Origin: Ostreococcus lucimarinus
Taxonomy: Eukaryota
Assembly: GCA_000092065.1 (NCBI GenBank)
Contig: CP000595.1
Reading direction: 5' to 3' (one strand)
DNA length: 64,000 bases
The translations under genes were made by a program, and so were the position numbers. Positions 1 through 64,000 of the stretch are shown piece by piece. Within the stretch, counting starts at the first letter, position 1. The number at the start of each line of letters is the position of its first letter. The notes under the pieces were generated by a model that was not told where the DNA came from, did no database searches, and saw only the letters and a program-made list of their open reading frames with translations.

Positions 1-28
1 CGCACAAGATGGCGAAACCGCGACGACG

Positions 29-763
29 ATGCGGACGACCGAAGGCGCGCGGCACCGCGTCATCTTCTTCGACTGCGACGATTGCCTGTACAAGAACGAT
101 TGGCGCACGGCCAACGTGCTGACGGCGAAGATTGAGTCGTACACGACGCAGAGGTTGGGTCTGCGAGACGGCGACGCGTACGCGCTGTACAAAAAATACG
201 GCACGTGCCTAAAGGGATTGATGGAGGAGAAGTACCTGGACACGCAGGAACACTTGGATGAATTTTTACACTACGCGCACGATATACCGTTGGATATTGA
301 GCGAGACGAGAAGCTTCGAGCGATGCTGCTGAAGATTAAGACGCCAAAGTGGGTATTTACGGCGTCCGTCGCGGCGCACGCGCGGCGGTGTTTAGAGAAG
401 TTAGGAATCGATGATTTATTCGAAGGAATCATAGACGTTCGCGCGGTGGGGTGGGAAACGAAACATTCGCCTCGAGCGTACGAAGCGGCGATGCGAATCG
501 CGGGCGTGGACGACCCGTCCGATTGTCTGTTTTTGGACGATAGCGTGAGCAATATGCGCACCGCGCGCGAGGTCGGATGGACGAACGTGCTGGTCGGTAC
601 GCACGCTCGAGATGGAGGAGAGCTCATCACGTGCGATCATGCCGATCACATCATCGCCACCGTGCACGAGTTCGAGGCGCTCATGCCAGAACACTTTGAC
701 GAAATCGAAGACGCGGCTCCGGGCAAGCGCGAAGAGGACGCCGTGCCTGGAGCGCCCAACTGA
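29..763 (+). CDS. HAD-superfamily hydrolase, SDT1-like pyrimidine 5'-nucleotidase (HAD-IA)
   Basis: The 244-aa ORF has HAD motif I FFDCDDCLY (DxDx[T/C]) near the N-terminus. Motif IV LFLDDSVSNM (F.DDS..N) is typical of the SDT1/pyrimidine 5'-nucleotidase subfamily. ATG at 29. Confidence 0.65.
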   Translation: MRTTEGARHRVIFFDCDDCLYKNDWRTANVLTAKIESYTTQRLGLRDGDAYALYKKYGTCLKGLMEEKYLDTQEHLDEFLHYAHDIPLDIERDEKLRAMLLKIKTPKWVFTASVAAHARRCLEKLGIDDLFEGIIDVRAVGWETKHSPRAYEAAMRIAGVDDPSDCLFLDDSVSNMRTAREVGWTNVLVGTHARDGGELITCDHADHIIATVHEFEALMPEHFDEIEDAAPGKREEDAVPGAPN

Positions 764-960
764 CGTCGCAGACGAACGAGCGACTGAATGAGTGAGCGAC
801 TTAACTTACTAAATATATTTGAATTGATAACAAGAAGCCATGGCGGTGCGCATGCCTTTCGCACCTCACTCAAGCGCGCGCCTTCCCAAAAGTCCGCGAG
901 CGCGACGCCGCCGCACTTCACCTCGCGCCCTCGAACGTGCCCCACGCGCGCGCCTCGACG

Positions 961-1578
961 ATGGATTGTTGCGCACGCGTCGACGCGCGCGTATCCGCGC
1001 GCGAGGCACCCTCGCACGCGCGAACGCGACGCCTTCGTCCTCGCCACCATTTTTCGGCAAGCTCGACTTTGACGCGTCGCACGCGCGCGCGCGTGGCGTT
1101 CGCGCGCGCATCGAGCGACGACGGCGTCGCGAGTGACGTCGTTGGAGTCGTCGTCGTCGATCACGGCTCGCGCCGCGCGGCGTCGAACGAGCAGCTCGAA
1201 CGGTTTGCGGCGCTGTACGCGACGGCGACGGGACGCGCCGTCGTCGAGCCGGCGCACATGGAGCTCGCACCACCGACGATCGCAGATGCGTTCGAGCGGT
1301 GCGTCGAACGAGGAGCGAACGTGGTCGTCGTGGCGCCTTTTTTTCTGTCGCCGGGACGACACTGGCAGGAGGACATACCGAGACTGGTGGACGAGGCGGC
1401 GGCGGCGCACCCTGGGGTGAAGTATTTAATCTCTGCACCGATAGGGTTGCATCCGCTTATGGCGGAGGTGATCGATTCGCGTTTGAGGCATTGTTTAGCG
1501 CACGTGAATGAAGGTGGACCAGAGTGTGATGTTTGTGCGGGGTCAAAGTTTGGGTGCGAGCTTCGGCGAACGAGTTAG
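961..1578 (+). CDS. Sirohydrochlorin ferrochelatase (SirB/CbiX-like), probably plastid-targeted
   Basis: CbiX/SirB core motifs VVVVDHGSRR and FFLSPGRHWQEDIP are present. The C-terminal Cys cluster CDVCAGSKFGC resembles the Fe-S tail of plant SirB. The track ORF begins at GTG (937); the first ATG (MDCCARV...) is at 961. The N-terminal roughly 60 aa is rich in R/A/S/T and transit-peptide-like. Confidence 0.6.
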   Translation: MDCCARVDARVSAREAPSHARTRRLRPRHHFSASSTLTRRTRARVAFARASSDDGVASDVVGVVVVDHGSRRAASNEQLERFAALYATATGRAVVEPAHMELAPPTIADAFERCVERGANVVVVAPFFLSPGRHWQEDIPRLVDEAAAAHPGVKYLISAPIGLHPLMAEVIDSRLRHCLAHVNEGGPECDVCAGSKFGCELRRTS

Positions 1579-1680
1579 CGAGAGCAGAAATAGCCGACGG
1601 CGTTTGTCGTTACATGTTCTTTCCTAGTAAGCGTAAGCGTAGCGCAGATGTACAAAAAAGATGCGAATTTATTTTTTTTT

Positions 1681-4600
1681 CTATTTTCTTGCCGCGTGGT
1701 ACAGCTCAATGTAATCCAACGCGGGTCTGTTCCATGAGAAATCGCACGACATGCAGTTTGCTTGCAAGGCGTGGAATTTTTCTATGTCGTTGTAGAACAG
1801 ATCAATGGCACGGTTCAACGCGTAGTCAATATCGTGCGCTTCTGTACCGTCGAACTGAAATCCATTCGGTGTCATTCCTTCCCATTCAGCCTTGGCGTGA
1901 TCGTGATCGTAATCAAATACAGTGTCCGCGAGACCGCCCGTACGACGAACGACGGGAACGGTGCCATATCGCATCGCAATGAGCTGAGATAAACCACACG
2001 GTTCGAACATCGACGGCACGAGAATCATATCGGAACCAGCGTAGATCAGGTGCGATAACGGTTCGTCAAAGTACAAGTGCAAGGCGGCATCGTTGAAATG
2101 GTTCTGTTTCAAAGCATTCGCCATGTCTTCAAACTCGCGCTGCACGTTCGGATCCGGGGCGCTTCCGAGCAGCACGACCTGACAACCTCGCTCGAGCGCT
2201 TTGAAAATGGCGTGCTTGATCAGATGAATTCCTTTTTGATGCGTAAGACGCGTTACGACGCCGATGAGCGGTACGTCGCTCTTGTTTGAAATGTTACTCC
2301 TCGAGCACAAAGCTGCGCGACAAGCCGCCTTGCCTTCAGCAACTGTGTCTATCTCATATGATACCGGTAAGCACTTGTCATTCGCTGGATCCCAGATATC
2401 GGGATCGATCCCGTTCACCACGCCGTGGAATTTTTGGAGTTGATGAGAGATGGAGTCGTGACCTGAAATCTCTTGCGCGTACGATCTCGACACCGTTGTC
2501 CCAATTTGACTGTAATCCATCGCCTCGCGGATCAAGCTTTGACCAAAGTCGAGGTTGTGAATGGTGAACACCACTCGAGGGTTACCTAAGCCATAGTTGT
2601 GATAGTCTTCCCAGTACACCTTGGCCACGGGTGCGGTTTGCCAATCGTGACAGTGAATGATGTCGGGCTGTCGACCGCTTTGCAACATCCATTCCAAAGC
2701 TGCTCGACTAAAGTATCCAAATCTCTCGGCATCCGTCAAAGGAATCTCCAAGTAGTCGGTACCGTAAATCATGCCAACCTTGAACATACCATTGTCTGGA
2801 TCGATGAAGTAAGTCTTCACTCCCTCTACGGTACCGCTGAAAACGTGGTTGTAACAGCCACCCCACTGAAAGCCTTCCTCCTCCTTCAAGTCTTCGATGA
2901 GATCGTACTTGAGGACGTCGTATTTCGGAAGAACGACTTCAACTTTGTGCCCTTCCGCTTGAACAGCCAATCCGAGTGATGTGACAACATCACCAAGGCC
3001 ACCAACCTTGGCGATTGGAGCCATTTCGACGCTCACGCTCACGACGTGAAGCGGCTTCTCCACCACGGCGACACCTTTTTCATCCTTGCCTCCGATCACG
3101 GGAATGTGATAGTCCATGTTGTTACGGTTATCGTAGTGAGCTCCTTCGTGGTTTCCGTTGGAGAACACGAAATCCATCATGTACGCGTCGGTAGGGATGT
3201 TCAACTCAACTTCCATGCGCTTTTCGCCCTTGACAAGAACCTCAGTCATGGGGAGTTTGAAAGTCTTTTCGTGCGACCATCTGTTCCAACTCCCCACGAT
3301 AAACACGCGCTCAGACCCTTTGAGCGACGTGTTATTGGGATTATAGAACAGCTTCATGATTTTGCCTGCCTCCAACTGACCCGGCTCTGTGAAAAGTACA
3401 TGCTCTTGCTGCTTGAGCGTCACCGCTTGCGCCTTCGCCTTTGCCTCCGCTTTCGCCTTATCTCGCTTGTCCTTCTTGATCTTATCAGCCTTCTCTTTTG
3501 CGTGTCGAGCAGTCGTAATTTCTTGAAATCGTTGCAAAACTGAACTCATTCGCGCAATCTCGAGTTTTTGCGAAGCGTTGCGAACCGGAGCGTGGAAATC
3601 TGCGCGGTCGGCGTTGTCGTAAATGGCACCGCCGTCGCTAAAGACAAAATCCATCACAGCGGCAGTTGCAGGCACATCGACCGTCGCGATGAATGTATCA
3701 TCAGCGCCAGTAGACTTTTCCATTCGCACTTGCTCGGCACCGGTCCAGTCATTCGAGCCGTAGTGCATAACAATGGTATTTTGGCCGTGAAGAACTCTGT
3801 TGGTGGGGCAATAGCGCACCGTGACGGGCATACCGACGACTGGTACCGCAGGTTCAAGACTCCAGAGGTTGGCATCGCTCGGTGTCGAGCCGTCCAAGTG
3901 TCGCGAAATCCCAGAAAACTTGGCTGATACTTCATTCGTGGCGATTTCCCAGTCCTTCGCGGCCATCGGGATCGCCGCCGCAAGTTCCTTCGCCTCGTCA
4001 TACGCGACTTGCAGCTCAGCGGATAATTCCTGTTCCATACGGAGCTCTTCATCGAGTTCGATAGTGGAGACCGTGTTCTTTTGACTTTTGGCCAGTTCTT
4101 CGGCCGCGAGGGCTTGAAGCTTGGCTTCGGCAAGAGCAGCAGCCTTGACCTTGGCTTCGGCCTCTGCCACGGCCTTTGCCTTAGCCTCCATCTCAGCAGC
4201 GGCGGCAGCTTCAGCTTCGGCTTGAGCGGCGGCAGCTTCAGCTTGAGCTTCGGCTTGAGCGGCAGCAGCTTCGGCTTTGGCTTGAGCGGCGGCAGCTTCA
4301 GCTTGAGCTTCGGCTTGAGCGGCAGCAGCTTGAGCTTCGGCTTCGGCTTGAGCGGTTGCGGCTTGAGCTTCGGCTTCGGCTTGAGCGGCGGCAGCTTGAG
4401 CTTCGGCTTCGGCTTGAGCGGCAGCAGCTTGAGCTTCGGCTTCGGCTTGAGCGGCGGCAGCTTGAGCTTCGGCTTCGGCTTGAGCGGCGGCAGCTTGAGC
4501 TTCGGCTTCGGCTTGAGCGGCGGCAGCTTGAGCTTCGGCTTCGGCTTGAGCGGTTGCGGCTTGAGCGGCGGCTTCTGTGTTGACGGCGACGTCGATGATA

Positions 4601-5922
4601 TCTTCATCAGTTTCTTCAACTTGCACGGTTCCCATTTCGCTAGTCTTTGTCGTAGACTTGCTCAATAAGAAGGCTTTCTCAGCTTTCTCTGCCGCTCGAA
4701 GTCTAGCTTCCAATACTTCGCGTTCTTGTCGCAACTTTTTCTCTTGCATGAGAAGCTCTTTGAGAGCGGCGCTCGCTTCATCTTTTCCGCTCGTCGCGCG
4801 CTCTTCAACTTCAGTAAACTCAACGGGAGCGGGTGGCGTCTCCACAACTTCGGAGACGACGGGCTCGCATGCTGGCTTCTGCGGATCTCGTGCCTTCGCT
4901 CTCGCCTCTGCATCTGCTCTTATCTTTGCCATCTTGGCATCCACCTGCGCTCTCACTCTGGCTCGCGTGTCTGCTTTCAACTTCTCCAACGCCGCGGCTT
5001 TCTCCTCTGGTGTTTTGGCGACAAATTTCGGCGCAGTTTTCTTTGCTTTTGCGTCTTCTTTTGCCTTGGCTTCCGCGAGACGCCGCTCCTCTTCGGCGGC
5101 CTCAGCCTTGGCGGCTCTTTTAGCTTCCATCGCCGCGCGAGCTTCGCTTTCAGCCTCGGCGGCGGCGCGCGCCTCGAGCTCTCGTTGCTCAATCGCCTTT
5201 CGAGCCGCAGCCTTCTCTCGCTTCTCCCTCAACTGTCTGTTCTCCTCCTCGAGCGCTCGAAACGCCATCAAAGACTGCCGCTCCGCCTCCAGTCGCCGCA
5301 ATTCCCGCTCCATCTCAGCCTCCTCGTCGCCCTCCGCCGCGCTCGCGCTCGGCGCCATGACCACCTCCATCTTCTTCGGCACCACCCCCTGCACCCCCCC
5401 GAACGCCTCTCGCGCCCGTATCTCGCTCTTCAGCGCCGTTATCTCCCCCCGCAGCGCGCGCACGTCCGCCGCTCTCGGCGCCCCCCCGTCCTCGCTCGGC
5501 GCCAGCATCGCTCGCAGCGTCGTCTCCAGCCCCTCCAACCGCGTTCGCAGTTCCTCCGTCGCGCTCCCTCGCGCGTCGTCCGTCACCGCGCGCGTCATCG
5601 CCCGCTCCCGTCGCCCGTCGTCGCGTCGTCGCGTCCCCGTCGTCGCGCCTTTTCGCATCCATCGCGTTTCCGTCGCGTTCGCGCGCGTTCGCCCCCTCGC
5701 GCGCGCCGTCGCGACGGCGTCCGCGCGCGTCGCGATCGCCGCGCCGAGCGCCATCGCGTCGAGCGTCGCGCGTCGCGCCTTCGCGCGTCGTGCGTCGCGC
5801 GCGTCGGCGTCGCGCGCGTCTCGTCTCGCCCGGGTGTGTGGTGTGGATAACGCGGCGTCGCGCGATCGCGCGGCGTCACTATACATGGGCGTTCGTACGG
5901 CGAATCGGGCGTATAGTAACAT
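1681..5922 (-). CDS. Starch synthase III-like: N-terminal coiled coil with Ala/Gln/Glu repeats, two CBM53 starch-binding modules, GT5 catalytic domain
   Basis: The C-terminal half has the GT5 glycogen/starch synthase signature KVGGLGDVVTSLG...VVLPKYD plus a GT1-type C-domain. Two CBM53 modules show the SWNRW / GSNDWTG signatures. The N-terminal roughly 650 aa is heptad-rich (EAE/KAK). The start is uncertain: the 5922 ATG lies inside a duplicated 61-bp repeat, and in-frame alternatives are 5886 (MYSDAARS) and 5754 (MALGAAIATRAD), per the start finding at 5880-6011. Confidence 0.8.
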   Translation of the reverse strand: MLLYARFAVRTPMYSDAARSRDAALSTPHTRARRDARDADARDARRAKARRATLDAMALGAAIATRADAVATARARGRTRANATETRWMRKGATTGTRRRDDGRRERAMTRAVTDDARGSATEELRTRLEGLETTLRAMLAPSEDGGAPRAADVRALRGEITALKSEIRAREAFGGVQGVVPKKMEVVMAPSASAAEGDEEAEMERELRRLEAERQSLMAFRALEEENRQLREKREKAAARKAIEQRELEARAAAEAESEARAAMEAKRAAKAEAAEEERRLAEAKAKEDAKAKKTAPKFVAKTPEEKAAALEKLKADTRARVRAQVDAKMAKIRADAEARAKARDPQKPACEPVVSEVVETPPAPVEFTEVEERATSGKDEASAALKELLMQEKKLRQEREVLEARLRAAEKAEKAFLLSKSTTKTSEMGTVQVEETDEDIIDVAVNTEAAAQAATAQAEAEAQAAAAQAEAEAQAAAAQAEAEAQAAAAQAEAEAQAAAAQAEAEAQAAAAQAEAEAQAATAQAEAEAQAAAAQAEAQAEAAAAQAKAEAAAAQAEAQAEAAAAQAEAEAAAAAEMEAKAKAVAEAEAKVKAAALAEAKLQALAAEELAKSQKNTVSTIELDEELRMEQELSAELQVAYDEAKELAAAIPMAAKDWEIATNEVSAKFSGISRHLDGSTPSDANLWSLEPAVPVVGMPVTVRYCPTNRVLHGQNTIVMHYGSNDWTGAEQVRMEKSTGADDTFIATVDVPATAAVMDFVFSDGGAIYDNADRADFHAPVRNASQKLEIARMSSVLQRFQEITTARHAKEKADKIKKDKRDKAKAEAKAKAQAVTLKQQEHVLFTEPGQLEAGKIMKLFYNPNNTSLKGSERVFIVGSWNRWSHEKTFKLPMTEVLVKGEKRMEVELNIPTDAYMMDFVFSNGNHEGAHYDNRNNMDYHIPVIGGKDEKGVAVVEKPLHVVSVSVEMAPIAKVGGLGDVVTSLGLAVQAEGHKVEVVLPKYDVLKYDLIEDLKEEEGFQWGGCYNHVFSGTVEGVKTYFIDPDNGMFKVGMIYGTDYLEIPLTDAERFGYFSRAALEWMLQSGRQPDIIHCHDWQTAPVAKVYWEDYHNYGLGNPRVVFTIHNLDFGQSLIREAMDYSQIGTTVSRSYAQEISGHDSISHQLQKFHGVVNGIDPDIWDPANDKCLPVSYEIDTVAEGKAACRAALCSRSNISNKSDVPLIGVVTRLTHQKGIHLIKHAIFKALERGCQVVLLGSAPDPNVQREFEDMANALKQNHFNDAALHLYFDEPLSHLIYAGSDMILVPSMFEPCGLSQLIAMRYGTVPVVRRTGGLADTVFDYDHDHAKAEWEGMTPNGFQFDGTEAHDIDYALNRAIDLFYNDIEKFHALQANCMSCDFSWNRPALDYIELYHAARK
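4195..4575. repeat. Coding tandem repeat, period 33 bp (about 9-10 copies), encoding AQAEAEAQAAA units in the SSIII N-terminal region
   Basis: Near-perfect repeats of gcttgagcggcggcagcttgagcttcggcttcggc are visible on the + strand. The minus-frame translation is AQAEAEAQAAAAQAEAEAQAAAA... Confidence 0.85.
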
Positions 5923-6011
5923 AGCGCCGCGTCGCGCGTCGTGTCGTCAGTATACATGGGCGTTCGTACGGCGAATCGGGCGTATAGTAACATAGCGCCG
6001 CGTCGCGCGTC
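5880..6011. repeat. Two identical copies of a 61-bp direct repeat separated by 10 bp, in the divergent SSIII/SET promoter
   Basis: tatacatgggcgttcgtacggcgaatcgggcgtatagtaacatagcgccgcgtcgcgcgtc occurs at 5880-5940 and again at 5951-6011. Each copy carries an ATG on both strands (catgg / ccatg). Confidence 0.9.
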
Positions 6012-7452
6012 ACATCGCGCGATGGCGCGCGCGTCGCGCGCGGAGCTCGCGCGGCGCGCGGTCGCGATCGCCGTCGCGGTCGCGGGCGTCGCGCTCGCGG
6101 CGACGCGCGCGAGCGACGACGCGCGCGCGACGGCGACGGCGACGGCGATCGCGACGCCGACGGCGCTCGACGCGCGATTTCTGCGATGGATGGACGCGCG
6201 CGCGCTCGCGGCGACGGACGACGCGCGAGCGCGCGGGATGGTCGTCGCGCGCGTCGAGGATTGGGAAGACGAACGCGCGGTGGGCGCGAGGCGAACGCGC
6301 GGGGCGTTTGGCGCGCGGGGAGGGAAAGGGGAGGTGGAGACGAGGATCGCGCGGGACGCGGCGCTCGAGCGCGGGGCGACGACGGCGGGCGCGGGGAAGG
6401 ATGAGTGGGCGCTGGCGATCGAATTGATGCGAGAGCGAGCGAAGGGAGGGGTGAGCGCGTACGCGCCGTTCGTGGAGTCGCTGTACGAACACACGCCGGC
6501 GAGGGCGGTGGAGACGTCGAGAGCGGCGCGCGCGCGGTTGGAGGGACACGCGGCGGCGGAGACGATGAGAGAGTACGAACGAGACGCGGAGGATGGATGG
6601 CGAGCGGCGCGAAGGACGTTTGAGACGTTTCCATCGATTTTTTCCGTTCATGAATTCACGCGCGCGGCGTTCGAGGAGGCGTTGGCGATCGTTCGCGCGA
6701 ACTCTTTCGAGGCGAGGAGCGAAGACGGGACGCGCGCGCGCGCGCTCGTGCCGATGGCGCATTTGCTTTTGCACGACACCGGGAGCGAGGTTCCGTGCGT
6801 GAAGATCGTAGACGGTGTGTTCGTCATAAACGTTGACGAGCACGAAGAGGGAGACGAGTTGTCGTGCAGTCACGGTGATTATTCCGACGCCGAGACGTTT
6901 GCACGATTCGGCGTGAGCGCGTTTTATTCAGCCGAGAAGAACGCGAGAAATAAGATAAAGTTTGCGTTTCCGAGCGAAATTTATTCCATGAAAAGCTTAG
7001 ATCGATGTGGATCCGTCGAAAATATCGCATTCACGGACGCGGGTGCGACGGAAGAGTTTATGTGCGCCTTGAGACTCGCCTCGGCGAATGAAACCGAATG
7101 GGCCGCAATCTCAAAGTCTAAAGCCAGCGTTCGAGCGCTTCGTAAGAAACCGCTGAGTGAGGAGAGCGAGATAGCGGTTTACGAAGCATTATTTGCCACG
7201 CTCACCGAGTTACTGAACTCCTACCCATCGAGCGATAACGAAGACGAGCGATTATTACAAAGTCGGACGCTGCAGTCGGCGCCCGACGAGGAGCGCGCGG
7301 TGACGATTCGTCTTCGAGAGAAACGTCTCGCGCTGAGTAGTTTGAATGCTGTCCAATACGCCGGTCGTCAACAACTCGGCGGTTTGTTGTTCGACAAGCA
7401 TTTTGCCGACGTGTTACCGTCTCCTGTCAACGTGCGGCAGACAAACGGATGA
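5956..7452 (+). CDS. SET-domain protein, Rubisco LSMT / SETD3-like lysine methyltransferase family
   Basis: A SET-like core is present: WALAIELMRER..SAYAPFVESL and ...ALVPMAHLLLHDTGSEV (NH/LH motif), followed by an Rubisco-LSMT-like C-terminal region. The track ORF begins at GTG (5941). In-frame ATGs are at 5956 (inside the repeat) and 6022 (MARASRAELARRAVAIAVAVAGVALAA, signal/TM-like). The start is unresolved. Confidence 0.5.
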   Translation: MGVRTANRAYSNIAPRRASHRAMARASRAELARRAVAIAVAVAGVALAATRASDDARATATATAIATPTALDARFLRWMDARALAATDDARARGMVVARVEDWEDERAVGARRTRGAFGARGGKGEVETRIARDAALERGATTAGAGKDEWALAIELMRERAKGGVSAYAPFVESLYEHTPARAVETSRAARARLEGHAAAETMREYERDAEDGWRAARRTFETFPSIFSVHEFTRAAFEEALAIVRANSFEARSEDGTRARALVPMAHLLLHDTGSEVPCVKIVDGVFVINVDEHEEGDELSCSHGDYSDAETFARFGVSAFYSAEKNARNKIKFAFPSEIYSMKSLDRCGSVENIAFTDAGATEEFMCALRLASANETEWAAISKSKASVRALRKKPLSEESEIAVYEALFATLTELLNSYPSSDNEDERLLQSRTLQSAPDEERAVTIRLREKRLALSSLNAVQYAGRQQLGGLLFDKHFADVLPSPVNVRQTNG

Positions 7453-7515
7453 CGCGTGATCGAGTTGTGTTTGTAGCATAAAGATTGTATTGAAAGAATA
7501 TTTTTACTGTACAGC

Positions 7516-9174
7516 TTAATCGACATACTCAGGTACTGAGTTTAGGACTTCATCGAGCTCGGTTCTAAACTCTTCCTTGGCTCTGTTCGTTTTACCGCCG
7601 ACGACGATGGCGGTTTCCTCCTGAATGGCCCATATTTGCGAATGCGAGAGCAAGCTGAGGAACGACGTCACCATCAGCCCGGCGAACCCAGCGTATACGA
7701 GTGGAACCCCTGGATCAGTTTTCAACTCCAAGCCCGTACTTCCCTTCACGTCACCGAGCATGAGCTTGATTCCATCGACGACGATCGGTTTCTTGCTTTC
7801 AGGACGGCGGACGCCCGCAAACGCGCCCTTGCTGTCGTAAATCGCCACGCTTTGGAAATCCCGAGCGACGAGAGAAATGCCTCGCCGCTGGTCATCGTCG
7901 AAACTTAATGGTAAAAACGTGCCCCATATTCGGCCCTGAAACCCTCCTTTGCCTTCTAAAGACGCCATAGGAAGGACGTATGTGTTTTCAGTTTCTGTCT
8001 CGCCATCTGCGCCGGGCTTTGCGACAGTGACTTGCATGGATGAAAGCGCCCAATCCGTTTGATACATCGTCACCCCGCCCGCTCTCAATGGAACATTCAC
8101 TGATATCGTCTTTCTAGACATTTCTTTACCGTTGGGATCGACCACGCTCAGATCGGAATAAAATTGCGACACCTGCCCGTTCGGAAGGTAGTCAATCGTG
8201 AAATCGTTCACCTGAACGCTCGATTTCGCGATGCCAGGCATGGATGACAGCAGCGAACCGCGTGTCAAACCGGAGGCGATTTCAAATGAAGATCCATCTG
8301 GGACCATCACCGATCCACTCAGTCCTCCAAGACCGCTGTACGCCGCTCCGCCGAGGGTGAACAACAACGCCGCGTGCACGCCGATGGGCGCTAGTCGCCC
8401 TATCAATCCCTTGAACGCATACATTTTCTTCCCTTTGATGAAGACTTGATACCCGCGATCGGCTAATAAATCGCTGAAATCGCTCAGTCTGGCTCGAGGA
8501 ACAGATTCTGCCTCTTCCATGGCGAGCAAAGTCGCGCGTCTATCCAAAAATTTCCATTTGGCTGAAACTTTCCAAACGGGCCACTGCCTCGTCACCGTGC
8601 ACGCCGTCAACGACGCCCCTAAGAGGCCTAATAATCCTAAAAAGTACCACGTCGTGTAAATGTGATCCAATCCAAGGTCGAGAATCAAAGGAAAGTCTAT
8701 GAAACCAAGGCTCTTATTCTCCGTGGGATAGTTTTCGACGTACCACGCAAACGACTTGTTCTGTTCAATCACCGTCCCGAGCGCAGAGAATCCCGCGATG
8801 ACGAGCAATTCTCCTATCGCGAGTGGCAACGACGAGAGTGATTTCAGCGTCTTTTTCCCCATCGACGGCAGCTCGCGCTCGAACAGCCATTTCGAGAACG
8901 CCGCGTCGTCGCCGTCGCCGTCGCCGTCGCCGCGTCCCGGTCCGGGCGACGGCGCTCCCTTCGCCGCTCGCTCCGTCGTTTCCGGCCTTCGCGCGTTCGC
9001 GAGCGTTCGCGCACCGCGTCTCCGATCGACCGCTCGTCCGCGGACCGCGGCGCGGCGCGCGGGCGCGCGGTGCGCGGCGTTGAGCGGCGGCGACGCGAGT
9101 GCGCGACGACGCGCGCGCGCGGCGACGGCGACGACGACGGACGACGACGACGCGGGCGACGCGTACGCGCGCAT
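7516..9174 (-). CDS. CCS1: Cytochrome c biogenesis protein CCS1 (ResB-like), plastid system II
   Basis: ResB/CCS1 architecture: an N-terminal TM pair (LAIGELLVIAGFSALG; TTWYFLGLLGLLGASL), a large lumenal domain and a C-terminal TM (GVPLVYAGFAGLMVTSFLSLL). The N-terminal roughly 100 aa is Arg/Ala-rich transit peptide. The track start 9180 is GTG; the ATG is at 9174. Confidence 0.7.
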   Translation of the reverse strand: MRAYASPASSSSVVVAVAARARRRALASPPLNAAHRAPARRAAVRGRAVDRRRGARTLANARRPETTERAAKGAPSPGPGRGDGDGDGDDAAFSKWLFERELPSMGKKTLKSLSSLPLAIGELLVIAGFSALGTVIEQNKSFAWYVENYPTENKSLGFIDFPLILDLGLDHIYTTWYFLGLLGLLGASLTACTVTRQWPVWKVSAKWKFLDRRATLLAMEEAESVPRARLSDFSDLLADRGYQVFIKGKKMYAFKGLIGRLAPIGVHAALLFTLGGAAYSGLGGLSGSVMVPDGSSFEIASGLTRGSLLSSMPGIAKSSVQVNDFTIDYLPNGQVSQFYSDLSVVDPNGKEMSRKTISVNVPLRAGGVTMYQTDWALSSMQVTVAKPGADGETETENTYVLPMASLEGKGGFQGRIWGTFLPLSFDDDQRRGISLVARDFQSVAIYDSKGAFAGVRRPESKKPIVVDGIKLMLGDVKGSTGLELKTDPGVPLVYAGFAGLMVTSFLSLLSHSQIWAIQEETAIVVGGKTNRAKEEFRTELDEVLNSVPEYVD

Positions 9175-9375
9175 GTTCACGACGTCGACGCCGAGGACGC
9201 TCGAGCTCGCTCGCGGCGTCGCGCGTCGTCGTGTGCGCGTCGTCGCGCGTCGGTGTCCACAACCCTGGCGCGCGCGCCGAGGCGAAACGCGGGCGCCGGA
9301 ACGCGAATGAAAGAATGAGAAATGAATTCGATGAGGAGCGCGCTAGGAAACTATGCATCTTAATCTATCTAAAAT

Positions 9376-11196
9376 CTATCGCCGCGCTCGCTCGACGTGG
9401 GAGCGAGTGTGTGGGGTGTGGTACATGCGCGCCCAAGCGGCGAGGGCCTCGCGTCGGAACGGCGGTCGGTCCACCGCCGTGTCGCCGCCGAGCAAGAACG
9501 TGGCCAAACAACGCGATCCTTCGTCATCGTGACGGCCGCCCCACACTGCATCAATGCCGGTGAGTGCGAAAAAGGCTTCTCCTGGAGGCGGGGCGCCGTT
9601 TGGGGGCCAGTCTTCTCCCGACCAATACGAAGAATCGCGACCGGCGTCTGGAAAAAATTCAAAGCCGCAATGTGCCCCACAGCGCGGGCACAAGATCGGT
9701 AGCCATGCGTATCCTTCGAACCAAGAAAACTCAGGATGTGGCTCATCGGTATCCAGGACGACATCGGTGGTTCGATCGAGGAGCTCGTACGGACTCGTCG
9801 ACCAAAGCTCGCGCAAGCTTTCATTTTCGACAGTGCTCAAATCGACGGCGTTGCGCGCAAAGACCGCGTATCTATCGTACCAACCTCCGGGATTGAAAAA
9901 GATTTTACTCCTGACCGCAGTCGGAACAGTGTCTCGCAACTCAACAGAATCGGTGCGGAATCCGTCGATGTTTGAAAATTGCCGCATCATTCGAGTCGTC
10001 GTCAATACGAAGCCGCATCGATGCGTCACCGGAACGTGATTTGGCGGCATGACGGCTTCGAGCTGCAACCTGCTTAAAATCAAAGACAGACGAGAGTACG
10101 CGTCATCAATCGAGAGGACGAGCCAGCGAAACTGAGTGTCCAAAGCGATCGAAGGTATGGCATGAAGACACCAAAATGAAAATTCCGAGGGATGTCTGGC
10201 GCCGACGGGAAGCGACTCCTCGACGACTTGACGCAATGCCTCTTCCTTCCACGCGACTGCGTCCGTGAACTCGCGTTTGCTTTCGCTCAGGTAATCTAAA
10301 ATTTTTCCCATCAATTTTCTGCTATCGTGCACTCGATTATCGCGCTTGTGCACCCCCAGAGTATAAACGTTGATGCCGCTCGGCGCGAAGACGTCGTCGA
10401 GCGCGACGGGTGGGAACAACGACATGTCGTGCATGCTGTTGAAAGCGTTCTCTCGCGCCTTTGTCGTGTCGAAATCATCGGGAAACTCGCACCAAACGAT
10501 GTTTAACGCGCGGAACTCCACGAAGCAGGGCGTCCGATGAATCCATTGACACAGCGTCCCGACGCATCCAAACGTCGCCCCTCTCGCCGGCTCGTGCCCC
10601 TCTTCGGTCACACCGGTCGCATTCGACGCATCGAGCGCGAACACCACCAATCCCGTCGAGCGTCGCCGGACGGCACCGTCATCCCCATCATCGAGCGAGC
10701 CGTCTCGAAACGCGTCCTCGGGCGTCGTCGTCTCGCGCGTCCCCTCCAACCCCCAACCTTGCTCGACGCCATCGCGCGCGTACGCCACCAACTCTCGCGT
10801 TCGTCTCGCCGCGCTTCGCCGTCGCCACAACCACGTCGCGCTCTCCGTCGGCGCCTCGATCCTTTCTCCCGGCACTAATCCCGCGAGCGCCGACGTCGCC
10901 TCGACGAACGCGCACGGCGGCGCCGCGTCCATCTTCGACCCACCGCCTCGGCGTCCGCGGTCGTACCTCCACGCGCGCGCGCGCGCGCTTTCGACCGCTC
11001 TCCCGTACGTCTCGAACGCCCGCTTCGCGTCGATCCATCGTCGCGCGGCGTCGCCGTTCGTCTCGAACGCGTCCACCGCGTCGTCGTTCGCGGCGACGCC
11101 TCGACCGAGCGCGGCGACGTCGGCGCGATCGCGCGCGCCGTCGCCGCGTCCCGTGCGCACGGTGACGCGCGGGTACGCGTCGTCGAAGAGGTCCAT
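9376..11196 (-). CDS. Protein with a C-terminal cereblon-like CULT domain
   Basis: The C-terminus EFSWFEGYAWLPILCPRCGAHCGFEF matches the cereblon CULT signature (SWFPGYAW...C.IC.SH.GW.F). The first CxxC pair is degenerate. The middle region has no confident family assignment. Confidence 0.45.
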   Translation of the reverse strand: MDLFDDAYPRVTVRTGRGDGARDRADVAALGRGVAANDDAVDAFETNGDAARRWIDAKRAFETYGRAVESARARAWRYDRGRRGGGSKMDAAPPCAFVEATSALAGLVPGERIEAPTESATWLWRRRSAARRTRELVAYARDGVEQGWGLEGTRETTTPEDAFRDGSLDDGDDGAVRRRSTGLVVFALDASNATGVTEEGHEPARGATFGCVGTLCQWIHRTPCFVEFRALNIVWCEFPDDFDTTKARENAFNSMHDMSLFPPVALDDVFAPSGINVYTLGVHKRDNRVHDSRKLMGKILDYLSESKREFTDAVAWKEEALRQVVEESLPVGARHPSEFSFWCLHAIPSIALDTQFRWLVLSIDDAYSRLSLILSRLQLEAVMPPNHVPVTHRCGFVLTTTRMMRQFSNIDGFRTDSVELRDTVPTAVRSKIFFNPGGWYDRYAVFARNAVDLSTVENESLRELWSTSPYELLDRTTDVVLDTDEPHPEFSWFEGYAWLPILCPRCGAHCGFEFFPDAGRDSSYWSGEDWPPNGAPPPGEAFFALTGIDAVWGGRHDDEGSRCLATFLLGGDTAVDRPPFRREALAAWARMYHTPHTRSHVERARR

Positions 11197-11299
11197 GCGC
11201 GGCGCCGCGCGACGACGACGACGACGACGGCGACGCGCGGCGACGTGCCGGTAACACTATTCGTTTTCATCACTCCGCGACGCACGACGACGGGTGTTG

Positions 11300-11345
11300 C
11301 GCGCGCGCGATGGGCGCGCGCGCGCGATGGGCGCGCGCGATGGCG
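11300..11345. repeat. Three tandem copies of gcgcgcgatgg overlapping the GT25 start region, within the divergent promoter shared with the CULT-domain gene
   Basis: cgcgcgatgggcgcgcgcgcgcgatgggcgcgcgcgatggcgg gives three in-frame ATGs. Confidence 0.6.
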
Positions 11346-12683
11346 GCGGTGACGATGGTGACGCTCGCGACGTCGATCGCGGCGGCCGAACGCGTCGAAC
11401 GGGAGGACGCGGTGCGAATGTATTACGTCAACGCGCGCGGTGCGACGACGAAGCGATTGGAGATGGAGCGCGCGGTGGTGGCGCTGGACGCGCGCGCGCG
11501 AAGGATCGAGCGCGTGGACGCGAAGAGACGATCGACGCTGCTGATGACGTACGAAACGGCGACGTGTGGACGCGGAAGATTCGCGCCGAGCGCGCACGCG
11601 GAGCGACGAGAACGATTCGGCGAGGAGTACTTGAACGCGCTGGGGACGTCGCTGTCGCACCTGGAGGCGGTGTACGCGGCGTACGACGACGGGGCGAGCG
11701 TTGCGTTGATCATGGAGGACGATGCGCGATGGGACTTGCTGCCGACGTGGTCGAGCGATTTGGAGAAATTCGTGGAGCGGTTGCCGGAAGACTGGACCGT
11801 GACGCAGTTGTCGGCGCTCGGCGATTACGCCGAGACGACGAAATTGTTTTACGATTGGCAGCGCGAGCGAAAGAATGCGCCGGGACAGAGTTTGACGACA
11901 TTACCCAAAGGTTCGCGGCGTTTGAGCGGTACGCAGGCGTATCTGATCAGTCGTAAGGGGATGAGTAGATTAGTGAAGGCGTATCGATCGCCTGCTGGAA
12001 AAACGGATGTGTGTTCAATGACGTGCGTGGAGCTCGAGGAGTGCGTCTTGGCCGACGGTGTGCACTTGGATGAGAAGTATAGAGTCGCCACGCCGCCACT
12101 ATTTGTCGAACGCTCCCCAAGCAGCGACTTTCTCGATTCGTCGCGAAATATGATTCTCAGCTGGGCCGTCTCGCTGTCGCTGACTCAAGGCAAGGCGGCA
12201 AATTTGCGCATGGACGGAGATATGATTCGCGATGTTTTGGCGGAAGGCTTGAAAGTTCCCGAACACTTGAAGCCCAACACGTTCATGGAGCATTTCAATT
12301 ACCATTGCAAGCTCAATCACGGCGGTGGTTCAAAGTGTTCGATCAAAAAGGCGTACTTGGTCAACCAAAAGCCGCCACGGATGGAAGAGCCAGCTCTGGC
12401 CGAAGAAGCGCCCGTAGACGCCGAAGAAAATTTCCGAGGTCACAATGCATCCGCATTAGGTCGCGTGGTGATGTCTCGTCGAGATCTCGCTCCGAAAGAA
12501 ACGAGTATCTGGTCCGAGTATTCCAAATCGACGCCCTTCATTTCGATGTTCGTCTTCGGCGCGTTGACGACGTTTGTGCTCGCGGCGAGCTTCGTGTTCG
12601 CCAAAACACGCCCCGAGTCGTCCAGGGACGAGTTACAGACCATTCTCCCTATAGATCCGCAAACTGAGGAGTATTATTCCTAA
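11310..12683 (+). CDS. Glycosyltransferase family 25-like (LPS/collagen galactosyltransferase family), secretory
   Basis: It has an N-terminal signal peptide (MAAVTMVTLATSIAAA). GT25-like motifs are present: VRMYYVNARG and ...GTSLSHLEAVYAAY..VALIMEDDARW (GE.GC.LSH ... EDD). There is a C-terminal TM (FISMFVFGALTTFVLAASFVF). Confidence 0.45.
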   Translation: MGARARWARAMAAVTMVTLATSIAAAERVEREDAVRMYYVNARGATTKRLEMERAVVALDARARRIERVDAKRRSTLLMTYETATCGRGRFAPSAHAERRERFGEEYLNALGTSLSHLEAVYAAYDDGASVALIMEDDARWDLLPTWSSDLEKFVERLPEDWTVTQLSALGDYAETTKLFYDWQRERKNAPGQSLTTLPKGSRRLSGTQAYLISRKGMSRLVKAYRSPAGKTDVCSMTCVELEECVLADGVHLDEKYRVATPPLFVERSPSSDFLDSSRNMILSWAVSLSLTQGKAANLRMDGDMIRDVLAEGLKVPEHLKPNTFMEHFNYHCKLNHGGGSKCSIKKAYLVNQKPPRMEEPALAEEAPVDAEENFRGHNASALGRVVMSRRDLAPKETSIWSEYSKSTPFISMFVFGALTTFVLAASFVFAKTRPESSRDELQTILPIDPQTEEYYS

Positions 12684-12723
12684 TAATAAATCTTTGTTGT
12701 ATTAAAGACACCTAGCTATAGCT

Positions 12724-13269
12724 CTATTCGTCCGACTCTGGCGGTTGCATTCGTTTCGCGTTTATAATCTTGTCCTTCAGCTCGGTGTAGTCCCCGGTGA
12801 AATCGAAAATCAACCCGAGATTGTCCACAATCTGATGCCACACCTCGCACTCACCACACTGCACCCACATCGTCCCCCGTTCGAGGACCTCAGGGTTGAT
12901 CATCCGCATCGTTCGCCCCTCGCACTTGTTACACGTAAACGTCATCTGCACGCGCCGTCGCGTTCGCGGCAGCTGCACGCTCGCTCGCCCCTCTTCTTCG
13001 CCCTCGTCATCGCTTGACGATGTACCACCGTCACCCAAGACGTTGACGCGCGCCACCGATCGCGCGCGCGCGAGCGGGACGTCGTCGCGACGTCGCGCGA
13101 AGAGTCGCGTCGAGAGCGACGGCGCGCGCGCGAGGACGACCGAGGCGGCCCGAGAGCGACGCGCGACGCGCGAGGACGAGGGCGTGCATGCGGATGTTGT
13201 GCTGCGCTCGCGCGCACGCGCGAACGGCGACACGCGCCCCGGTCGGGCGAGGGTGAGGGCGAAGGACAT
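12724..13269 (-). CDS. DNL-type zinc-finger protein (ZIM17/HEP1/Tim15-like Hsp70 escort), organellar
   Basis: The C-terminus FTCNKCEGRTMRMINPEVLERGTMWVQCGECEVWHQIVDNLGLIFD is a textbook zf-DNL. An N-terminal Arg/Ser-rich presequence is present. ATG at 13269. Confidence 0.75.
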   Translation of the reverse strand: MSFALTLARPGRVSPFARARERSTTSACTPSSSRVARRSRAASVVLARAPSLSTRLFARRRDDVPLARARSVARVNVLGDGGTSSSDDEGEEEGRASVQLPRTRRRVQMTFTCNKCEGRTMRMINPEVLERGTMWVQCGECEVWHQIVDNLGLIFDFTGDYTELKDKIINAKRMQPPESDE

Positions 13270-13455
13270 GACGCGCCGCGCGCGCTGCGTTGTGACGACG
13301 AGCTCACTCAGATGTGATTGATCGTTCTGGTCGCATATGAATTACATAACTCGCTATACATTCGGAACATCAATCACTGCTAGCAATCGTAATGACTAAA
13401 TCCGTCGTCGTTCTCCAAGCGCGTCATCGTCGCGCGCGTCGTCGCTTGCGCGAGC

Positions 13456-14789
13456 TTACGCGAGGGAGGCGAGGAGGGCGCTGGCGGTCTCTTGGACATC
13501 AGCAAGAAGCGCGGTGGCGGCTTCTTGGTCCTTTTGGCGGATGGAGAAGTCGAGGTTTTCGAGCTTCTTGTAGAAGGCCTTGGCTTGCGCGGCGTCCGCA
13601 CCCTTGATTTCGACGAGGTTGTTGATGTCGAAGCGGAGGGTACCGACTTGGCGGCGAAGCTCGTTGGACGCTTGGGTCCAGTACTTCTTGCCGACGTACT
13701 CACCAACATCCTTGTTGATGCGAGTCTATAAATCGTAAGTGGCACATTGCATCGTCAGTCTCTCATTCGTCGTCCTCGTCACGTTCGTCGTCGTCATTCG
13801 CCGCGTTTCGCGTCGAGCGCCGCACGCACCACAGACTCCGTCGCGCGCGCCGCGGTTTCCTTTTGCGAAAGCTTTTGGAAAGAGAAGCGGGACGGGCCAT
13901 CGGATCGCGGCTTTTGGTCCAATTCCAAGTCACGAGCCTTCGCGCGCACGAAATTTGTCAACAGTCAGTCTCGAGCTCTCGCGCGCGTTCGCTCGCCTCA
14001 ACCACCCTCCACTCGCCCGATCGATCGATCCGGGCGGATTCGAGCGAATCTCGCGAGATTCGAGGGCGCGACGCGATTTTACGCGTAAATAGCGCTTCGA
14101 GAGCGTTGAATACGGTATTCGACCCCCCGAATGGGTTTTCCACGCTCGCATCGATCGACGCGACCGGCCCGGGTTCGACCGGTCGTCCAGGTTCGACGCA
14201 CCTCGTAGATGAGCTGCAACCCGGTTTGGTTCTCCACGCGCTTGTCCGTGAGCTCGATGCCCGTCGCCGCGAACGCGGCCGGGGTCGCGCTCAAGACGAC
14301 CGCCGTGACGGCGGCGAGGGACACAGCCTGTGCGCGCGCGATAAAATCCAGCACACGCGCGATCGCGAGTTCGCACGCGACGCGCGCTCGAGCGTCGGAC
14401 GACGCGCGCGCGCGCGGGATGACGATCGATCGCGAATGCGATAGCGATCCACGCCCCGCGCGAATGTGCGCGCGCGTCGACGTCGAGCGCGCGTCGGTGG
14501 ACGCGATCGCGCGTTTACGGAGCGGGGCGATTCGGTCAGTCGAAATTCATTCGATCGTTCGCGCGCGTCCCGGGCGTCGAAAGCGCGTCGGACGCGTCGA
14601 CGCGTGCGCGATAGAATCGCATCATCACCATCGTTCGCGCTCGTATCAACCATCGATCGCTCGATCGCGGGTCCGTACCTTGTTCGCCGAGGCCTTGACG
14701 ACCGTGTTCGCCTTGACGGACTTCGAGGTGGTGATCTTTTGGGCGATGGCCTTACCGGTGAAGGCGGACGTGGACGCGGCGACAGACAT
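13456..14789 (-). CDS. psbQ: Photosystem II oxygen-evolving enhancer protein 3 (PsbQ), 4 exons: complement join(14679..14789, 14202..14327, 13830..13937, 13456..13725), about 204 aa
   Basis: Exon 3 encodes ...[25 protein letters not shown]...FYKKLENLDFSIRQKDQEA..., which matches Chlamydomonas OEE3 ([23 protein letters not shown]...DLDFALREKDQ). Exon 2 gives ARDLELDQ and exon 1 gives ...LSATPAAFAATGIELTDKRVENQTGLQLIYE. Exon 0 is MSVAASTSAFTGKAIAQKITTSKSVKANTVVKASANK, a stromal transit peptide. Donors are gtacgg, gtgcgt and gtgcgt; acceptors are cacag, gcgaag and tttatag. The ORF track shows only fragments. Confidence 0.7.
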
Positions 14790-14877
14790 GGTCGAACGTT
14801 CGTGTGCGATGCGAAGTGCGGGTCGCGCCGGGCGCGCGCGGGATCGGATCGAGGTCGCGGCGGACTCGAGGTCGCTC

Positions 14878-14889
14878 GGGGGGGGGGGG
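14878..14889. repeat. G12 homopolymer (C12 on the PsbQ coding strand), about 90 bp upstream of the PsbQ ATG
   Basis: ctcggggggggggggtcgg at 14875-14892. Confidence 0.8.
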
Positions 14890-14961
14890 TCGGCGCGAGT
14901 CAGGATTCGACGTGTAGGGTTTTCGACACGAATGTCACAACATTAGGCGCGACGCGCACGA

Positions 14962-17802
14962 TTATACGGGCGTACCGCCCCGATCTCGATCTCGATCTCG
15001 ATCTCGATCTCGATCTCGATCCGCGGACTCGCGCGTGAAGCCGTCTCGACCGTTCTCGTTTGGGCAATACTTTGCCACGCCGTCGTCCGAGATGGGCACG
15101 ACAGATTGTTCGCCGGCGTCGTAACTGATCGACGGCGACCACACGAGCTGGATGGTTTCGCCGACGTTCTCGAAGGAGTGAATCCAACCGCACGGCATGA
15201 ATAAAATGTCGCCCGCCTCGACGACGGCGCCGAAGCCGCGCGAACGCGCGATTTTGGGTTGTTTGTCCAAGTCGACGTTGAAGGCGTTCCCCAGATAGAC
15301 GGGATTGTACAACTCTTCACCGCCGACGCGCGCGGAGAGCGGGTAGAGGTTTTCCTCATCGGCGCGATCCCAGACGACGGCGCGTTTCGAGCCTTGAACC
15401 ACTAAAACCATCACGTGAGCCGGTTTGGCGTGATGATGCGCGTGATACGCTCGAACGCCATCGCCACTGGCGAAGAGCATAAACTTTTTGAACTCCGTAG
15501 GTCGCTCGCGAAAGAGTATCTTGGAGATATACGACCAGTCTCCGCGCAATTTCGTTTCGACAGCTGCTTTGACGCGTTCGGCGAGTGCCGGACATTGTTC
15601 AATAATGTGCCACGAGTGTACGCTCGGTGGCCATAAATTATCCGCTGGGTGTAAAAAGTCCACGCCGCGTTTTCTGGCTATTTTGGATTCCCCCATCAAC
15701 TCACTATCGAAAAAATCTCTCAGTGTTTTAATCTTTCCTTTGCCTTCGAGAAAATCCAACGTTTCATTCAGCGTCAAACCTCGTGTCGTTTCGAGACGTT
15801 CGGAAAGATCTCGCAAAAGTTTTTGATGCGTCGTTTTCGTCATAGACTGGAACAATGGCACTATTTTCGACCCCAAGTCGGCGAATGCATCGCCGCATAA
15901 ATCTAAAATGAGCTCTCGCGTCACGACGCTTCGTAGCACAGTTGCAAGGTTAGCGTTTTCGATCACCACTGGTTGCCCTTCCTTGACGTATTTCCGCTCG
16001 AACGCGTCAATTGATAGTGTAGATGCGTCAACGCGCTCGATGTTGTTCCACTGAAAACTCGGATCGCTCGACGACAGCAGCAGCGGTATATCATCATGTT
16101 GCGGCGCCTCGACCGTCGGCGCGCGTTTGTTTCGTTGATGATCCTCAACTCTTTCGCCACGACCGAGGTTGGCTTGATCATCTTGAATTCGAACTAAAGA
16201 CTCTAGGAAAGACGTAACACTTTGGGCATCGTTCGGTCCGATGAAACTCTGTGCGATCGCATTCAACTCCTTATGATTTCGCACATACGGCCCAAAGTGT
16301 GACGTTTTCATCTCGCGTCTGGCTTTTAGTGACTCTTCCACGGGCCACGGACAATTTAATGGATCGCAACACGGCGCATTAATGTCATACTGACTTTCTG
16401 CTTGAAGCAAAGTAGTCTTAAGCGCACCCTCAAAGCCGTAACGATTCAATAAAGTCGCGCGATCTTTCAGAAAGGCGACATCTTCTTCGGCGATGCTGTA
16501 CTTTTCCATCAACTCCTCTATTGTTGCGTCAGTGACTTCCGCCAAAAACGCGCTAAACGTGGAAGGAAACGTGCGGTGAATGGCACCCCCCTCCACCCAA
16601 CATCTGTAATCTAAGATAGCTCCGATAGTCGGTGACCAGTTTCCGTTTTCAAGCTCCACGATGCACGCCGGTTTAGTTTCGTTGGCAGACTTTGCGTGGC
16701 ACCTTTCCATCCACGGCAAAGTTTTTTCTTTCTCATAGATCACATAACCTGCAACATAGTGCCAGTGATGGCGCGTCCCGGGAATGCTCACTGTGCTGGT
16801 TTCGTCCTCACGTTTCAACATGTCCTCGTTGTCTATCAGCATCAACGACCCTTTGGCTTCGTCGATGAAGATGTTGAATATATTTCTGTCGTGGTTACCA
16901 AGGAGGAAGTCCATCAGAGTCATCCCTATGACGTCCTCTCGCTTAAGTCGCGATACAACGAGAAAAAGTTCTTTCGTCATCATGTTCTGGCCTGGTCTGG
17001 CACCATTGATATCAGTTGGCGCGATTCCCTTTGCCCAGTCTGTGACGAGAACGTGAGTGTTTTGCTTTCCACCAAGAGAACGTGTGTCGCGTGGCGTGAA
17101 AAACTTCAAAGTCTTTGCCTCCGTAGGCGACACAAGTCGCCCGAACCCCATTGTTTCGATCAATCGATGGATGGCTGATATCCTTTCCGGGGATCGATCA
17201 CGCTGACTGTGGAAACCGCCACACGTTTCGTCAACCGGCGTCGCGTTTGCGTGTTGACGAAATTGTCCACGAATACCGCACCAAGCCTTGACGCTCACCT
17301 TTTTCCCTTCGCTCGTAACTCCTCGCAACACCATTGCCTCAGATTTGCCGACATACCTCCCTGGATTTCCCGCGTCGATGCGCTCAACTTTGACGTCGCA
17401 GTCGCAGCGCTCGCACCACCCACGCGAGTCGACGACGTCGTCTTCGCCCAGCTCGGAATGAGGCACGCATGTGGAGCAAGACGAACACGTCTCAAAGCTC
17501 GCGCGTGTACGCTTGTGATTTGTGTCTGCCCCGCGTTCATCGTCACTATCTTTCCGCACGTCGGCGTCGGCGTAATCAGCGTCAGCGACACCATCGGCGA
17601 GTTTCAGCGCTCTAACAGCAATCGTCTCGCGACGCGGCGACGTCCTCGTGAGTGCGACGGTGAGCACGCACACGAACGCGATAGAATAACACGGTGGTTT
17701 CCACCGCGCGGGCCTTCGACGCCTCTTCGTGGCGTGATGCCACATCGGAGGCGCGGAGTGACGTCGGGACGGCGACAAGCGAGAAGGCGTCGTAGAACGC
17801 AT
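14962..17802 (-). CDS. Type-II membrane protein with a FAM20/Four-jointed-like secretory-pathway kinase domain fused to a C-terminal JmjC (cupin) domain and an (RD)n tail
   Basis: N-terminal signal anchor PCYSIAFVCVLTVALT. Fam20-like catalytic motifs: MDFLLGNHDRN (compare FDFLIGNMDRHH) and LMLIDNEDM (DN metal motif). JmjC signatures: HAKPAHVMVLVVQGSKRAVVW and GDILFMPCGWIHSFENV. The track start 17844 is TTG; ATGs are at 17802 and 17745. Confidence 0.55.
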   Translation of the reverse strand: MRSTTPSRLSPSRRHSAPPMWHHATKRRRRPARWKPPCYSIAFVCVLTVALTRTSPRRETIAVRALKLADGVADADYADADVRKDSDDERGADTNHKRTRASFETCSSCSTCVPHSELGEDDVVDSRGWCERCDCDVKVERIDAGNPGRYVGKSEAMVLRGVTSEGKKVSVKAWCGIRGQFRQHANATPVDETCGGFHSQRDRSPERISAIHRLIETMGFGRLVSPTEAKTLKFFTPRDTRSLGGKQNTHVLVTDWAKGIAPTDINGARPGQNMMTKELFLVVSRLKREDVIGMTLMDFLLGNHDRNIFNIFIDEAKGSLMLIDNEDMLKREDETSTVSIPGTRHHWHYVAGYVIYEKEKTLPWMERCHAKSANETKPACIVELENGNWSPTIGAILDYRCWVEGGAIHRTFPSTFSAFLAEVTDATIEELMEKYSIAEEDVAFLKDRATLLNRYGFEGALKTTLLQAESQYDINAPCCDPLNCPWPVEESLKARREMKTSHFGPYVRNHKELNAIAQSFIGPNDAQSVTSFLESLVRIQDDQANLGRGERVEDHQRNKRAPTVEAPQHDDIPLLLSSSDPSFQWNNIERVDASTLSIDAFERKYVKEGQPVVIENANLATVLRSVVTRELILDLCGDAFADLGSKIVPLFQSMTKTTHQKLLRDLSERLETTRGLTLNETLDFLEGKGKIKTLRDFFDSELMGESKIARKRGVDFLHPADNLWPPSVHSWHIIEQCPALAERVKAAVETKLRGDWSYISKILFRERPTEFKKFMLFASGDGVRAYHAHHHAKPAHVMVLVVQGSKRAVVWDRADEENLYPLSARVGGEELYNPVYLGNAFNVDLDKQPKIARSRGFGAVVEAGDILFMPCGWIHSFENVGETIQLVWSPSISYDAGEQSVVPISDDGVAKYCPNENGRDGFTRESADRDRDRDRDRDRDRGGTPV
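14981..15022. repeat. (CGATCT)7 microsatellite encoding the C-terminal RDRDRDRDRDRDR tail of the kinase/JmjC protein
   Basis: cgatctcgatctcgatctcgatctcgatctcgatctcgat. Confidence 0.9.
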
Positions 17803-17879
17803 GGGAACTAAAGCGACGCGTGCGTAACGAATGCGCTGCTTCAATCACGATAAGTCTATCTATTGATTATTGCTTAATA

Positions 17880-20800
17880 CTATTTTGGGGATTCCCGCGA
17901 GTTCGTGGAGTGCGCGGTGAGATGGCGCTCGTCCAAGGCGATTAAACGTTCGCCGCGTCGGTGTGTTCGAGCTTTCCAGCGCTCACGTAAATCTTGCAAC
18001 TGTGAGCTCAAAGCGCCGTGTTGCTGGCGAATAGTAATCGTAGAGTCAGCCTTGATCGTTTCAAGTAAATCGTCGTCGGCGAAAGGAAGACGTTGACCAG
18101 TCATGCTTCGAAGTTGGATGCGTTCGCTTTCCTTTGCCATTTTCTCTTGATGAATGATCTCTTCGTCTCTCTTGGCGTCGAATTCGTCGACAATCGCCTC
18201 TTCAAATTCCAAGTCGCGAATAGCGCGCTTGATGAGGCCTTCTTCGCCCTCTTCGCGGAACTGGCGAACCAACGTTCGGGCAAAATCATACCATGCCCAT
18301 GCGTGCAGGATGAACAACAAGGCCGTGATGAGATCGACAAAAGTCGAGCCTTGTCCACCTTGTTCGCCTGATTGTTTGAAAATCAGTCCGCCGGTGAATG
18401 TTGCCATAGTAGCAAGTAAGCCATGTGTCTCGATCTTTGCGTACTTTTCGCCGGCATACGGTTTTGCGACGATGTGGAATACAAAGAAAAGTTGCAACAT
18501 ACAATTCACCGTGTATCCACCAATGACTGCACTTCGTCTAGATACGATCACTATGAAGATCAGGATGAATTTTCTCGCGAATATGACCCATTCCCACCAC
18601 CACGCGGACTTGACATTGATTCCCTTGAAGAGCAAACCGAGACGATATTGCACCATTGCTGAATCGTGCTCGCCGACAATGTCTTCTCCGCGAGCGAGCT
18701 GCAGCAAACCGTATGGAATACCGACGATATACAGTATAGCCCAAACGATGACCATAAACAAGTAAAGTGAGTAGGCGGTGCCCCGGCATTGGACCGAATA
18801 GTCGGATACAAAGTGTCGATCGCTGTCGCCAGACGTACCAGTGCACTGCGTGAACTCAGCCAAATATTGAACAAGGGTGGGATAGAGAAGCCACAGAGTC
18901 GCGACGAGCCATGATATTACTATGTCGTAAGCTCTGATGTTTCGCACTTCTTCAAGACCGACATCGTGCTTGTTCACTTTATTCGTGTTACCACTATCGA
19001 TGGCGTTTGTTTCTTCATCTTCAGCAGAATCATTTGCCTTTGTCTTCTTCGTGGCTTCCACTCTAGCTTGGGCCGTTGCCTCTCTCAACTCTTCGACGTA
19101 CTTGATAACCGTGAAGATGATGAACAAGAATATCATCAAGCCTAGTGGGAGCAACTCGTGAAACAGTAGATTTCCGTAAAACTTCCAGCCAATGGCGCAC
19201 TTTGCTGACGCCGACCGTATGTCAGGTAACGAAAGCTTCTCGGCGATAAGTAAGAATGCTTTCATCGAATCCGGCCATGCGAGGTCTAAATTTTTCGCCA
19301 ACGCTGTCATTTGTAAATAGGTGACAAACGATTTTATCATGCCGACGACTTGTGAACTTCGGCGTTGATTGACAACCCGAATGAGCCACACCAGCAACAA
19401 TATCCAGAGAAAGTTGACGACGACGATCGGAAAGTTGAGCACTCGATATGCTCCTGCCGAACAATCGTAACATTTTGGTGGATATGCTTCTCGAATGGCG
19501 TGGTACGCATAACCATTCGCACAAGCTGCGCACATAGCACCAGTGTACCCTGCATCAAGACATGTGCTGTTTACGCCGCCTAGGCACGCGTCAGGGTACG
19601 GACACGCGCGAAATTTCAGCGTTTGTCGGTCAAATCTACTGAAACCAGGAAGCGCTTCGACATTTTCGAGCTCATCACCGTAACATTTTGCACCTTTCGG
19701 GCATGCCATACATTTGTAATCATCGAGTGGGAGTTGTCGATAATAGCTCTCGAATGGGACACTCGTTTGAGAGATGCAGTGGCAGGAACTCTTGCTCACG
19801 TGACCAAGGGCGCCTAAAAGTTGCACTCCTGACTGTGCTTGATATGTTTGCCTCAATCTGCCGTCAACTCGCGAAGTATCCATGGAGATTGGGCACGACG
19901 TGCATGCTCCGTCACCGTGCGCCACTTTGTAGAAGCCATTCTTGCACGGCACACACATGCCATACGGGTGAAGAGCATCGAGCCATCGAGATGACCCAGA
20001 TGTAGCTGTCTTATATAGAGTTATATTCGTTTCGACATAAATGGTATCGATATCTTCAGTATATCCCGTGCCTCCACTAATGTCGGCGGTGAAGCCAGGA
20101 ATGCACTCGCACACGCCAGAGCGAAGCACGCTGTTCGGTTTGACTGTTGAGCAATTCATGACCGTCGTTGGAGTTGAAGGTACGATACTCACATTCAACG
20201 TTGAAGCCGAAAAATTCAGCTCATAGGCATTCGCGCGCTCACCGATGATTGTGATTGAATCGAATTTCGCCAAGCCGTTCACCATCGCCGCCTCTGTCCC
20301 TGAAATGCTCGCCACAGCGGGCGATACACTGACCGTAAGCGTCGTATTGATATCGACGCACACGTTTCCTACAGAATCGATCGCCGCGATGACTGGTGCA
20401 GGCGAAAGTGCGAAGTCATTTTCGTTTATGAAGGGAGGTGCCGTGACGACGGCCAACGCTGTCGGCGCGCCAGGGACTACGGTGAACTCCAACATGTCAG
20501 TCTCCAGCACAGGATAGAGCGCACCAGGACATCGACTTGAGCCACATGATGAAGCGAATCGCAAGCGATAGGTCCCAGCTAATGCATTTTGAATATGCAG
20601 ACCGACATTATAGTGTGTGTCGGGCGCAATACCACTATACCCAGCCTCCCTGCAATATGATGGTGCGGGGTTGGTGTACACCACTCTGTACGTGTAAGCA
20701 CCAGTCGTGGGATTACTGGAGACCACAGTCCTCGGGCTAGAGTCAAGTGAATCTTTGCACCATCCCACTCCACCATTTACTGCGAGAAGAGATCCATCCC

Positions 20801-23800
20801 ATTCGGCTTGCAAGGTTGGTAGCACACTTGCCCGTGGTTGATCCTCCGCTGGCACGAAAGAAAATAGCTCAACCGTGATGTTACGCGCTTCGGTGTCCCA
20901 CATCGAGCCCACATGATAACCGCCAGGATCAGTCATTTGCACGACAAAGTCACGAAGATCCAGGGTTTGCGCTGCGATATATTGTGCAGGATCCCGACAC
21001 AAACCTCGGTCGACACGTGTGAACGAGTTACCGGTGCACGTGTCAAGCGCCGCTGGGTACCCAGCGCTGTAAGTCAGTTGTGTGGAGACCGAATCGAGAC
21101 CCGCTGTAGAAAACGTCAATGAGTACGTTCCGGTGCACGGTCGATAGAATACGATATCATCAAACACCGCTGTGCCCGCAACGATAGTCTGAGGTGTGTA
21201 TGATACATTCGTCTCAAAGTTGCAAGCGCTCACGACCACGCGCTCCGCCTTTACAGAAACTTCGTAATTTAGGTTGAGCGCATTCAAGCCTGCATCGACC
21301 ACACGAATCTGAATCATACTCAATTTTACTTTTTTTGCCGTGGAATACGCAGTCTGCAACGCGATTGCTGCACCGCTGGCAGGTGACGTGAAAGTCTGAA
21401 CAATTAATCCACCATTAATATTTTGCATGAAAAAGAAAAAATAAGTAAGCCTTACCGGTGAGATGAAAAGCGCACTTGCAGTGCCAATCGTAATCGTAAA
21501 TGTACGAGTCGCGGGCGCAACGCTGAGCCCTAACGCGGTACAATTGTCGCAGTTGAAAGAAATCACATAATCCCCGATCTGTAATTAATTGTGTGTGAGG
21601 ATGAAAGTTCTAATGAAATCTGTCATCAATGGGAGCGTACCTCTGGGGCATTGATCACTGTGTCACGAAGTAGTGTACTGTCGGTTCCCGCCGCTATGAC
21701 GCCATTTCTCCCGCTCGTCGCAAACGTATGCCTACATTTTGAATAAAATTAATTAATTCCGGTTATGAATTAATTAGAATCGAAACGTACCTTTGACCCA
21801 CGATACTGGCGATAATACTGTACTCGTGAGTGTTAAGCGACCCGAAACGATTACCTGCGTCATCTGCGATCGCAATTTCGAAAGGGCCGAGGGTTGTTGA
21901 TGCCGTCGCCGGGTATGATCCTTGTGGTGAATTTGCCACGACCAGTTTAGCTGGATCTCCTAACGCCACTGTTACCGCATAAGTCGCAACGGCCTTGCCG
22001 TTGAGATAAAATACGATATCGTGCTGCTGCGCAGTCGGCGCGAGCAGCACGAGGTTCTTAAACTCAACGACGCCGGGTGTGCCGCCCTGTGTATTTAAAT
22101 AAGTTAATTAATTGTTCTCCGTGAAATAAATAATTCATCGCGTTCGAGCATAGTTGACTCACCTGAGTTGCACACGTCGTAGTGCTACCACACGATATCG
22201 CAAAAGTTTCCCCTCCTATCAAGGGATTAATTCCCTGTGGATAAGCCGCCAATTCGGCGGTTTGGCAGACAACAAATATTTGTGCCCCGGTCGGCGAAGC
22301 CGAAATAAAATTCCCTCCGCCATCGTAAAGTCGCCCAACTAGAGGACTAGAAGCGTTCGCAATCGATGTTTCTAGCTTAGATTTGAATGTTCCACTACCT
22401 TGTGTTTCGTCGAGGATCAATTGTGCCGCATTTCCCAAAGTCACGGAAAAGTAGTACTGTGCACCCAGCAGACCCGGCGAGTGGATGTCGACGGCGTACG
22501 TACCGATGTACGGCTTGGCGATGTGTAGTCCATCAAAATAGCTTCCACCAGACTCAGTGTTGGCTTCAAAAGTCGCCACTGATGTACATGATACTCCATG
22601 CAGTGTCGACGATGTACTGGCAAGCCCAGCACATTCGCATGCGTTGCCTTCACCAGTTCTTCTGCACAAGGTGACATTTTGCGGCGATAAGTGCACACGT
22701 CTGCTAGGACATGTCTCGCAAGCTTTCGTTTCAAGATCATCGACGGGATTGAAAGCTCCGTCGAGAATAGTCACCACGACTGGGTACATTGCAACGTCCG
22801 ACGCGGCGCGATATTGATGACAAGTGCAGTTGACATTAGTTTGGCACGCTCCGTCGACTGTGGCGCAGTACGGCAGTAAGCCGAGGTGATTGGATCGCCC
22901 TGCCGTGATCTCTAAATCCACGCTTGCAGACCTCAAACTCGAATCGGACGACACGAAAGTCAAATTGTACGTTCCTTTCTGCGGCTTGACGAGATGCAAA
23001 CCTGAGAACGTCGCAGTCCCAGCGCTCGAAGTGGTTTCCACAAGAGAGCCGGTCCTCGGGTACAGTGAAGTATCTGTGTATACAGTAAGTACCGACGTTC
23101 TTGCGATTGTTGTCGCATTTGCACCGAGTATGAACGGATGAATTTCGACGTTTGTGTCATTCATCATCGCCGTCAACGTAACTCCGTTCGGCAAAGTCCC
23201 CGTCGGCGACTCATTTCCCGCCCCATCCACCGGTACGACGACGAAGTCATCCAGAGGCACAGAGTGCCCGGCTGAGTATGCTGTTGCCTCGGATAGTTGG
23301 ATGCTTTCAGTGAATGATGGTGAAAATTCTAAGACTTTGGGGCTGGTGACCTTGAATCCGCTCACGGCTCCAATCAAAACGCTCACCGTGAGAACTGTAC
23401 TTTGTAGCTTTCCCACGCGCAACTCGCCACTCACTTCAGCGCCAGTCTCAATGACATTAAGGGTGTGCGTACCGACTTTCGGTGAATTTGCAATCAAACC
23501 CGTGAAAGAAACTTGACCGTTGCCATTCGTGAACATCGCAGTCGTTCCAGAAAGTTTCAAAGTTTCGCAAGTCACTTGAATGGTACGATTTGGCGCTACT
23601 GCATCCGTGGTTGAGTGACGATCCGCGGTTCCCATTGAATTGCCGAGCATATCTTGAACGTATACCGTGAACGAACCCAATCCTACAGATTGATCAGCTG
23701 TTACCGATGATAATATCGATTGACTCGAAGCTAGTTCATATCCAGCATCTCCAGCTAGCACATTCACCACTTGGAGAACGGGTGTTAAATCGCCAGACGA

Positions 23801-26800
23801 GAATGTCAATCCGAACTCCCCGACGACAGGTCCGACTACTTTGAGATCAGAAAATCGCCATACACCGCTGTCGTCTCGTTTTACTTGCAAAGTACCATCC
23901 AAAGTGATACCAGCCGATGCATGTACGGTCACAGTACGCGGCGTAATTTCCGCCGCACCGACAAAGTTATTCCCCCCGTCGTATGCGCCAATGATAATTT
24001 CACCTACGGATTGCTTGGGTGCCTCGGCGTAAACTGTTCTCTTACTATACGTCCCATTTATACGAAGGTAAGACGGTTCGCCGATCTCCATTTGCATAAT
24101 TGAATGCGCGCGATATCGAACTCCATTCAACGTCGTCGTAAACTGAACAATGTACTTTGAAGCCTCGCCAAAGTCTCCTCGTGTGGCATCGCTATACGTG
24201 ATATCGTCCGTGGATCCTACAGCTCGTGAACCAGAAGGTGGCATAGCGACAAGTCTGAGATCTGAAAATGATACTCGACCATCATTAGTCGTCTTGTTCA
24301 GCGTTCCAGTGAGCTGGGCTCCGATACTTCTCTCTCTGTAGTCTTCGTTGCTGTTGAGTGTACCCGTCACGAGTGACGCTTGTACGGTGACGTCATCAAG
24401 AGATAGCGTCTGAAGCATACTTCCACCGATGTCAACGATGTCGACTGTCAAATGTCCGATCGATACGTTTCGGGCCGCGTCGAGCACGACGACATCTGTT
24501 GGAAATAACGTAGCACTTGATATCATAGAATTCTCCGTCGCCGCGCCGGGTGTCACCTTCAAACCACCGCTCGAACCTGGTGTTACGGATAAATAGGCGT
24601 GTGCAAGTACACCAAGGTCATCACTACATGCACCATCATCATTGGTACAATCGGTTGCGGTAAAAGTGATCACGTATTCCCCAGCGGTTGGTATCGAGGA
24701 TAGCTGTGGAGTGAATGTTGCGATGCCGTCCGAAGTCTGCACTGATGACGTTGCCTCGGTGATAGCGACCTCTGACGGCCCAGAAATACTCGCCGAAATT
24801 GTGTAACCTTTCGTACCTCCTTGACCACGGTCATAGTTGATTTCAGTTCCATCGATATCCACAAGTCCAACCTTGAACGTTCCAAGTGAGAAATCTGTCG
24901 CGGCAACTCGAGCTTGATGCGAATCCGGTCCACTCAAGAGCTTAACTCCAACTGGTGGTCCATGAAGCTTCAAAATCCCTCCACTAACGTAATCAATACC
25001 GTTCAGTGCAACTGCGACCTGCGCATCTTGCGGTTGTCCGTTCGTAAGCCATGGAAGCGGACTCCCAACTGGATTGGCGCACCTTCCATTGACTACATTG
25101 CACACAGGACACTTGATTTCTGACGAACTAACGAACACCGCACTGGTCACACTCGTCGTGTTATCGTTGAACTTACATTTTAAATCGGGCGAATTCAGAA
25201 ACGGACCTCCGAGTATGCGAAGCAGTACTGGCGCGAGATCGGCATCCTCGCCTGTGAGAAGAACCTTGGCGTCATCTGAACCAATCTTTGTACTAATTAT
25301 GACGGCTGGATCGTGATAACGTAGATATATCTGACCAGAGTTCCACAGCGAGTTGGTCCAAATGCTTGTTGGATCGCTCGAATCGGTTGGTAATCCATCG
25401 AACGATATTTGGACTTCGCTATAACCTATAGTGGAGGAGTTTGAATTTGACGCCGACGGTGCCATGCATGAGAGCTCTGTCGCCGAAACATAAGTTGCTG
25501 GCGACCAAGATGTCTTCGAAAACCCATTATTAGCGTCATAAGTGTGTCCAAACCTACATGAAATCGAATGACTCATTCCACTGGCAAGGGTAGGCGAATA
25601 AAAGCCAGATCCATGAATTTTTATCGGCGTTCCAGACGTGAGCGCGCTGATGTGAGTCGGCTCGATCCCCGAAACGATCACCGTGGAGTACTTTGTGTAC
25701 GTCGTACTCGCCGCAGAACTCACCGCGAACACGCTGCGCTCGCCCGGTACGGCGCTGATGCCACCGATGGTGTGGCTTTCTTCAAATGTCCCCACACGCT
25801 TGAAACAACCGCTTATACAAGCACTAGACGTGTCCGTACCCCCTATTTCGATCTTGACGATCCGACTCTTACCGCTTTCACGCGATCCCACGGCCCAGTA
25901 CATGAAATCTTTTTCTCCTGCCGTCGCTCCGGTTTGAACGGTAGCGCTCAGAGCATCACGCTCTCCGAGCGCTGCGTCAAGAGCAATCACGGCGAGTGGA
26001 CTATCGCCTTCAGCAAAATTCAAGTCAAACATGAAGATGCATGCCGCGCGATTTTTACACCCCGGACAGTCGCCGTCTCGACCTGAAGTGCCCACGTATC
26101 CATAGCCGTTGTGCTTTGTGATCGCAGTAAACGTCGAAAAGCGTCCTTGCTTTGAATCGAGCTGCCCTTCGCACGCCTCGAGCACCTTGACGTTTGTTGA
26201 GTCCAAATACATTTCAACCCCATCGCCGTCACGAGTCCCTGAGTTTGTATTCACCTTGAACAAAGTAGGATAAAAGGTTTTGCCATCGGAGTCATCCAAG
26301 AGGGCAGATCCAGCGAAGATGACATAGTTGACACCTGTTTGAGTATGCGCCACACTCGTCTCCAACCTCATGGCGTCCGGGGCAAGCGAACATGTGGGGC
26401 ATTTAGTGCTCAGTAAACCCGGAGCTAAGAAGTTTATTCCTTTATCGTTCAAACTGCCGTCGACGTGACCAATGACGCTTCGCGACAGACCGTCTTCGTG
26501 CGTGGCCTTGTACACTATCATGCCGTTGGCTGGGTCTGTGCCCATGGCATCCAAAATGTACTGCTCTTTTGAGAAAGTCGCACTCGCCTGACCATTTGTC
26601 AATGAACTGAGAACGCAGTTCGCCCACTGCGATGAATCTGATGAGCATGTAGTACCGACATACTTGAAAAGCGAAAATCTAAACTGATTTGCCGTGGTCT
26701 GATGCCACATGTTCACTGGCACGACGACGCCCGTCAGCGCTGTCGACAAATCGGCAGCCATTTTAGCGTACACTCCGTACCAACCGCGCGACTTCTGAGG

Positions 26801-27379
26801 ATCCACATGTCCATATGCTCTCGGATGCTTCGCTGCGCACCCGCTCGAGATCCCAATACCGCAAAAATTTGGCAAAGGTGTTATCGACAATGGCACCGCG
26901 CCCGTTGTCTCTCGTCTCGGTCCGTTCGTTTGTCCCCAACCTCTCGCCGTCACTGCGTTTGAGGTAAAAGTCTCCGGATACCTCGGATCGACTTCGATCA
27001 CTCGCGTTCCATTAGCATCTTGCGCGTAGACGTAAATTACGTTCTTTCGCGTGTCTACCATGACGTCTTCGACGTACTTTTCGTCGTACGCCGTCCCGGC
27101 GGTGTCGTACTCGTACCCCGCCGTCCCATCCAAGCGCGACTCTTTCACCACCGATGGCGTGGGAACATCGCACGCAAGTCCTGCCCATCCTGCCTCGCAC
27201 GCGCACACGCCGTCTAAGCCGCATCGCCCCTGTCCAGCGCTCGCCGAGCACCCGCGCTCGCAACGATTGAACGTCAAGCCTTGACATGAGTGCGCCAACG
27301 ACGCGATGACGACGACGAGCGCGACGGTGACGAGCGCTCTGAACCCTCGGCGCGAGCTTGTACGACCGTTACCACCCAT
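17880..27379 (-). CDS. Giant (about 3080 aa) receptor-like membrane protein, 5 exons: complement join(22163..27379, 21791..22086, 21641..21731, 21456..21578, 17880..21395)
   Basis: A signal peptide is followed by an EGF-like module and a long extracellular region of beta-sandwich (IPT/TIG-like) repeats. Next come GCC2/GCC3- or ephrin-receptor-like Cys modules (CVPCKNGFYKV..CTSCP), then 7-8 TM helices and a cytoplasmic coiled coil. ATG at 27379 (MGGNGRTSSRRGFRALVTVALVVVIASLAHSCQG). The three track ORFs 22064-27634, 21763-22050 and 17880-21566 are joined in frame. The four introns are 76, 59, 62 and 60 nt with GT..AG ends; the track ORFs read through them (for example VRLTYFFFFMQNINGGLIVQ is intron 4 translated). 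Confidence 0.6.
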
Positions 27380-27920
27380 CGTCGCGCGGCGAGCGGCGCT
27401 TGAAGTCGCGCGTTCCCGCACGCTCACCCCGCGTCCCGCGCGATGGCCGCGGCTTCCGACTTCACGAGACGATGCGACGCGCGCTCGAGCGCGTCGTCGG
27501 CGCGAGCGGCATGGACGACGAAGCGAATGAGCGCTGAGACGAAGTTTGTGTGTTATACACGCACCGCTCGGCGTCGACGCGGTGGAGTGACGCGGCGACG
27601 CGTTGACGCGAGACTCGACCACCAACGACTCCAAGCGACGAATGGAATCGTCGCGGCCGCCTCGGCGACGCGGTCGTTGGTTCGTTTGTGAGTTTATTTT
27701 CGTTTCAACGAGTTTTTACGCTTTGAAGAGTAATAATGGACTATTATTTTAGATATTGAAAAAGGAAAGTTGCAAACCCCAAGTCATGTCGCGAATCGCC
27801 CGTCTCGGCGCCCAAAGGCGCTTTGAGACGACGAGGTCGAAGACGCTAAACGTGCGATTTTGAGACGACCGCTCGATCGCGTGCGACGAATTTGAGTGAA
27901 ACTTTGAAATAATTTGAAAT

Positions 27921-28835
27921 TCACGCCTCAAGTGACGCTTGAGAGAGGTTTCTATACATTTCCAGAGATTTAACGGGATGGTACAGCGCGTCGCGGCGAA
28001 TCGGCGCAAGTCTGGGTACCGCGTCAAAGTCAAAGGCCGGACGCCAGCGCATGTAAGCTACGTCGGGACCCAAATCACGGAACGAGAATGTGTCGGAATT
28101 CACCGTGAGGAAAGTTGGTAGGAATGCCTCGTGATGTCCGCTGCTTCTGGTAGAAGTGGAGAGGTGCGCCACCGCGGCGGCGGCAAAGTTTCGCGAGATC
28201 CGAAACGCGGGCAACAAGGCACTTTGCTTGCACCAATTCGGAAGGCCTCGACAGTACGTGCAAGATGGCCAGTGATTCCATGCCGTCTTGTTTGAGTACC
28301 GAAATGTTGTGTTGAAAGCGATGAGATCACTCGAATCTGATTCGTATTTCTCAAAAAGCGTTTGCCACGAGCCGGTGAAAACCACGTCGGGCTCGATGAT
28401 CCAGCCGAAGTCGATCCACGCTTGATCTGGCTGCGTGAGCCATCTCAAGGCTCTTGGCTTCACTGAAGCACCGTATATTCCTGAGAACAACTCGAACGAA
28501 TGACTTCCGTAACGCAATCGTTCCACCTCCCGAGAGGCTTGCACGACTGTCGCGTCGTCGGCAGTTGACGTGTTGAACCAAGGGCGAAACTTGCCTTCAT
28601 AAACCAACACTTGGGCAGAGATTCGTGCAGAGCGAGTGTTCGAGAAAACCGTGTCGCGAGCGAGGCGGTGCAGATCGTCTAGTTTCCTGTCGTTACCAAC
28701 CGTCAGAATTACGACTGTGTGTACGCTACTTTTTGTTTCTGGAAGGGGGTAGAGAAAGGCGAAGAGAAACGAACCACACACGAGCACAAGGAGCAGCCAA
28801 CGCTTAGTCAGTTCACGAGCCCGGCGCTTGCGCAT
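27921..28835 (-). CDS. Type-II membrane (signal-anchor) protein, putative Golgi glycosyltransferase-like, family unknown
   Basis: N-terminal anchor WLLLVLVCGSFLFAFLY followed by a roughly 270-aa lumenal globular domain. ATG at 28835. No confident motif was found. Confidence 0.4.
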   Translation of the reverse strand: MRKRRARELTKRWLLLVLVCGSFLFAFLYPLPETKSSVHTVVILTVGNDRKLDDLHRLARDTVFSNTRSARISAQVLVYEGKFRPWFNTSTADDATVVQASREVERLRYGSHSFELFSGIYGASVKPRALRWLTQPDQAWIDFGWIIEPDVVFTGSWQTLFEKYESDSSDLIAFNTTFRYSNKTAWNHWPSCTYCRGLPNWCKQSALLPAFRISRNFAAAAVAHLSTSTRSSGHHEAFLPTFLTVNSDTFSFRDLGPDVAYMRWRPAFDFDAVPRLAPIRRDALYHPVKSLEMYRNLSQASLEA

Positions 28836-29013
28836 CTAAACGCACAGATTCAATAATCGACGCGGAGTTTTTTGTTTACATCAGCGTGCGCGCGCAGAGG
28901 TGCCGTTTTAGAAGTGCCGAGGCTCGAGGGCGCGTCGCGTCGCGTCGCGTCGTATCGCGTCGTGTACCGCGCATTCTACGTTTTCTATTTCACACATTCC
29001 CTTCTAAGTTATC

Positions 29014-31620
29014 TTAATCGAGCGCCAATGGAATATCCCCTTCTTGCAACAATCTTCCAATCTGTGCCATCCGATCCCTGTTTGCCTTCTTCTCCGTGGC
29101 CATATCTAAGAGTAAGCTTCGCATCTCGTGCTCGACGTCGTCGACTCGCTCGTACGCTTCGCGCACGATGGCATCGCTTTCCTCTCTGATGGCGATTGCC
29201 CGCGTCTCATACATACTGGCCTTATCCCTCGCGATCGCCAGTTGTTCACTCAGCTCCTCCAATTGGTGCTGCAATTCTTTACTCTTCGCTTTTTCGATAC
29301 TATCACTCGTCTCCAGAGTCTGCGTCAACCGCTTGATCTGGGATTCCATGTGAACAATTATGCGGTCGCGTTCAGCCACGGCATTATTTGCTTTGCTGAT
29401 CGCGTGCTCATACGATGCGTGATCGACCTCGGAGTCCGCGAGAGCATTTTCTAGCTCTGTGATGTTCATTTCCATCGACTCTACCTGTTGGACCAAAGAT
29501 CGACACTCTTCCGACATCGCATTCATCCTTGCTTCCGCCTCCACCATTCTCGCGTCGTGCGTCCTCAACGATTCCGCTTTTTGTTCGCGTAATCGAACAG
29601 CTTCATCCTTCAGAGACTTAATGAGCTGATTCTGGTGCTGAAGCATATCGTTCTTGATCTTTGTGCTCTCATCTGCTGATTCGAGCTTCAATTGAAGAGC
29701 CTCGACGTCCCGGATGAGTCGCTCGGCGAGCTCTTCTCGCTCGCGAGCCTTCTCTTCTCGCGCCGCGGCGGACCTCTCAGCCTTCAACGCCGCGACTTTG
29801 GCGCTCTTGATCGTCGCATGCGTGCTTTCCCTATCTATCACCGCCCCACGGGCGCGCTCGAGCTCTTCTTCCATGAGAACAACCATCTCACGCGTCTTGG
29901 CGTAACCTTCGAGTTGATCGCGTTGACTTTCCACCACTTGCGCCAATTCCTCGTTGAGTGTCTCAGCCTCGGCGCGTTCGGCACACGCGACTCGAAGTAA
30001 TTCTCGCATCTCACTGAGACCCGCTTCTTGGGCAGCAATTTTCTCGTTACTCGCGATCGCGGCTTCTTCGTGCGCATGCTGTTCGCGTTCCATCGACGAA
30101 ATACGCTCCTTCAAGCGCGCGTTCTCCTCGATGGCTTGCGCGTACACCGTCGATTCCTTACGAGCTTCGTTCACGCGATCGTTTAGCAACGCGTTTTGCT
30201 CGTCCATGTACATGGCTTTCAGATTTGCGAGATTCTCCGCAGATTCCGTCCTGACTTCTTGCAATATCGTCTCCAACTCACTGACTCGCAGTTGTGCTGC
30301 TTCCTCGTTTCTCGACGCGCGCTCGATGGCTTGCGAGGCTTTGGTCAACTCTCGGCGGAGAGTTTCGACTTCTTCACGAAGGCGGCGCTCGCTCGCGTCG
30401 TCGATCGTCACGTTAGACATCGCACTCTTCTGCGTCTCTACGTCTTTCATCAAAGGTGCCTCCGTTTGACTCGACTCTTCCCGAACGCGCCTGACGACTT
30501 GCTGATCAAAATCGATGGCTCGCTTCGCCGCATCCCCGTTGACCTGCACGCCGCGCGATTTGACGCTCTCATCGGCGGCTTGGAAGGCTGTTTGTCGTTT
30601 TTCACCCGAACGGTCCCCGCGTTGAGGCGTTCTCGAAAACTGCTCTGCGTGGGGAGGCGTCATGCTGCTTCGTCCGGGAGCCGTCGTCGCAGACGCGTCG
30701 AGAGTCTTTGTCATCGCCTTTGTGCACGTTTCGACGCTTAAAACCACACCATCTAGGTGCGTGAGCCAAGGAACGAGCGATGCCATCGTAATTCTATATG
30801 ACGGCACATCGCACATCCCGTTCGTTTCTTTCCCGATCACCGATCCTTCTTCCATTTTCAACCGAAGCGATTCCAAGCGCGTCAACTCGCTGAGCGCTCG
30901 CGCGGCTTGGAAACTTTCCAACGCGTTCCCTCGCGCGTCGAGCGCGCGAATGCCCCACTCCGCCCCGTCACTCCTCGCAAACCCACTCAAAGACTTGATT
31001 TTATTATTGGAAATGTTCACTCGCTCCAGCGTCGTCGACGCTCGTTCGAATCCCCTCGTCGACTCGAGCGCGTTGCTCGCCAGATTCAGCGTTCGCAGGC
31101 GAGTCAACTTTTCCAACCCTCTCGCCTCCGCGATGGCGTTCGACGACAGATCGAGTTCTTCCAACCGCGTCAACACCGCGAACGCTTCGCAATCCATGCT
31201 CGTTATCTCGCACGCGTGCGCTCGCAGCGCGCGTAAATTTACGAATCTCTCCAGCGATTCGATCCGCTCCGGCGTCCCGAGCGCCGTCCCGTACGTCGCC
31301 AGCTCTCGCACGTCCTCATCCGCCATCGTCGTCGACGGTCTCAGATCGATCGTCCCTCGACCTCCCGCACCGCGCGCGCCCGCGTCTTCTACCTCGCGCC
31401 CCGTCGTCCCTTCCCCCTCCCGCGCGCGCGTCCGCGTCCCGTCCCGCCCCTCGCGCGCGCGTCCCGATAACGAGGCGTCGTCGTCGCCATCGCTCGCGTC
31501 GTCGCCATCGCTCCCTCGGTCCTTCGCCCGCGTCCCGACCGCGACCGCGACCGCGCGCGCGGAGTCCTCTCGATCGAGCGTCGCGCCCTCGCTCGCGCGC
31601 GCCTCCCGCGCGCGCTCCAT
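29014..31620 (-). CDS. Leucine-rich-repeat plus long coiled-coil protein (LRRCC1/centriolin-like, centrosomal type)
   Basis: The N-terminus has SDS22-like LRRs (LEELDLSSNAIAEARGLEKLTRLRTLNLASNALES...). The following roughly 550 aa is heptad-rich coiled coil. Confidence 0.6.
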   Translation of the reverse strand: MERAREARASEGATLDREDSARAVAVAVGTRAKDRGSDGDDASDGDDDASLSGRAREGRDGTRTRAREGEGTTGREVEDAGARGAGGRGTIDLRPSTTMADEDVRELATYGTALGTPERIESLERFVNLRALRAHACEITSMDCEAFAVLTRLEELDLSSNAIAEARGLEKLTRLRTLNLASNALESTRGFERASTTLERVNISNNKIKSLSGFARSDGAEWGIRALDARGNALESFQAARALSELTRLESLRLKMEEGSVIGKETNGMCDVPSYRITMASLVPWLTHLDGVVLSVETCTKAMTKTLDASATTAPGRSSMTPPHAEQFSRTPQRGDRSGEKRQTAFQAADESVKSRGVQVNGDAAKRAIDFDQQVVRRVREESSQTEAPLMKDVETQKSAMSNVTIDDASERRLREEVETLRRELTKASQAIERASRNEEAAQLRVSELETILQEVRTESAENLANLKAMYMDEQNALLNDRVNEARKESTVYAQAIEENARLKERISSMEREQHAHEEAAIASNEKIAAQEAGLSEMRELLRVACAERAEAETLNEELAQVVESQRDQLEGYAKTREMVVLMEEELERARGAVIDRESTHATIKSAKVAALKAERSAAAREEKAREREELAERLIRDVEALQLKLESADESTKIKNDMLQHQNQLIKSLKDEAVRLREQKAESLRTHDARMVEAEARMNAMSEECRSLVQQVESMEMNITELENALADSEVDHASYEHAISKANNAVAERDRIIVHMESQIKRLTQTLETSDSIEKAKSKELQHQLEELSEQLAIARDKASMYETRAIAIREESDAIVREAYERVDDVEHEMRSLLLDMATEKKANRDRMAQIGRLLQEGDIPLALD

Positions 31621-31819
31621 GCGCGCCGGCGCCCGAGCCGTCGCGAAGTCGCGGTCGACGGACAGACATCGCGCGCCGGAGACGCCGGGCGCGTGCCTTG
31701 ATTTTCCGGGTGTGCGGACCCCTCGCGTCGACGGGTCGCGACCCGCGACGGGGGTTCACGGCGCGCGATCGATCGAGATCCGCGAAAAAGGCGACGCTCG
31801 GCGACGCTTGGCATGGCGC

Positions 31820-31875
31820 GTCCGAACGTCCGAACGTCCGAACGTCCGAACGTCCGAACGTCCGAACGTCCGAAC
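31820..31875. repeat. (GTCCGAAC)7 perfect 8-mer array (plus one degenerate copy) in the LRR/TPR divergent intergenic region
   Basis: cgtccgaacgtccgaacgtccgaacgtccgaacgtccgaacgtccgaacgtccgaacgtcgacg. Confidence 0.9.
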
Positions 31876-31925
31876 GTCCGAACGTCGACGCGCGCGCGTC
31901 CGAACGTCGACGCGCGCGCGGCGCG

Positions 31926-32043
31926 ATGCGGGCGCGACGGGCGGCGACGGCGGCGACGACGCGATCGAGGGCGAGACGAGACGAGGACGGACGACGCCTC
32001 GAACGGGCGTCGCGCGTCGCGACGACGACGACGACGACGACGA

Positions 32044-32085
<42 letters not shown>

Positions 32086-33398
32086 GAAGGCGACGGCGCG
32101 CGGAGGCGTCGGGCGGCGCGGTGACGACGGCGCGCGAGGGCGCGCGCGAGGGATGGGGCGCGAACGCGCGGGGGTTCGCGTGCGGCGCGCTGGTCGTCGG
32201 GGCGGCGACGGGGGAGGGGGGGTGCGAGCGGCGCGGGGCGGCGGCGGCGGAGGCGGCGCCGACGTCGAACAAGTCGACGGCGCAGTGGCGAATATACACG
32301 GATATAGGACGAGGATTGGTGCAAGAGGGAAAACTCGACGAAGCGCGACGGTATTTACAGCGCGCGCTGGTGGAGGCGAAGAAAGGGTTCGGCGAGGACG
32401 ACGCGCACGTGGCGGCGGCGCTCAACAACCTCGCCGAGTTGAATAGAATCGAGGCGAGGTGGGAGGATTCGCAAGCGATGTTCGAGGAGGCGCTGGAGAT
32501 ATTGCGACGGAAATACGGAGAAAATCATCCAGCGGTGGGAACGGCGTTACACAATCTCGCGGGGTGTCGACTCGCGCAGGACGACGTCGACGGAGCGTAC
32601 GATTTGTACGCCAAGTCGCTCGCTCGCAAAGAGGCGACGCTCGGGACGAATCATCCAGAGTACGCGACGACGCTCTATCACATGGCCGAGGTGCTGTGTC
32701 GAAGCGATCGTAAAGAAGATGCCATAGTGCTGCTCGAAAGATCGATCAAAGTGAGCGAAGAGATCGGTGCCGCGCACACGGACGCGTGCGCGCGGCGCAT
32801 GAAGCGTCTCGCGCAACTGCTGTGGGAGTGCGAACGATTCGAGGACGCCGAACGCGTTCGGCGCCGTATTTTAAGCACTCTGGAGCACATGAATGGGATA
32901 GATCACGTGAAGATTGCTGGTGCTTGCGAATCGCTCGCTCTCGTGCTCATGAAGCTCGGTCGTCTGGCCGAAGCGACGTCGTTGCTCGAGCGCTCGGCGA
33001 AGATTCTCGCTCGAGTGCGAGGAGACGGCGGCGCGCTCGCGCTCGCCTCGACGCGTCTGCATCTCGCCGAGGCCGCGCAGGGGATGGGAAACGACGACAA
33101 AGCGCTTAAGTTCTGTCGTCTGGCTCTCGAAATACTCTCACCGAGCGCGCTCGACGCGGTTCGTCGAGATGGTTTGCGTCCCGAGATTCGCGTCGGCGTC
33201 GTCGTGCAGCACGCGCGCGCCGCCGCGCTCCTTTGTGAACTCGCCCCTGACGACGCGACGGGGGACGAGCACGCGAGAAACGCCGCTCAAAACTTAGTCG
33301 CGGTGAAAGCGGTGCCCGGAATCGATCGTCGAGTCCTCGACAGCATCGATCGCGCCGAGTTTAATTTAACGCGAGCGAGCCGTCGCGTTCGCCAGTGA
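31926..33398 (+). CDS. TPR-repeat protein (kinesin-light-chain-like TPR_10/12 repeats)
   Basis: Repeated A..NLA.......A..L...AL.I TPR units, for example AALNNLAELNRIEARWEDSQAMFEEALEI and ATTLYHMAEVLCRSDRKEDAIVLLERS. The start is ambiguous: ATGs in the track ORF frame are at 31926 and 32043 (MATTTTTTTT..., encoded by a (GACGAC)n tract). The ORF extends upstream through the 8-mer array. Confidence 0.55.
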
Positions 33399-33470
33399 TT
33401 AGTTCTCTGGTCTCAGAGTTGTATTTCTAAGCGCGCTATTCTAGTCTCTCTATCCACGTCGCCCCATCCC

Positions 33471-33695
33471 TCACGCACTGGCCGCATCTTCGTCCAGTTC
33501 CGGCAAGTCTTCGGGGTCGTAAATCACCAACAACACCAACGAGCACGACGGGCAGTGCGCGACGTCCTCCCCCGCGCGCAATTCCTCGAGCGTGATTTGG
33601 AAAAAGTCCCCGCACGGGCACTGATACGTGTACGCCTTGAGGTCATCGCGCCACTCCATGTCCTCCAGATCGACTTCATCGTACGCCCCGCTCAT
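33471..33695 (-). CDS. DPH3: Diphthamide biosynthesis protein 3 (DPH3/KTI11, CSL zinc finger)
   Basis: The 74-aa sequence MSGAYDEVDLEDMEWRDDLKAYTYQCPCGDFFQITLEELRAGEDVAHCPSCSLVLLVIYDPEDL is a canonical CSL-type zinc finger. It sits at the 3' end of a longer GC-rich track ORF whose upstream part is discounted. Confidence 0.8.
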   Translation of the reverse strand: MSGAYDEVDLEDMEWRDDLKAYTYQCPCGDFFQITLEELRAGEDVAHCPSCSLVLLVIYDPEDLPELDEDAASA

Positions 33696-34470
33696 CGCTC
33701 GCGCGCCGACGCGCGCGTCGTCGCGCGCTCGGTGGTCCGCCGCGTCGCGCACTGCGCCGCCGACGCGTCCTCGCGGCGCCGTTTCCCGGGGCGGGCTGGG
33801 GTTTAGCCAATATTTCGCGAGGAGGGCCACGAGACTCGTATTCGAACACGATTTAAGTCGATTCGAGACACGCATCACGAGACACAAAGCACGACGCACG
33901 CCCACCGTCCTCGAACGCGGTCGCTCGCGACGCGCGCGTCGTCGAGGCCGTCTCTTTCTGACGCGCGTCGTCGGTCGTGTAGTAGGTGCGTCCGTCGAGG
34001 CGACGCGAACGCGCGCGGAACGCATCGATGCCCGCGATCGCGCGTCGGCGCGCGGTCGAGCGCGACGGAGAACGACGGCGCGGACGTCGAGCGCGCGCAT
34101 CGATCGCGGGCGTGACCCTAGGCGGCGTCGCGCGCGATTCGCGGGAAGGCATCGCGCGAGGCGTCGACGAGGGGATCGAGCGATCGATGCGTCGGATGCA
34201 GACGAAATGTTCGCGTCGTGCGCGCGTCGTGTCGCGCGCGCGCGCGGGATGCGCGCGATGAGGCGTCGTGACGCGTGTTCGATCGCGTTCGGAAGCCCTA
34301 AGGCGGGAGGACCGGGCGCGACGCGCGGGCGCGCGGACGAACGCGAGCGTCGCGGGGACGCACGGCGCGAGCGAACGTGGAAAATATAATCACTGTTTGC
34401 GTCCGGCGCGCGAACCTTGGACCTCGAACGATGAAACTGACCAGAACGCCTCCTTCCTACGCGCAGATAG

Positions 34471-34977
34471 ATGGGTAACCAACGCGCCCGATCGCGCGGT
34501 TTGCGCCACGGCACCCGCAACTTGTTCTCCCGTGGTCACCGTGAGCATGGTACTTTGAACACGACGACGTACTTGCGTACGTTCCGTGTCGGTGATTACG
34601 TCGACATTAAGGTGAACTCGGCGCAACAAAAGGGTATGCCGTACTTGCAGTACCAAGGCAAGACGGGCATCGTGTGGAACGTGACGCCGCGAGCTGTGGG
34701 TGTGGAGATTAACAAGACCATCGGTGGTCGCATCGCTCGTAAGCGCATTCACGTGCGCGTTGAGCACGTGCAACACTCCCGATGCCGTGAGGATTTCATC
34801 GCCCGTCGTGCGGCGAACGACAAGGCGCACCACGAAGCGAAGTTGGCTGGAAAGAAGATCGTGACCAAGCGTCCGGTCACTGGCGCGCCGCGCACGGGGT
34901 TTGCGCTCGAGAACGTGAAGTCGGAACTCTTGACTCCGATCCCGTACGATATCTTGCGCGAAGGCATGAAGTACTAA
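34471..34977 (+). CDS. RPL21: 60S ribosomal protein L21e
   Basis: Full-length L21e: ...GTRNLFSRGHREHGT...YLRTFRVGDYVDIKVNSAQQKGMPYLQYQGKTGIVWNVT..INKTIGGRIARKRIHVRVEHVQHS. Single exon, ATG at 34471. Confidence 0.9.
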   Translation: MGNQRARSRGLRHGTRNLFSRGHREHGTLNTTTYLRTFRVGDYVDIKVNSAQQKGMPYLQYQGKTGIVWNVTPRAVGVEINKTIGGRIARKRIHVRVEHVQHSRCREDFIARRAANDKAHHEAKLAGKKIVTKRPVTGAPRTGFALENVKSELLTPIPYDILREGMKY

Positions 34978-35102
34978 ATCTTAGCATACGAATCGGATTG
35001 GGTTTGTAAACTGTAGGTGAGACCTGCTTAAAAATTTCAAAGCTCCCGTCGCGTCGCTTGGCGTCCTCACTATCACGCTCTCGCGCGTCTCAACGCGTCA
35101 CC

Positions 35103-36314
35103 ATGTCGCTTCCTCCCGAATTGCTCGATTTCTGCGTGTGCAAAGGTCCGGGGGACACGATTTCTGAACAGCAGCTCGCCGACGCAGGGGTGAAGCGCGC
35201 CGTCATTCACGGAGACGCGGCGCTGGATACGAAGAATGCGCTCGCAGTCACGTCGTTGTGCAAAGTCAGGTTGAAATGGAAGTTCGACGATGAAGAGTGC
35301 TGGAAACAGGATGAATTCGTCGTGTACGATGGAACAGTACCGAGCGGTGTCGAACTGGCGATCATGAATCTTCACGAGGGCGAAAGTGTCGCCTTCAACG
35401 CGCGCGGCGAAGCGGCGCTGACTGATTTCGAGCCGCTGCCCAAGGCGGACATCTCACAGGTCTTTCGGTCAGGTCAAGCGGAGGTCTTGGATGTCAAACT
35501 CGAGCGTAAGGATAAGTTTGACATGAGCGCGAGCGACAAAATCGCATTCGGCGAAAAAATGAATGAGATTGGCAAGAAGTTGTTCGCGAACGGTCGACTG
35601 GCGCGCGCCGCTGAGGTTTGGAAACGAGCCGCCGAGGTTTTCGCAGTTTTAGAGCCCGAAGACGAGGACGTGAATCCGAACGGGATGAAAAATAACGAGG
35701 CATGTCACGAAGTAGCTCGAAAAGTCTACCTGAATATGGCTCTCGTCATGTACAAACTCGAAAACTTTACTGAATGTGAATTGTATTGCTGCGATGTATT
35801 GGACACTCGCGTCGATGAGCCGACGTACTCCCAAATCAAATCGAAGGCGCTGTTTCGACGAGGTTGCGCTCGACTGAAGCTCAGAAAAGTTTCGCTTGGA
35901 TCTAGAATCACCGCTGACACGGCTGAGGCGGATTTCTTCCTCGCCAGCGAGCTCGATTCTAGCATCGACGTCGCCGCGCATTTCGACGCTTGCACGGAAC
36001 TGCGAGAGCAACTCTTGGCGTCTGGAGTTGAAATCCCGTCCGACGACGTCGAAACGCCGAACGTCGAAGATGAGATGAATCATTACCCTACCGATATCGA
36101 ACACGCTTTGCGCCAAATCCGACGCGAAAATTTACACGACGGGTTGGCGTTCGAACATCCGCAGAAGCGCGCGGCGATTCTTGAAGAGCGCATGCGCGTC
36201 TACAGGCGACTCATGGATGAAACGCCTTGGAGCGCGCTTCGAGGAACGATGTTCGATGCGGACTCTGAAGAGCTGCAAAAAACCGCCACCACTGCGCGCG
36301 AGGTTGATACATGA
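35103..36314 (+). CDS. FKBP-like domain plus TPR co-chaperone-like protein
   Basis: An N-terminal FKBP-type beta-fold (..DEFVVYDGTVPSGVELAIMNLHEGESVAFNARGEAAL) is followed by 3 TPR units (KKLFANGRLARAAEVWKRA..; ARKVYLNMALVMYKLENFTE..; KSKALFRRGCARLKL). The track start 35058 is TTG; ATG at 35103. Confidence 0.5.
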   Translation: MSLPPELLDFCVCKGPGDTISEQQLADAGVKRAVIHGDAALDTKNALAVTSLCKVRLKWKFDDEECWKQDEFVVYDGTVPSGVELAIMNLHEGESVAFNARGEAALTDFEPLPKADISQVFRSGQAEVLDVKLERKDKFDMSASDKIAFGEKMNEIGKKLFANGRLARAAEVWKRAAEVFAVLEPEDEDVNPNGMKNNEACHEVARKVYLNMALVMYKLENFTECELYCCDVLDTRVDEPTYSQIKSKALFRRGCARLKLRKVSLGSRITADTAEADFFLASELDSSIDVAAHFDACTELREQLLASGVEIPSDDVETPNVEDEMNHYPTDIEHALRQIRRENLHDGLAFEHPQKRAAILEERMRVYRRLMDETPWSALRGTMFDADSEELQKTATTAREVDT

Positions 36315-36339
36315 TTTATAACAAACAACAACGACATTA

Positions 36340-37107
36340 TTAACTGTTTCTCATTTTCGAAGCCGCGGCGTCGTCGACGATCCATCGCACGTCCCCGGTG
36401 ACCAAGGCGGCGGGCACGGAGCCATCTTGCGGCGCCTCTTCCAATATTCGAGCCGTCATTTCGGCTTTTCCCGCACCGGAGGCGACAAAAACTTTCGCTC
36501 GAGCGGCGTTCACCAAGGGCAAGGAGAACGTCACGCGTTCCGGCGGCGGTTTCGGCGAGTCGGCGATTGGTAAAATCCATCCCTCGGTCTCGCGCAACAG
36601 CGCGTGGTTTGGAAACAGCGAGCAGATGTGACCGTCGGGCCCGAATCCGAGCAAGAGCATGTCGAACACCGGCAATCCATCTTCGTTCAACTCGATCACG
36701 TCCGGCGTCAGCGCGCGTAAATCTCTCTCGTACGCCTCCGCGCACGGCTTCGCCGCGCCCTCGTTGCGTTCGCACAGCGTCTCGTCGACGGCGTACAACC
36801 GTTCTCGCTTCACGCTCACGTCCCCGAACAGCGCCCGCATCGCGCCTCCAAAATTCGATTCCTCGTCGTCCCACTTCACGCATCGCTCGTCCACCCAAAA
36901 CACTCGCCATTTATCCCACTCCACTCGCCGCGTCTCCTCCCGCAGCGCTCCGAGCGCCTTCGCGAGCGACCCCCCCGCGAGCGCCACCGCGAACGTCCCT
37001 CGCTTCTCGATCGCTTCTCTCGACGCCGTCTCCACCGCGTCCGCCAGCGCCTTCGCGCACGCGTCGTTATCGCGCACGCGTTCCATCGTCACCGAGGTCG
37101 CATCCAT
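36340..37107 (-). CDS. PGL: 6-phosphogluconolactonase
   Basis: GlcN6P-deaminase/6PGL fold: FAVALAGGSLAK..., WDKWRVFWVDER, LLLGFGPDGHICSLFP. ATG at 37107 (MDATSV...). The ORF is open upstream to 37344, with an in-frame ATG at 37230 that would add a 41-aa Arg-rich presequence (possible plastid isoform). Confidence 0.75.
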   Translation of the reverse strand: MDATSVTMERVRDNDACAKALADAVETASREAIEKRGTFAVALAGGSLAKALGALREETRRVEWDKWRVFWVDERCVKWDDEESNFGGAMRALFGDVSVKRERLYAVDETLCERNEGAAKPCAEAYERDLRALTPDVIELNEDGLPVFDMLLLGFGPDGHICSLFPNHALLRETEGWILPIADSPKPPPERVTFSLPLVNAARAKVFVASGAGKAEMTARILEEAPQDGSVPAALVTGDVRWIVDDAAASKMRNS

Positions 37108-37115
37108 CGCGTCCC

Positions 37116-37161
37116 GACGACGATGTCCCGCGCGACGACGATGTCCCGCGCGACGTCCCGG
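37116..37161. repeat. 18-bp unit gacgacgatgtcccgcgc x2.5 in the 6PGL/Cpn10 divergent region
   Basis: gacgacgatgtcccgcgcgacgacgatgtcccgcgcgacgtcccgg. Confidence 0.7.
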
Positions 37162-37365
37162 TCGTCGCTCGAGCGGTCGACGCCGCGCCGCGATCGTCGC
37201 GCGCGAGTCCGACGCCCGCGCGCGTCGCATCGGATCGATCGCGCGCGAACCACCGCGTCGCGCGGTGCGCGCGTCGTCGCTCGCACGGCGCGCATCCATC
37301 GGTCGATGCGATTCGATTCGACGCGACGCGCGCGCGCGCCGCACTCGACGACGCGACGACGGCGG

Positions 37366-37996
37366 ATGGCGACTCGACGCGCGCTCCGACCGCTCATGGA
37401 CCGCGTGCTGGTGGAGCGCATCGCGCCCGCGACGAAATCCGTGGGGGGGGTGCTGCTGCCGGAGAGCATGACGGGGAACACGGTGCGTCGACGACGAGGA
37501 CGAAGGCTCGCGAAGGATGGTCGGCGGCGACGCATGCGCGCACGCATGAATGAATGAATGAATGAATGAATGAATGCGCGCGCGCGCGCGGACATCGACG
37601 ACGGTGGCGGACGAAAAAACAAAGGATGAAAGACTGACGCGGAGAATCGCGCGATGACGACGCGGACGCAGATGAACGAGGCGAAAGTGATCGCCGCGGG
37701 ACCGGGACGAAGAACGATGAGCGGCGAGCTCGTGCCGTTGGGTGCGAGACGCGACGCGCGCGCGCGATGAAACGCGAAACGGACGCGAAACGGGACGAAC
37801 AGACGACGGTGACGACGATGACGACGACGATGACTGACGAAGGAATCGATGACGGTTCGGACGAGGCGCAGAGATTAAGGTCGGGGACGTCGTCGCGCTT
37901 CCGGAATTCGGCGGCGCCGCGGTGAACGCGGGCGACGGCTCGGGGAAGGAGTACTTTATCTATCGCGAAGAAGAGATCGTGGGCGTCGTGGAGTGA
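37366..37996 (+). CDS. HSP10: Chaperonin 10 (GroES/HSP10), 3 exons: join(37366..37482, 37672..37741, 37872..37996), 103 aa
   Basis: Exon 1 is MATRRALRPLMDRVLVERIAPATKSVGGVLLPESMTGNT. Exon 2 is MNEAKVIAAGPGRRTMSGELVPL(E). Exon 3 is IKVGDVVALPEFGGAAVNAGDGSGKEYFIYREEEIVGVVE*. These match Cpn10 consensus (L.PL.DRVLV.R...E..T.GG..LP; AVGPGRR; VKVGD.V.....G.E; EY.I..E.DI..V.E). Donors are gtgcgt and gtgcga; acceptors are acgcag and gcgcag. Exon frames were checked against the antisense track ORF 37394-38074. Confidence 0.7.
37546..37576. repeat. (TGAA)/(AATG) x8 microsatellite inside Cpn10 intron 1
   Basis: atgaatgaatgaatgaatgaatgaatgaatg. Confidence 0.9.
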
Positions 37997-38323
37997 GCGC
38001 ACCGCGCGTGACGCGAATTTAGCATCGATCGACGCGCGCGACGCGTCGTTTAATCCGACATTACGGGCATTCATTCAAAGTCGACGCGCGCGCCTCGCCC
38101 CGGCGGGTTTCGACGCGAGCGACAATCGACGTCGCACAACGCGACTCGCGGGTCGACCGCGCGCGCGATCGCGCGTGATCGCGCGACGGATTCGTTTACA
38201 CGTCACGTCGCGCGCGCGCGAAGCGCACGCGCTCGTACGCGCCGCGAACGCGCGAACGGTGTCGATTCGATTTGAACTCTCGACGCGACGGGATTTTGAC
38301 TTTGAAACGCGCCGACGCGCGCG

Positions 38324-41300
38324 ATGACGCGCGAGGAGCGAGGATCGTCGGCGAAGAAGAAGCGTCGAACGTCAACGTCGAGCGCGAAGGGCGAGAGCGG
38401 GGCGACGCTCGACGGACAACGCGAGGCGCGCGCGCTCGGGCCGTGGTCGACGACGGCGCGCGCGCGAGAGGAACGCGCGCGCGCGCGCGCGCACGCGAGC
38501 GCGAGCGCGAGTGGGAAACGAACGAGGGAGGAGGAGGAAAAGGGATCGTTTCGTGGATTATTCGTGGATTGTCGGACGGTGGACGATGACGCGGCGTTCG
38601 AGGCGTGGGAACGGGAGATGCGGGCGGTGGGCGAGGCGCTGCGCGAGTGCCCGTGTACCGAGAAAGACTGGGAGAGCGTGGGGGCGATGGAGAGTGCGCA
38701 AGGCGAAGGCGAAAGTGATGCGTGGGAAAGCGAGAAGATTTGGCTTCATAAGATGTCACGCATCGCGTTCTACGACTCGCAACCGCTGAGCGAGACGAAC
38801 GCGTGGCCGTTCGCTTCGAGAACGAAGAAGGACGCTACAAAGTCGACGGTGGCGCTCTTCAAGGCGAGCGTCTCGGCTTTCATCGCAGCGAAAAATACGC
38901 AGCGACTTGCGGAAGTGGACTGGAAATTACAAGAAAATAAATTAATCAACAGTTGGAAAGAATTGCTTATGACCCACACGCCTCGTCCGGGAGGCTTGGC
39001 AGACGTGTCGTGCGAGTTCAACGTGCACGTCACAGCGCTCGAGCAAGAGTTGGCGAAGAGACAAAATGAAGGTGATAAATCGGATGAATTTGGACGGCGC
39101 ATCAAACACATCAAAATCATGATACAGGTGTTGCAAAGCATAAAGGCGAGCTTCCAGTACTGCGCCACGGCGCTTTATGACACCGTGTTCGCGCCTCTGA
39201 GAGCTTTTTCTTCGGCGTCCATTACGAGTGAAAATTTCGAATCCGGCGTGGAGTTCGTCTCATGGGCCAGTCGCTCGGTGATGATCGCATCCGAACTGTG
39301 CCAAACGAAAGATTCATATCACGTTCGAATGACGCGATACACCAAACACGAGTTTTTGAATTGGTCACGAAAACTTTTGGACTTCTTCTACCACCACCTA
39401 TCGTCCGTGAGAGGTTCGCACATTGTCGAAACACTCGGGTCAGGTAGTGATTGTGCAGAATTAATGCAGCTCATCAAGTGCTTACCCACCATGCGTCTGA
39501 CGCTACCGTGCAAAGGGACTAGCCGGCGTGCCACCTATCTTTCGGACACAAGATTTTCGGACAAATTTCAACGAAAGCTGACACGATTCGCTCTCACGGT
39601 GATCGGTGCTGCAAAGTCTCAACTTTCGCAGCACACACAAACGCACAAATTAGGCAAATTTCTGTTCCCGGAGTGGATCGAGCATCTCGTCGATACCATC
39701 GAGCACAATAAGAGTTACACAGTGAAAGAGCTAGCCCGGGAGATTCTTCTCTCGTTGGATATTGCCAACTTGCTCGCAACTCGTGTAGAAGTGCTCAGCG
39801 TAAAATCTCTCATAAAATTGTCTGACGATGAATTGTCTGTCGACGACGAATTGTCTGTCGACTACGATGACGACGTAAAAGAGCTCAAAGAGTTGTTATC
39901 ATGGCTTCGCTCAATATTAAGCGTGCATCCATCCAAGTTGAGGAACGTGGCTGACTTGGCGAAGGACTTGATTTCCGTCTTTGGATTCTGTCGCCTCCGA
40001 CGCGAAACACATGGTGACAAAGTTCAAAAAAGTGGGCATGATCATAGTTTAGAGTCGGACATATGCAGTATCTTTGCGTGCCTCGCCGTCAGTCGCGATC
40101 ACGACCTTGACGATGAAGAGAAGCTCAAATCTTGTCCGTGTGAGATGGTCAAGTTGAGATCTGAAGACGCGAGAAAAATGATTCAGCAATTGGTGATGCA
40201 TGAAGATCATCTCGACGATGTCGAGGCGGTGATTTTGAATATGCTAACGCTGGATCGAACGAGCATGTCAGCGAGCGATACAACCATCCCTTCCGCTTTG
40301 GCCGCGCTGACTATGTTGGTCCGAAAAAATTGTGTCCTCAGGGAGCGATTTTTCAAATCGGGCGACACCACCAACACGTTGTTGGAGATTCTTGAGTGCA
40401 AGAATGCGAACGTAGCGCGCATCACCAGCGCTTGCATTCTGTCATTCGAAGAGCATCATCGGCTCGTGACTAGTTTGTACAAACCGAACGTGATCACCGA
40501 TAAAAAAGGCGAGCAAGTGACTGAAATATCTGGTTGGGACGTTGACACGATTCGTCAGTCGCTCAGAGCCATCTCTGCGCTCGTCAAAGACTCTACCGTG
40601 TCTTCAATCGGTTTCGATAGCGCCATTTTGGAAGTCATCTGCACTGATAGGCGAATGCTTGTTCTTACGAACAAGATCAAGGCGACGATAGAAAAGAAGA
40701 TTAACAAGAGTATGGATTATCCCAACTCCCGGCTCTGCTTCCCAGAAGCTCTGCTTGAAGAATGGGTGTTCGATCTACTCTGCATGAGAAGCGATCTTCT
40801 CACTCAAATGGCCACTGCGGTCACAAACGGCGGCGGTGACCCGTGGAAAAACTTCAAGCCTAAACATGAAGAGTTCGCGAGTTTCATCAGTCGTGAGTTT
40901 GAAGTCGCGAACACCGACGCGACGATACCACCGGAGGCGCACGCAGAATGGTTTCAAGAGGTCGTGACATTGGTGACAACTGTGCAAGAAAAACTCAAGA
41001 AAGACGAGGAAATCTCCGACGTCTGCAGTATTTTGATGGATGGAGACACCGATGGTCCATCTTCCCGTGTTGGTATCGTAGTCCCCATCTTAACTCTGTT
41101 ACACAAATGTCGCATCTTGCAGGAGCACAATTTGATTTCCGAGCTAGAAGTCGAGGGCATCAGCGATATTGAAAAAGAAGCGTGTTACGTCATCGGCTTA
41201 TTAGCGAGTAAGCAAGGAATTCAAGATCGTATCGCAAGCTCTTTCCTTATCGAAGGCAAGAACGGAATCGAGCAATTAATTCCGCTCTTGCAACGATACC

Positions 41301-43258
41301 AACCCAGTGCGAAAAACGCCGCGAATGCCAGTGTTGCGAGACGCGCATCGGATGCAATCACAAACTTAGCACACGAGAACAGTCGCATTAAAACGATGGT
41401 TCGAAATGCGAATGGCATCCCTCCTCTGGTCAATCTATTGGAATCGCAAGAGAAAAAAGTCCAGAAGGCTGCCGCTAGTGCGCTCAGAACTCTGGCTTTC
41501 AAAAATGGTGAAAATAAAAACCAAATTGTCGAGTGTGGCGCACTTCCGAAGCTCATTTTCATGGCTCGTTCAGAGGACGTAATGATTCACAAAGAAGCAA
41601 TTGGTGTGATTGGAAACTTGGTTCACTCTTCGCCGCACATCAAACGACGCGCCCTCGACGAAGGAGCGCTGCAACCCGTGATTGAATTGCTCAAGTCTCA
41701 GTGTTCCGAAACGCAGCGTGAGGCGGCGTTATTGCTTGGTCAGTTTGCCGCGCGCCTTGAGCCTGCAGCGCCGGGTGATCCAGACTATCGGACAAAAATA
41801 GTCCAGCGTGGAGCTGTAGAGCCGTTGATTAAAATGCTCGGCGGTCAATTTGTCTATCGTGAACCTGGTCTTCGAGAGATGGCAGCCTTTGCCCTCGGTC
41901 GACTTGCGCAACACGGGGATAATCAAGTCGGAATCTGCCATTCGGATGGATTACGGCCGTTGTTGACGTTACTCGAATCAGAGATAGAAGATATCGCCGA
42001 AGGACTTCGTCATCATAGCGCTTCCGGGAAGTCTGATCACGAGATCGATCTAGACGCCAAGCGCTTTGCTGAAAATTTGCAGCACAACGCTGCGTTTGCA
42101 CTCTATGGCCTAGCCGCGCATCAAGACAACGTGCCAAAGATGCTCAAAGAGAACGCCTTCATGCGGTTGAAATTTTCTCATCTCATCGCCGAACAGAGCA
42201 AACAATGTGTGAATAAAACGTTAAAGCGGCTCGAGGACGGAGTCAGCCGCAGAGATGTCTTGACTTATCTCGGTTTCGTCATAAGCACTGGCAAGCCAGT
42301 CGAACGTCAAAGAGTAACGCTCGCTCTGGCTTGGCTAATCAGGAAAGAAAACCAAGACTATCTGAAAGACATGCGCGCGGTTTTCATAGACAAAGGTGGT
42401 CTTGACGTCCTTTCTGGCGCTTTACTTGATACGCCGGCGGAGCCCATAGACTTTTCTGGGCATACGAGTGGTCTCGCCGGTGGCAAACGCATTGTAAACG
42501 TGATAATGGAGGCTCTGAGAGAGATTAAGGACAAGCTGGTGTCACAGGTTGTGGTGGAATCTCACATGATGCCGCCACCCTCGACGCCAACGGCCGAGGA
42601 GCATATGCCAGCGAACTTCAATGACCCCGAGCTTTCAGACGTGACGTTTATTGCTCGGGATGATGAAGGTGAAAAGCGAGAGTTCAATGCGCATAGAATC
42701 GCTTTTACGCACGCCTCTGATGCGTTCTTATCAACGCTCGAAGCGGGTAAAGCTGATGTCGACGTTTATCCCGCCACATACAAGGTTGACCTCGAAGACG
42801 TTTGTTGGAACGTGCTTGAGGCGATGATGGATTTCATTTACACGGGCACTGTCGGACCGATGTCCAGCCTCCGAGACCAGGCGTTTCTCCAGCATAGATG
42901 CGAGGACGTACTCTCCGCCACGACACGCTTCGACCTTCCCGGGCTCAAGTATTTGACCGAAAAACTTTTCATCGATAACGTGAAAATGGATACTTTCACA
43001 TTCGCGAGAACGTGTGCATTGTATCGCGCCGCCGTGGAGCACGACGCCGTGGCGATCCAGGACCACGTGCTGGGCTATGTTCTCGACAACTACGACAAAC
43101 CTTGGATTGACGACGATGTCACGATGAATTGTCTCACTTCATACAAAGCGCGCGTGAAAGACATCGTCGAATGCTTCGGGAAAGGCTTGGTGAAATACCT
43201 TGACAAACTGTTGCGCCGAGAGCGCGTCGCCGTCGTCGCGGACGCGCAAGACGAATGA
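38324..43258 (+). CDS. Large Armadillo-repeat plus BTB/POZ protein (ARIA/ABAP1-like architecture) with a long N-terminal helical region
   Basis: ARM repeats, for example ITNLAHENSRIKTMVRNANGIPPLVNLLES, AAASALRTLAFKNGENKNQIVECGALPKLIFMARSED and IGVIGNLVHSSPHIKRRALDEGALQPVIELL. A C-terminal BTB is present: ELSDVTFIARDDEGEKREFNAHRIAFTHASDAFLSTLEAG...DVCWNVLEAMMDFIYTG. ATG at 38324. The gene is AT-richer than its neighbours. Confidence 0.65.
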   Translation: MTREERGSSAKKKRRTSTSSAKGESGATLDGQREARALGPWSTTARAREERARARAHASASASGKRTREEEEKGSFRGLFVDCRTVDDDAAFEAWEREMRAVGEALRECPCTEKDWESVGAMESAQGEGESDAWESEKIWLHKMSRIAFYDSQPLSETNAWPFASRTKKDATKSTVALFKASVSAFIAAKNTQRLAEVDWKLQENKLINSWKELLMTHTPRPGGLADVSCEFNVHVTALEQELAKRQNEGDKSDEFGRRIKHIKIMIQVLQSIKASFQYCATALYDTVFAPLRAFSSASITSENFESGVEFVSWASRSVMIASELCQTKDSYHVRMTRYTKHEFLNWSRKLLDFFYHHLSSVRGSHIVETLGSGSDCAELMQLIKCLPTMRLTLPCKGTSRRATYLSDTRFSDKFQRKLTRFALTVIGAAKSQLSQHTQTHKLGKFLFPEWIEHLVDTIEHNKSYTVKELAREILLSLDIANLLATRVEVLSVKSLIKLSDDELSVDDELSVDYDDDVKELKELLSWLRSILSVHPSKLRNVADLAKDLISVFGFCRLRRETHGDKVQKSGHDHSLESDICSIFACLAVSRDHDLDDEEKLKSCPCEMVKLRSEDARKMIQQLVMHEDHLDDVEAVILNMLTLDRTSMSASDTTIPSALAALTMLVRKNCVLRERFFKSGDTTNTLLEILECKNANVARITSACILSFEEHHRLVTSLYKPNVITDKKGEQVTEISGWDVDTIRQSLRAISALVKDSTVSSIGFDSAILEVICTDRRMLVLTNKIKATIEKKINKSMDYPNSRLCFPEALLEEWVFDLLCMRSDLLTQMATAVTNGGGDPWKNFKPKHEEFASFISREFEVANTDATIPPEAHAEWFQEVVTLVTTVQEKLKKDEEISDVCSILMDGDTDGPSSRVGIVVPILTLLHKCRILQEHNLISELEVEGISDIEKEACYVIGLLASKQGIQDRIASSFLIEGKNGIEQLIPLLQRYQPSAKNAANASVARRASDAITNLAHENSRIKTMVRNANGIPPLVNLLESQEKKVQKAAASALRTLAFKNGENKNQIVECGALPKLIFMARSEDVMIHKEAIGVIGNLVHSSPHIKRRALDEGALQPVIELLKSQCSETQREAALLLGQFAARLEPAAPGDPDYRTKIVQRGAVEPLIKMLGGQFVYREPGLREMAAFALGRLAQHGDNQVGICHSDGLRPLLTLLESEIEDIAEGLRHHSASGKSDHEIDLDAKRFAENLQHNAAFALYGLAAHQDNVPKMLKENAFMRLKFSHLIAEQSKQCVNKTLKRLEDGVSRRDVLTYLGFVISTGKPVERQRVTLALAWLIRKENQDYLKDMRAVFIDKGGLDVLSGALLDTPAEPIDFSGHTSGLAGGKRIVNVIMEALREIKDKLVSQVVVESHMMPPPSTPTAEEHMPANFNDPELSDVTFIARDDEGEKREFNAHRIAFTHASDAFLSTLEAGKADVDVYPATYKVDLEDVCWNVLEAMMDFIYTGTVGPMSSLRDQAFLQHRCEDVLSATTRFDLPGLKYLTEKLFIDNVKMDTFTFARTCALYRAAVEHDAVAIQDHVLGYVLDNYDKPWIDDDVTMNCLTSYKARVKDIVECFGKGLVKYLDKLLRRERVAVVADAQDE

Positions 43259-43417
43259 TGACAGCATTTGCACGCATCCTAACATTGTAAAACACACACG
43301 AACGATTCATAGTAGTGAATCTAGAACAACGAATTGAAGCAAATACTGCGTCTGATTACACAATTGGACTAAAATAATCTGCCGTCACCGCGCTACCTAA
43401 GGTTCGTCTCGTCCCGC

Positions 43418-44141
43418 TTAAGAAATGATCAGCGCCTTCTTGAGCAAAGCACCCACGGTCTCCGACGGTTGCGCACCCTTGGCGATCCAATCCTTGATCG
43501 CCGGCGCATCCAAAGAGGATTGCTTGCGGATCGGATCGTACCACCCCAACTGTTGGATTGGCAAACCGTCGCGGCGCGCGCGCGAGTCGATGGCGATGAT
43601 GCGATAAAACGGTTCCTTCTTGCGACCCATGCGAGTGAATCGAATCTATATCGCGTCGTAATCGCGCAAACTCGTCAGTCTCCCGTTCACACTCCCGTTC
43701 ACTCCTCGTTCTCGACTCTCCTTCGCGTCTTTCGCGTTCGAAATCCCCATCCTCGCGTTCGTCTCCCCGAGGTCAAGCCCTGAGGAAATAGGGTTCCTCC
43801 CTCCCTCGCATCTCGCGCGACGTACCGCAACTCTGTTCTCCACGCGCAGCGCCGCGCGAGCGCCCGTGATGGTTCTCTTTTCAACCTATCGTCGCGCGCA
43901 TCCACCGTCCGTCGTCAGTCGTCGCGTTCGCGTCCTCGTCGTCCGCCGTCGCCGCGACCCCACCCATCGTCGACGGCGTCGCGCGATTCGGTCGTCCCGC
44001 GTCCCGCCGTCGCGCTTCGCGCGCCGCCGCGTCGTCGTCGTCGTCTCGACGATTCAATTTTACGCGACGCTCGCGCACCTTGCTCTGCACGCGCGCGCCG
44101 CCGACGAGGGCGGCGCTGAACGTGAACGTGCTCGCGCTCAT
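43418..44141 (-). CDS. RPS16: Organellar (bacterial-type) 30S ribosomal protein S16, nuclear-encoded; 3' exon 43418..43645, tentative 5' exons 43826..43885 and 44079..44141
   Basis: The 3' exon [71 protein letters not shown] matches bacterial/chloroplast S16 (VKIRLAR.G.K..P.YRIV..D.R..RDG...E.LG.YDP). Acceptor tatag at 43646-48. The bacterial N-terminal beta-strand is completed only if an upstream exon is added. The proposed upstream exons ([20 protein letters not shown] with gtacgt donor; [21 protein letters not shown] with gtgcgc donor) supply a presequence but are inferred. Confidence 0.5.
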
Positions 44142-44390
44142 GACGGACGCGGTGTGCCGCGACGACGCGCGCGGGGGCGCTCGACGCGCGACGGGCTGTT
44201 GGTGGCGTGCGATCGCATCGCGCCCGATGCGCGTCCGTCATGGGATCTCTCGCGCGCGGAATACGCGATCCCGACGCCTGCGCTCAAAAAATGCGAAAAC
44301 GAGACGTCACACGGACCGCGAACCCTCGCGCTCGAGGTCGCGCGATCGCGCTCGACGCGGCCTCTTTCGTCGACGCGCGCGCGACTCACG

Positions 44391-44938
44391 ATGATCAACG
44401 CCGACGGTGAAAATGTGGACCTGTACATCCCGAGAAAGTGCTCGTGGACGAACCGCCTGATCACGGCGAAGGATAAGGCGTCGGTGCAGCTGAACGTCGG
44501 GCATCTCGACGCGAACGGGGTGTACGACGGACGGTACACGACGGTCGCGCTCGCGGGTTACGTGCGAAGCAAGGTGCGTGCGCGCGCTCGATGCGATGGG
44601 GAAGAAATGTTTGCGTCGCCCGGGCGCGGGCGGCGGCGATGGGGGTCGACGATGCGCGCGCGACGCGGCGATCGCGCGGTGGTCGAGCGAGGCTAGGGCT
44701 TTTGAGCGCGCGCGCGGGCGACGAGGCGGGGCGCAGGACGTCGAGTGGGGGCGACGAGGCGCGTTTGGGATGGTTAAGGCGCGAAGCGGAGAGATCGCGC
44801 GCGTGGTGCGCGTGATGCGTCGTGCGAACGCGTGTACTGACGAATCGACGCTCGTTTGTTTCCCGCGAATAGGGCGAATCCGACTCCGCCATCGACTTGC
44901 TCTGGCAAAAGAAGAAGGCGGCCATCAACCAAGCGTAA
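44391..44938 (+). CDS. RPS21: 40S ribosomal protein S21e, 2 exons: join(44391..44573, 44873..44938), 82 aa
   Basis: Exon 1 is [61 protein letters not shown]. Exon 2 is [21 protein letters not shown], which matches S21e (MQNDAGE.VDLY.PRKCS..NR.I.AKDHAS.Q.N... / GESDDSILRLAK..G). Donor gtgcgt; acceptor cgcgaatag. The track shows a spurious 276-aa ORF (43866-44696) that contains exon 1. Confidence 0.75.
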
Positions 44939-45333
44939 GCGTTCCTGAATGCGTGCTTCATTCGATGGTTAGCGGAGGGTGTGGCGACGATGATAGACGA
45001 GACCAGACCGGCGACGAGCTGGATATAGACTTTGCAAACCAATCACAGGTTTCTTACATTTGAGCGCGGAGACGGCTCCTCGCATCGCGACGAACGCGCC
45101 TCCTCGCGACGAACGCGCTTCGCTTCGCTCGTCGTCATCGTTGTTCGCATCACGCGTGCGTTATTTTTCTGTTCCCACGTCATTATTACAAGTTTTATTT
45201 GCCCCCATTCTCGTCCCGAGCCTCGTTTCGAGCGCGCGCGCCGCTCCGCGCGCGCTCGCGTCCGTCGTCGCCTCGACGTCGACGCACGGTCGTCGTCGTC
45301 GATCGAAGTCGTCGATGTCTGTCATCCCTCGAC

Positions 45334-45771
45334 TCAGTCTCGCTTCAACATGTTCTTCAATCCCCCGGTCGTGCTCGTGCCCCAGAGCAACAGCGCGACG
45401 TTCACGGCGACTTGCAGCTTCCAGGTCTGCGCCACGAATTCCACCGTCTGCCGCCTCGCGTACGTGACGCGCGCGCAGTCGTAGAACATTTTCAGCGTGA
45501 AGGCGTGGAACGCGTTGCACTGCTTGGCGAACACGGCGTTGGACGTGCCCAAACGCTTGCCCAGGACGAGGATTAAAAATCCGAGTCCAGTCATGCGGGC
45601 GAAGAACCCGCTCTGCGTCGTCGCCGCGCCGACGGCGTTGAAGTAACGCAACGGCATGACGCCCGCGGTGGCGCTCCAGAATTTGTCCGGGTTGAGAAAC
45701 AGCGTCACGCCGAACAGCGTGAAGTAGTGCTGCATCGCGGTCGCGTACTGATCGACGTTACGGAAATTCAT
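45334..45771 (-). CDS. Small multi-pass membrane protein (about 145 aa, 3-4 TM), function unknown
   Basis: Hydrophobic segments YFTLFGVTLFL, GLGFLILVLG and AVNVALLLWG. ATG at 45771 (the track start 45801 is TTG). No family signature was recognised. Confidence 0.35.
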   Translation of the reverse strand: MNFRNVDQYATAMQHYFTLFGVTLFLNPDKFWSATAGVMPLRYFNAVGAATTQSGFFARMTGLGFLILVLGKRLGTSNAVFAKQCNAFHAFTLKMFYDCARVTYARRQTVEFVAQTWKLQVAVNVALLLWGTSTTGGLKNMLKRD

Positions 45772-46078
45772 CGTTGTTGTTCGTGTCGGTTCCGAGAGCA
45801 AGGGTGCGACGGTGCGTTGTCGCGCGACGTGGAATGGCGACGCGGGAATCGAATCGAATCGCGACGTTTCGTTTTCGCGGATCGAGATTATAAACTTTTT
45901 TTGATGGGTGTTTCATGATGTATTATGCGCGTTTGTAATCACTTTTCGTGTAAAGCTCGCACGAGGGGAAAGACGACGACGTGGCGCCGAATGCCAGCTG
46001 GCACCGGGCCGCGGGTCGAAAGGTTCGTGTTTGAATCGTGTCTGAATGTTCCGACGCGTCCATCGCGTCGCCCGTTCG

Positions 46079-47665
46079 TCACGGCGAAGGGCGCGCTTTT
46101 TTCGCGCGACCAGGCGAGAACATGCTCGAGAGGAAATTCTTCCTTCGCGGCGGCGTCGTTCGGGCGAAGACGTCGGTTTTCGCCGCGTCTGCGTCGATGG
46201 GTTTCAACGCGACGTCGTCGTCATCGATTAAATCGATCGTCAGCACATCACGACTGTCGACGGCGTTTTCGACGGCATTTGAGATGGGGACGGCGTCGAC
46301 GTTGACGGCGGCCAACGCGTCGTCGTCCAATTCGTCATCTTCAAACGTCGGTGCTTCAAAGACTGGTTTTTTTTTGGGTGAAACAACTTTCGTCAAGAAG
46401 TTCATCATGAACGAACGCTGCGCCGAGGTACCTTGAGCTGCCTTGCCTCGCCTGTCGCCAATTTTCAGCGTCGTCTTCTTCGCCGCTCGCCGTGGCGATT
46501 CAATCTTAAATTTCTGGCGGGTGATAGGGTTTAATTCACCTTCCGCTATGCGCCTCGCTTCATCGTCATCGAATTTCGGCCCGAGAAAACTCAAATCGTT
46601 CGCGAACTCGCAATGCTCGGGAACCGGCGTGAGGTGTCGAAGCGCGCCGGCGTGGGGGTCCCACACCAACGCGTGCTTGAAAATCATTCGTGCCTTTCTC
46701 CACTCCACTTCGTACCCTTCCGCGATCAAATCCTTAATTTTTTCATTCGCCCTCAATTCGGCGAACACCGCGTCGACACATCGATGTTTGTTCAAAATAT
46801 TGTACATTTTTTTGATACCCAAGCCGCGAATGTTGTCCAAGAAATCGCACCCCGACAACACGCACAAGCTTAGAAATAATTCGTAGTCCCACCCAGTGAA
46901 ATCCAGCGGCGGCGGACCTTTGCTTTTCGGTTTATTCGCTCGCCCGATCGCGTTGTCGTCGACGTTTTCATCGCTCGGCGTTTCCGTAGTCGTCGTCGTC
47001 GTCGCGCGCGCGGCGCCTTCAAACAAACTCGCCAACCTCAGCTCCTTCGCATCGCCGGATTTTTCCAACTTAAACACTACGCGCGGACACCCGTACGCCA
47101 CGAGATCGGAATCTTCCGTGAACACTAAATCTACCCCCCCCCGTTCCTTCGCCGTGAGAGCGAGCGACGCAATCGTCGCGTCAGCCTCGTACGGCGCGAC
47201 GACGAACTCGAATTTCTCCCTCTTCAGCGCCACGATCAGCTCCCTCGCCATCTCCGGCGTCACATCGATCGCCCCCGAAAACGCCCGAAACGCTCCCTCC
47301 TTATCGCCCGCCGCGCGCGCCCGCTCTCCTCGCTCCAACAGCGCCGCCCGTCGCTCGCGTCTCGCGCGTTCCTCGCCTCGCTTCGCCGGCGCTCTGTCGC
47401 CGTCGAACACGATCACCGGTTCGATCCCGTGATGCCTCAGCATGTTCGCTCGGTGCACGGCGTATTTCACGTACGGCGCCGTCGCGCCCGGTCGTCGCTC
47501 CCACGCGCGATCGCCTCCGGGCGCGAGCGCGTCGACGCACCCGAACGCGCCCTTGTGCAGCCAGCTGTAGGCGTCCACCGCGCATCGCGTGCCGGGCGCG
47601 TATTCACCGACGTGCACGCGCTCGCAGTACGGCTCGAGGACGGCGGGCAGGCCCTTGATGCCCAT
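46079..47665 (-). CDS. EXO1: Exonuclease 1 (EXO1; XPG/RAD2 family 5'-3' exonuclease)
   Basis: N-domain MGIKGLPAVLEPYCERVHVGEYAPGTRCAVDAYSWLHKGA (EXO1: MGIQGLLQF...VAVDTYCWLHKGA). I-domain VVAPYEADATIASLAL...VDLVFTEDSDLVAYGC. H3TH region GIGIKKMYNIL. The track start 47800 is GTG; ATG at 47665. Confidence 0.75.
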   Translation of the reverse strand: MGIKGLPAVLEPYCERVHVGEYAPGTRCAVDAYSWLHKGAFGCVDALAPGGDRAWERRPGATAPYVKYAVHRANMLRHHGIEPVIVFDGDRAPAKRGEERARRERRAALLERGERARAAGDKEGAFRAFSGAIDVTPEMARELIVALKREKFEFVVAPYEADATIASLALTAKERGGVDLVFTEDSDLVAYGCPRVVFKLEKSGDAKELRLASLFEGAARATTTTTTETPSDENVDDNAIGRANKPKSKGPPPLDFTGWDYELFLSLCVLSGCDFLDNIRGLGIKKMYNILNKHRCVDAVFAELRANEKIKDLIAEGYEVEWRKARMIFKHALVWDPHAGALRHLTPVPEHCEFANDLSFLGPKFDDDEARRIAEGELNPITRQKFKIESPRRAAKKTTLKIGDRRGKAAQGTSAQRSFMMNFLTKVVSPKKKPVFEAPTFEDDELDDDALAAVNVDAVPISNAVENAVDSRDVLTIDLIDDDDVALKPIDADAAKTDVFARTTPPRRKNFLSSMFSPGRAKKARPSP

Positions 47666-47971
47666 GCGGCGCGTTCGAACGCGCGCGTCGCGCGGTGCCG
47701 ACGACCGGCGTCGCGACAGCCGGGACGCGCGTTCGAACGCGCGACGCGCGAGAGATATTTCGCGTCGGACTGTTTGCGCGTACGTGCGGTCGGTCGCCAC
47801 GAATCCGTCTCACGTCGCGCAAAATATACACACGGACGCAAACGCGATTCCGCCGGCGGCGGCGCCGCGCGCCTCGCGACGACGCGCGACGGACGCGCGC
47901 GCGCGCGAACGCGGCGCGGATCGCTCGATACGCGAATTCCGCGACGTCGATAACGCGGCGAGGCGCGAAAC

Positions 47972-49313
47972 ATGGCGAAGACGCGACGGAGAAAGCGACG
48001 AACGCACGTGGACGCGGACGCGGGCGGCGGGAGCAAAGGCAAAGACGCGGACGCGCCGCGGACGTTCGTGTTCACGCGAGGACGCATGGCGGACGCGGTG
48101 AAGGATCTGAGCGAGGATTTGCGAAAGGTGCGGGAAATCGGGGCGAGAGGAGAGGACGCGATCGGGGGAGATGGGGACGCGAGCGCGGCGAGCGAGGAGG
48201 AACGCGCGGACTGACGAGCGACGACGCGCGACGCAGGTGATGGAACCGCACACGGCGCGGAATTTGAAGGAATCGAAGAGCAATAAGTTGAAAGATTTCG
48301 TGCAAGTATCCGGACCGCTGGGGATTTCGCACTTTTTGATGCTCAGTTCGTCGGACGCGTCCAAGTATTTCAAGATTTGTCGAACGCCGAGAGGGCCGAC
48401 GTTGACGTTTAAGATTCATTCGTTTTCCCTGTCGAACGAGGTCGCAGCGACGCAAAAGAACCCGAGGAATCCAGCGAAGGCGTTTTTGTCGCCTCCGCTC
48501 GTGATTTTAAATAACTTTGGCGATGAAGCGCATCAAAAGTTGGCGACGATTACGTTTCAGAATATGTTTCCGCCTATCAACGTGCGCAAGGTGAAGCTTT
48601 CAACGTGTCAGCGCGCCGTGCTCGTGGATTACGACGCCAAGACGAAAAGATTTCAGTTTCGTCACTACAGCATCAACGCCGCGCCCGTGGGGGCGAATAA
48701 AAAATTGAAGAAGCTCTTACAGTCGAGAAACGCGCCCGATTTGGGGGACACGCAAGACGTGAGCGAATTTTTCGACAAGAGAGTCGGCGACGCGAGCGAT
48801 AGCGAAGGCTCCGACGACGAAAGTCGACGAGTGCACTTGACGCAGGACTTCAATCGCGTCGCTCACGCCGACAGCACGTCCAAGATTATCCTCAACGAAA
48901 TCGGTCCTCGCATGGAACTCGAGCTCGTCAAGGTCGAGGAAGGCATGTGCGACGGCCGCGTGTTATACCACGCCTACGTCAAGAAAACCGCGGAAGAGGT
49001 CAAAACTCTCGAGCAGAAAAAGGTCGAGCGCGAAAAGTTACGAAAACGCCGACGAGTAGAGCAAGAAGCGAACGTCAAGCGCAAGGCGCGCGAGAAGGAA
49101 ATCAAAGCGGACGCCGAGCGCGCCCGTCAAGGCAAATCCAAAAAGAAATCCTCCGCCGTGGACGAGTTCGGGAACGTCCGCGACGTCGAGGGTGAGGCAG
49201 AAGACGACGCCAAGTGGGCCGCCGCGTTCGAACGCGAAGAAAAAGAATGGCGAGAGGGCGACGTGTACGACGAGCGTTCCGGAAAGACAAAGCGTAAACG
49301 CCACGGCGACTAG
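47972..49313 (+). CDS. PPAN: Ribosome biogenesis Brix-domain protein PPAN/Ssf1 (Peter Pan), 2 exons: join(47972..48127, 48237..49313), 410 aa
   Basis: Exon 1 is MAKTRRRKRRTHV...PRTFVFTRGRMADAVKDLSEDLRK. Exon 2 is VMEPHTARNLKESKSNKLKDFVQVSGPLGISHFLMLS..., matching PPAN (PKSFVFSRGK...DLRKLMLPHTALNLKEKKRNTLKDF.NVAGPLGVTHFL). There is a Brix core and a K/E-rich tail. Donor gtgcgg; acceptor gacgcag; intron 109 bp. Confidence 0.75.
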
Positions 49314-49968
49314 CGCCGCGACGCCGCCTCACCGTCACCAGTGTGTTGTAAACGTATCCATTAGCACATCGTTCCATTTCCCAATTCACCATCTTTAACG
49401 ATTGCGTCGTCGTCGTTTCGCCGTCCATCTGACCGCCCTCGTTTCGCTTTCAATGCTTAGGGTTTGAGCTGGAGTTTTCCTACGAGAGCGCCCGCGCGCG
49501 GTGCGATCGACCTCTTTCGTCGGCTCGATACGCTAAGGCGCGAACACACGCGCGGCTACGAAACAAGCACACACAAGTAAACAAAACGTACGTTCACGCG
49601 CCCGCACGTGCGTCGCGCTGCACGCGTCGCACGCGCGACGCCGAGGCGAAGATCGCGCGCGCGTTGAAAACCCCAAAACGCATCGACGAACGATCTTCGT
49701 CGCGCGCTGGCTCAACGTTCGCGCCCTTCGACGGCGTCGAGCGATGACGATCGTGACGATATATTTCGTTCGCGTTCGTTCGCGCGCGGTGTCGGCGATC
49801 GCGCGTCGCACGGCATAGAAAGCGAGGACGCCGCGACGTCGCTATGGGTGTTCGAACCGCGACGTCGAGGGGGTCATCGAGGTCGACGCGCGAAGGCGGC
49901 GCGCGAGCGATGGGCTTGAGAGAACGAAAGACTGACGAAAGAATGTGTTTCGCTGGAACAGAAATAAA

Positions 49969-50283
49969 ATGTCTGGTGATCTCGCGTGCACGTACGCGGC
50001 TCTCATCCTCCACGATGACGGTCAAGAGGTGACGGCTGACAAGATCAGCGCTGTCGTCTCTGCGAGCGGGTTGGAGCTCGAACCGTACTGGTCCGGTTTG
50101 TTCGCCAAGTTCCTCGAGCAAAAGTCCGTGGGTGACCTCATCTCCAACGTCGGCGCTGGTGGCGGCGGCGGTGGCGGCGGCGGCGCGGCTGCGGGCGGCG
50201 ACGCCGGCGGCGACGCGGCTGCTGCTGCTCCGGAAGAAGAAGAAGAAGAAGAAGCCGAAATGGACTTCGACTTGTTCGATTAA
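49969..50283 (+). CDS. RPLP1: 60S acidic ribosomal protein P1
   Basis: MSGDLACTYAALILHDDGQEVTADKISAVVSASGLELEPYWSGLFAKFLEQKSVGDLISNVGAGGG...EEEEEEEAEMDFDLFD is a canonical P1/P2 stalk protein with a Gly/Ala hinge and acidic tail. The track start 49945 is GTG; ATG at 49969. Confidence 0.85.
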   Translation: MSGDLACTYAALILHDDGQEVTADKISAVVSASGLELEPYWSGLFAKFLEQKSVGDLISNVGAGGGGGGGGGAAAGGDAGGDAAAAAPEEEEEEEAEMDFDLFD

Positions 50284-50501
50284 TCTTCTGAAACGTCACA
50301 CGGCGATGAAGCGACCGGCTTCGCTGATGAACGATTTTAGGCTTAGCTCTATAAAGGCTTTCACGCTTTCCGCGACGCGTTTCGTTGTAACGGCGTGAAA
50401 TCTCAAATCGTTTTAACCTCTTTGCGCCACACGTTGAGTAAAATACTATTACAATCGCTGAAAAGATGCGTGGGTGGCGCGGTACTAGTGTACAAAACCA
50501 T

Positions 50502-51524
50502 CTATTCCTCGCACGTGTCCGAGCACTTGTCGGACGAGCCAACACACGTGCCCACGCTGCAACCGCGAAGCGCGTTGACGATGTTGCCGTCGTGCGCGAT
50601 GTTAAATACGACGACTGGGATATCGTTCTCTTCGCAAAGCGTGATGGCAGTTTGATCCATGACGCCCAAGCCGAGACGACGGACGGTTTCGTACGTCAGC
50701 GTCTTGTAGAGTTTGGCGTTGGCGTTCTTCTTGGGATCGCTGTCAAACACGCCGTCCACCTTGGTCGCCTTCAAGACGCACTGCGCGTTAATTTCCGCCG
50801 CACGAAGCGCGGCGCCGGTATCGGTGGTAAAGAAAGGGTTCCCCGTGCCCGCACCGAAGATGACCACTCGACCCTTTTCCAAGTGTCGAATCGCGCGACG
50901 GCGAATGTACGGCTCCGCCACTTCCTTAATTTCGAGCGCGCTCATCACTCGCGTCGGCACCCCTTTGGACTCGATCGCCGCCTGCAAGTTTAACGAGTTC
51001 ATCACCGTCGCGAGCATCCCCATGTAGTCCGCGCTCGCGCGATCCAACCCGTTTCCTTCCTTTTCGGCGCCTCGAAAAAAGTTGCCTCCGCCGACGACCA
51101 CCGCCACCTCGATCCCCGACATCGCCGCCTGCGCCACCTCGCTCGCGATCGACTTCACCACGTCCGGCGAGATCCCAAATCCATCCTCTCCCGCCAGCGC
51201 TTCCCCCGACACCTTCAGCATCACTCGACGCCACTTCCACCGTTCGAACCCGTCCTCGTCCTCGTCGTTCGCGCTCGCCTTCTCCCCCTTCCCCTTCTTC
51301 CGTCCCTCGCTCCTCATCGCCGATATCTCCAGTCCCTCCATCGCCGACTTCGCGTCCTCGTCCTCGCGGTCCACGATCGCGCGCGCTGTCGTCGTTCCTC
51401 CCCGTCCCCTCGCGTTCGTTCGCGCCGCCGCAATTCTTCCCCTCGGCGCGTTCGCGCGCGCCCTCGTTCGCGTCGTCGCGCCCGCGCGCGCGAATCCGCG
51501 CGCCGCGGCGTTCGCTCGCGTCAT
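50502..51524 (-). CDS. Bacterial-type UMP kinase (PyrH), plastid-type, with an unusual Cys-rich C-terminal tail
   Basis: Amino-acid-kinase fold: [77 protein letters not shown]. Tail [20 protein letters not shown]. The track ORF extends to 52268 through poly-Arg/Ala sequence judged spurious. The ATG at 51524 gives a roughly 95-aa R/A/T-rich presequence. Confidence 0.65.
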
Positions 51525-51728
51525 CGCTCGCGTTCGCGCGCGCGCGCGTCGTCGGCGTCGGCGTGTGCGACGCGCACGACGCGCGACGCGTTCGACACCG
51601 TCGGCGCGACGCCGCGCGTATGCGCAAACAGTGAGAGACCGCGCACCACCGCGCGCGCCGGCATTCCGCGGTCGCCCGATCGCGCGCGTCGCGCCGCGCC
51701 GACGGACGAGCGCTCGAGCGCCCGCGCG

Positions 51729-52952
51729 ATGCGCGCCTCCGCGTTCGATCGACGCCGCGCGTTCGCGCGCGCGCGCGCGCGCGAGGACGCGCGACGAGAC
51801 GCGCGCGCGTTCACGGTGCGCGGCGGTTGCGCGGCGCCGGCGGCGCTGACGCTGACGACGCGCGCGACGCGCGGGCGCGCGCGCGACGGCGCGCGCGCGG
51901 AGGGGAGACGGGCGAGTAATCGCGCGGTGCCGGACGTCGCGGCGAAAGCGAACGACGCGGGACGAAAGTCGCGGAAGAGGGCGATGACGTGCTACAGGCT
52001 CGCGGCGGAGCGCGATAACCCTATAGCGTGCGCGACGCACCTGGTGAAGCCGGCGGTGGCGATGTTCCTCGCGGGCGGCGTCGCCGGTGCGCTGGCGAAG
52101 ACGTGCACGGCGCCGCTGGATCGGCTGAAGATCATCATGCAGACGTCGGGGGCGTCGAGGGCGAGCGCGGCGAGCGTGGCGGCGGCGGACAAGGGGTTGT
52201 TGGCGGCGTTCGTGGCGATCGGAAAGACGGAGGGCGTGGCGGGATATTGGCGAGGAAACGTGCCGCAAGTGGTGCGAATTTTGCCGTATTCGAGCGCGAT
52301 GCTGTACTCGTACGAAGCGTACAAGAAAAAGTTGACGAATAAGGAAACCGGGGAGTTGGCGGTGCCGGCGCGTTTGCTCGCGGGCGCGGGCGCGGCGTGC
52401 ACGGCGACCATCGTGACGTACCCTCTCGATATCATTCGCCTTCGATTGAGCGTGGACACGAGTGCGAAGAGCATGGGCGACGTCGCCCGCACCATCTTGG
52501 CCAACGAAGGGCCGCTCGGGTTCTTCAAGGGTTTGCGAGCGACGTGCATTTCCATCGCGCCGTACAGCGCGCTCAACTTTTGCGCGTTTGATTTATTCAA
52601 AAAGGCGCTCCCGGAAGAAATTCGCAACGAAGCGCAAGGGATCGCCACGGCATCGCTTATGGCGACCGCGTTGGCCACGGGTTCGATGTATCCGCTGGAT
52701 ACTATTCGTCGTCAAATGCAGCTTCAAGGGAGCACGTACGCGAACATGCTCGACGCCGGTCGCGGCATCGTCGCCGCCAACGGCGTCGGTGGTCTCTTCC
52801 GCGGTTTCATCCCGAACGCGATGAAAAACATGCCGAACAAGTCCATCCAGCTCACCACGTTCGACGTCCTGAAGAAGGGCATCAGGCGTTCAGAGGTGGA
52901 GTACGCCAAAGAGGTCGCTATTTTAGCCGCCGAAAACAAAAAAATCAAGTGA
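51729..52952 (+). CDS. Mitochondrial-carrier-family adenine nucleotide transporter (TAAC/BT1/PAPST-like, likely plastid envelope/thylakoid)
   Basis: Three MCF repeats with signatures [20 protein letters not shown] and [40 protein letters not shown] matches TAAC/BT1 (GFWKGNLPQVIRVLPYSAVQLLAYESYK). ATG at 51729 gives an 85-aa Arg/Ala-rich presequence; an alternative ATG is at 51984. Confidence 0.7.
51764..51784. repeat. Alternating (CG)n tract of about 10 units inside the UMPK/carrier divergent region and carrier presequence
   Basis: gttcgcgcgcgcgcgcgcgcgcgagg. Confidence 0.7.
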
Positions 52953-53189
52953 TCGTTCGATCGCATCTTTTTCCATTGACCCCCCGACACCGACACCGAC
53001 TTCTTCACATCGCGTCTTCGCTCTGGCACTCCCATACGCGAGCTGCTCCCGATTCTCGTTCGGTTGTAACACTACGAGAATCCGACGGATTTCTGGAACG
53101 CGAGCGCGTCGCGTCGCGTCGAATCGCCTTCGAACGTTCCATCTTCGCTCACCGTCGCACTACAAAATTACACGCGCTCTCGCGCTCTA

Positions 53190-53456
53190 CTACTTACAAT
53201 CATCCCTGTACTCAAACAACCCGCAATCTCCTCCCCAGGGAAACTGCTCGCGATTGCGAATTCTCAGGTACGAGTACGCCGGGTTCTCGTGCCCGTGTCC
53301 GTGCGCCGCGTTGGACAGCGTGTACACCCCGAACCCAGCGCACGCGGGTATGACGAGCATGGAGACGGCGCGCCATTTATTCATCTCCGCTGTTTCATCG
53401 CGTCGATCGCGTTTCAGCGCGTCAGTCGCGCGCGCTCGTCGTTTTCGCGCGCGCAT
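53190..53456 (-). CDS. COX6A: Cytochrome c oxidase subunit 6a (COX6A/Cox13)
   Basis: ...ETAEMNKWRAVSMLVIPACAGFGVYTLSNAAHGHGHENPAYSYLRIRNREQFPWGGDCGLFEY aligns with plant COX6a (AAKWEKITYLGIASCTALAVYVLSKGHHHGEDPPAYPYMHIRNKEFPWGPDGLFE). ATGs are at 53456 (MRARKRRARAT..., basic leader) and 53384. It is buried in a longer spurious track ORF (53190-53984). Confidence 0.55.
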   Translation of the reverse strand: MRARKRRARATDALKRDRRDETAEMNKWRAVSMLVIPACAGFGVYTLSNAAHGHGHENPAYSYLRIRNREQFPWGGDCGLFEYRDDCK

Positions 53457-53806
53457 CGTCGTCGCGTCGCGATCGTTCGGTTCGCGCGTTCGTTCGTTCG
53501 CGCGCGCGACGCACCGATCTCTTCCTCGACGCTCGCGCCGGAGCTCATCGAGCGGGCGCGGGAAATTTGTTCGACGCGTTTGGGCGATCGCGCGGCGCGC
53601 GCGACGAGTCGGGCGAGCATGGCGAGCGCGCGTGTGTGCGGGCTGGGGTCGCGCGCGCGCGCGCGGATCCCCGGGTGGGAATCCGAGGTGGGGTGATGGT
53701 ACAAACCTATGACGAGCTATGGGATCTAATGACGACGCGATCGCGACGATCGCGCGAGGGTGAGAGGGAAAGGACACGACGCGTGACCGGGGACGACGGC
53801 GTGGGG

Positions 53807-54523
53807 CTACTTTTGGACGAGCGACGCGCGCTCGGCGACGTCGACGTCGTCGCCGCGCACGCGAGCGATGACAAAGGGACCGGCGGCGCGCACGTGCGCG
53901 GCGGTGCGATATCCCTTGTGCTGGTGGAACTTGAGACAGACGAAGAAAATCAACGTCGTGGCGAAGAAGACGAGGTTGTGCCAAGCCAAACTTTCGAAAC
54001 TTTTGGCGAAATCAAACATGACGTACACGGCTTTGCCCGTGGCGTAGAATCGATACCAGCAAAAGAAGACGTACGCCTGAACGAAGAGGATGGACCAACC
54101 GAAGTCTCGTCGACGCATGGGTAAGGCGCCGAGTAAAAACTCAAGGAGTAAAACGACCATATTCCCGGCGTGTTCGACCAGGCGGTACCACTCGAGGTAG
54201 CAATCGGGATAGTTGTCCACGCCCTCGAGCGCCCGACACATCGGAAACGCGAAGAACGAGTACCACGCTCCAGCGCTCGATAACACGTTCGTCGTCCACG
54301 CAACGCCGTACGCGATCACTAAAACATTTGTCAAACCGTCTAATTCCCCCTCTTCTCGCTCAGTTCTATACATGTTCATCCCCAGCGCTCCCTCTAAGAC
54401 GAACAACAATAAAATCGTCCAGTCGCTCAGGTAGTCGAACCCATCCGTCTTTCGAACCTGCATCGAGTGCTCGTAAACCATGTGATAGCAGAAGAAAAAC
54501 ACCCCGAACGCGAACGTCCCCAT
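53807..54523 (-). CDS. AIG1/FAR-17a family multi-pass membrane protein
   Basis: Six hydrophobic segments. EHAGNMVVLLLEFLLGALPMRRRD resembles AIG1 NHGMHTTVLPFILIEMRTS, and GKAVYVMFDFAKS resembles GMWVYPFLEHI. ATG at 54523. Confidence 0.45.
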   Translation of the reverse strand: MGTFAFGVFFFCYHMVYEHSMQVRKTDGFDYLSDWTILLLFVLEGALGMNMYRTEREEGELDGLTNVLVIAYGVAWTTNVLSSAGAWYSFFAFPMCRALEGVDNYPDCYLEWYRLVEHAGNMVVLLLEFLLGALPMRRRDFGWSILFVQAYVFFCWYRFYATGKAVYVMFDFAKSFESLAWHNLVFFATTLIFFVCLKFHQHKGYRTAAHVRAAGPFVIARVRGDDVDVAERASLVQK

Positions 54524-54574
54524 TCGTAACGCGAACAGCGCGGCCCTGGTGCGGAGGAAACGCGCGCGAGTCCG

Positions 54575-54940
54575 TCAGTCAATGTCAATCTTCAAACCGC
54601 GCGCTTCGCCGCGGAGGCCAACACCAAACGCGCGAGGCGAATCCGAATTCATCTTCCACGAGGCAACGCGCTCGCTCGCGCGCTCGCTCGAGAAAATGCA
54701 CTTCACGACGTACTTTGGAACGAATCGCGACGACGAGGAGACGCGCTCGAAGCTCACGTTGGCGACGCCGTCGATTTTCGGCATGGCGATCACGTTGTGC
54801 GCAGCCAGGGCGCCCCAAGCGACGACGCTCGTGATGGTCGCCGTCGTCGTCCACTGCGGTGGAGGCTTGCGTATGCGCAGATCATCGAAATCTATGTCAT
54901 CTTCCTCGAGCTCGGCGCGATCGGGCGCCGCGCGAGGCAT
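54575..54940 (-). CDS. Hypothetical small acidic single-TM protein (tail-anchored-like)
   Basis: The ORF starts with ATG. It has an acidic N-terminus AELEEDDIDFDDL, one TM (TTTATITSVVAWGALAAHNVIAM) and a 60-aa tail. It is GC-rich and could be artefactual. Confidence 0.2.
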   Translation of the reverse strand: MPRAAPDRAELEEDDIDFDDLRIRKPPPQWTTTATITSVVAWGALAAHNVIAMPKIDGVANVSFERVSSSSRFVPKYVVKCIFSSERASERVASWKMNSDSPRAFGVGLRGEARGLKIDID

Positions 54941-55100
54941 TGGAGCGCGGACGCGAGTCGCGCACTGCGGCGCGCGGCGCAGCCGGGAAGGCGGTTGAGG
55001 CGTAGGACGTCTACGAAGGCGGTGCGTTCGTTCGCTCGCGTGCTGTGCGTGCTGCGCTAGATAATTAATGATGATGCTACGTCGAAATTATGGTCATCGA

Positions 55101-56165
55101 TCACGCGCGTAAGACCTTGAGCCAGCGGTCGACGACGGCGTCGCTTCCGTACCAGTGAAACTTTGACGGTTCGTCAAACGTGCCGACGGTGGACATCGAG
55201 TGCCAGCAGGCGTCGATGACGATCATTTCGGCGCCCTCTAACGCAAGTGCGGCGCAGTTTGGTACGACAGCGTCGCCTTCGACGCCGTCTCCGTCGCCAC
55301 CGGCGACGACGGCGTAGGAACCGGCTGCATATTTGCCGATGGTTTTCGGCTCCGCCGACGCGTTTCCGACGACGGCGCGTCCCGTGACGCAGACGTACTG
55401 AACATCCGGTTCAAAGTACGCGCCGGGCCAAGTATCGTTTACCCATTTAGATGCCCCGCGCGTTGGATCTGACTTCGCATCCTGCGCGTGTGGCGTCCCT
55501 AAGCATATCAAACGTCGCACACGCTCGTCCCGCTTCAAGAAATCTCCGGAGCACTCTACCTCGCTCGCATTCATCGCCAGTGCGCCGCCGATGAACGCCC
55601 GCGCGAGCCACCCACCGGCAGAGTGCGCGACAATGTCAACGCTCGTCGCTTCAGGGTTCGCTCGCAACGCCTCTTTCACGCACGCGTCGACGCGTTCTAA
55701 ATACCACCCGTAGCTCTCTCGCGTCGTGCACGCGTTCATCCAAAACCCCTTCGTGAAGATCCCTCGCAAAATCCCCACGAACCAATCTTTTCGCTCGACC
55801 TCAGCGACGTGCACGCTGAACCCTCTCGAGCGCAGTGACTTCGCCAGGCTCGCCTCGTCGTTCCCAAGCGCGTCCTCGTAGTCGCTCGAGCAGTTCCCGA
55901 ACCCGCTCAGCACGACGATCGGATTCGCCGACGCCGACGCTCGCACGCGCGTGTCGTCGCTCGATGCATCACTGACGTCGATGACGTCCGCCGATGCGCG
56001 CGTGAGCGTGAGAAACGCGTCCGAACGCGACGCTTTCGCGGCATCCAGACTTTGTCCCAGTCCCAGCGGCGCGAGCCTCGCGAGGGGCGGTTTGCTCGAC
56101 GCGCGCGCTCGTAACGGCGAGAAAGCGGTGCGCGCGGTCGAGGACAACGCGTCTGACGCGCGCAT
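55101..56165 (-). CDS. Alpha/beta-hydrolase fold protein (lipase/esterase-like, GxSxG = AHSAGG), organelle-targeted
   Basis: Nucleophile elbow DIVAHSAGGWLARAF. The N-terminal 60 aa is Ser/Ala/Arg-rich transit-like. PGAP1/DUF676-like topology. Confidence 0.55.
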   Translation of the reverse strand: MRASDALSSTARTAFSPLRARASSKPPLARLAPLGLGQSLDAAKASRSDAFLTLTRASADVIDVSDASSDDTRVRASASANPIVVLSGFGNCSSDYEDALGNDEASLAKSLRSRGFSVHVAEVERKDWFVGILRGIFTKGFWMNACTTRESYGWYLERVDACVKEALRANPEATSVDIVAHSAGGWLARAFIGGALAMNASEVECSGDFLKRDERVRRLICLGTPHAQDAKSDPTRGASKWVNDTWPGAYFEPDVQYVCVTGRAVVGNASAEPKTIGKYAAGSYAVVAGGDGDGVEGDAVVPNCAALALEGAEMIVIDACWHSMSTVGTFDEPSKFHWYGSDAVVDRWLKVLRA

Positions 56166-56241
56166 CGCGGTCGATGGACGCTCGCGCGCGGTGGCGTCGA
56201 GCGTCGGCGAGTGAGGTCGGAGTGAAATATCTAAGACTATT

Positions 56242-57282
56242 TTAAGACTGCGCGTTCAACTGGGCCAATAATTTCGCTTTCTTCTCCGCCAATAGCCGCT
56301 CAAGGTCGATGACTTCCTCCTGATCCTCGATGGATTCCTTCTGCTTCTTAGTCGCCGGTTCGTCAGCCTCGGACGCTTCCGGTTCCTCCGCTTCTTCTAC
56401 GTCTTCATCTGACTCGACAGCTTCGGGCGTCTGTTCGCGTTCGACTTCCACGCGCACGATGTGATTACCGATCTTTTTCCCGTCCTTGATCCCCTTCCCG
56501 TCGAGCGTCTTCGTATCCCCACTCTTCGTTTCTTCGTCGAAATACATCGTTTCCACTCCGTGCACGGTCTCGACCTCGAAAAATCCGCCCTCGAGCGCGT
56601 CCTTTGCGCTCAGCCTCAGCGTCGACGTCACGTTCAAACCATCTCTCGAGAACACTTTACTAGGCAAAATCCGCACCCTCACGTGTTGCGTGCGACCACT
56701 AATGGGTAATCTACTCCCATCCAACACTCCCGCCGGCACATGCACGCGTCCATGAAAGAAATCATCCTTGACGCCGTCGCCGCCGCATTTTCGGCACGTC
56801 TCGGGCTTCCCGAATCCCCGTCCATCGCACGTTCCACACGTCCCTTGGCTCCCCACCGCTGTTCCTCCCCGATTTGCACACCCCTCGCACTTCAAACACG
56901 CCATCCCCACGCCTTGACAGCTCGAGCACAGCAGCTTAAACGGTATCATCGCCAACTTTGTCGTCCCCGTCACGCTCTCCTTAAAGCTCACATTCACCAG
57001 CACGTCGTCCCTCTTCGCTCCGTTCAGCTCGCACTTTTGATCGTACGCCGCGCGTGAGACTTCATCCTTGAGCACTTCGTACGCGTTCGCGACGTTTCGA
57101 AACCGCACGCGCGCCTCGTCGCGTTCGGCATCCGTTTTCGTCGTTCGGGACACTTTGTCCGGGTGCAATTGCAGCGCGAGTTTCTTATACGCACGCTTGA
57201 TCTCATCCGTCGTCGCCGCGCTTTGCACGCCCAATATTTCATACGCGTTCATCCCGCTCGCGCCCGCGCTCGTCGACGCCAT
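56242..57282 (-). CDS. DnaJ/Hsp40 (J domain plus CxxCxGxG zinc-finger region plus C-terminal acidic tail)
   Basis: J domain NAYEILGVQSAATTDEIKRAYKKLALQLHPDK. Cys repeats CSSCQGVG, CLKCEGCANRG, CGTCDGRG, CRKCGGDG. ATG at 57282. Confidence 0.85.
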   Translation of the reverse strand: MASTSAGASGMNAYEILGVQSAATTDEIKRAYKKLALQLHPDKVSRTTKTDAERDEARVRFRNVANAYEVLKDEVSRAAYDQKCELNGAKRDDVLVNVSFKESVTGTTKLAMIPFKLLCSSCQGVGMACLKCEGCANRGGTAVGSQGTCGTCDGRGFGKPETCRKCGGDGVKDDFFHGRVHVPAGVLDGSRLPISGRTQHVRVRILPSKVFSRDGLNVTSTLRLSAKDALEGGFFEVETVHGVETMYFDEETKSGDTKTLDGKGIKDGKKIGNHIVRVEVEREQTPEAVESDEDVEEAEEPEASEADEPATKKQKESIEDQEEVIDLERLLAEKKAKLLAQLNAQS

Positions 57283-57353
57283 CGCGCGCTTCGGTGCGTC
57301 GATCTCTGCCGACTCGAACGAAAAGCGCGGTCCCGCACACGACGACGCGCGGC

Positions 57354-58244
57354 ATGGCGCAACCGAGCGCGCTTCCGATCGCGAGCGCGGACGTCAAGCG
57401 AGAACTCGCGTCGAGCGATGATCGCGTCGTCACCGCCGCGGCGTCCGCGCTCGGTGCGCTCGCCGTGCGCGTGCAGTTGCCGACAGATTTCGCAGCCCTG
57501 GTGGATGATTTAATGGACGCGCTCGAACGCGATGGCGCGAAAACGGGGAAGAAAGACGCTAGAAAACTTGCGAGCGTGCTAGCGGCGCTGAGTGGACTGT
57601 GCGCGAGCGTAGATGGGGCGCGGGGAAGGGCGCTGGATCGAGGGGCGGCGGCGACGGTGACGCGAGAGGCGCTCGGCGCGAACGAGGACGGTGCGAATGA
57701 TGAAGAGACGGACGCCGTGCGCGTGAACGCGCTGGATTTCTTTCGATTCTTGCAGCATGATGACGACAGGCGAGGTTTTGAGGCGGTGCGAGGGGATTCG
57801 AGATGCATGGCGTTCGTATTGGCGTCGGCGCGCGAGCGAGGGTCGCGCGAGATGGATTTTATGAAGCGCGTCGGCGGCGTGGATTTAGTGGTGAATTTTG
57901 CACAGCAAGTGGCGGCAGACGACGAGAAATTTGATGCACTTATTCGTGAGGGCGCGTTTGAGGTGTTCACGCACGCGTTGCTCGCAGATGAGGACGAGGT
58001 CACCGTTCGCGGGCTCATCGGACTCGCTTGCGCGCTGCCGAGACGACGGGCGCTGCGCGTCAAACTCGCTGAAGACGGCGAGTGCGTGCGACGGCTCGCG
58101 ACCCTGATGGGATCATCCACGGATGAAAGTCTCAAGGGCTTCGCCGGGGGTTTGTTCCGAGCCTTAGCGCTCGATCCCGAGACGAAAGGTTTAGTCGAGA
58201 AGGCGCTGCGAGAAGGCGGTGCCGGCGTGCTGCAAACAGCTTGA
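57354..58244 (+). CDS. Armadillo/HEAT-like helical repeat protein, function unknown
   Basis: Repetitive helical ALxxLA motifs and no catalytic motif. The track start 57294 is GTG; ATG at 57354, only 71 bp from the DnaJ ATG on the opposite strand. Confidence 0.4.
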   Translation: MAQPSALPIASADVKRELASSDDRVVTAAASALGALAVRVQLPTDFAALVDDLMDALERDGAKTGKKDARKLASVLAALSGLCASVDGARGRALDRGAAATVTREALGANEDGANDEETDAVRVNALDFFRFLQHDDDRRGFEAVRGDSRCMAFVLASARERGSREMDFMKRVGGVDLVVNFAQQVAADDEKFDALIREGAFEVFTHALLADEDEVTVRGLIGLACALPRRRALRVKLAEDGECVRRLATLMGSSTDESLKGFAGGLFRALALDPETKGLVEKALREGGAGVLQTA

Positions 58245-58407
58245 TAAACATCGATCCCGGCTCGCCGCCGCCCGATACCGCTCGTATTTGATGTAGTATT
58301 CATTTGCCATTGTCTAGGATGTTTCCCGTCGTCGCGCGCGCGTCATCGCCTCACTTCGTCTCTCTCTCGCGGCTTCACTTCACTTCGCGCCTCGCGCTCC
58401 GCGCTCG

Positions 58408-60651
58408 ATGCCTCCTCGACGATCGACCCGATCGCGATCGCCCTCGAAAGAGGCGCGAGACGCGATCAACAACGCCGCCGTCGCGTCATCCGCGCGCGCG
58501 CCCGCGGAAATGCGTCAAGACGACGCGCAGAATGAAAAAGAAGGCGGCGGCGCGGTGGAATCCATGTCAATCGAAGCGACGAATGCGATGCGTTTAAAGC
58601 TCGGTTTAGCGCCCTTGCGCGAAGGAGCGTCGAAGAAAACCCATGACGCGGACGCTTTACGTCGTGATGAGGCGAAAGCGGCGGAAACGGCGGCGCTGGC
58701 GGAGAAGATTGCTGCGAGGAAGCGTCAGAGGGAGATTGAAAAGTTGAACGCGGCGACTACAAAGCTCGGCGACGCGGACGATGAGGAGGAAGACGCGGGA
58801 GCTTGGTTGGCGAAGAGCAAAACGAAGATGGCGACGAAAGCGCAGGAGTTGGAACGCGCGAAAGCGGCCAAAGTTGCGGCGATGTTCGCGGAGAGGGATG
58901 AGGACGCGGAGGCGAGCGCGTCGGAGGAGGAGGACGAGGGGGCGAAGAAATCAAAGTCGGCGGCGTACACGTCGAAGGATTTGCGCGGACTCAAGGTGAG
59001 GCACACCGCGGATGAAATTAATGAAGGTCAAGAGGTGGTGTTGACGCTGAAGGATACGAGCGTGTTGGATGATGAGGATGATGAATTAGAAAACGTCTTA
59101 ATCGCCGAGCGCAAGTCGCGTAAAAAGGCGAGAAAGGAGTCAACGAAGAAGAGTGACGACCCTTTCGGGGAGGGCAAGGATGTGGAGGCCAAGAAAACGG
59201 TGTTAGGAAAGTACGACGCTCATGATGAGGATGCGGCAATGGAACTCGACGGTGAGGGTGGCCTCGACGCGGCTGAGGAGAAGCGAAAGGCAGAAATCAA
59301 GGCGCGACTCGCCGCCGAACTCTCGGGATTGAAGGGTAAAGCGGAAACCGCGGAAGTTGTCAAGGGTGAGCAAGCTGATTTTCACACCCAAGAAGAGATG
59401 CAAGCTAAGTTTGTGAAGCGCGAAAAGAAGAAGAAGATGCGCAAAAAATTGAGAAAGAAGCATATCGATGCTGCGGAGCTCGAGCAAGACGCGCTGGCGC
59501 CAGAGTCGAGCGATCTCGGTTCACGACGCTCGCGCGGCGAGTCTAGTGCCGAAGCTAAGGCCACGACTAATGAGAAAGACGCGAAGTTCGCGAATGCGTT
59601 GCAAAAAGCTCGTGAAGTGACCGATAAGAAGATTCTCGCTGAACTCGCCGGCGAAGCAGAGGAAGAGGAAGACGACGAGCTCGCTCGTGCGCTCGCAAGG
59701 AGCCGGAAGATGGCAAATATTTCGAACAAAGCAGCGCGCTCGGCGCCGGCAGACGTGGTCGCGCAAGTGGCGGCGCGTCGTCAAGCAGATGAGGCGAAGG
59801 CTCGAGAGAACGCCGCGAATGTCGCCGACGAATCTCTAGTTTTTACAGACATGTCTGAGTTTGTTCAAGGCATCAACACTCAAGACGGCGCGCTCGATGA
59901 GGTCTACGACGAAGACGCAGACACTGAGGAAATGCCAGACGTACCGCCGCCGCCACCACCGGGCGGTGAAGACGAGCCGATGGACGATGAAATGCCAGAT
60001 GTGCCGCCACCGCCACCGCAAGAGGAAGTCGACGCGCACGTTAACATGCCCGTACTCGCGGAAAAGCACGTCGTGCAAAAAGGGTTGGCGAGCACACTCG
60101 CTCTTCTCAAAGACAAGGCTCAACTCGATGATGCGCAAAACACGCGCTGGAGTGGGCGCGCCAACGACATGAAGGATCGATTCGACAGACAGCACGTGCT
60201 CGAGGCGCACGCCATAGAAGAAAAAGCCGTCGACGGCTACAAGTTCGGTTTCAAGCTCGATAAGTTGGACGAGTTCGGACGGAAGCTCACCCCGAAAGAG
60301 GCGTTTAGAGAGCTTTGCCATCGTTTCCACGGCATCGAGCCTGGCAAAATGAAGCGCGAAAAGCGCCTGCGACAATTCCAGGAGGAGCAACAGCGTCTCA
60401 AGGCGTCAAGCGTCATGGACGACCGCATCAAGGACGTACAGCGCGATCAAGCGACGCCTTACGTCGTACTTAGCGGTCACGTGAGGGCTGGACAGGCGAG
60501 AAACGCTGATCCGGTGGCGACGATGAAGCGCGAACAGGAATCCGCGCGCGCCACCCCCGCCGCCGCGTCGCGCGGTCCATCATCGGCATCCGGTCTGAAG
60601 GCTTCCAACGCGACAAAAGTCTCGTTTGCGATGAAACCATCGAAGAAGTAA
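58408..60651 (+). CDS. SART1: U4/U6.U5 tri-snRNP-associated protein 1 (SART1/Snu66)
   Basis: N-terminus SIEATNAMRLKLGLAPL. The C-terminal SART-1 block is GYKFGFKLDKLDEFGRKLTPKEAFRELCHRFHGIEPGKMKREKRLRQFQEE...ATPYVVLSG, on a long K/E-rich charged body. Confidence 0.8.
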   Translation: MPPRRSTRSRSPSKEARDAINNAAVASSARAPAEMRQDDAQNEKEGGGAVESMSIEATNAMRLKLGLAPLREGASKKTHDADALRRDEAKAAETAALAEKIAARKRQREIEKLNAATTKLGDADDEEEDAGAWLAKSKTKMATKAQELERAKAAKVAAMFAERDEDAEASASEEEDEGAKKSKSAAYTSKDLRGLKVRHTADEINEGQEVVLTLKDTSVLDDEDDELENVLIAERKSRKKARKESTKKSDDPFGEGKDVEAKKTVLGKYDAHDEDAAMELDGEGGLDAAEEKRKAEIKARLAAELSGLKGKAETAEVVKGEQADFHTQEEMQAKFVKREKKKKMRKKLRKKHIDAAELEQDALAPESSDLGSRRSRGESSAEAKATTNEKDAKFANALQKAREVTDKKILAELAGEAEEEEDDELARALARSRKMANISNKAARSAPADVVAQVAARRQADEAKARENAANVADESLVFTDMSEFVQGINTQDGALDEVYDEDADTEEMPDVPPPPPPGGEDEPMDDEMPDVPPPPPQEEVDAHVNMPVLAEKHVVQKGLASTLALLKDKAQLDDAQNTRWSGRANDMKDRFDRQHVLEAHAIEEKAVDGYKFGFKLDKLDEFGRKLTPKEAFRELCHRFHGIEPGKMKREKRLRQFQEEQQRLKASSVMDDRIKDVQRDQATPYVVLSGHVRAGQARNADPVATMKREQESARATPAAASRGPSSASGLKASNATKVSFAMKPSKK

Positions 60652-60749
60652 TCCGTAGCACGCGTCATTAGAATATCACGTGTAGAGCAATTAGTTTGAC
60701 GTCGCCGCGCGCGCGCCGAGATCGACGCTTCACTCTTCGCCTCGCTCCG

Positions 60750-61227
60750 ATGCCCGCGAAACCGAAATCGCGCGCCAAAGAGCTCGCCGCGCGCGACGAC
60801 GCAGACGATGGCACCGTCGACGCCGTCGACGCCGGCGCCCTCGATCGCGCGTGCGCTACAATCGCAGAAAAGGTACAACACGCGCGCGGTGCCGACTTTC
60901 AACATTCTCACGACGCCGTAGGTCCCGAACGCGCTCGCGAAAGCGCACGATGCCGTCGAAACGCGCGTGGCGACGTCGCTACAAACAGCCGAGGCGGAAG
61001 AAACGGAGGCGACGCGCGCGTTGAAGCGAGCGAAGAAGGCTTTGGAACTCTCTCGTCGCGTGTCTGGGAAACTGCGACGAGACGACGGCGTCGAATCGAC
61101 GGCGACGACTGTGTCAAATGAAATCATAAGAGATCGCTTTGGACACTTGGTGAGCGATTTAAAGGAGAGAATTGAGAAGCAGGTGCGCGCGATCGAGGTT
61201 CGCGTGAAGGAATTAGATGATGATTAA
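60750..61227 (+). CDS. Small coiled-coil protein (about 142 aa), 2 exons: join(60750..60872, 60922..61227), function unknown
   Basis: Two track ORFs in different frames (60696-61121, 60967-61227) are joined by a 49-nt GT..AG intron (gtacaacacgcgcgcggtgccgactttcaacattctcacgacgccgtag). An in-frame TAG immediately precedes exon 2. The product is MPAKPKSRAKELAARDD...ATIAEK / VPNALAKAHDAVETR...IEKQVRAIEVRVKELDDD. Confidence 0.35.
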
Positions 61228-61335
61228 TGTAGAGCCGCGTCGCGGCGTCACGATCGATGCGTGTGCTGTACGATGGAACCAACAACTAAATTGAAACGCT
61301 AGCAAGAACTCGCCGCTATTGTCGTGATCTAAATA

Positions 61336-62232
61336 CTATTGTGCATGCACCTTTGTCGCGAGAGGCTCGTACCACACCGGCGTGAAGCCAGCCTTGGCTC
61401 TGGCCTCGTCGTTGAACGGCGGTTTGAGCGCGCCGTGAAAATACTCACGGACAATCTCATGGAACGCCTTCACCACGCCGCTCTCCTCTGTTTCTTCACC
61501 GACATCACCGCCGTCGACTTCCCGGGCGTGCAAATATTTAAACCAGCGCAGCCCCGAAGCGCAGTGCGTGATCTCCTCTGGATAAATGACGGTTTCCAAC
61601 AACGTCGCCGACGCCTCGTCCCCGTTCCGACGAAACTTCCCGATCGTCTGCGGCAAAACATCCAAACCCCGCGCTTCGTGCACGCAGTGCTCCACCGCGA
61701 GCCTCGCCTCGAGCGAATGCGCCGTCTCTTTCGCCGTCCGCCACAGCCCGTCGTGCGCCTCCAGCTCGCCGAATCGCACGACGCCGCACTCGTCCAATCT
61801 TCGCGACAACAGCGCGAAATGCCGCCCTTCATCCGCCGCGAGCTCGACGAAATCATCATAAAACTCTTTCGGCATATTTCGAGCCACACCGAACCGCTGA
61901 ATCGCGTCCCAGGCCAAGAGCATCGCCCAGCTCTCTATGCTCGCGAGCGAGTGCAAAATCGCCGAGCGCGACTGCGCCGTCCCGCCGTTCCCGATCCGTC
62001 GCGTCTGCCCTGGATCCACCACGCGCGATATCTCTCGCACGGGATCATCGACGACGTTCTGCGTGTCCTCACGCGCGTACGACGTCGTCGTCGTCGCGTC
62101 GTCGTCGTCACCGAACCACCACCGGTGCGTTTCCGCCGTCATCACCGCCTTCTTCGCGCACGACGGCTCGAGCATCACGCACCGCGCGCGATGCACGAGC
62201 TCGCGCACTCTGCGCGCTTCGTCCTCCGTCAT
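61336..62232 (-). CDS. Ferritin-like superfamily protein (DUF455-type di-iron domain)
   Basis: Helical di-iron-like motifs (ESWAMLLAWDAI..., EGRHFALLSRRL, HE..G). The track start 62283 is TTG; ATG at 62232 (MTEDEARRVRE). Confidence 0.5.
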   Translation of the reverse strand: MTEDEARRVRELVHRARCVMLEPSCAKKAVMTAETHRWWFGDDDDATTTTSYAREDTQNVVDDPVREISRVVDPGQTRRIGNGGTAQSRSAILHSLASIESWAMLLAWDAIQRFGVARNMPKEFYDDFVELAADEGRHFALLSRRLDECGVVRFGELEAHDGLWRTAKETAHSLEARLAVEHCVHEARGLDVLPQTIGKFRRNGDEASATLLETVIYPEEITHCASGLRWFKYLHAREVDGGDVGEETEESGVVKAFHEIVREYFHGALKPPFNDEARAKAGFTPVWYEPLATKVHAQ

Positions 62233-62233
62233 C

Positions 62234-62272
62234 GCGCGCGCGGTCGGCGCGCGGTCGGCGCGCGGTCGGCGC
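62234..62272. repeat. cgcggtcggcg x3 tandem 11-mer filling the 50-bp divergent interval between the DUF455 and Pol-beta-like gene start codons
   Basis: atcgcgcgcgcggtcggcgcgcggtcggcgcgcggtcggcgcgcgtcg. Confidence 0.8.
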
Positions 62273-62282
62273 GCGTCGTCCA

Positions 62283-63548
62283 ATGGCGAACCCGTCGGCG
62301 CCGCTTCAAATCGCGACGCGTCGACGCGCGCGACCCGAAATGCCGCCGCGCGTGAAGAAAATCAAGCGCGAGTACGCCGACGCCGATGCCGGCGACGCGG
62401 ACTACGACGCGGTGTCCTCGGGCGAGGACGACGCGGCGGAGATCACGATGAAGATTACGAAGAAGAAGCGGGCGCCCAAAAAAGTTAAAACGGACGACGG
62501 CGACGCCGAGGGCGGCGCGCGGGTCAAGGCGAAGGACGAGAACGCGCCGCAGAAGATCGGTTTCGACATCACCGCCGGACCGATTCAGGACGAGGGCTTG
62601 CACGCGAAGTATAACGCGATGAATCTGGACGAGCTGAAGCAGTACATGAAGATGAATCGAATGCCGAGCAGCGAGGTGGGACAGAAGAATAAACGAATCG
62701 TGTATAAAAAGGCGGATCTCGTGGCGCACTGCGTGGATGGGGAGAAGTGGGGACGGTATCCGTTGTGTCCGAATTGTGGGAAACGAGGGACGACGACGCT
62801 GCGGGTGACGTATGCGGATGAGAATCACGGAGGTCAGGGAACGTGGAAGTGCGTCGGGTACTACGATACGGTTTTGCAGAGCGTGACGCGGTGCTCGTTT
62901 AATTACAAGGAAGATAAGGATGCACCGCGGGAGCGATTGCCGTGGCGTAAGCCCGGAGATGAGATGTCGGACGACGAGCAAGATGACGTGCAGGCGGGGA
63001 TGGACAAGCCCGTGGTGTTTCCGGACGACATGCACGCGATGGCGCCGATGGAGATGTCGAAGAAGATGGTGGAGATTTGCCGCGAGCACGGGTTGCAGTT
63101 ACCCAAGGCGGAGAACGAAGCTTTACGAGAGTGCTACACTAAGCTCCAGGCGTCGATGAATTACGACGACGAATACGACATCAAAACTGCGTTCAATTTG
63201 CTTAAGGAGGCGTACCCGCCGTTGACCAAGGAGCAACAAGCCGGCGGCGCCGACGCGAAGAATCCCGCGAATACGAAGCTATGCCAAGCGCTCGAAGCCA
63301 TCTTCCAAGCCGCGAAGACCTCACCCGAAGAACCGATGAAGTCGGCCTCGTATCGCAAAGCCGCACAGTCCATCCGTGAGATTGATTTCGAAGTCACGAG
63401 TGGCATCGCGATTAGCAAAGGCAAACTCAAGGTGCCAAACGTCGGCCCGTCGCTCGGCGCGCAAATCGAGTTTTGGATCAAGAATGGCTACTTCGAGCGC
63501 ATGGAATACTACGAACGAGGAGAAATCCCGCCGTCGTCGAAGAAATGA
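62283..63548 (+). CDS. Protein with a Cys4 zinc ribbon and a C-terminal DNA polymerase beta/lambda-like N-terminal (8-kDa lyase/HhH) domain, with no polymerase domain
   Basis: The C-terminus LCQALEAIFQAAKTSPEEPMKSASYRKAAQSIREIDFEVTSGIAISKGKLKVPNVGPSLGAQIEFWIKNG matches Pol beta residues about 40-100 ([63 protein letters not shown]). Upstream is a zinc ribbon CPNCGKRG...GTWKCVGYYDTVLQSVTRC and an SAP-like helix. ATG at 62283. Confidence 0.55.
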   Translation: MANPSAPLQIATRRRARPEMPPRVKKIKREYADADAGDADYDAVSSGEDDAAEITMKITKKKRAPKKVKTDDGDAEGGARVKAKDENAPQKIGFDITAGPIQDEGLHAKYNAMNLDELKQYMKMNRMPSSEVGQKNKRIVYKKADLVAHCVDGEKWGRYPLCPNCGKRGTTTLRVTYADENHGGQGTWKCVGYYDTVLQSVTRCSFNYKEDKDAPRERLPWRKPGDEMSDDEQDDVQAGMDKPVVFPDDMHAMAPMEMSKKMVEICREHGLQLPKAENEALRECYTKLQASMNYDDEYDIKTAFNLLKEAYPPLTKEQQAGGADAKNPANTKLCQALEAIFQAAKTSPEEPMKSASYRKAAQSIREIDFEVTSGIAISKGKLKVPNVGPSLGAQIEFWIKNGYFERMEYYERGEIPPSSKK

Positions 63549-63642
63549 ACACGAACATGACGCAAAGCGCGCGCTTTACTCTACAATACGGTACAACAAA
63601 AATCTCCTAGCGATGAAACGAAACGAAACGAGTCCTCGACCA

Positions 63643-64000
63643 TCAAGCGCCTCCATCGAAACTCTTCGCCGCGTGCGTCCTCAACATCTCCAATCGATAT
63701 TGGGACAAATCGACGAGCAACGACTTTTTCATCTCATCCCAATCGAATTCGTCGCCAAACTCTCGTCGCACCTCGATGACTCTCGTCGCCGCCAGTCGCA
63801 CGTCCGCGTCCTCGCTTCGCATCAAACTTTCGATAAACTCGCTTCCCGTCCCCACCAGCGGCGTCGTTTCCATCTGCTTCAGCATCGCCGCCGTGACGGA
63901 GCTCTGATTGACGTCCTCCGAGCACTCGTTGCCCTGTCCGTCGAGCTGCGCCATGACGATTCTGACGCCCACGAGCGTGTGCAGCCTGGAAATCATCTCC
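63643..64000 (-). CDS. 3' end of a gene continuing beyond the window (helical repeat protein)
   Basis: An open minus-strand frame ends with a stop at 63643 and continues past the window edge. Confidence 0.35.
   Translation of the reverse strand, partial: EMISRLHTLVGVRIVMAQLDGQGNECSEDVNQSSVTAAMLKQMETTPLVGTGSEFIESLMRSEDADVRLAATRVIEVRREFGDEFDWDEMKKSLLVDLSQYRLEMLRTHAAKSFDGGA

Follow-up and report, generated by a model that had tools for sequence, protein, structure and literature searches.

Two divergent genes of Ostreococcus lucimarinus, one for a starch synthase III (SSIII) and one for a SET-family protein, are separated by a short gap holding a duplicated element with ATGs on both strands. 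What is this element, and does it provide start codons for either gene? The original prediction placed two perfect 61-bp copies there and offered two answers: a duplicated non-coding module with the true starts further in, or a duplication that had created alternative start codons. We analyzed the element within a window of 64,000 nucleotides, by which we mean the whole stretch of contig CP000595.1 under study. The two genes and the features of the gap between them are listed here by their positions in the window.

1681-5754, minus strand: starch synthase III-like gene, in which Pfam finds two CBM53 domains and GT5/GT1 domains.
5833-5845, no strand: GT-rich indel tract, present in the population as GGGTGTGTGGTGTGGATAAC, GGGTGTGTGTGTGGATAAC or GGGTGTGTGGATAAC.
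5841-5853, no strand: the 13-mer GTGTGGATAACGC, common to the orthologous gap of O. tauri (L011 5594-5606).
5868-5927, no strand: imperfect inverted repeat within the unit, with arms at 5868-5884 and 5911-5927 (17 nt, 76% complementary).
5870-5940, no strand: minisatellite unit 1, 71 bp, consisting of GCGGCGTCAC + TATACATGGGCGTTCGTACGGCGAATCGGGCGTATAGTAACATAG + CGCCGCGTCGCGCGTC, from the TRF period of 71 and the repeat search.
5941-6011, no strand: minisatellite unit 2, 71 bp, the same as unit 1 but with three mismatches in its first 10 nt (GTGTCGTCAG).
6022-7452, plus strand: Rubisco-LSMT-like SET-family gene, with the Pfam substrate-binding domain PF09273.

Used as the query of a protein search, the SSIII catalytic domain matched proteins from metagenomes at 88-92% and SS3 of plants at about 58%, confirming the SSIII type. 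The start codon of this gene is most likely 5754 (MALGAAIATRA...), because the O. tauri orthologue begins (MSALGG...) at the equivalent position and because indels upstream of it shift the frame. The SET-family gene most likely starts at 6022 (MARASRAELARRAVAIAVAVAGVALAA, a hydrophobic, signal-like N-terminus), since the annotated O. tauri start aligns there and GC3 drops upstream. The ortholog-supported starts, 5754 on the minus strand and 6022 on the plus strand, thus leave a gap of 267 bp, well within the 1 kb used to define a divergent promoter, and the same divergent SSIII/SET arrangement is conserved in O. tauri and in the related contig L016. Both in the window species and in O. tauri, the 13-mer GTGTGGATAACGC sits nearer to SSIII than the repeat does. 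A longest-common-substring test gave shared 13-mers by chance in 19% of shuffles, owing to CG-rich low complexity, and was replaced by a test of A/T-containing 13-mers, which were shared in just 3 of 3000 shuffles; the 64 kb have a single GGATAAC. We regard GTGTGGATAACGC as a candidate conserved cis-element.

The identity of 5880-5940 and 5951-6011 was confirmed, and a 45-nt core has two exact occurrences in the 64-kb window compared with 0 expected from 100 shuffles. TRF reported a repeat at 5874-6011 with a period of 71, 1.9 copies and 98% matches, and a repeat search aligned 5869-5939 with 5940-6010 at 96% (family D5). With the unit register set from 25 related metagenome contigs, the repeat resolves into two 71-bp units in head-to-tail tandem, 5870-5940 followed by 5941-6011. 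What had been described as a 10-bp spacer is in fact GTGTCGTCAG, the diverged start of unit 2, which differs by three mismatches from GCGGCGTCAC at the start of unit 1. Nor do the copies occupy the whole interval between the genes, as had been proposed: the array takes up only 142 of the 267 bp between 5754 and 6022, on the SET-gene side, and unit 2 is always followed by ACATCGCGCG and then by ATG 6022. Within the unit an A/T-containing core contrasts with GC-rich flanks, and the core of the inverted repeat, CTATAC...GTATAG, flanks a GC-rich centre with the palindrome CGTACG.

In wild alleles of the locus the unit number ranges from 1 to 5 or more. Among 25 metagenome contigs, every number of units from 1 to 5 is represented by a complete array, with the copy numbers coming mostly from short-read metagenome assemblies, which resolve tandem repeats poorly. 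ENA contigs L001-L010 carry 2, 3, 4, 5 or more units, while L025-L034 include two contigs with 1 unit (L030 and L034), one with 2 units whose array is identical to that of the window (L032), and a 214-kb contig with 4 units (L026). Scanning the JGI metagenomes (241 million records) for a conserved 25-mer gave five matches, contigs L018-L022, all with the same flanks and four of them breaking inside the array. The array is where several contigs end, and N gaps interrupt it in four scaffolds; single counts may be off, arrays longer than those counted may exist, and the two copies of the window could be a collapsed longer array. This copy-number polymorphism is the main fact about the minisatellite, and it was absent from the original prediction.

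In every short-read allele the units follow one another at exactly 71 bp. The left flank (…GTGTGGATAACGCGGCGTCGCGCGATCGC) and the right flank (ACATCGCGCGATGG…) are constant wherever a contig extends to them, and in gap-free alleles the last unit always lies equally far from ATG 6022, except in one contig with indel noise. Among the 60 complete units, 23 are distinct; they vary in the centre, which is CGGGCG or GCGTCG, in having TAAC or TGAC, and by CpG-to-TpG changes in the GC-rich junction. Units of the CGGGCG type alternate with those of the GCGTCG type, and in long arrays a higher-order pattern appears, a two-unit periodicity of 142 bp. The unit falls in the 10-100 bp size range that defines minisatellites (PMC3887541), and variable copy number, unique flanks at one locus and interspersed variants are all observed. 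We therefore consider it highly probable that the element is a 71-bp minisatellite (VNTR), confined to one locus and polymorphic in copy number, in the non-coding gap of two divergent genes.

The features that bear on whether any ATG of the repeat starts a protein are these.

5884-5922, minus strand: ATGs 5922 and 5886 in unit 1, which lengthen the SSIII ORF by 56 or 44 codons in a window-type allele only.
5885-5995, plus strand: out-of-frame upstream ATG in unit 1, opening a 36-codon ORF that ends at the stop TAG 5993-5995 in unit 2.
5956-6021, plus strand: possible 22-codon in-frame extension of the SET-family gene (MGVRTANRAYSNIAPRRASHRA), beginning at a last-unit ATG that is in frame in every allele seen.

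That the duplication provides real alternative starts, for SSIII (5922/5886), for the SET-family protein (5956) or for both, appears quite unlikely. The three ATGs are in frame as had been proposed, 5922 and 5886 with the long SSIII ORF of the window allele and 5956 with 6022 on the plus strand, and the ORFs are open from all of them in the window; the ATG at 5922, however, does not arise from the catgg motif to which it had been assigned but from the CAT of AACATAG. The peptide MLLYARFAVRTPMY, said to begin both proteins, is the minus-strand reading only; on the plus strand the last unit reads MGVRTANRAYSNIAPRRASHRA. On the SSIII side, alleles have 126, 125 or 121 nt between ATG 5754 and the repeat, and in many alleles these -1 and -5 nt indels take the minus-strand ATGs of the repeat out of the SSIII frame; the O. 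tauri protein, moreover, begins at the equivalent of 5754. The frame is likewise not kept across units, 71 leaving a remainder of 2 when divided by 3.

On the SET side, ATG 5956 sits in the last unit and is the sole ATG of the repeat that is in frame, at a constant distance, in every allele, and metagenome gene callers chose it as the start (P0001, 498 aa). Against its use, the annotated O. tauri start aligns with the N-terminal region from 6022, and the extension, its frame kept across alleles, is not common to orthologues. GC3 is 0.59 in the 22 codons upstream of 6022 and 0.90 in the first 100 codons from it, codon-usage scoring of such putative extensions being weakly informative, and the central variant turns RA into AS by three substitutions, with no sign of constraint. 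ATG 5956 is also found in single-copy alleles; it therefore was not created by the duplication. Extra units contribute out-of-frame ATGs only, and the proposal that the duplication created alternative starts is not supported. Of the competing proposal, a duplicated promoter or 5'-UTR module with starts at 5754 and 6022, the non-coding part is supported by the O. tauri equivalents, the 71-bp steps and the frame-shifting indels. The array is non-coding, and we infer that its ATGs are by-products of the A/T-containing core rather than protein starts, with ATG 5956 as a possible exception. The 36-codon ORF would be relevant only if transcription begins upstream of the array.

We also weighed, and find very improbable, an assembly artefact as the source of the repeat, or mis-assembly as the source of its polymorphism. 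Contigs do often break or carry N gaps in the array, and at the start of one contig (L008) lies an inverted piece of the sort that assemblers typically produce in error. Arrays of two or more units, joined by identical junctions, nevertheless recur in many independent samples and from several assemblers (the contigs comprise MEGAHIT k141 contigs, SPAdes-style NODE contigs, scaffolds and probable long-read contigs), and L032 repeats the array of the window exactly. The distinct orders of unit variants are not obtainable by collapse alone, and single-unit contigs require k-mers spanning both flanks.

Still less credible is a mobile origin, in which a MITE-like or foldback element, or a Mamiellales introner-like element, inserted here and was then tandemly amplified. 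The imperfect inverted repeat in the unit (CTATAC...GTATAG, 17 nt at 76%) and the difference between the A/T-containing core and its GC-rich flanks would fit such an element, and MITEs and Mamiellales introner elements are likewise short and repeated and show a degree of internal inverted symmetry. However, the 71-bp repeat is tandem rather than interspersed and confined to one locus: no further copy exists in the 64-kb window beyond the array, all five JGI matches to the 25-mer come from this locus and none from outside it, and viral contigs gave 0 matches, in exact-match scans that miss copies diverged by more than a few percent. The search for dispersed copies that the original prediction had called for thus returned a locus-specific element. 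Neither a target-site duplication pattern nor the combination of dispersed copies, terminal inverted repeats and target-site duplications that marks a MITE or transposon was found, the single-copy allele has the same unique flanking sequence, and the intergenic position means that the repeat is not an intron.

Searching the whole window against Rfam at the gathering threshold gave no match, and in E-value mode the region 5700-6150 gave only weak sub-threshold chance matches, of which the one overlapping the repeat scored 15.6 bits (gathering score 70) and the best nearby 23.8 bits against 70. ARAGORN found no tRNA, and RNA folds, computed for each unit variant on either strand and for the two-unit array, had z values of -0.6 to +1.7. 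Tandem small-RNA clusters exist in eukaryotes and short hairpins are possible in the unit (e.g. TACGGCG-AATG-CGTCGTA in the GCGTCG variant), but that each unit encodes a small structured RNA, as in a tandem snoRNA or miRNA-like cluster, is barely conceivable, with the best regional Rfam matches being chance ones in GC-rich flanks, fold energies no better than those of shuffles on both strands, the CGGGCG/GCGTCG variants not compensatory, and C/D or H/ACA box patterns not seen in the unit when read by eye.

As a minisatellite in a divergent gap, the array is likely a length-variable part of a shared promoter or 5' leader. Transcript-derived contigs were sought for placing transcription start sites; P0002 and its cluster members were all genomic fragments, as all related contigs carry neighbouring genes and hence are genomic. 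A TATA-box role for CTATAC...GTATAG was considered and dropped: 13 of the 57 TATA tetramers lie in the approximately 17% of the window outside long ORFs, which is no clear enrichment in its intergenic DNA. An SBP/CRR1-type, GTAC-core reading of CGTACG was rejected as well, with 5 of 38 CGTACG sites intergenic and again no enrichment. Because neither TATA nor CGTACG is enriched intergenically, there is no support for any particular factor site in the unit.

The array probably began when a segment present once, near the promoter or in the 5' leader of the SET-family gene, was duplicated, an event that short homology at the ends of the segment (GCG.CGTCAC, at a spacing of 71 bp) could have set off. 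Later, slippage during replication and unequal exchange would have lengthened and shortened the array, in part by 142 bp at a time. How far the SSIII-side GTGTGGATAACGC lies from the SET-family gene likely depends on the number of units, and extra units may multiply any factor sites or start sites that the unit contains. If transcription starts upstream of the array, each added unit would also bring one more out-of-frame upstream ATG with a 36-codon uORF. By these putative routes copy number could modulate the expression of one or both genes.

The orthologous gap of O. tauri also has a tandem repeat, of 26 bp x 5.7 (L011 5775-5926), on the SET side and downstream of GTGTGGATAACGC. Its unit, GGGTTTTGTTTTGTGTGCGCTCGTAT, is however unrelated in sequence and length, and it is 78% homogeneous compared with 98% in the window, which suggests that the two arrays arose independently or that turnover has been complete. 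Two other relatives have unrelated tandem repeats in the same gap, a hexanucleotide and a tetranucleotide array. As a separate observation, other divergent gaps in the window likewise carry tandem repeats.

Variable tandem repeats in yeast promoters reportedly alter expression, a result attributed to Vinces et al. 2009. Like promoter and 5'-UTR VNTRs, the array described here consists of locus-specific, head-to-tail units of 10-100 bp just upstream of a start codon, its copy number varies between individuals, and it has internal variant units. It differs in that the 71-bp unit is longer than is typical of promoter repeats and that it occupies a very short, 267-bp divergent gap of a compact picoalgal genome, so that the array could affect two genes. 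In land plants, the highest tandem-repeat density is found in 5'-UTRs and the 200 nt upstream (PMC3887541).

A more far-reaching reading, which we think unlikely, is that the SSIII/SET gap is a hotspot of independent repeat birth in each Ostreococcus lineage and that unit number is a heritable expression 'tuning knob'. It would act in natural populations through spacing, site multiplication or added uORFs, on the starch-metabolism gene, its neighbour or both, over a range of 1 to at least 5 units and partly in 142-bp steps.

The array appears to be an ordinary promoter minisatellite rather than a source of new protein starts. For gene models, this means that the N-terminus MLLYARF... of SSIII, and probably MGVRTAN... 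of the SET-family protein, should not be annotated. The array also explains the breaks of metagenome contigs of this abundant picoalga at the locus, which could serve as a strain or population marker for this Ostreococcus species. It would carry biological weight only if copy number alters the expression of starch synthase III or its neighbour; if so, the locus would be a natural case in which repeats make a promoter evolvable, in a genome that ranks among the most compact of free-living eukaryotes.

A tandem array of 71-bp units lies between the starch synthase III-like gene (SSIII) and the SET-family, Rubisco-LSMT-like gene, adjoining the SET-family start codon. It is non-coding, confined to this locus and polymorphic in length. 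The features are:

1681-5922, minus strand: SSIII ORF, with two CBM53 modules and starch-synthase GT5/GT1 domains
5754, minus strand: SSIII ATG
5869-6011: head-to-tail tandem repeat, 71-bp unit
6022, plus strand: SET-family ATG, opening an ORF with the Rubisco-LSMT substrate-binding domain PF09273

TRF reports the array at 5874-6011 (period 71, 1.9 copies, 98% matches), and self-comparison for repeats pairs 5869-5939 with 5940-6010 (96%). The two perfect 61-mers of the original prediction, 5880-5940 and 5951-6011, are correct as claimed; the 10-bp "spacer" between them, GTGTCGTCAG, is where unit 2 begins, 10 nt that have diverged from their counterpart GCGGCGTCAC in unit 1. Within the window a 45-nt core has these two occurrences only, against 0 matches among 100 shuffles. 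The array has the lowest GC of the gap, the remainder of which is 70-85% GC; window GC is 57.7%. By anatomy it is a minisatellite (VNTR), a class for which unit sizes of 10-60 or 10-100 bp are given (PMC3887541).

The catalytic part of SSIII shares ~58% identity with plant starch synthase 3, and the closest named relative of the plus-strand protein is the O. tauri "Rubisco LS methyltransferase, substrate-binding domain" (55% identity). Gene order at the O. tauri locus (L011) agrees with that of the window: hydrolase, CbiX, SSIII (minus), then the SET-family gene (plus). The window thus belongs to an Ostreococcus-like species other than O. tauri. In O. tauri the SET-family protein starts with MALARAVV... 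(DNA gcgATGGCGCTCGCGCGCGCGG), whose counterpart is gcgATGGCGCGCGCGTCGCGCGCGG at 6022; SSIII begins MSALGG/MSTLGG in O. tauri and O. tauri-like proteins, matching MALGAA at 5754. Because the orthologue starts match 6022 and 5754, the real non-coding gap is 5755-6021 (267 bp). The proposal that the true starts lie further in is supported by the orthologue N-termini; the core-promoter role that it gives the element is putative. The array does not fill the whole interval, occupying 142 bp on the SET-family gene side, and MLLYARFAVRTPMY, said to begin both proteins, is the minus-strand reading only, the plus-strand reading being MGVRTANRAYSNIAPRRASHRA.

We collected metagenome contigs of this locus by three routes: the exact 498-aa gene call P0001, which starts at ATG 5956 (L001-L010); the exact 476-aa protein from 6022 (L025-L034); and the conserved 25-mer ATACATGGGCGTTCGTACGGCGAAT across 241 million JGI metagenome records (L018-L022). 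All unit copies retrieved sit at one locus with the same unique flanks, and a scan of viral contigs for the unit 25-mer found none, so the array is not a widely dispersed element. Unit numbers, tabulated from complete arrays (both flanks present, gap-free), were:

1 unit: L030, L034
2 units: window, L005, L009, L025, L027, L032 (array identical to the window's), L033
3 units: L002, L021
4 units: L001, L006, L026 (214 kb; its indel noise points to long reads)
5 units: L004

In L010 at least 5 units are present, and the array continues past the contig end. Unit spacing is exactly 71 in every short-read allele. Four of the five JGI contigs, together with L007 and L010, break in the array, and four scaffolds have N gaps inside it, the usual assembler behaviour at polymorphic tandem repeats. 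In L008 the first 28 nt (1-28), just outside the array, are an inverted piece of the unit junction (GTATACTGACGACGCGAC...), probably created by the assembler at the repeat and not biology.

Units vary at the centre (CGGGCG or GCGTCG), at TAAC or TGAC, and by CpG-to-TpG changes in the GC-rich junction, so that the 60 complete units comprise 23 distinct sequences. In the long alleles L001, L004 and L010, CGGGCG/TGAC-type units alternate with GCGTCG/TAAC-type units in a 142-bp two-unit higher-order period, an alternation which suggests that long arrays expanded by unequal exchange in two-unit register.

Since 71 is not divisible by 3, there is no read-through across a variable number of units. 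A SET-family start at ATG 5956, on the plus strand in the last unit, is possible: it lies a constant 66 nt from 6022, in frame, in all alleles including single-copy ones. However, the extension is absent from orthologues, its GC3 is 0.59 against 0.90 over the next 100 codons, and the central unit variant freely changes its RA to AS. ATG 5885 in unit 1, which is out of frame, starts an ORF of 36 codons stopping at TAG 5993-5995. Upstream of SSIII, a GT-rich tract (5833-5845) is indel-polymorphic in populations (length classes 0, -1 and -5 nt), and the first unit lies 126, 125 or 121 nt from ATG 5754. Many alleles consequently do not keep minus-strand ATGs 5922 and 5886 in the SSIII frame, which rules these ATGs out as its start. 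The suggestion that the duplication created alternative start codons is not supported; ATG 5956 is present already in single-copy alleles. A mobile element is rejected (single locus in the exact-match scans, no target-site duplication; the unit's internal inverted repeat is weak, 17 nt at 76%), as is an RNA gene, with 0 Rfam matches at gathering threshold (chance-level only in E-value mode), none in a tRNA search, and fold energies on both strands no different from shuffles.

The same gap carries other repeats in relatives. In O. tauri it holds an unrelated 26 bp x 5.7 tandem repeat (L011 5775-5926) that lies 75 nt before the SET-family ATG; the 13-kb locus has no other strong tandem repeat outside coding sequence. 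L016, a relative at 49% identity that shares the synteny, has (GCATTC)n arrays at 5686-5731 and 5847-5911. In L035, a relative whose SSIII catalytic domain is 92% identical, (CATTCT)n and (GACC)n precede SSIII (1-60 and about 170-200); this contig lacks the 71-mer and breaks at the repeat. Tandem repeats also lie in other divergent gaps of the window:

11299-11343: 17-bp x 2.4, at the 11196/11310 divergent pair
31819-31920: CGTCCGAA x 11.5, between a minus-strand ORF ending at 31620 and a plus-strand ORF starting at 31926
53392-53508: 17-19 bp x 4.4

Repeat-rich promoters or 5' regions may therefore be a general trait of the genome rather than a peculiarity of the SSIII/SET-family gap. A second, independent repeat-turnover site in SSIII is its coding repeat (4207-4575, 33 bp x 11.4, AEAEAQAAAAQ-type), whose unit length is not the same in every lineage: O. 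tauri has 18 bp x 27 (L011 3756-4240), and L016 has 36 or 30 bp.

The window (5841-5853) and O. tauri (L011 5594-5606) have the A/T-containing 13-mer GTGTGGATAACGC in common. In each it lies between the repeat and SSIII, 87 nt before the SSIII ATG in the window and 133 nt before it in O. tauri. Such a 13-mer was shared by chance in 3 of 3000 shuffles, and GGATAAC occurs once in the 64 kb. We regard GTGTGGATAACGC as a candidate conserved SSIII promoter element with a GATA/I-box-like core. TATA and GTAC-core motif ideas were unsupported by window-wide statistics.

In an alignment of SET/LSMT-like orthologues, the C-terminus is KDEL in O. tauri and four metagenome relatives and REEL in one. These are ER-retention-type C-termini and, together with a hydrophobic signal-like N-terminus, suggest an ER-resident rather than a plastid protein. 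The window protein ends ...VNVRQTNG (7440-7452), without KDEL; directly 3' of its stop, CGCGTGATCGAGTTG resembles a decayed ...DEL remnant.

The array is a promoter minisatellite, an ordinary kind of feature; a literature search returned nothing specific and no earlier description of this one. It probably arose by duplication of a promoter-proximal or leader segment, for which short homologies (GCG.CGTCAC) 71 bp apart may have served, and would then have grown and shrunk through slippage and unequal exchange. By comparison with promoter VNTRs in other systems, effects on expression via spacing, multiplied factor sites or added uATGs are plausible. The main value of the finding is that it corrects the start-codon annotation and that the array could serve as a population marker.

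What the first reader, a model, noticed from the sequence alone, without database searches (positions are those of the whole stretch)
14962..43258. Sharp gene-by-gene GC heterogeneity: three large multidomain genes are about 45-52% GC among about 65-75% GC neighbours
The kinase/JmjC gene (14962-17844), the giant receptor gene (17880-27379) and the ARM/BTB gene (38324-43258) are visibly AT-richer in all codon positions (for example 19000-19060 is about 45% GC). By contrast SSIII, PsbQ, the TPR gene and ribosomal-protein genes a few kb away are extremely GC3-rich. Such boundaries coincide with gene boundaries, not with larger isochores. Candidate explanations are expression-linked codon bias (GC-biased gene conversion weaker in lowly expressed or long genes), or a distinct evolutionary origin (horizontal or viral acquisition) for these large genes.
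Basis: seen in the sequence. Interest (0 to 1): 0.5.

Follow-up and report, generated by a model that had tools for sequence, protein, structure and literature searches.

The report
GC falls along genes; long genes AT-richer
In this Ostreococcus lucimarinus stretch, the three large genes are AT-richer mainly because every gene starts CpG/GC-rich at its promoter end and decays along its length, so long genes are mostly low-GC tail; this is an ordinary compositional gradient in native genes, not foreign DNA.

Summary
The window is an ordinary chromosome of Ostreococcus lucimarinus CCE9901. The three genes have GC 0.51-0.53 and GC3 0.52-0.59, below all 23 other scorable genes (GC3 0.595-0.81). 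Neighbours average about 0.60 GC, not 65-75%. The transitions lie inside genes, not at gene borders.

Every gene falls from GC3 about 0.80 in the first 50 codons to about 0.60 after 400. The focal genes do the same (0.74 to about 0.50-0.53). Spacers follow the same rule: divergent 0.71, tandem 0.57, convergent 0.46.

About 90% of the GC variance tracks CpG density. Outside CpG dinucleotides the focal genes are 0.403 GC against 0.425 for the rest. Position in the gene explains 37-57% of the GC3 deficits. The remainder is a gene-level offset of 1-2 SD.

A foreign origin is not supported. The giant and ARM/BTB genes have syntenic orthologues in other Ostreococcus lineages, the giant is low-GC3 in all of them, no viral relatives were found, and the dinucleotide signature is host-like. 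The kinase/JmjC gene has changed position within the genus.

The likely mechanism is inferred, not shown. It is a promoter-centred CpG/GC-favouring fixation bias, plus faster CpG loss in methylated gene bodies.

The parts
14962..17844 (-). Kinase-like/JmjC (Cupin_8) gene, about 946 aa from the first ATG (17802). GC 0.532, GC3 0.580. GC3 per 100 codons runs 0.63, 0.63, 0.53 ... 0.49, 0.56, 0.77.
   Evidence: Pfam gives Cupin_8 at 2e-11 and PI3_PI4_kinase at 24.5 bits, below the cutoff. An 88% orthologue sits at the same position in L009. A 67% orthologue sits in another context in L008. The gene is absent from this position in L005 and L007.
17880..27379 (-). Giant membrane-protein gene of about 3,100 aa. 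It encodes an N-terminal EGF-like/TIG-type beta-sandwich region, Cys-rich Ephrin_rec_like modules and a multi-pass transmembrane C-terminus. GC 0.506, GC3 0.516. GC3 is 0.73 in the first 100 codons and 0.37-0.61 afterwards.
   Evidence: Translations are, Pfam. Orthologues at 57-62% identity are syntenic in L005, L006 and L007. They have GC3 0.46-0.56 there. The C-terminal family has 1970 hits, including 3,000-6,000-aa proteins.
21455..22162 (-). Cluster of at least four short (about 60-90 nt) AT-rich GT...AG introns that join the two long ORFs of the giant gene.
   Evidence: Read from the sequence and three-frame translation. The same ORF split, 1787 aa + about 95 aa + about 1229 aa, is called in all related contigs.
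38324..43258 (+). ARM-repeat/BTB gene, 1644 aa. GC 0.513, GC3 0.587. GC3 is 0.78 and 0.75 in the first 200 codons, reaches a minimum of 0.44 near codon 1050, and is 0.70 in the last bin.
   Evidence: Pfam gives Arm at 1.9e-28 and BTB at 9e-10. A 53% orthologue is syntenic in L003, in the order 6PGL-Cpn10-ARM/BTB-S16-S21e-XPG-Brix.
27921..28835 (-). Short (304 aa) gene of unknown function just upstream of the giant gene. It has low, flat GC3 (0.58, 0.58, 0.63) and no 5' peak. Its residual is the most negative in the window (-0.141).
   Evidence: Its orthologues are also low: GC3 0.52 in L005 and 0.56 in L007, with NCG/NCN 0.29-0.31.
29014..31620 (-). LRR gene (868 aa), an example of the gradient in a non-focal gene. 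GC3 falls from 0.84 to 0.58-0.66, and total GC from 0.75 at the 5' end to 0.49 near the 3' end.
1681..5922 (-). Starch synthase III-like gene (1413 aa), a long non-focal gene with the same gradient. GC3 is 0.77 and 0.91, dips to 0.39-0.41, then stays at 0.55-0.63. Overall GC3 is 0.607.
31200..32400 (.). GC/CpG peak (0.70-0.75 GC) over the divergent LRR/TPR promoter and both 5' coding ends. It is rich in CpG-containing simple repeats such as (CGTCCGAA)11, (CGA)21 and (CGGCGACGA)16.
36900..38700 (.). GC/CpG peak (0.62-0.74 GC) over the divergent promoter region upstream of ARM/BTB and over its first 125 or so codons.
12684..12723 (.). Convergent 3'-3' spacer (GT25/zf-DNL), an example of the GC troughs at gene 3' ends. 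It is 0.28 GC. Pooled convergent spacers are 0.46 GC.

Best explanation
The low GC of the three genes is the long-gene end of a promoter-centred CpG/GC gradient that runs through every gene of this Ostreococcus lucimarinus region.

Shown here:
- CpG density, and with it GC, is highest over promoters and the first few hundred codons. It declines roughly with the logarithm of distance from the start codon, to a baseline of GC3 about 0.5-0.6.
- Genes of 2.8-9.5 kb are mostly baseline, so their averages are low.
- A smaller gene-level offset sits on top. It is strongest for the giant gene and its small upstream neighbour, and it is conserved across species.

Inferred mechanism:
- A DNA-level fixation or repair bias favours CpG (and G/C generally). 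GC-biased gene conversion, acting most strongly on T:G mismatches in CpG context, is the most plausible form. It would start in nucleosome-free intergenic and promoter DNA and fade with conversion-tract distance.
- Faster CpG-to-TpG/CpA loss in Dnmt5-methylated gene bodies, compared with the hypomethylated start-codon zone, adds to it.
- Expression-linked selection on G/C-ending codons probably contributes to the gene-level offsets.
For: Organism: exact matches to O. lucimarinus CCE9901 proteins ABO99891.1/XP_001421598.1.

Gradient:
- In the 23 non-focal genes, GC3 falls from 0.796 (codons 0-50) to about 0.60 (beyond 400). The focal genes fall from 0.74 to 0.50-0.53.
- The logistic slope on log distance from the ATG is -0.40, with gene-bootstrap CI -0.52 to -0.27, in non-focal genes alone.
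- The gradient reappears in related species: slope -0.38 in L007, -0.36 in L008 and -0.17 in L003.
- Position predicts GC3 of 0.65, 0.62 and 0.63 for kinase/JmjC, giant and ARM/BTB, against 0.58, 0.516 and 0.587 observed. That is 37-57% of the deficit. The residuals are 0.9-2.0 times the between-gene SD of 0.054.

DNA-level effect, not codon-level:
- Divergent spacers are 0.71 GC, tandem 0.57 and convergent 0.46. CpG o/e is 1.8-2.05 in all three classes.
- In two-fold Y-ending codons beyond codon 200, P(C3) is 0.72 when the next base is G, against 0.37-0.69 otherwise. Focal and non-focal genes differ only in the next-G class (0.55 vs 0.72).

CpG dominance:
- 27% of all bases lie in CpG dinucleotides, and r(GC, CpG fraction) is 0.95.
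- GC outside CpG is 0.403 (focal) against 0.425 (rest). Shuffles predict 0.438 against 0.515.
- At four-fold sites with no CpG potential, GC3 is nearly flat: 0.61 to 0.56 in non-focal and 0.54 to 0.53 in focal genes. NCG use falls from 0.86 to 0.48 and from 0.70 to 0.40.

Methylation link:
- TpG/CpA o/e mirrors GC (rho -0.90): 1.10 in low-GC kilobases against 0.66 in high-GC ones.
- Against a 93%-identical sister lineage, CpG transitions are about twice as frequent per site in distal gene bodies (0.069-0.082) as in proximal coding or other (spacer and unmodelled) DNA (0.036-0.044). Non-CpG C/G transitions are about 0.022-0.032 in these classes (0.052 in the small focal proximal class).
- In O. 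tauri, 5mCG is about 6% at the ATG and plateaus at 31-33% after 200-300 bp (bioRxiv 10.64898/2026.07.10.737489).

gBGC background:
- Chromosome size against GC gives rho -0.72 in O. lucimarinus (PMC5635611).
- The low GC of the Mamiellales mating-type region is attributed to loss of gBGC (PMC13298755).
- The same length and position effect in yeast is attributed to gene conversion starting at promoters (PMC3096941 and PMC3020949).
Against: - A focal-gene offset remains after distance from the ATG is fitted (logit -0.275, CI -0.45 to -0.13). It disappears only when a distance-to-stop term is added. That term is not significant in non-focal genes alone, so it is confounded with gene identity.
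- The short gene at 27921-28835 is low in GC3 with no 5' peak, so length is not the only factor.
- Plain gBGC predicts a gradient at all G/C-versus-A/T sites. The C/T choice outside CpG context shows none, and at non-CpG four-fold sites G3 falls while C3 rises.
- Methylation-driven decay alone cannot explain why CpG stays over-represented even in the low-GC genes (o/e 1.15-1.45).
- The published methylation step (200-300 bp) is shorter than the compositional decay (about 1.2 kb).
- No recombination, methylation or expression data for O. lucimarinus were available here.
- The population sample had too few SNPs in gene bodies (17) to test fixation bias.
Confidence: 0.7

Rival explanations
1. Expression-linked translational selection is the main cause. 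The three genes are weakly expressed, so they use fewer of the G/C-ending optimal codons, while short, highly expressed neighbours use more.
For: [quoted passage not shown]
- Gene-level residuals exist after position is removed: Mito_carr +0.10, AA_kinase +0.06, giant -0.11, the 304-aa gene -0.14.
- The giant's low GC3 is conserved in three other lineages, as a stable expression level would predict.
Against: - Expression is constant along a transcript, yet GC3 drops by about 0.2 within each gene.
- The C3 preference depends on the first base of the next codon. The focal/non-focal difference is confined to CpG-forming contexts.
- Non-coding spacers show the same promoter-high, terminator-low pattern and the same CpG excess.
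- In O. tauri the partial correlation of codon bias with expression is modest (rho -0.22).
Confidence: 0.17
2. Gene-body CpG methylation alone is the cause. Methylated CpGs in gene bodies decay to TpG/CpA while the unmethylated start-codon zone keeps its CpGs. Long genes are mostly methylated body, so no recombination-linked bias is needed.
For: - TpG/CpA o/e is the mirror image of GC (rho -0.90).
- The CpG transition rate per site is about twice as high in distal bodies as in proximal or spacer DNA.
- The O. tauri methylation profile runs from 6% at the ATG to a 31-33% plateau.
- CpG o/e is lowest in distal gene bodies (1.15-1.45), against 1.8-2.05 in all spacer classes.
Against: - CpG is still over-represented in the low-GC genes, so some force must create the CpG excess.
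- Compositional decay continues to about 400 codons and beyond, much further than the 200-300 bp methylation step.
- G-ending two-fold codons that can never form CpG also decline (0.69 to 0.54).
- Convergent spacers are AT-rich (0.46), although intergenic CG sites are only 12% methylated in O. tauri.
Confidence: 0.1
3. The three genes, or some of them, have a distinct origin: horizontal or viral acquisition, or relocation from the low-GC mating-type/outlier chromosome. On this view they have not yet reached host composition.
For: - The kinase/JmjC gene is not at this position in two other Ostreococcus lineages (L005, L007). Its 67% orthologue lies in a different neighbourhood (L008).
- Its GC3 is lower here (0.58) than in L008 (0.66).
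- The giant gene has the most deviant dinucleotide signature (delta* 171-183, against 69-157 for other genes).
- Gene traffic out of the low-GC mating-type region is reported for Mamiellales (PMC13298755).
Against: - The giant and ARM/BTB genes are syntenic in other Ostreococcus lineages at 51-62% protein identity. Any acquisition therefore predates those splits, and the giant's low GC3 is stable, not ameliorating.
- All three genes have host-type GC/CpG-rich 5' ends and a CpG excess.
- Kinase/JmjC and ARM/BTB fall within the normal spread of dinucleotide signatures.
- In L008 the kinase/JmjC orthologue sits in normal-GC DNA with normal GC3. It did not arrive as low-GC DNA.
- The domain architectures are eukaryotic.
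- The giant gene has spliceosomal-type introns.
- IMG/VR holds no relatives (close relatives only).
Confidence: 0.03

Closest known systems
Intragenic GC3 gradient and negative gene-length/GC3 correlation attributed to promoter-initiated GC-biased gene conversion in yeast (Stoletzki 2011, PMC3096941; Marsolier-Kergoat 2011, PMC3020949); 5'-to-3' GC gradients in plant genes (from my own knowledge)
   Same: GC-ending codons become rarer with distance from the gene start. Long genes therefore have lower GC3. The intergenic or promoter DNA is the high point. Optimal and non-optimal G/C-ending codons are both affected, so the pattern mimics weaker codon bias in long genes.
   Different: Here the gradient is carried mostly by CpG-forming sites, in a genome with extreme CpG excess (o/e 1.2-2.0). 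The C/T choice outside CpG context shows no gradient. A rise towards the 3' end is not independently supported. Recombination data are lacking, and laboratory crosses have not been reported as far as I know.
CG-enrichment regime with Dnmt5 nucleosome-linker CG methylation in Mamiellophyceae (Huff & Zilberman 2014, Cell 156:1286). The paper could not be read here. It is cited via PMC5082852 and PMC5728721; the CG-enrichment claim is from my memory of its abstract.
   Same: The organism group is the same. CpG frequency is extremely high: 13.6% of dinucleotide positions in this window are CpG. Published bisulfite data for O. tauri show gene-body CG methylation with depletion at the TSS.
   Different: What is described here is the unevenness of that enrichment: strong at 5' ends and promoters, weak in distal bodies of long genes. 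I could not check whether that paper already reports this gradient.
Vertebrate-type CpG islands at unmethylated promoters
   Same: CpG-rich, GC-rich zones are centred on promoters and first exons. Downstream lie bodies that are poorer in CpG, richer in TpG/CpA and methylated (methylation shown in O. tauri).
   Different: The 'depleted' gene bodies still have CpG o/e above 1. The islands extend several hundred codons into coding sequence, because spacers are only about 50-500 bp.
Low-GC outlier chromosome regions of Mamiellales (mating-type region / big and small outlier chromosomes)
   Same: GC and CpG are lower than in the rest of the genome. Loss or weakness of gBGC is the proposed cause (PMC13298755).
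   Different: Those are contiguous regions of hundreds of kilobases. Here the low-GC DNA alternates with GC peaks at every gene start, on an ordinary chromosome, and synteny with other species is conserved.

Membership tests
Promoter-centred gBGC gradient (yeast-type intragenic GC3 profile) | GC3 declines with distance from the start codon in genes generally | tested here: met
   The slope is -0.40 on log distance (CI -0.52 to -0.27) in 23 non-focal genes. The gradient is replicated in L003, L007 and L008 and is weak in L005.
Promoter-centred gBGC gradient (yeast-type intragenic GC3 profile) | Non-coding DNA at promoters is the GC maximum | tested here: met
   Divergent spacers are 0.71 GC, tandem 0.57 and convergent 0.46.
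Promoter-centred gBGC gradient (yeast-type intragenic GC3 profile) | All G/C-ending codons are affected, whatever the neighbouring bases | tested here: not met
   The C/T choice shows no gradient when the next base is A, C or T. Four-fold sites without CpG potential go only from 0.61 to 0.56. G-ending two-fold codons do decline, from 0.69 to 0.54.
Promoter-centred gBGC gradient (yeast-type intragenic GC3 profile) | GC3 rises again towards the stop codon (U-shape) | tested here: inconclusive
   The distance-to-stop coefficient is -0.11 to -0.13 with focal genes included. In non-focal genes alone it is -0.05 (CI -0.13 to +0.07).
Promoter-centred gBGC gradient (yeast-type intragenic GC3 profile) | Fixation bias: W-to-S alleles segregate at higher frequency than S-to-W; correlation with local recombination rate | tested here: inconclusive
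   134 SNPs were found among 8 haplotypes, only 17 of them in distal gene bodies. Minor-allele counts do not differ by class. No recombination map was available.
Methylation-dependent CpG decay outside hypomethylated promoter zones (CpG-island logic) | CpG o/e is higher, and TpG/CpA o/e lower, at 5' ends than in gene bodies | tested here: met
   High-GC kilobases have CpG o/e 1.83 and TpG/CpA o/e 0.66. Low-GC kilobases have 1.31 and 1.10. The rho values are +0.82 and -0.90.
Methylation-dependent CpG decay outside hypomethylated promoter zones (CpG-island logic) | CpG transitions are faster per site in bodies than at 5' ends | tested here: met
   The rates are 0.069-0.082 against 0.036-0.044, measured against the 93%-identical lineage L009. 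Non-CpG C/G transitions are about 0.022-0.032 in these classes. The differences are unpolarised, so weaker CpG-preserving fixation would give the same result.
Methylation-dependent CpG decay outside hypomethylated promoter zones (CpG-island logic) | Measured hypomethylation at the TSS/ATG and methylation in gene bodies in this organism | not testable with these tools
   Only literature on the sister species O. tauri was available: 6% at the ATG and a plateau of 31-33%.
Methylation-dependent CpG decay outside hypomethylated promoter zones (CpG-island logic) | CpG is depleted (o/e below 1) in methylated DNA | tested here: not met
   CpG o/e is 1.15-1.45 even in the low-GC genes.
Horizontally or virally acquired gene | Absent from, or not syntenic in, related species | tested here: not met
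   The giant gene is syntenic in L005, L006 and L007, and ARM/BTB in L003. Kinase/JmjC is present in the genus at 67-99% identity, but its position varies.
Horizontally or virally acquired gene | Relatives in viral genomes | tested here: not met
   Three scans of IMG/VR gave no confirmed relatives. The method finds close relatives only. No phylogeny against giant-virus proteomes was run.
Horizontally or virally acquired gene | Oligonucleotide signature foreign to the host | tested here: not met
   The qualitative signature is the same: CG above 1.3, CC/GG about 0.6-0.7, TA 0.4-0.6. Kinase/JmjC and ARM/BTB have delta* 71-81, within the host gene range of 69-157. The giant, at 171-183, is slightly outside that range.
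Translational-selection codon bias | Codon preference is independent of flanking nucleotides and absent from non-coding DNA | tested here: not met
   There is strong dependence on the next base (odds ratio 3.1, p = 4e-33 in non-focal genes). Spacers show the same pattern.
Translational-selection codon bias | Bias scales with expression level | not testable with these tools
   No expression data for O. lucimarinus were available here. The relationship has been shown for O. tauri (PMC3673656).
Mamiellales low-GC outlier / mating-type region | A contiguous low-GC block of hundreds of kilobases with disrupted synteny | tested here: not met
   Low-GC tracts of 4.5-14 kb alternate with peaks of 0.70-0.75 GC. 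Gene order is conserved with other lineages.

The most novel reading that the evidence does not exclude
The extreme CpG excess of Ostreococcus, and most of its local GC variation, may be produced by a conversion or repair bias that is specific to CpG context. T:G mismatches at CpG/TpG heterozygous sites would be resolved to CpG. The bias would be launched from promoter and intergenic DNA and would fade over about 1 kb. Distance from a promoter, and hence gene length, would then be the main determinant of base composition. The giant gene with its flanks would form a conserved low-CpG domain because it is a promoter desert. This would give a concrete, testable cause for the 'CG-enriching regime' of Dnmt5 linker-methylated genomes.
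Probability: 0.2. Interest if true: 0.55.

Novelty: new member of a known kind. Interest (0 to 1): 0.3.

Why it matters
The result removes a tempting false lead. Low-GC large genes in prasinophyte genomes need not be foreign or viral. Composition-based HGT screens in these genomes should correct for gene length and for position within the gene.

It also shows that local GC in this genome is largely a readout of CpG density, with a promoter-centred gradient. This links two separately published features of Mamiellophyceae: evidence for gBGC, and the CG-rich, linker-methylated genome architecture. It suggests a simple genome-wide and population-genetic test of what drives the CpG excess.

Tried and rejected
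- Viral or horizontal origin was rejected. Synteny, signature and intron evidence argue against it, and three IMG/VR scans found nothing. Those scans only reach close relatives.
- Outlier-chromosome or mating-type region was rejected. The window alternates between high and low GC, synteny is conserved, and the proteins map to an ordinary stretch of CCE9901.
- Pure amino-acid composition was rejected as the cause of the GC3 and four-fold-site differences. It does contribute to total GC through GC1. Low GC2 in ARM/BTB (0.397) also contributes.
- A distance-to-stop term absorbs the remaining focal-gene effect. It is not significant in non-focal genes alone, so I do not rely on it.
- Environmental haplotypes L010-L016 gave only 17 SNPs in distal gene bodies. 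That is too few to test fixation bias.
- Polarising the 726 differences to L009 was not possible. The next outgroups (about 60% protein identity) are too distant for synonymous sites.
- Nucleosome-scale CpG periodicity looked significant for the whole window (185-195 bp, z = 6). It comes from one segment only (27.4-38.7 kb, z = 12.5 at 190 bp) and is absent from the focal genes. No tandem repeat explains it. It is left unexplained.
- Huff & Zilberman 2014 (PMC3969382) is not held in the library. Its content is cited second-hand or from memory.
- The search for homologous proteins returned only 2-11 hits per gene, because word-sharing candidates were capped at 8000. I therefore could not establish the wider distribution of the kinase/JmjC and ARM/BTB genes beyond Ostreococcus-like sequences.

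Full report
**What the window is.** Exact protein matches identify the window as Ostreococcus lucimarinus CCE9901. The glycosyltransferase-25 gene at 11310-12680 equals ABO99891.1/XP_001421598.1, and other products fall in clusters that hold CCE9901 proteins. The window has 57.7% GC and no Ns. It is gene-dense. Pfam assigns most long ORFs:
- HAD, CbiX and starch synthase III (1681-5922, minus strand).
- A Rubisco-LSMT-like gene, ResB/CCS1 and zf-DNL.
- The three focal genes.
- An LRR gene (29014-31620, minus), a TPR gene, a CSL zinc-finger gene and 6-phosphogluconolactonase.
- Ribosomal S16 and S21e, XPG/FEN, Brix, AA_kinase, a mitochondrial carrier, DnaJ, SART-1, DUF455 and an HHH_8 polymerase-like gene.

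Gene order is conserved with other Ostreococcus lineages. The GC pattern alternates rather than forming one block. This is therefore ordinary chromosome, not one of the low-GC outlier regions.

**Checking the observation.** The low-GC tracts are real. In 300-nt bins, 15.6-27.0 kb and 38.7-43.5 kb sit at 0.43-0.56 GC, while peaks elsewhere reach 0.70-0.75.

| Gene | GC | GC3 |
|---|---|---|
| kinase/JmjC | 0.532 | 0.580 |
| giant | 0.506 | 0.516 |
| ARM/BTB | 0.513 | 0.587 |

All three GC3 values lie below those of the 23 other genes whose frame I could fix (0.595-0.813). The exact rank probability is 1/2600.

The description is inaccurate in several respects:
- The rest of the window is 0.601 GC, not 65-75%.
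- SSIII has GC3 0.607, close to the focal genes.
- GC2 of the giant gene is not low (0.45-0.51).
- The transitions are not at gene borders. Each focal gene begins GC-rich: 38400-38699 is 0.707, 27300-27599 is 0.687 and 17400-17699 is 0.603.
- The tract 15.6-29.7 kb spans four genes.

**The gradient.** Binning third positions by distance from the start codon shows the same shape in nearly every gene. Examples of the fall in GC3 are RBCMT 0.87 to 0.57, LRR 0.84 to 0.58-0.66, XPG 0.86 to 0.65, GT25 0.83 to 0.56 and SSIII 0.77/0.91 to 0.55-0.63.

Pooled over the 23 non-focal genes, GC3 falls from 0.796 (codons 0-50) to about 0.60 (beyond 400). The focal genes fall from 0.74 to 0.50-0.53. Four-fold-degenerate sites behave the same way, so amino-acid choice is not the cause.

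In non-focal genes alone, the logistic slope on log distance from the ATG is -0.40, with gene-bootstrap CI -0.52 to -0.27. Non-focal genes in related contigs give -0.38 (L007), -0.36 (L008), -0.17 (L003) and -0.09 (L005).

Non-coding DNA obeys the same rule. Pooled divergent (5'-5') spacers are 0.71 GC, tandem spacers 0.57 and convergent (3'-3') spacers 0.46.

**How much of the three genes' deficit does position explain?** I used the position profile of the other genes to predict each focal gene.

| Gene | Predicted GC3 | Observed GC3 | Share of deficit explained | Residual |
|---|---|---|---|---|
| kinase/JmjC | 0.652 | 0.580 | 37% | -0.07 |
| giant | 0.623 | 0.516 | 40% | -0.11 |
| ARM/BTB | 0.634 | 0.587 | 57% | -0.05 |

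The between-gene residual SD is 0.054, so these residuals are 0.9-2.0 SD. Other genes have residuals just as negative: the 304-aa gene at 27921-28835 (-0.14), the gene at 35103-36311 (-0.09) and CbiX (-0.08).

In a joint model the focal indicator drops from -0.63 to -0.275 once distance from the ATG is fitted (CI -0.45 to -0.13). It drops to -0.09 (not significant) when distance to the stop codon is added. That second term is not significant in non-focal genes alone. It is confounded with gene identity, so I treat the residual as a real but modest gene-level offset.

**It is mostly CpG.**
- The window has a very large CpG excess. CpG o/e is 1.15-2.0 in every kilobase, and 13.6% of dinucleotide positions are CpG.
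- Local GC correlates with CpG o/e (rho +0.82) and inversely with TpG/CpA o/e (rho -0.90).
- 27% of all bases lie in CpG dinucleotides. The fraction of bases in CpG explains 90% of the variance of GC among 500-nt bins.
- Outside CpGs the focal genes are 0.403 GC and the rest 0.425. Shuffling within bins predicts 0.438 against 0.515.
- At four-fold sites that cannot form a CpG, GC3 is nearly flat and nearly equal in both gene sets (non-focal 0.61 to 0.56; focal 0.54 to 0.53). In NCN codons, G3 falls from 0.86 to 0.48 in non-focal genes and from 0.70 to 0.40 in focal genes.
- In two-fold pyrimidine-ending codons beyond codon 200, P(C3) is 0.72 (non-focal) against 0.55 (focal) when the next base is G. 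It is the same in both sets when the next base is A (0.69 vs 0.67), C (0.37 vs 0.31) or T (0.48 vs 0.45).
- A non-CpG component does exist. G-ending two-fold codons fall from 0.69 to 0.54, with a focal offset of about 0.06.

The signal depends on the neighbouring codon and also appears in spacers, where CpG o/e is 1.8-2.05 in all classes. It therefore acts on DNA, not through tRNA-level codon choice.

**Origin of the genes.**
- ARM/BTB has 51-53% identical orthologues. One lies in a 33-kb metagenomic contig in the same order as the window: CSL, 6PGL, Cpn10, ARM/BTB, S16, S21e, XPG, Brix, AA_kinase.
- The giant gene has 57-62% identical orthologues. They are flanked as in the window by TPR, LRR and the small unknown gene upstream, and by PsbQ, zf-DNL and GT25 downstream.
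- In those lineages the giant is again the GC3 minimum (0.46-0.56, NCG/NCN 0.25-0.35, against 0.5-0.7 in most neighbours). Its small upstream neighbour is also low. The low GC is thus an old, stable state, not a transient of recent acquisition.
- The giant's C-terminal Cys-rich/multi-TM region belongs to a large family: 1970 hits at E up to 0.001, many of them 2,000-6,000 aa.
- The two long ORFs of the giant gene are joined by at least four short AT-rich GT...AG introns at 21.45-22.16 kb.
- Kinase/JmjC is the exception in position only. An 88% orthologue sits at the same site (L009). The gene is missing from that site in L005 and L007. A 67% orthologue lies among unrelated genes in L008, where its GC3 is 0.66, ordinary for that contig. 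The gene moved within the genus and did not arrive as low-GC DNA.
- No relatives were confirmed in IMG/VR.
- Dinucleotide signatures are qualitatively identical. Kinase/JmjC and ARM/BTB lie within the spread of host genes, and the giant lies slightly outside it.

**Mechanism.** What is shown is a promoter-centred gradient in CpG density, with a weaker gradient in G/C generally, that acts on coding and non-coding DNA alike. What drives it is inferred.

Two published facts fit:
- O. lucimarinus shows the chromosome-size/GC relation expected from GC-biased gene conversion (PMC5635611). The low GC of the non-recombining mating-type region of Mamiellales is attributed to loss of gBGC (PMC13298755). 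In yeast the same position and length effects are explained by conversion tracts that start in promoters (PMC3096941 and PMC3020949).
- In O. tauri, CG methylation is about 6% at the start codon and plateaus at 31-33% after 200-300 bp (bioRxiv 10.64898/2026.07.10.737489).

Two results from this window fit the methylation part:
- TpG/CpA excess marks the low-GC DNA.
- Against a 93%-identical sister lineage, CpG transitions per site are about twice as frequent in distal gene bodies (0.069-0.082) as in proximal coding or other (spacer and unmodelled) DNA (0.036-0.044). Non-CpG C/G transitions are about 0.022-0.032 in these classes (0.052 in the small focal proximal class).

Neither process alone suffices. 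Methylation decay cannot create a CpG excess, and it acts over too short a distance. Context-free gBGC does not predict the CpG specificity.

The combination I favour is a conversion or repair bias that is strongest for T:G mismatches in CpG context, that fades with distance from intergenic initiation sites, and that is opposed by faster CpG loss in methylated bodies. Expression-linked selection on G/C-ending codons (PMC3673656) probably adds to the gene-level offsets.

**Verdict.** The heterogeneity is real and highly non-random. It is a within-gene gradient, so long genes average lower, with a modest gene-specific component on top. It is not a mosaic of native and foreign genes. The kind of phenomenon is known from yeast and plants, and the CpG-rich architecture is known for this algal group. 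The CpG-specific form of the gradient is a local variant worth a genome-wide check, but it is not a surprise.

Noticed in passing
window 14962-17844; L005 19672-21149, L007 19478-20706, L008 5183-7870, L009 3611-6370: The kinase-like/JmjC gene has changed genomic position within Ostreococcus. It lies between the giant gene and PsbQ here and in an 88% relative. It is absent from that spot in two other lineages. Its 67% orthologue lies among Oxysterol_BP, Nucleotid_trans and DUF3593 genes. Its GC3 is 0.58 here against 0.66 in the other context.
   Followed up: partly
window 21455-22162 (minus strand): The giant gene contains a cluster of at least four very short (about 60-90 nt) AT-rich GT...AG introns carrying TTAATTAA-like motifs. 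Gene callers split the gene into three ORFs in every related contig.
   Followed up: partly
window 27400-38700: CpG density shows a sharp 190-bp periodicity (z = 12.5 against local block shuffles) in this segment only. It drives a whole-window signal at 185-195 bp (z = 6). It is absent from the focal genes and weak or absent elsewhere (z 1.0-2.4). No tandem repeat of that period is present. The period is close to the ~180-bp methylation periodicity published for O. tauri, but the cause here is unexplained.
   Followed up: partly
window 14899-41650 compared with L010-L016: Among environmental haplotypes 99.4-99.8% identical to the window, SNP density is very uneven. It is about 2.0% in sequence outside the modelled coding regions (spacers plus unmodelled genes), 0.9% in the first 600 nt of coding sequences and 0.12% in distal gene bodies. 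This could reflect relaxed constraint, mutagenic or recombination hotspots at promoters, or assembly and alignment noise in CpG-rich low-complexity DNA.
   Followed up: no
window 31400-32260, 37100-38510: The GC peaks at divergent promoters and 5' coding ends are packed with CpG-containing simple repeats, such as (CGTCCGAA)11, (CGA)21, (CGGCGACGA)16 and (GC)27. Slippage of CG-containing motifs may contribute to the CpG excess there.
   Followed up: no
all genes; four-fold sites with no CpG potential: Along genes the third position shifts from G to C. At non-CpG four-fold sites, G3 goes from 0.46 to 0.24 and C3 from 0.15 to 0.32. This is a coding-strand G-over-C skew near gene starts that neither plain gBGC nor CpG decay predicts.
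   Followed up: no
window 27921-28835 (minus strand); orthologues L005 8722-9705, L007 8430-9293: A short (304 aa) gene of unknown function next to the giant gene has low, flat GC3 (0.595) with no GC-rich 5' end. The same holds in two other lineages (0.52 and 0.56). Gene length therefore cannot be the only determinant.
   Followed up: partly
window about 14965-15015: An alternating GA/TC-type microsatellite encodes an (Arg-Asp)n tail at the C-terminus of the kinase/JmjC protein. It accounts for the high GC3 (0.77) of that gene's last bin.
   Followed up: no
window about 4120-4720 (SSIII codons 400-600): There is a local GC3 dip to 0.39-0.41 inside starch synthase III, lower than anywhere in ARM/BTB. 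GC3 returns to about 0.6 downstream.
   Followed up: no

Follow-up and report, generated by a model that had tools for sequence, protein, structure and literature searches.

A predicted type-II secretory membrane protein of Ostreococcus that fuses a kinase-like domain of an unnamed family to a JmjC/Cupin_8 domain

The window analysed here, a 64,000-nucleotide stretch of Ostreococcus lucimarinus DNA, contains on its minus strand an open reading frame (ORF) that extends over 14962..17844 in the ORF list, the first ATG of which lies at 17802 and opens a coding sequence for a protein of 946 residues (M20 is a possible alternative start). The protein starts with a single signal anchor near its N-terminus, which is followed by a kinase-like domain, and it closes with a JmjC/Cupin_8 domain in its C-terminal part and an (RD)n tail that is polymorphic (Table 1); no further copy of the kinase-like or cupin domain is found within the 64-kb window. 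The four motifs quoted in the initial annotation of the locus (DFLLGNHDRNIFN, IDNED, QGSKRAVVW and GDILFMPCGWIHSFEN) can all be read in the sequence, as can the hexanucleotide microsatellite that it saw as encoding the tail, a perfect array of 6.8 copies the number of which varies between relatives at 99% identity.

Table 1. Features of the fusion gene, in protein order; positions are those of the window
Feature	Positions	Strand	Basis or remark
Complete coding sequence, 946 aa + stop	14962..17802	minus	ORF list; full-length orthologous ORFs at 99%, 88% and 67% identity
Signal anchor, residues 36-52, PPCYSIAFVCVLTVALT	17647..17697	minus	Sole hydrophobic 17-mer with a Kyte-Doolittle score > 1.5 in the protein
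Cys-rich N-terminal module, residues 103-136, ETCxxCxxC...CxxCxC	17395..17496	minus	Cysteines invariant in orthologues; module common to many kinase-like family members
Protein-kinase-like domain, residues 137-535, unnamed algal secretory family	16198..17394	minus	
K172, invariant Lys of VxK motif, equivalent of the ATP-phosphate-binding Lys	17287..17289	minus	Invariant in 25-sequence family alignment
Catalytic loop DFLLGNHDRNIFN, D298, D305, R306, N310	16873..16911	minus	D, D, R, N invariant in 25-sequence family alignment
IDNED motif, D324 = equivalent of DFG-Asp (metal-binding)	16822..16836	minus	D324 sole invariant column across 69 family members
Inter-domain linker, residues 536-584	16051..16197	minus	Less conserved, reading frame kept; 2-aa indel vs O. 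tauri
JmjC / Cupin_8 domain, residues 585-920	15043..16050	minus	
His cluster HAHHHAKPAH, residues 787-796, candidate HxH metal ligand motif	15415..15444	minus	H787, H789, H791, H796 invariant down to 34-38% identity
GDILFMPCGWIHSFEN, exact cupin motif 2, H875 = putative distal metal ligand	15166..15213	minus	Sequence reading; aligns with FIH WWH279 region
Hexanucleotide microsatellite, encodes (DR)7 C-terminal tail	14981..15021	minus	Tandem Repeats Finder: period 6, 6.8 copies, 100% match

The kinase-like core proposed for the N-terminal domain has its catalytic residues intact. The domain displays the bilobal kinase fold of the PKL superfamily, a Gly-rich loop and a loop of the pattern DxxxxNxDRxxxN, and the PKL residue set (Lys K172, catalytic Asp D305, Asn N310 and metal-binding Asp D324) is invariant in the family alignment; the Cys-rich module is of low confidence in the structure model. 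Word-indexed searches with the full protein or with the N-domain returned only close orthologues and one stand-alone kinase-like protein, and the family to which the domain belongs is visible only by exhaustive profile search (69 members, with an alignment of 25 sequences). It ranges over green algae and marine protists or marine metagenomes, most members are devoid of a significant Pfam match, and their source names are 'hypothetical', 'unnamed product' and, for a single protein, the automatic name 'PI3K/PI4K catalytic domain-containing protein'. Literature searches on Fam20 with Ostreococcus, or on the O. tauri accession numbers, returned nothing.

The assignment of the C-terminal domain to the JmjC/cupin class is borne out, since Pfam Cupin_8 (PF13621) exceeds its gathering score and the fold is a double-stranded beta-helix. 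An intact canonical HxD/E...H iron triad, which had been set beforehand as the test of this domain, is not present. The distal His (H875, which aligns with FIH H279) and the 2-oxoglutarate-binding Lys (K806, which aligns with K214, the residue of FIH that binds the 2-oxoglutarate C5-carboxylate, and is invariant in eight sequences) are conserved, but the acidic position varies. In an ungapped alignment, the place of the Asp of FIH (D201) and JMJD5 (D323) is occupied by K793; O. tauri also has K at this position, the relative at 88% identity has E, and distant homologues have R. H875 itself sits in an exact match to classical cupin motif 2, that is, G(X)5PXG(X)2H(X)3N. The region around the His cluster is difficult to place in register: hhalign against FIH (the sequence of which was verified against 1h2k) left the HxD region unaligned, its alignment beginning only past the motif, and pairwise alignments to FIH gave three differing registers. 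In the structure model, which is of only moderate confidence for the cupin (pLDDT 61.8) and has values under 50 at the His cluster itself, the strand 'RAYH' terminates at H787, which would suggest H787-x-H789, the register being either H787/H789 or H789/H791.

The invariant HxHxH cluster nevertheless appears to be a variant metal site rather than a clear loss. It resembles the variant described for the JMJD8 family, in which HxH replaces HxD in strand 2 (PMC2938197 Table 1; PMC5684140) and which has been reported from chlorophyte algae and as ER-lumenal (PMC2938197, PMC5684140). Compared through published motif descriptions (there is no JMJD8 structure among the solved-structure matches), the Ostreococcus cupin resembles JMJD8 in being a JmjC-only domain of the FIH/JMJD5/JMJD7/TYW5 neighbourhood, in having a predicted N-terminal signal anchor ahead of it and, in the putative register, in bearing a His for the Asp of HxD. 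JMJD8 stands alone, whereas the Ostreococcus cupin shares its polypeptide with a kinase-like domain. It differs from FIH, JMJD5, JMJD7, JMJD6 and TYW5 by having no identifiable canonical HxD, by a loop that is 4 residues longer and carries the HxHxH cluster, and by four conserved cysteines in a domain predicted to be lumenal. A search for viral relatives of the cupin gave none.

The most serious alternative, which we nevertheless regard as doubtful, is that the protein contains one pseudo-enzyme or two. The cupin would then serve for binding or as a scaffold, and the protein would be a surface or secretory factor that is specific to the lineage and evolves fast. Such a protein could well lack the carboxylate ligand and vary at position 793, and could well show the rough dN/dS of 0.5 to 0.8 that we obtain against the 88% relative, a high value that denotes a fast-evolving gene and is also compatible with relaxed constraint; furthermore, the function of JMJD8 is little known and its own catalytic activity unclear (PMC11241480). 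It would less readily keep not only the four His of the cluster but also R784, K806 and H875 invariant down to 34-38% identity, nor would it be expected to keep the catalytic residues of the kinase-like domain, all of which are invariant. An incomplete site might also suffice for activity, as illustrated by AspH, which is a type-II ER membrane hydroxylase. This enzyme is active with a metal site of only two His ligands (PMC10947486).

To which kinase family the N-domain belongs is where the initial annotation and our results part. The domain was said to be of the Fam20/Fjx1 type, and its likeness to Fam20 (Fam20C, the Golgi casein kinase, Fam20B, the xylose kinase, and Fam20A) is manifest in an atypical protein-kinase-like fold, in a DFLxGNxDR catalytic loop and xDN metal motif, and in a predicted secretory-pathway location, with an N-terminal anchor ahead of the domain. 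The catalytic loop can be aligned with that of Fam20 (DFLxGNxDRHHYE) and with that of PI3K/ATM, IDNED aligns with the LDN motif of Fam20, and the similarity continues beyond the DN motif into an 'LPxTQ'-like segment. Fam20A, Fam20C and Fam20B are the top solved-structure profile matches, those to Fam20A and Fam20C having E-values of 2e-5 to 2e-3 over only ~50 catalytic-loop residues. However, Pfam Fam20C (PF06702) scores 15.4 bits for the full protein and 16.6 for the N-domain versus a cut-off of 26.8, over residues 288-331 only, and matches 7 of the 69 family members at E ≤ 0.01. The catalytic loop reads DRNIFN here and DRHGQN in the family consensus, versus DRHHYE in Fam20. Five residues past the catalytic Asp, all 25 aligned sequences have an Asn, in the column where Fam20 has its Glu. 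Finally, among solved structures the domain comes closest to type-II PI4K, PI3K, SMG1, HipA and actin-fragmin kinase, with Fam20 ranking behind these. Owing to the Pfam miss, the Asn for Glu, the structural neighbours and the confinement of the Fam20 profile similarity to ~50 residues, the N-domain is best described as a separate, unnamed family that would behave as a lumenal atypical kinase, its kinase activity being presumed from its residues. The original proposal, in which a genuine Golgi kinase of the Fam20/Four-jointed family is joined to a JmjC hydroxylase of the canonical Fe(II)/2OG kind, is thus very unlikely to be right in that form.

An alternative of another kind, which strikes us as just as improbable, is a cytosol-facing, membrane-tethered lipid kinase resembling type-II PI4K, joined to a cytosolic JmjC hydroxylase, with the N-terminal segment acting as a reverse signal anchor. 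A DRHxxN-type loop (D305-R-N-I-F-N310) and an I323-D-N of the PI3/PI4-kinase type are indeed present and family-invariant, and Pfam PI3_PI4_kinase (PF00454) gives 24.5 to 25.8 bits, which is below the cut-off of 27.1, and 29.3 bits for the relative P0043. These matches each span only ~50-60 of 241 profile positions and are limited to the catalytic loop, sequence identity to PI4K2A is 11-12%, and PI4K2A is not among the best 60 of the 72 sequence-profile matches with E ≤ 10. PI4K2A is a cytosolic, palmitoylated lipid kinase, whereas the Ostreococcus protein is predicted to be lumenal and has many conserved cysteines. HipA, CtkA, actin-fragmin kinase and CotH are different again, being bacterial or slime-mould proteins of the cytosol or the spore coat, without a signal anchor and with accessory motifs that are not in common.

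The predicted topology speaks against a cytosolic orientation. The signal anchor claimed in the initial annotation is the single hydrophobic segment of the protein and is kept in orthologues (Kyte-Doolittle scores of 2.5 and 3.5), it is preceded by KRRRRPARWK, part of an Arg/Lys-rich tail that is probably cytosolic, and its flanks carry charges of +7 on the N-terminal and +4 on the C-terminal side. All 18 cysteines that follow the anchor are invariant (18/18), and the sequon at N374 is also conserved. A hydrophobic N-terminal segment occurs in about half of the kinase-like family members checked, and several of these resemble signal peptides, which could not serve as reverse anchors. One member (P0057) combines the domain in a single protein with Sulfotransfer_1, Exostosin GT47 and GT90, and sulfotransferase, GT47 and GT90 enzymes act in the Golgi lumen. 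A stand-alone homologue of the cupin (P0172) has a signal anchor of its own. Taken together, and by simple sequence rules, the anchor, its flanking charges, the cysteines, N374, the N-termini of relatives, P0057 and P0172 point to a lumenal orientation of both domains.

That both domains are translated as one protein follows from full-length orthologous ORFs in relatives at 99%, 88% and 67% identity, the aligned interior of which shows whole-codon indels only. In relatives at 88% and 67% identity, separate gene calls span both domains. The O. tauri orthologue has the accession CEF96948.1, and the O. tauri models in NCBI and UniProt (823 and 1052 aa) exceed the size of the cupin alone. An artefact in which two neighbouring genes are read as a single ORF might be suspected from the poorly conserved linker, but it is barely credible given these gene calls, indels and model lengths, a junction without stop codon in the window and in all eight full-length metagenomic loci (L004-L011, from the lineages at 99% and 88% identity), and a sole hydrophobic anchor that sits at the N-terminus of the whole protein. 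The fusion is restricted to the genus Ostreococcus, where it is found in three lineages, and relatives elsewhere encode single domains: on recovered contigs of ~4-12 kb, one locus (L001) has the kinase-like domain alone and five (L002, L003, L012, L013 and L015) the cupin alone. The domain combination appears to be new, as had been anticipated: no other representative of the kinase-like family bears Cupin_8. O. tauri also has a kinase-like paralogue without cupin. At the stand-alone homologue P0004, a split fusion was considered, and the 343-aa gene downstream, when tested, was not a detached cupin.

On balance, we lean slightly towards a type-II secretory membrane protein that would join a probably active kinase-like domain to a JMJD8-like oxygenase domain and modify the same cargo with both. 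Our working model is that (i) the protein would span the ER or Golgi membrane once, with both domains in the lumen, (ii) the kinase-like domain, as a probably active member of its unnamed family, would catalyse ATP-dependent phosphorylation, (iii) the JmjC-only domain would catalyse a metal- and 2-oxoglutarate-dependent oxidation at its HxH...H variant site and (iv) both modifications would be made on the same secretory cargo, be it protein or glycan. For the kinase, a glycan is a possible substrate, for which Fam20B sets a precedent and to which the P0057 fusion also points. LH3 provides a precedent for two successive modification activities on one lumenal polypeptide, although AspH and PLOD/LH3 belong to other 2OG-oxygenase subfamilies and neither has a kinase domain. 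As a 'guilt by association' clue, the fusion suggests a coupling, within the lumen, of phosphorylation to oxidation on substrates common to both, an idea that should be testable in O. tauri, which is a genetically tractable model alga.

To our knowledge, the secretory-pathway kinases (Fam20, Fjx1, POMK, VLK) have been seen as essentially an animal innovation, and the kinase-like family described here, which is found in green algae and marine metagenomes and is almost wholly unannotated, combines intact catalytic residues with apparent signal peptides and with fusions to glycan-modifying enzymes. It is tempting, if rather a long shot, to speculate that the N-domain represents a clade of ER/Golgi-lumenal kinases that is widespread in green algae and marine protists, has so far gone unrecognised and parallels Fam20 and POMK outside animals. 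The fusion would then be a Rosetta-stone link, according to which HxH oxygenases of the JMJD8 type and kinases of the secretory pathway modify a common cargo one after the other. If so, a residue or sugar might, for example, be hydroxylated and the new hydroxyl then phosphorylated, and the Ostreococcus fusion would provide the first biochemical lead to the activity of JMJD8.

The best-supported reading of the 946-residue fusion protein is that of a type-II membrane protein with both domains in the lumen, where the kinase-like domain (residues 137-535) would phosphorylate secretory substrates in an ATP-dependent manner and the JmjC domain (residues 585-920) would oxidise those same substrates in a metal/2OG-dependent reaction. 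The fold, conserved residues, anchor and fusion behind it were observed directly; orientation, activities, metal ligands and substrate are inferred. The chief value of this reading is as a hypothesis joining secretory kinases with JMJD8-type oxygenases.

The C-terminal JmjC/cupin domain proposed in the initial annotation holds, with a Cupin_8 score in Pfam of 44.8 bits (cut-off 27.4), and its best solved relatives, using an eight-sequence profile, are FIH (1.7e-7), then fly JMJD7, JMJD6, TYW5 and JMJD5. In the alignment with FIH, K806 falls opposite the 2OG-binding K214 and H875 opposite the distal ligand H279, and GDILFMPCGWIHSFEN exactly matches the classical cupin motif 2 as commonly defined. 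The expected HxD/E...H iron triad fared less well, for the distal H875 is conserved but no canonical HxD/E could be identified in FIH/JMJD5 alignments or by orthologue comparison. When the FIH or JMJD5 alignment is extended without gaps, H791 falls on the His and K793 on the Asp, and this latter site is variable: K in the window and in O. tauri, E in the 88% relative, and R in stand-alone homologues of 34-38% identity. Pairwise alignments of this region adopt three differing registers, and the hhalign alignment to FIH (whose sequence was verified as identical to 1h2k) starts only past the HxD motif. Invariant among relatives are Y-H787-x-H789-x-H791-x4-H796 and R784. In the structural model, whose confidence is low here, strand 'RAYH' ends at H787, the counterpart of FIH 'TPAH199', so H787-x-H789 would be the HxD equivalent, followed by a loop four residues longer than in FIH. 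According to published work, HxH replaces HxD in the JMJD8 family, which is known from animals, chlorophyte algae and stramenopiles (PMC2938197, Table 1), and JMJD8 itself is ER-lumenal with an uncleaved signal sequence and Asp replaced by His (PMC5684140); AspH is a lumenal 2OG oxygenase active with two protein ligands only (PMC10947486). Because of these precedents and its own invariant HxHxH pattern, the C-domain, also predicted to be lumenal, can best be understood as a lumenal JmjC domain of JMJD8-like type whose metal site is a variant one, a likeness drawn from published JMJD8 features.

Pseudo-enzyme domains are the alternative that survives best, although we consider it unlikely. In its favour are K793 in the cupin and the dN/dS, roughly estimated at 0.5 to 0.8 and pointing to rapid evolution or relaxed constraint. 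This estimate comes from comparing window 14962-17802 with L011:8312-11077, the metagenomic locus of the 88% relative (amino-acid divergence ~12%, nucleotide ~7%), with 32/49 synonymous/non-synonymous codon changes in the kinase-like and 18/44 in the cupin domain.

As for the N-domain, the atypical kinase core of the initial annotation stands as a kinase-like fold with catalytic residues, but its Fam20/Fjx1 assignment does not. Its Pfam matches all fall below threshold and are confined to the catalytic loop, PI3_PI4_kinase (24.5 bits, cut-off 27.1) and Fam20C (15.4, cut-off 26.8). Its structural neighbours (scores in brackets) are type-II PI4K (12.6 and 12.3), PI3Kα (10.6), SMG1 (10.4), HipA (10.1), actin-fragmin kinase (9.9), CtkA (9.8), Hydra Fam20B (9.5), CotH (9.3), DrFam20C (8.4) and C. 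elegans Fam20 (7.6); Foldseek likewise points to a kinase fold, though its scores are weak and none of its top 50 hits is a Fam20 entry. The order is reversed when a sequence profile is compared with solved structures (Fam20A 2e-5, DrFam20C 3e-4, Fam20C 1.6e-3, then ATM 0.04 and PI3K 0.45), in alignments that span ~50-60 residues only, from the catalytic loop to the 'LPxTQ' segment, and in which Fam20 has a Glu opposite an Asn invariant in our family. In view of both rankings and this Asn, the N-domain is a protein-kinase-like domain, presumably active, with a complete catalytic residue set; its fold places it among PI3/4K, HipA, actin-fragmin kinase and Fam20, outside Fam20 itself and every named family. 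Membership tests rejected a genuine Fam20 kinase paired with a canonical JmjC domain, a reading we regard as improbable.

A profile built from four close sequences retrieved, from 1.84 billion representatives, 128 relatives of this domain (48 at E ≤ 1e-10). They share a GASGAxV loop, VxK with an invariant lysine (K172), DxLxxxxDRHxQN (D298, D305, R306, N310), LIDN(E/D) (D324), LPGT, LDYRCH, GFE and PCC, frequently with an N-terminal ETCxxCxxC...CxxCxGC module. The family is unnamed and largely missed by Pfam: 69 members scanned at E ≤ 0.01 gave PI3_PI4_kinase in 29, Fam20C in 7, HipA_2 in 3 and ABC1 in 3, and individual scans gave no match for many members even at E ≤ 0.1. Members from Mesostigma viride, Cymbomonas tetramitiformis and Chlamydomonas sp. 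UWO241, and an O. tauri paralogue without cupin, are all hypothetical proteins.

The single signal anchor was confirmed, residues 36-52 being the sole hydrophobic segment, preceded by KRRRRPARWK (flanking charge +7 N-terminally vs +4 C-terminally). All 18 cysteines after it are invariant in orthologues down to 67% identity, sequon N374 is conserved, about half of the kinase-like members checked have an N-terminal hydrophobic segment (several signal-peptide-like), and P0172, a stand-alone cupin homologue, has its own anchor. P0057, a 2055-aa ENA metagenome protein resembling a multi-enzyme glycan-modifying protein, carries the same kinase-like domain with RCC1, Sulfotransfer_1, Exostosin GT47 and GT90 behind a signal anchor; such sulfotransferases and glycosyltransferases act on glycans in the Golgi lumen. 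Both domains are therefore predicted to be lumenal, and a cytosolic PI4K-II-like lipid kinase has a slim chance, at odds with the conserved cysteines, the signal-peptide-like segments in the family and the sulfotransferase, GT47 and GT90 domains joined to it in P0057. A gene-model artefact is very unlikely: both domains share one frame in full-length ORFs at 99%, 88% and 67% identity, with whole-codon indels only in the aligned interior, poorly conserved linker included.

The fusion is a genus-level innovation uniting two components found separately elsewhere, since all eight full-length fused loci in a JGI metagenome scan are Ostreococcus-like (88-99% identity) and outside relatives carry each domain alone. 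Outside the genus, the closest kinase-like protein (P0004, 44% identity) lies on a 10-kb contig without cupin, and the closest cupin (P0170, 38%) on a 7.5-kb contig without kinase-like domain. The same scan yielded several cupin-alone loci, one with 9.5 kb upstream. The combination, proposed as new, does appear so, with Cupin_8 in 0/68 other family representatives scanned; Monosiga receptors, with an extracellular MINA-type JmjC and an intracellular tyrosine kinase, differ in architecture (PMC2938197). The O. tauri orthologue (67%; CEF96948.1 / XP_003077921.2) carries no more specific name than 'unnamed product' or 'Cupin-like domain-containing protein', and literature searches found no mention of O. 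tauri accession numbers, or of Fam20 together with Ostreococcus. A 5' splice-site-like GGTACGT (L001:3970-3980) adjoins the end of the P0004 gene, with no cupin coding downstream on its contig, and locus L012 has two stand-alone cupin copies head to head, 6-482 (-) and 788-1783 (+).

Features of the window around the fusion gene
Feature	Coordinates	Strand	Remarks
Starch synthase with CBM53 modules	1681-5922	minus	ordinary green-algal neighbour
ResB/CCS1 homologue, cytochrome c biogenesis	7516-9180	minus	ordinary green-algal neighbour
ORF of fusion protein	14962..17844	minus	first ATG 17802, 946 aa
Perfect hexanucleotide array	14981-15021	minus (gene)	encodes C-terminal (DR)7 tail
Giant ORF, 1228 aa	17880-21566	minus	weak Ephrin_rec_like and DUF7630 Cys-rich matches
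Giant ORF, 1856 aa	22064-27634	minus	no Pfam match
LRR protein	29014-31620	minus	ordinary neighbour gene

All motifs quoted in the initial annotation lie where expected in the ORF, its microsatellite-encoded (RD)n tail proved correct, and the window has no second copy of either domain. Tail length is polymorphic among natural sequences of 99% identity (seven DR units in the window, five in the close relative P0001); the region is 6 nt shorter in three metagenomic loci (L008-L010), and the O. tauri orthologue has no such tail. The fusion gene sits at the edge of a low-GC block (0.49-0.53 in 16000-28000 and 40000-42000 vs 0.58-0.65 in the rest of the window), and this may mark the border of an Ostreococcus low-GC 'outlier' chromosome region. 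Both giant ORFs fill this block directly upstream of the gene, and the 1228-aa one has, in its C-terminal half, hydrophobic stretches resembling multiple membrane spans.

Follow-up and report, generated by a model that had tools for sequence, protein, structure and literature searches.

The minus strand of the 64,000-nt stretch of Ostreococcus lucimarinus DNA analyzed here (the window) carries three neighboring open reading frames (ORFs) between positions 17880 and 27379, which raises the question of whether they are genes in their own right or parts of a single one. A preliminary description had joined them through four micro-introns into one gene for a receptor-like, multipass membrane protein of about 3,080 amino acids. 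In this study, we examined this gene model by comparison with related loci and analyzed the domains and relatives of its product.

RESULTS

Structure of the predicted gene

Judged from sequence, the locus is very probably a single five-exon nuclear gene (Table 1). All previously proposed coordinates were found to be exact to the base, and the five exons join in frame to 9,243 nt, a length divisible by 3, with a single terminal stop and a product of 3,080 amino acids. No in-frame ATG lies upstream of the one at 27379 within the exon 1 ORF. With ORFs of 5.2 and 3.7 kb on one strand and a structure that is conserved in nine loci, this arrangement is far beyond chance. An ORF at 14962 to 17844 was considered as a further exon and rejected, as it is located beyond the conserved stop, is nonsyntenic in orthologues, and has Cupin_8 and kinase-like domains of its own.

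Table 1. Features of the predicted gene and its product
Feature	Position	Strand	Description
Exon 1	22163-27379	-	5,217 nt; aa 1-1739; ATG at 27379; signal peptide, EGF-like module, unassigned N-terminal domain, TIG domains, first Ig-like repeats
Exon 2	21791-22086	-	296 nt; aa 1740-1838, last codon split; gapless alignment to the uninterrupted homologue P0095
Exon 3	21641-21731	-	91 nt
Exon 4	21456-21578	-	123 nt; aa 1869-1909
Exon 5	17880-21395	-	3,516 nt including stop (17880-17882); aa 1910-3080; last Ig-like repeats, Cys-rich modules, membrane core, cytoplasmic tail
Intron 1	22087-22162	-	76 nt; phase 0; GTGAGT...ACAG; 32% GC; contains TTAATTAA
Intron 2	21732-21790	-	59 nt; phase 2; GTACGT...GTAG; 24% GC; two TAATTA copies
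Intron 3	21579-21640	-	62 nt; phase 0; GTACGC...ACAG; 37% GC
Intron 4	21396-21455	-	60 nt; phase 0; GTAAGG...TCAG; 27% GC
Signal-peptide-like N terminus	27278-27379	-	aa 1-34; basic n-region, then 15-residue hydrophobic core
EGF-like module	27161-27265	-	aa 39-73; weak Pfam match
Conserved N-terminal domain	25685-27157	-	~490 aa (aa 75-565); many invariant columns in orthologue alignment A6
IPT/TIG region	24965-25684	-	aa 566-805; PF01833 in two stretches
Ig-like beta-sandwich repeats (predicted)	20169-24877	-	aa 835-2318; at least 10 copies; span includes the four introns
Cys-rich modules	19443-20165	-	aa 2320-2560; align to the DUF7631/DUF7630 portion of the TgCRMPA core
Membrane core	18243-19442	-	aa 2561-2960; ~400 aa; 7-9 helices
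Cytoplasmic tail	17883-18242	-	aa 2961-3080; 120 aa; E/R/D-rich, helix-prone

Window ORFs have exact matches in O. lucimarinus CCE9901 (XP_001421598.1 and XP_001421748.1). In the public genome, the gene probably exists as a "predicted protein." In exact look-ups in the protein collection, the raw ORF fragments alone were present, while the 3,080-amino-acid model, the read-through N-terminal ORF begun at its ATG, and the C-terminal ORF begun at its first ATG were absent. Scans of JGI metagenome contigs, a collection that may hold no transcripts, gave 0 matches both for the exact spliced junction 1 and for spliced junction 4 with free wobble positions, in each case with no positive control.

Comparative support for splicing

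Eight independent orthologous loci (L002/3, L004, L005, L006, and L008 to L011; 57 to 62% amino acid identity), which are syntenic with respect to an upstream LRR gene and a gene of ~300 amino acids, keep all four GT-AG introns at identical codon and phase, namely, after model residues 1739 (phase 0), 1837 (phase 2), 1868 (phase 0), and 1909 (phase 0). Introns are 46 to 76 nt long across loci (70 to 76 nt for intron 1 in the orthologous loci), with length differences that are not multiples of 3; exons 2 to 4 are constant at 296, 91, and 123 nt, with exon 2 measuring 296 nt in eight of nine loci. Retention would place an in-frame stop inside the intron for 30 of the 36 introns of the nine loci. 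The spliced frame is, by sequence comparison, under purifying selection (dN/dS of 0.14 for L002 versus L004 and 0.29 for L010 versus L011 over 1,710 spliced nt), and 1-nt indels in these two comparisons are confined to introns. In locus L005, an apparent extra intron of 38 nt was seen. For L012, a homologue of ~28% identity, the spliced alignment was too weak for intron placement.

Two homologues read through the corresponding region without interruption. P0102, a protein of 3,168 amino acids encoded by one ORF on L007, is colinear with model residues 1451 to 2800, and P0095 on L014 covers residues 1494 to 3073 in one frame, in an alignment that spans all four junctions (E = 1e-33) with gaps of at most 4 amino acids.

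Could the pieces instead be three unspliced genes, coding for a secreted protein of ~1,770 amino acids, a 95-amino-acid peptide, and a membrane protein of ~1,150 to 1,230 amino acids? Prokaryote-style callers do list them in this way: in every metagenome assembly examined, ORF-based calling cut the gene in three (pieces of 1,787, 95, and 1,228 amino acids), as foreseen in the preliminary description, which held that such a gene would be invisible to ORF-based annotation. Separate genes are nevertheless very improbable, given that the segments between the ORFs are conserved as protein only after removal of GT-AG introns at sites identical in nine loci, that Ig-like repeat units straddle junctions 1 to 3, that P0102 and P0095 are single ORFs over the same region, and that the C-terminal ORF has its first ATG within a repeat unit. 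Also, the N-terminal, 95-amino-acid, and C-terminal ORF fragments fall into one cluster at 90% identity, which implies that public data contain a full-length sequence bridging them. Even more remote is the idea of a decaying pseudogene, in which the AT-rich segments would be frameshifting insertions rather than introns. The GC and GC3 contents are indeed unusually low for the genome, and the interruptions are clustered within 770 nt in mid-gene, but all 36 of them have GT...AG ends (consensus GTA(A/C)GT...(C/T)AG), their positions and phases are conserved between lineages with saturated dS, the dN/dS ratios stay at 0.14 to 0.29, and no stop occurs in the 9.2-kb spliced frame.

Intron 4 deserves separate consideration, a caveat absent from the preliminary description. 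In the window it is in frame and stop free, the ORF at 17880 to 21566 reads straight through it, and its retention would add 20 amino acids, so the ORF logic of the window does not force its removal; the evidence for removal comes from orthologues and homologues. A second isoform of 3,100 amino acids, carrying VRLTYFFFFMQNINGGLIVQ within an Ig-like repeat and produced alongside the spliced form, would fit these properties as well as the lack of a TAATTA motif in intron 4, a trait of only 4 of the 36 introns. We consider it unlikely, since intron 4 of the orthologues is 50 to 64 nt long and mostly of non-multiple-of-3 length or stop-carrying, P0095 has no 20-amino-acid insert at this point, and the insert, a hydrophobic peptide, would disrupt the beta-sandwich repeat. 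The single gene with all four introns removed, as originally proposed, is the model used below.

Intron signals and comparison with BOC1 introns

The GC content of the four introns is 24 to 37%, versus ~51% in the exons. A TAATTA motif is present in 32 of the 36 introns, compared with 4.2 ± 1.8 in shuffles, and the introns evolve more slowly than synonymous sites. Within the window, a regular-expression search combined with a low-GC scan revealed no other micro-introns of this type; TTAATTA matches at 55062 and 62899 were rejected as introns.

Short introns are known from the BOC1 regions of Mamiellophyceae (Ostreococcus, Micromonas, and Bathycoccus), where they are 40 to 75 nt long, AT-rich (<43% GC), and of the GT-AG type, show a sharp drop in GC relative to exons, occur several per gene in low-GC genes, and are described as lacking conserved motifs (PMC3491373, PMC3879977). 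The window introns resemble them in being short, AT-rich, and GT-AG, in the GC drop, and in their number in a low-GC gene, although intron 1, unlike the other three, is 1 nt above the <75-nt limit. In contrast to BOC1 introns, they carry a GTA(A/C)GT donor and the TAATTA motif. The setting also seems to differ from BOC1: the gene (~50% GC) is a gene-sized low-GC island in a window that, apart from it and one further gene, has 58 to 64% GC, with no long contiguous low-GC region. This pattern, together with a source record of 468,366 bp, is not what would be expected of BOC1. Neither such a gene-sized island nor TAATTA nor slower-than-synonymous evolution is reported in the literature for BOC1 introns.

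Domain architecture of the product

Most modules named in the preliminary description were recovered. The N terminus is signal-peptide-like, with a hydrophobic segment at residues 15 to 33 (hydropathy of 1.98, read from the sequence). For the proposed EGF-like module, a match is present that stays just below the Pfam cutoff (EGF_Teneurin, 23.4 bits, cutoff 24.3; EGF_2, 16.2 bits). The ~490-residue domain that follows showed neither a Pfam match nor a sequence match in the PDB, whereas TIG (PF01833) scored 34.3 bits (cutoff 20.9), and the orthologues carry precomputed TIG matches. The beta-sandwich repeats correspond to at least 10 copies of a core of ~75 amino acids, a unit predicted to be all-beta and Ig-like, which may form a long stalk in an ectodomain of ~2,500 amino acids. 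An ephrin-receptor-like Cys module was confirmed at residues 2389 to 2417 (Ephrin_rec_like, 25.4 bits versus a cutoff of 23.1), and a DUF7630-like module (residues 2504 to 2540; 23.6 bits, below the cutoff of 27) directly precedes the first membrane helix.

Hydropathy analysis of the membrane core yielded 7 to 8 hydrophobic segments, the number of transmembrane helices given before, while a low-confidence AF2 model suggests 9 to 10 helices, some of which are probably not membrane-spanning. The core contains the conserved motifs WWWEW...RK and P(Y/F)...xLE, and the tail contains the invariant motif RLPFADDDLL at 18063 to 18092. None of three profiles yielded a significant match in sequence searches of the PDB.

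Relationship to CRMP cores

The conserved core of the cysteine-repeat modular proteins (CRMPs) has been defined as two EGF-like Cys modules plus transmembrane domains (PMC9815656). BLASTP of the window C terminus against the TgCRMPA core gave an E value of 2e-16 over 560 amino acids, covering the Cys modules and all helices. Using CRMP sequences from the S3 Table of PMC9815656, hhalign matched alignment A2 to TgCRMPA with 96.8% probability (E = 2.8e-10) and alignment A3 to Paramecium XP_001426280 with 99.4% probability (E = 1.4e-21). Homology of the Cys modules and helical core to the conserved core of apicomplexan and ciliate CRMPs is thus highly likely, as far as sequence similarity can indicate.

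Like TgCRMPA/B, PbCRMP1 to -4, and Tetrahymena CRMP1/2, the predicted protein combines a signal peptide, a large and variable modular Cys-rich ectodomain with adhesive modules (EGF-like, ephrin-receptor-like, and Ig-like), a conserved core, and a cytoplasmic tail, and its DUF7630-like module, which scores below the Pfam cutoff, is at the equivalent position. It differs in that identity is only ~22% and that its ectodomain consists of TIG and at least 10 Ig-like repeats, with no Kringle, MAR, or lectin domain. In CRMPs, DUF7631 and DUF7630 directly precede the first of nine transmembrane helices, with an extracellular N terminus and a C terminus on the cytoplasmic side. The two modules score 58 to 68 bits in TgCRMPA and PbCRMP2; DUF7631 had no Pfam match in the window protein, though the region aligns to TgCRMPA by BLASTP.

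At E ≤ 1e-3, the membrane-core profile matched 3,732 representative proteins, including many giant ones. In view of this and of the homology to alveolate CRMPs, the earlier statement that such an architecture is rare outside animals is not supported. A word-indexed search with a diverse core alignment returned five proteins, one bearing the name Holothuria, and no relative of the membrane core was found in viral contigs.

Possible connection to fungal Pkd2/Flc proteins

Of 18 sampled cores of the family, 9 matched the Pfam family PF06011 (fungal Pkd2/Flc TRP) at E ≤ 1, with 3.4e-12 as the best value. In family member P0176, the PF06011 match (33 bits; cutoff 28.5) covers residues 269 to 702, and the window profile matches the same region (residues 265 to 710; E = 3.5e-18). 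Neither the window's own core nor the alveolate CRMP cores matched PF06011 (at E ≤ 1 for the former). A link of the core to PF06011 would therefore be transitive only, via intermediate family members, and we rate its chances as even.

S. pombe Pkd2 has a signal peptide, an Ig-like ectodomain, a nine-helix transmembrane domain, and a cytoplasmic coiled coil (bioRxiv 10.1101/2022.08.11.503631). Compared with the fungal proteins (S. pombe Pkd2, S. cerevisiae and Cryptococcus Flc1, and Aspergillus TrpR), which have a 9-TM domain and a helical or coiled-coil tail segment, the window protein shares the signal peptide, extracellular beta-sandwiches, a multihelix domain of ~400 amino acids, and a cytoplasmic tail that is helix-prone. 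Its ectodomain, however, is ~15 times larger and has Cys-rich modules lacking in fungi, and no match to the lipid-binding TRP_N/ML-like domain (PF14558 or PF02221), N-terminal in that family, was found in it.

DISCUSSION

The description of the protein as adhesion-receptor-like raises the possibility of an adhesion-GPCR-type receptor that signals via G proteins, as was proposed for TgCRMPa (PMC9670195). The large modular adhesive ectodomain, the multihelix core, and the cytoplasmic tail would suit such a receptor, PANTHER labels TgCRMPa and PfCRMP1 as GPCR-like, and HHpred gave GAIN-like matches in Tetrahymena CRMPs (PMC9670195). Still, the adhesion-receptor-like character holds for the architecture alone: no 7tm (7tm_2) or GPS/GAIN family was detected by Pfam anywhere in the 3,080 residues, CRMP cores have nine helices instead of seven, and family members match the Pkd2/Flc TRP domain instead, which makes a GPCR quite improbable. 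Animal adhesion GPCRs and polycystin-1/fibrocystin-type receptors likewise join a very long modular ectodomain (EGF, IPT/TIG, and Ig-like) to a multipass domain. Since no membrane-domain homology and no REJ or PLAT domain were detected, this resemblance is one of analogy.

CRMPs have been proposed to trigger rhoptry and mucocyst discharge (PMC9670195, PMC9815656). Two traits ascribed to this superfamily are a role in triggering regulated exocytosis and a heteromeric CRMPA/B complex. The host of the predicted gene, unlike theirs, is a green alga in which rhoptries, mucocysts, and trichocysts are absent. Among free-living eukaryotes, Ostreococcus is the smallest, and it lacks flagella and a wall. 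No extrusomes are known from it, so CRMP function is not simply transferable. Splicing of the four introns would yield an mRNA for a membrane protein that, by analogy, would reside in the plasma membrane and extend its stalk outward. Mechanical load on this stalk, or its encounter with a ligand, a particle, a partner cell, or a virus, might change the state of the membrane core, possibly a cation-channel-like module, and the signal might pass via the conserved tail to the cytoplasm and control a membrane event, e.g., exocytosis or trafficking. Such a sensor or channel function is tentative and, taken by itself, rather doubtful, while the combined explanation, comprising the gene model, the membership in the CRMP-core family, and the proposed sensor mechanism, is in our view likely. 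We regard the outcome as a sound gene model with a modestly interesting family assignment and no new kind of system.

For annotation, the comparison-backed model repairs a protein of 3,080 amino acids together with the orthologues of at least eight related lineages of picoalgae. A more speculative scenario, which we consider a long shot, is that the CRMP core is an ancient eukaryotic contact- or force-gated cation-channel module of the Pkd2/Flc (PF06011) lineage, that it serves Ostreococcus as its main contact sensor, and that the gene has BOC1-like introns outside BOC1. If so, a single giant member would have been retained by Ostreococcus as the chief contact sensor of its surface, be it for mating partners, prey-like particles, or prasinoviruses, the CRMP core would not be an alveolate invention, and apicomplexan CRMPs would have to be reread as channels and not GPCR-like receptors. 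Independently of this, the four introns would represent a BOC1-like class for which TAATTA is a defined signal. Genetic manipulation is feasible in Ostreococcus tauri. The presence in a green alga of a giant surface protein of the CRMP type would extend a family studied only as a trigger of alveolate invasion and exocytosis, and the putative bridge in sequence from CRMP cores to the TRP-like domain of fungal Pkd2/Flc proteins offers a testable hint on how CRMPs may signal.

Gene structure and comparative support for splicing

A preliminary description had joined three open reading frames (ORFs) on the minus strand, via four micro-introns, into a single gene for a product of about 3,080 amino acids. 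The introns were found exactly where it had placed them, all with GT...AG ends, and the five exons join in one frame of 9,243 nt, comprising 3,080 codons and a lone terminal stop. No in-frame ATG lies 5' of position 27379 within the ORF. The GC content of the four introns is 24 to 37% versus about 51% in the flanking exons.

Features of the giant gene, its product, and neighboring genes (window positions unless given as amino acids [aa] of the model)
Feature	Position	Strand	Details
ORF, 1,856 codons	22064-27634	minus	unspliced reading frame
ORF, 95 codons	21763-22050	minus	unspliced reading frame
ORF, 1,228 codons	17880-21566	minus	unspliced reading frame
Exons 1 to 5	27379-22163, 22086-21791, 21731-21641, 21578-21456, 21395-17880	minus	joined sequence
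Intron 1	22087-22162	minus	76 nt, GTGAGT...ACAG
Intron 2	21732-21790	minus	59 nt, GTACGT...GTAG
Intron 3	21579-21640	minus	62 nt, GTACGC...ACAG
Intron 4	21396-21455	minus	60 nt, GTAAGG...TCAG
EGF-like	aa 39-73		23.4 bits, slightly below cut-off
IPT/TIG	~aa 569-650 and beyond		34.3 bits (cut-off, 20.9)
Ephrin_rec_like	aa 2389-2417		25.4 bits (cut-off, 23.1)
DUF7630	aa 2504-2540		23.6 bits (cut-off, 27)
Intronless neighbor	11310-12683		identical to XP_001421598.1 / A4S8C6, O. lucimarinus CCE9901
ORF, 960 codons	14962-17844	minus	start 36 nt past stop of giant gene; Cupin_8 (JmjC-like), weak PI3/PI4-kinase-like match
Intronless neighbor	27921-28835		identical to XP_001421748.1 / A4S8D1, O. lucimarinus CCE9901
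ARM + BTB protein, 1,644 aa	38324-43258		GC 0.51, GC3 0.59

Comparative sequence evidence for splicing of the gene is strong; scans of JGI metagenome contigs for the joined junctions 1 and 4 gave no matches. Database matches to the model were metagenome ORF fragments only, with identities of 57 to 62% for the N-terminal and 58 to 65% for the C-terminal halves. The orthologous contigs were aligned to the model using a purpose-written spliced protein-to-DNA dynamic-programming aligner, which placed four GT-AG introns in eight of eight independent orthologous loci, after model residues 1739 (phase 0), 1837 (phase 2), 1868 (phase 0), and 1909 (phase 0). Intron lengths range from 46 to 76 nt across loci, with differences that are often not multiples of three, and exons 2 to 4 are constant at 296, 91, and 123 nt or differ by whole codons only. 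Upon retention, an in-frame stop would lie inside the intron in 30 of 36 cases. Across 1,710 spliced nt that include all four junctions, dN/dS was 0.14 and 0.29 for two pairs of orthologous contigs (L002 versus L004 and L010 versus L011, respectively); in both pairs this frame is stop-free and single-base indels are confined to the introns. In one of the eight orthologues, the aligner needs an additional 38-nt GT-AG segment in exon 2 (L005:15483-15520) to hold the frame. This segment could represent a fifth micro-intron specific to that lineage, or else stem from misassembly or from the aligner itself.

An iterative hidden Markov model of the internal repeat of the protein detected 10 copies, and since the copies at aa 1683 to 1766 and aa 1807 to 1877 span junctions 1, 2, and 3, splicing restores whole repeat units. 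Furthermore, more distant homologues read through without interruption. The protein P0102 (3,168 aa) is encoded by one intronless ORF (L007:654-10160) on a contig with 67% GC (GC3, 0.84) and is colinear with the model from aa 1451 to ~2800 at 26% identity, with an identical domain order. The giant-gene family thus also includes a high-GC gene without introns from another, possibly Micromonas-like, alga. In P0095, encoded on contig L014 (48% GC), model aa 1494 to 3073 are read in a single frame; its alignment to the spliced segment aa 1688 to 2012 (E = 1e-33) has junction gaps no longer than 4 residues, and junction 4 carries no insert of 20 residues.

Homologues with 28 to 35% identity on L012/L013 (4099-14900) and L014 (1-7388), contigs of ~48 to 50% GC and Bathycoccus-like composition, lack introns 1 to 3 and have frame breaks at other places. 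The L012 homologue shows a frame shift near model aa 1910 to 1922, close to the intron 4 site, and the adjacent TCP1, SKIP, and tRNA synthetase genes are also split into small ORFs, as expected in a region of the type found on the big outlier chromosome of Mamiellophyceae (BOC1).

Fragments of 1787 aa, 95 aa, and 1228/1229 aa share one 90%-identity cluster, and since they do not overlap, a bridging full-length sequence must exist; a spliced model or transcript is probably already in public data. An exact look-up of the 3,080-aa sequence gave no match in the protein collection, and a search with the C-terminal half returned no 100% match because the cluster representative listed is the N-terminal fragment only.

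Taken as separate genes, the three ORFs would have to account for the conserved intron sites, the dN/dS values, the intact repeats, the uninterrupted homologues, and the clustering, which makes this reading very improbable; the same observations, with dN/dS at 0.14 to 0.29, oppose a pseudogene, which we consider less probable still. A point absent from the preliminary description is that intron 4 is stop-free with a length that is a multiple of three, and the C-terminal ORF runs through it unbroken, so that the reading frame in the window does not force its removal. An isoform keeping intron 4 in O. lucimarinus only is nonetheless unlikely, and on the sequence data we regard the five-exon gene model as highly probable.

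Introns and GC content

Short, AT-rich introns are a known class in Mamiellales, and the O. lucimarinus genome is public. The window contains two gene-sized islands of low GC and low GC3, at 17880-27379 and 38324-43258, with 58 to 64% GC elsewhere. The giant gene has a GC of 0.50 to 0.52 and a GC3 of 0.51 to 0.53, compared to a GC3 of 0.6 to 0.76 in its neighbors, and its orthologues also form a low-GC island (GC3 of 0.46 to 0.50 in L002). Further genes in the window, among them a starch synthase with CBM53, a ResB/Ccs1 homologue, and the ARM-BTB protein, form a green-alga-like set. The 960-codon ORF downstream was considered as part of the giant gene and is treated as separate, since the two show no synteny at orthologous loci.

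BOC1 introns are 40 to 75 nt long, AT-rich, mostly GT-AG, restricted to the low-GC part of the chromosome, and said to be missing conserved motifs (PMC3491373, PMC3879977). The four introns of the giant gene resemble them in length and base content. They apparently differ in location, as the window is not a contiguous low-GC region, and they also carry conserved signals and diverge more slowly than synonymous sites. No further introns like these four were found elsewhere in the 64-kb window. Across the 36 introns of the window and orthologues, the consensus is GTA(A/C)GT at the donor and (C/T)AG at the acceptor, and TAATTA or (TTAA)n is present in 32, mostly 9 to 30 nt before the 3' splice site, compared to 4.2 ± 1.8 (maximum, 11) in 2,000 shuffles. 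Six of the eight occurrences of TTAATTA in the window are inside the four introns (1.8 expected in total). The motif could be a branch-site-like signal, fitting YTNAY; alternatively, it could introduce stop codons in all three frames and thereby cause degradation of unspliced mRNA. In addition, CTGAC is found in some introns ~20 to 25 nt upstream of the AG. In the region orthologous to window 21100-22800, intron divergence was 3 to 7.5% versus a pS of 15.5% (L002 versus L004) and 12 to 20% versus 44% (L010 versus L011), which suggests that most intron positions are under constraint.

Domain architecture and relatives of the membrane core

The model was scanned piecewise against Pfam. In agreement with the preliminary description, the N terminus looks signal-peptide-like, and hydropathy places 7 to 8 membrane segments at aa 2566 to 2943. 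The proposed EGF-like module has a match just below cut-off; the proposed ephrin-receptor-like Cys modules have an Ephrin_rec_like match above cut-off, and a DUF7630 match falls below. Residues 75 to 565 are conserved among orthologues, with no match in Pfam and no PDB sequence match. The scan gave no 7tm or GAIN signal, which speaks against a true adhesion-GPCR identity and leaves it decidedly unlikely. The predicted cytoplasmic tail of 120 residues has a high content of E, R, and D and carries the motif RLPFADDDLL (aa 3011-3020; window 18063-18092), invariant in all eight orthologues. DXXLL is an acidic-dileucine type of sorting signal; the DDDLL in the tail fits it and hints at TGN-endosome trafficking.

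A core profile (A2; aa 2540-2965 plus six orthologues) matched 3,732 representative proteins at E ≤ 1e-3, 715 of them at E ≤ 1e-10, usually at the C terminus of proteins of 1,500 to 8,000 aa. Sampled members bear Ephrin_rec_like, TIG, DUF7630, NCD3G, or ELAPOR-type Cys modules. With thousands of such proteins, the architecture is common among eukaryotic sequences, and the earlier view that it is rare outside animals is not borne out.

Core sequences of the alveolate cysteine-repeat modular proteins (CRMPs) were taken from S3 Table of PMC9815656. BLASTP of the model C terminus against the TgCRMPA core gave E = 2e-16 (22% identity over 560 aa), in an alignment extending from the Cys modules through all helices. 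With hhalign, A2 matched TgCRMPA at 96.8% probability (E = 2.8e-10), and a broader family alignment (A3) matched a Paramecium member at 99.4% (E = 1.4e-21). DUF7631 and DUF7630 score strongly in CRMP cores, and the weak DUF7630 match of the model is at the equivalent place. These comparisons show homology of the predicted core to the CRMP core.

Of 18 family cores, 9 matched the fungal "TRP" domain PF06011, which is found in Pkd2, Flc, and TrpR proteins (PMC9600462); one member, P0176, exceeds its gathering score over residues also matched by the model's profile. Neither the model's own core nor the alveolate CRMP cores match PF06011, and the link is therefore transitive. Schizosaccharomyces pombe Pkd2 has a plan comparable to that of the model protein, with a signal peptide, an Ig-like ectodomain, a 405-aa transmembrane domain with nine helices, and a coiled-coil tail in the cytoplasm (bioRxiv 10.1101/2022.08.11.503631). 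AlphaFold predicted the core poorly (pLDDT, 60), with no match to any specific fold, and a PDB sequence search found no solved structures related to the core.

Proposed function

Our analyses show, from sequence comparison, one gene with four spliced micro-introns and, as its predicted product, a very large membrane protein whose N terminus is type-I-like. A predicted protein for this gene has probably been deposited already. To our knowledge, the CRMP-superfamily assignment of a green-algal giant, the sequence bridge from a CRMP-type core to PF06011, and slowly evolving TAATTA micro-introns in a gene-sized low-GC island are undescribed in the literature searched.

No extrusomes are known in Ostreococcus, and a functional reading by likeness to CRMPs is therefore only tentative. 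CRMPs are needed to trigger the discharge of rhoptries and mucocysts upon contact (PMC9670195, PMC9815656). By this likeness, the protein would be located in the plasma membrane with its N terminus outside and its C terminus inside. The Ig-like/TIG stalk would bind an external ligand or bear load, the core would transduce the input of the stalk, possibly as a Pkd2/Flc-like cation pathway, and the conserved acidic tail would provide a link to trafficking or exocytosis.
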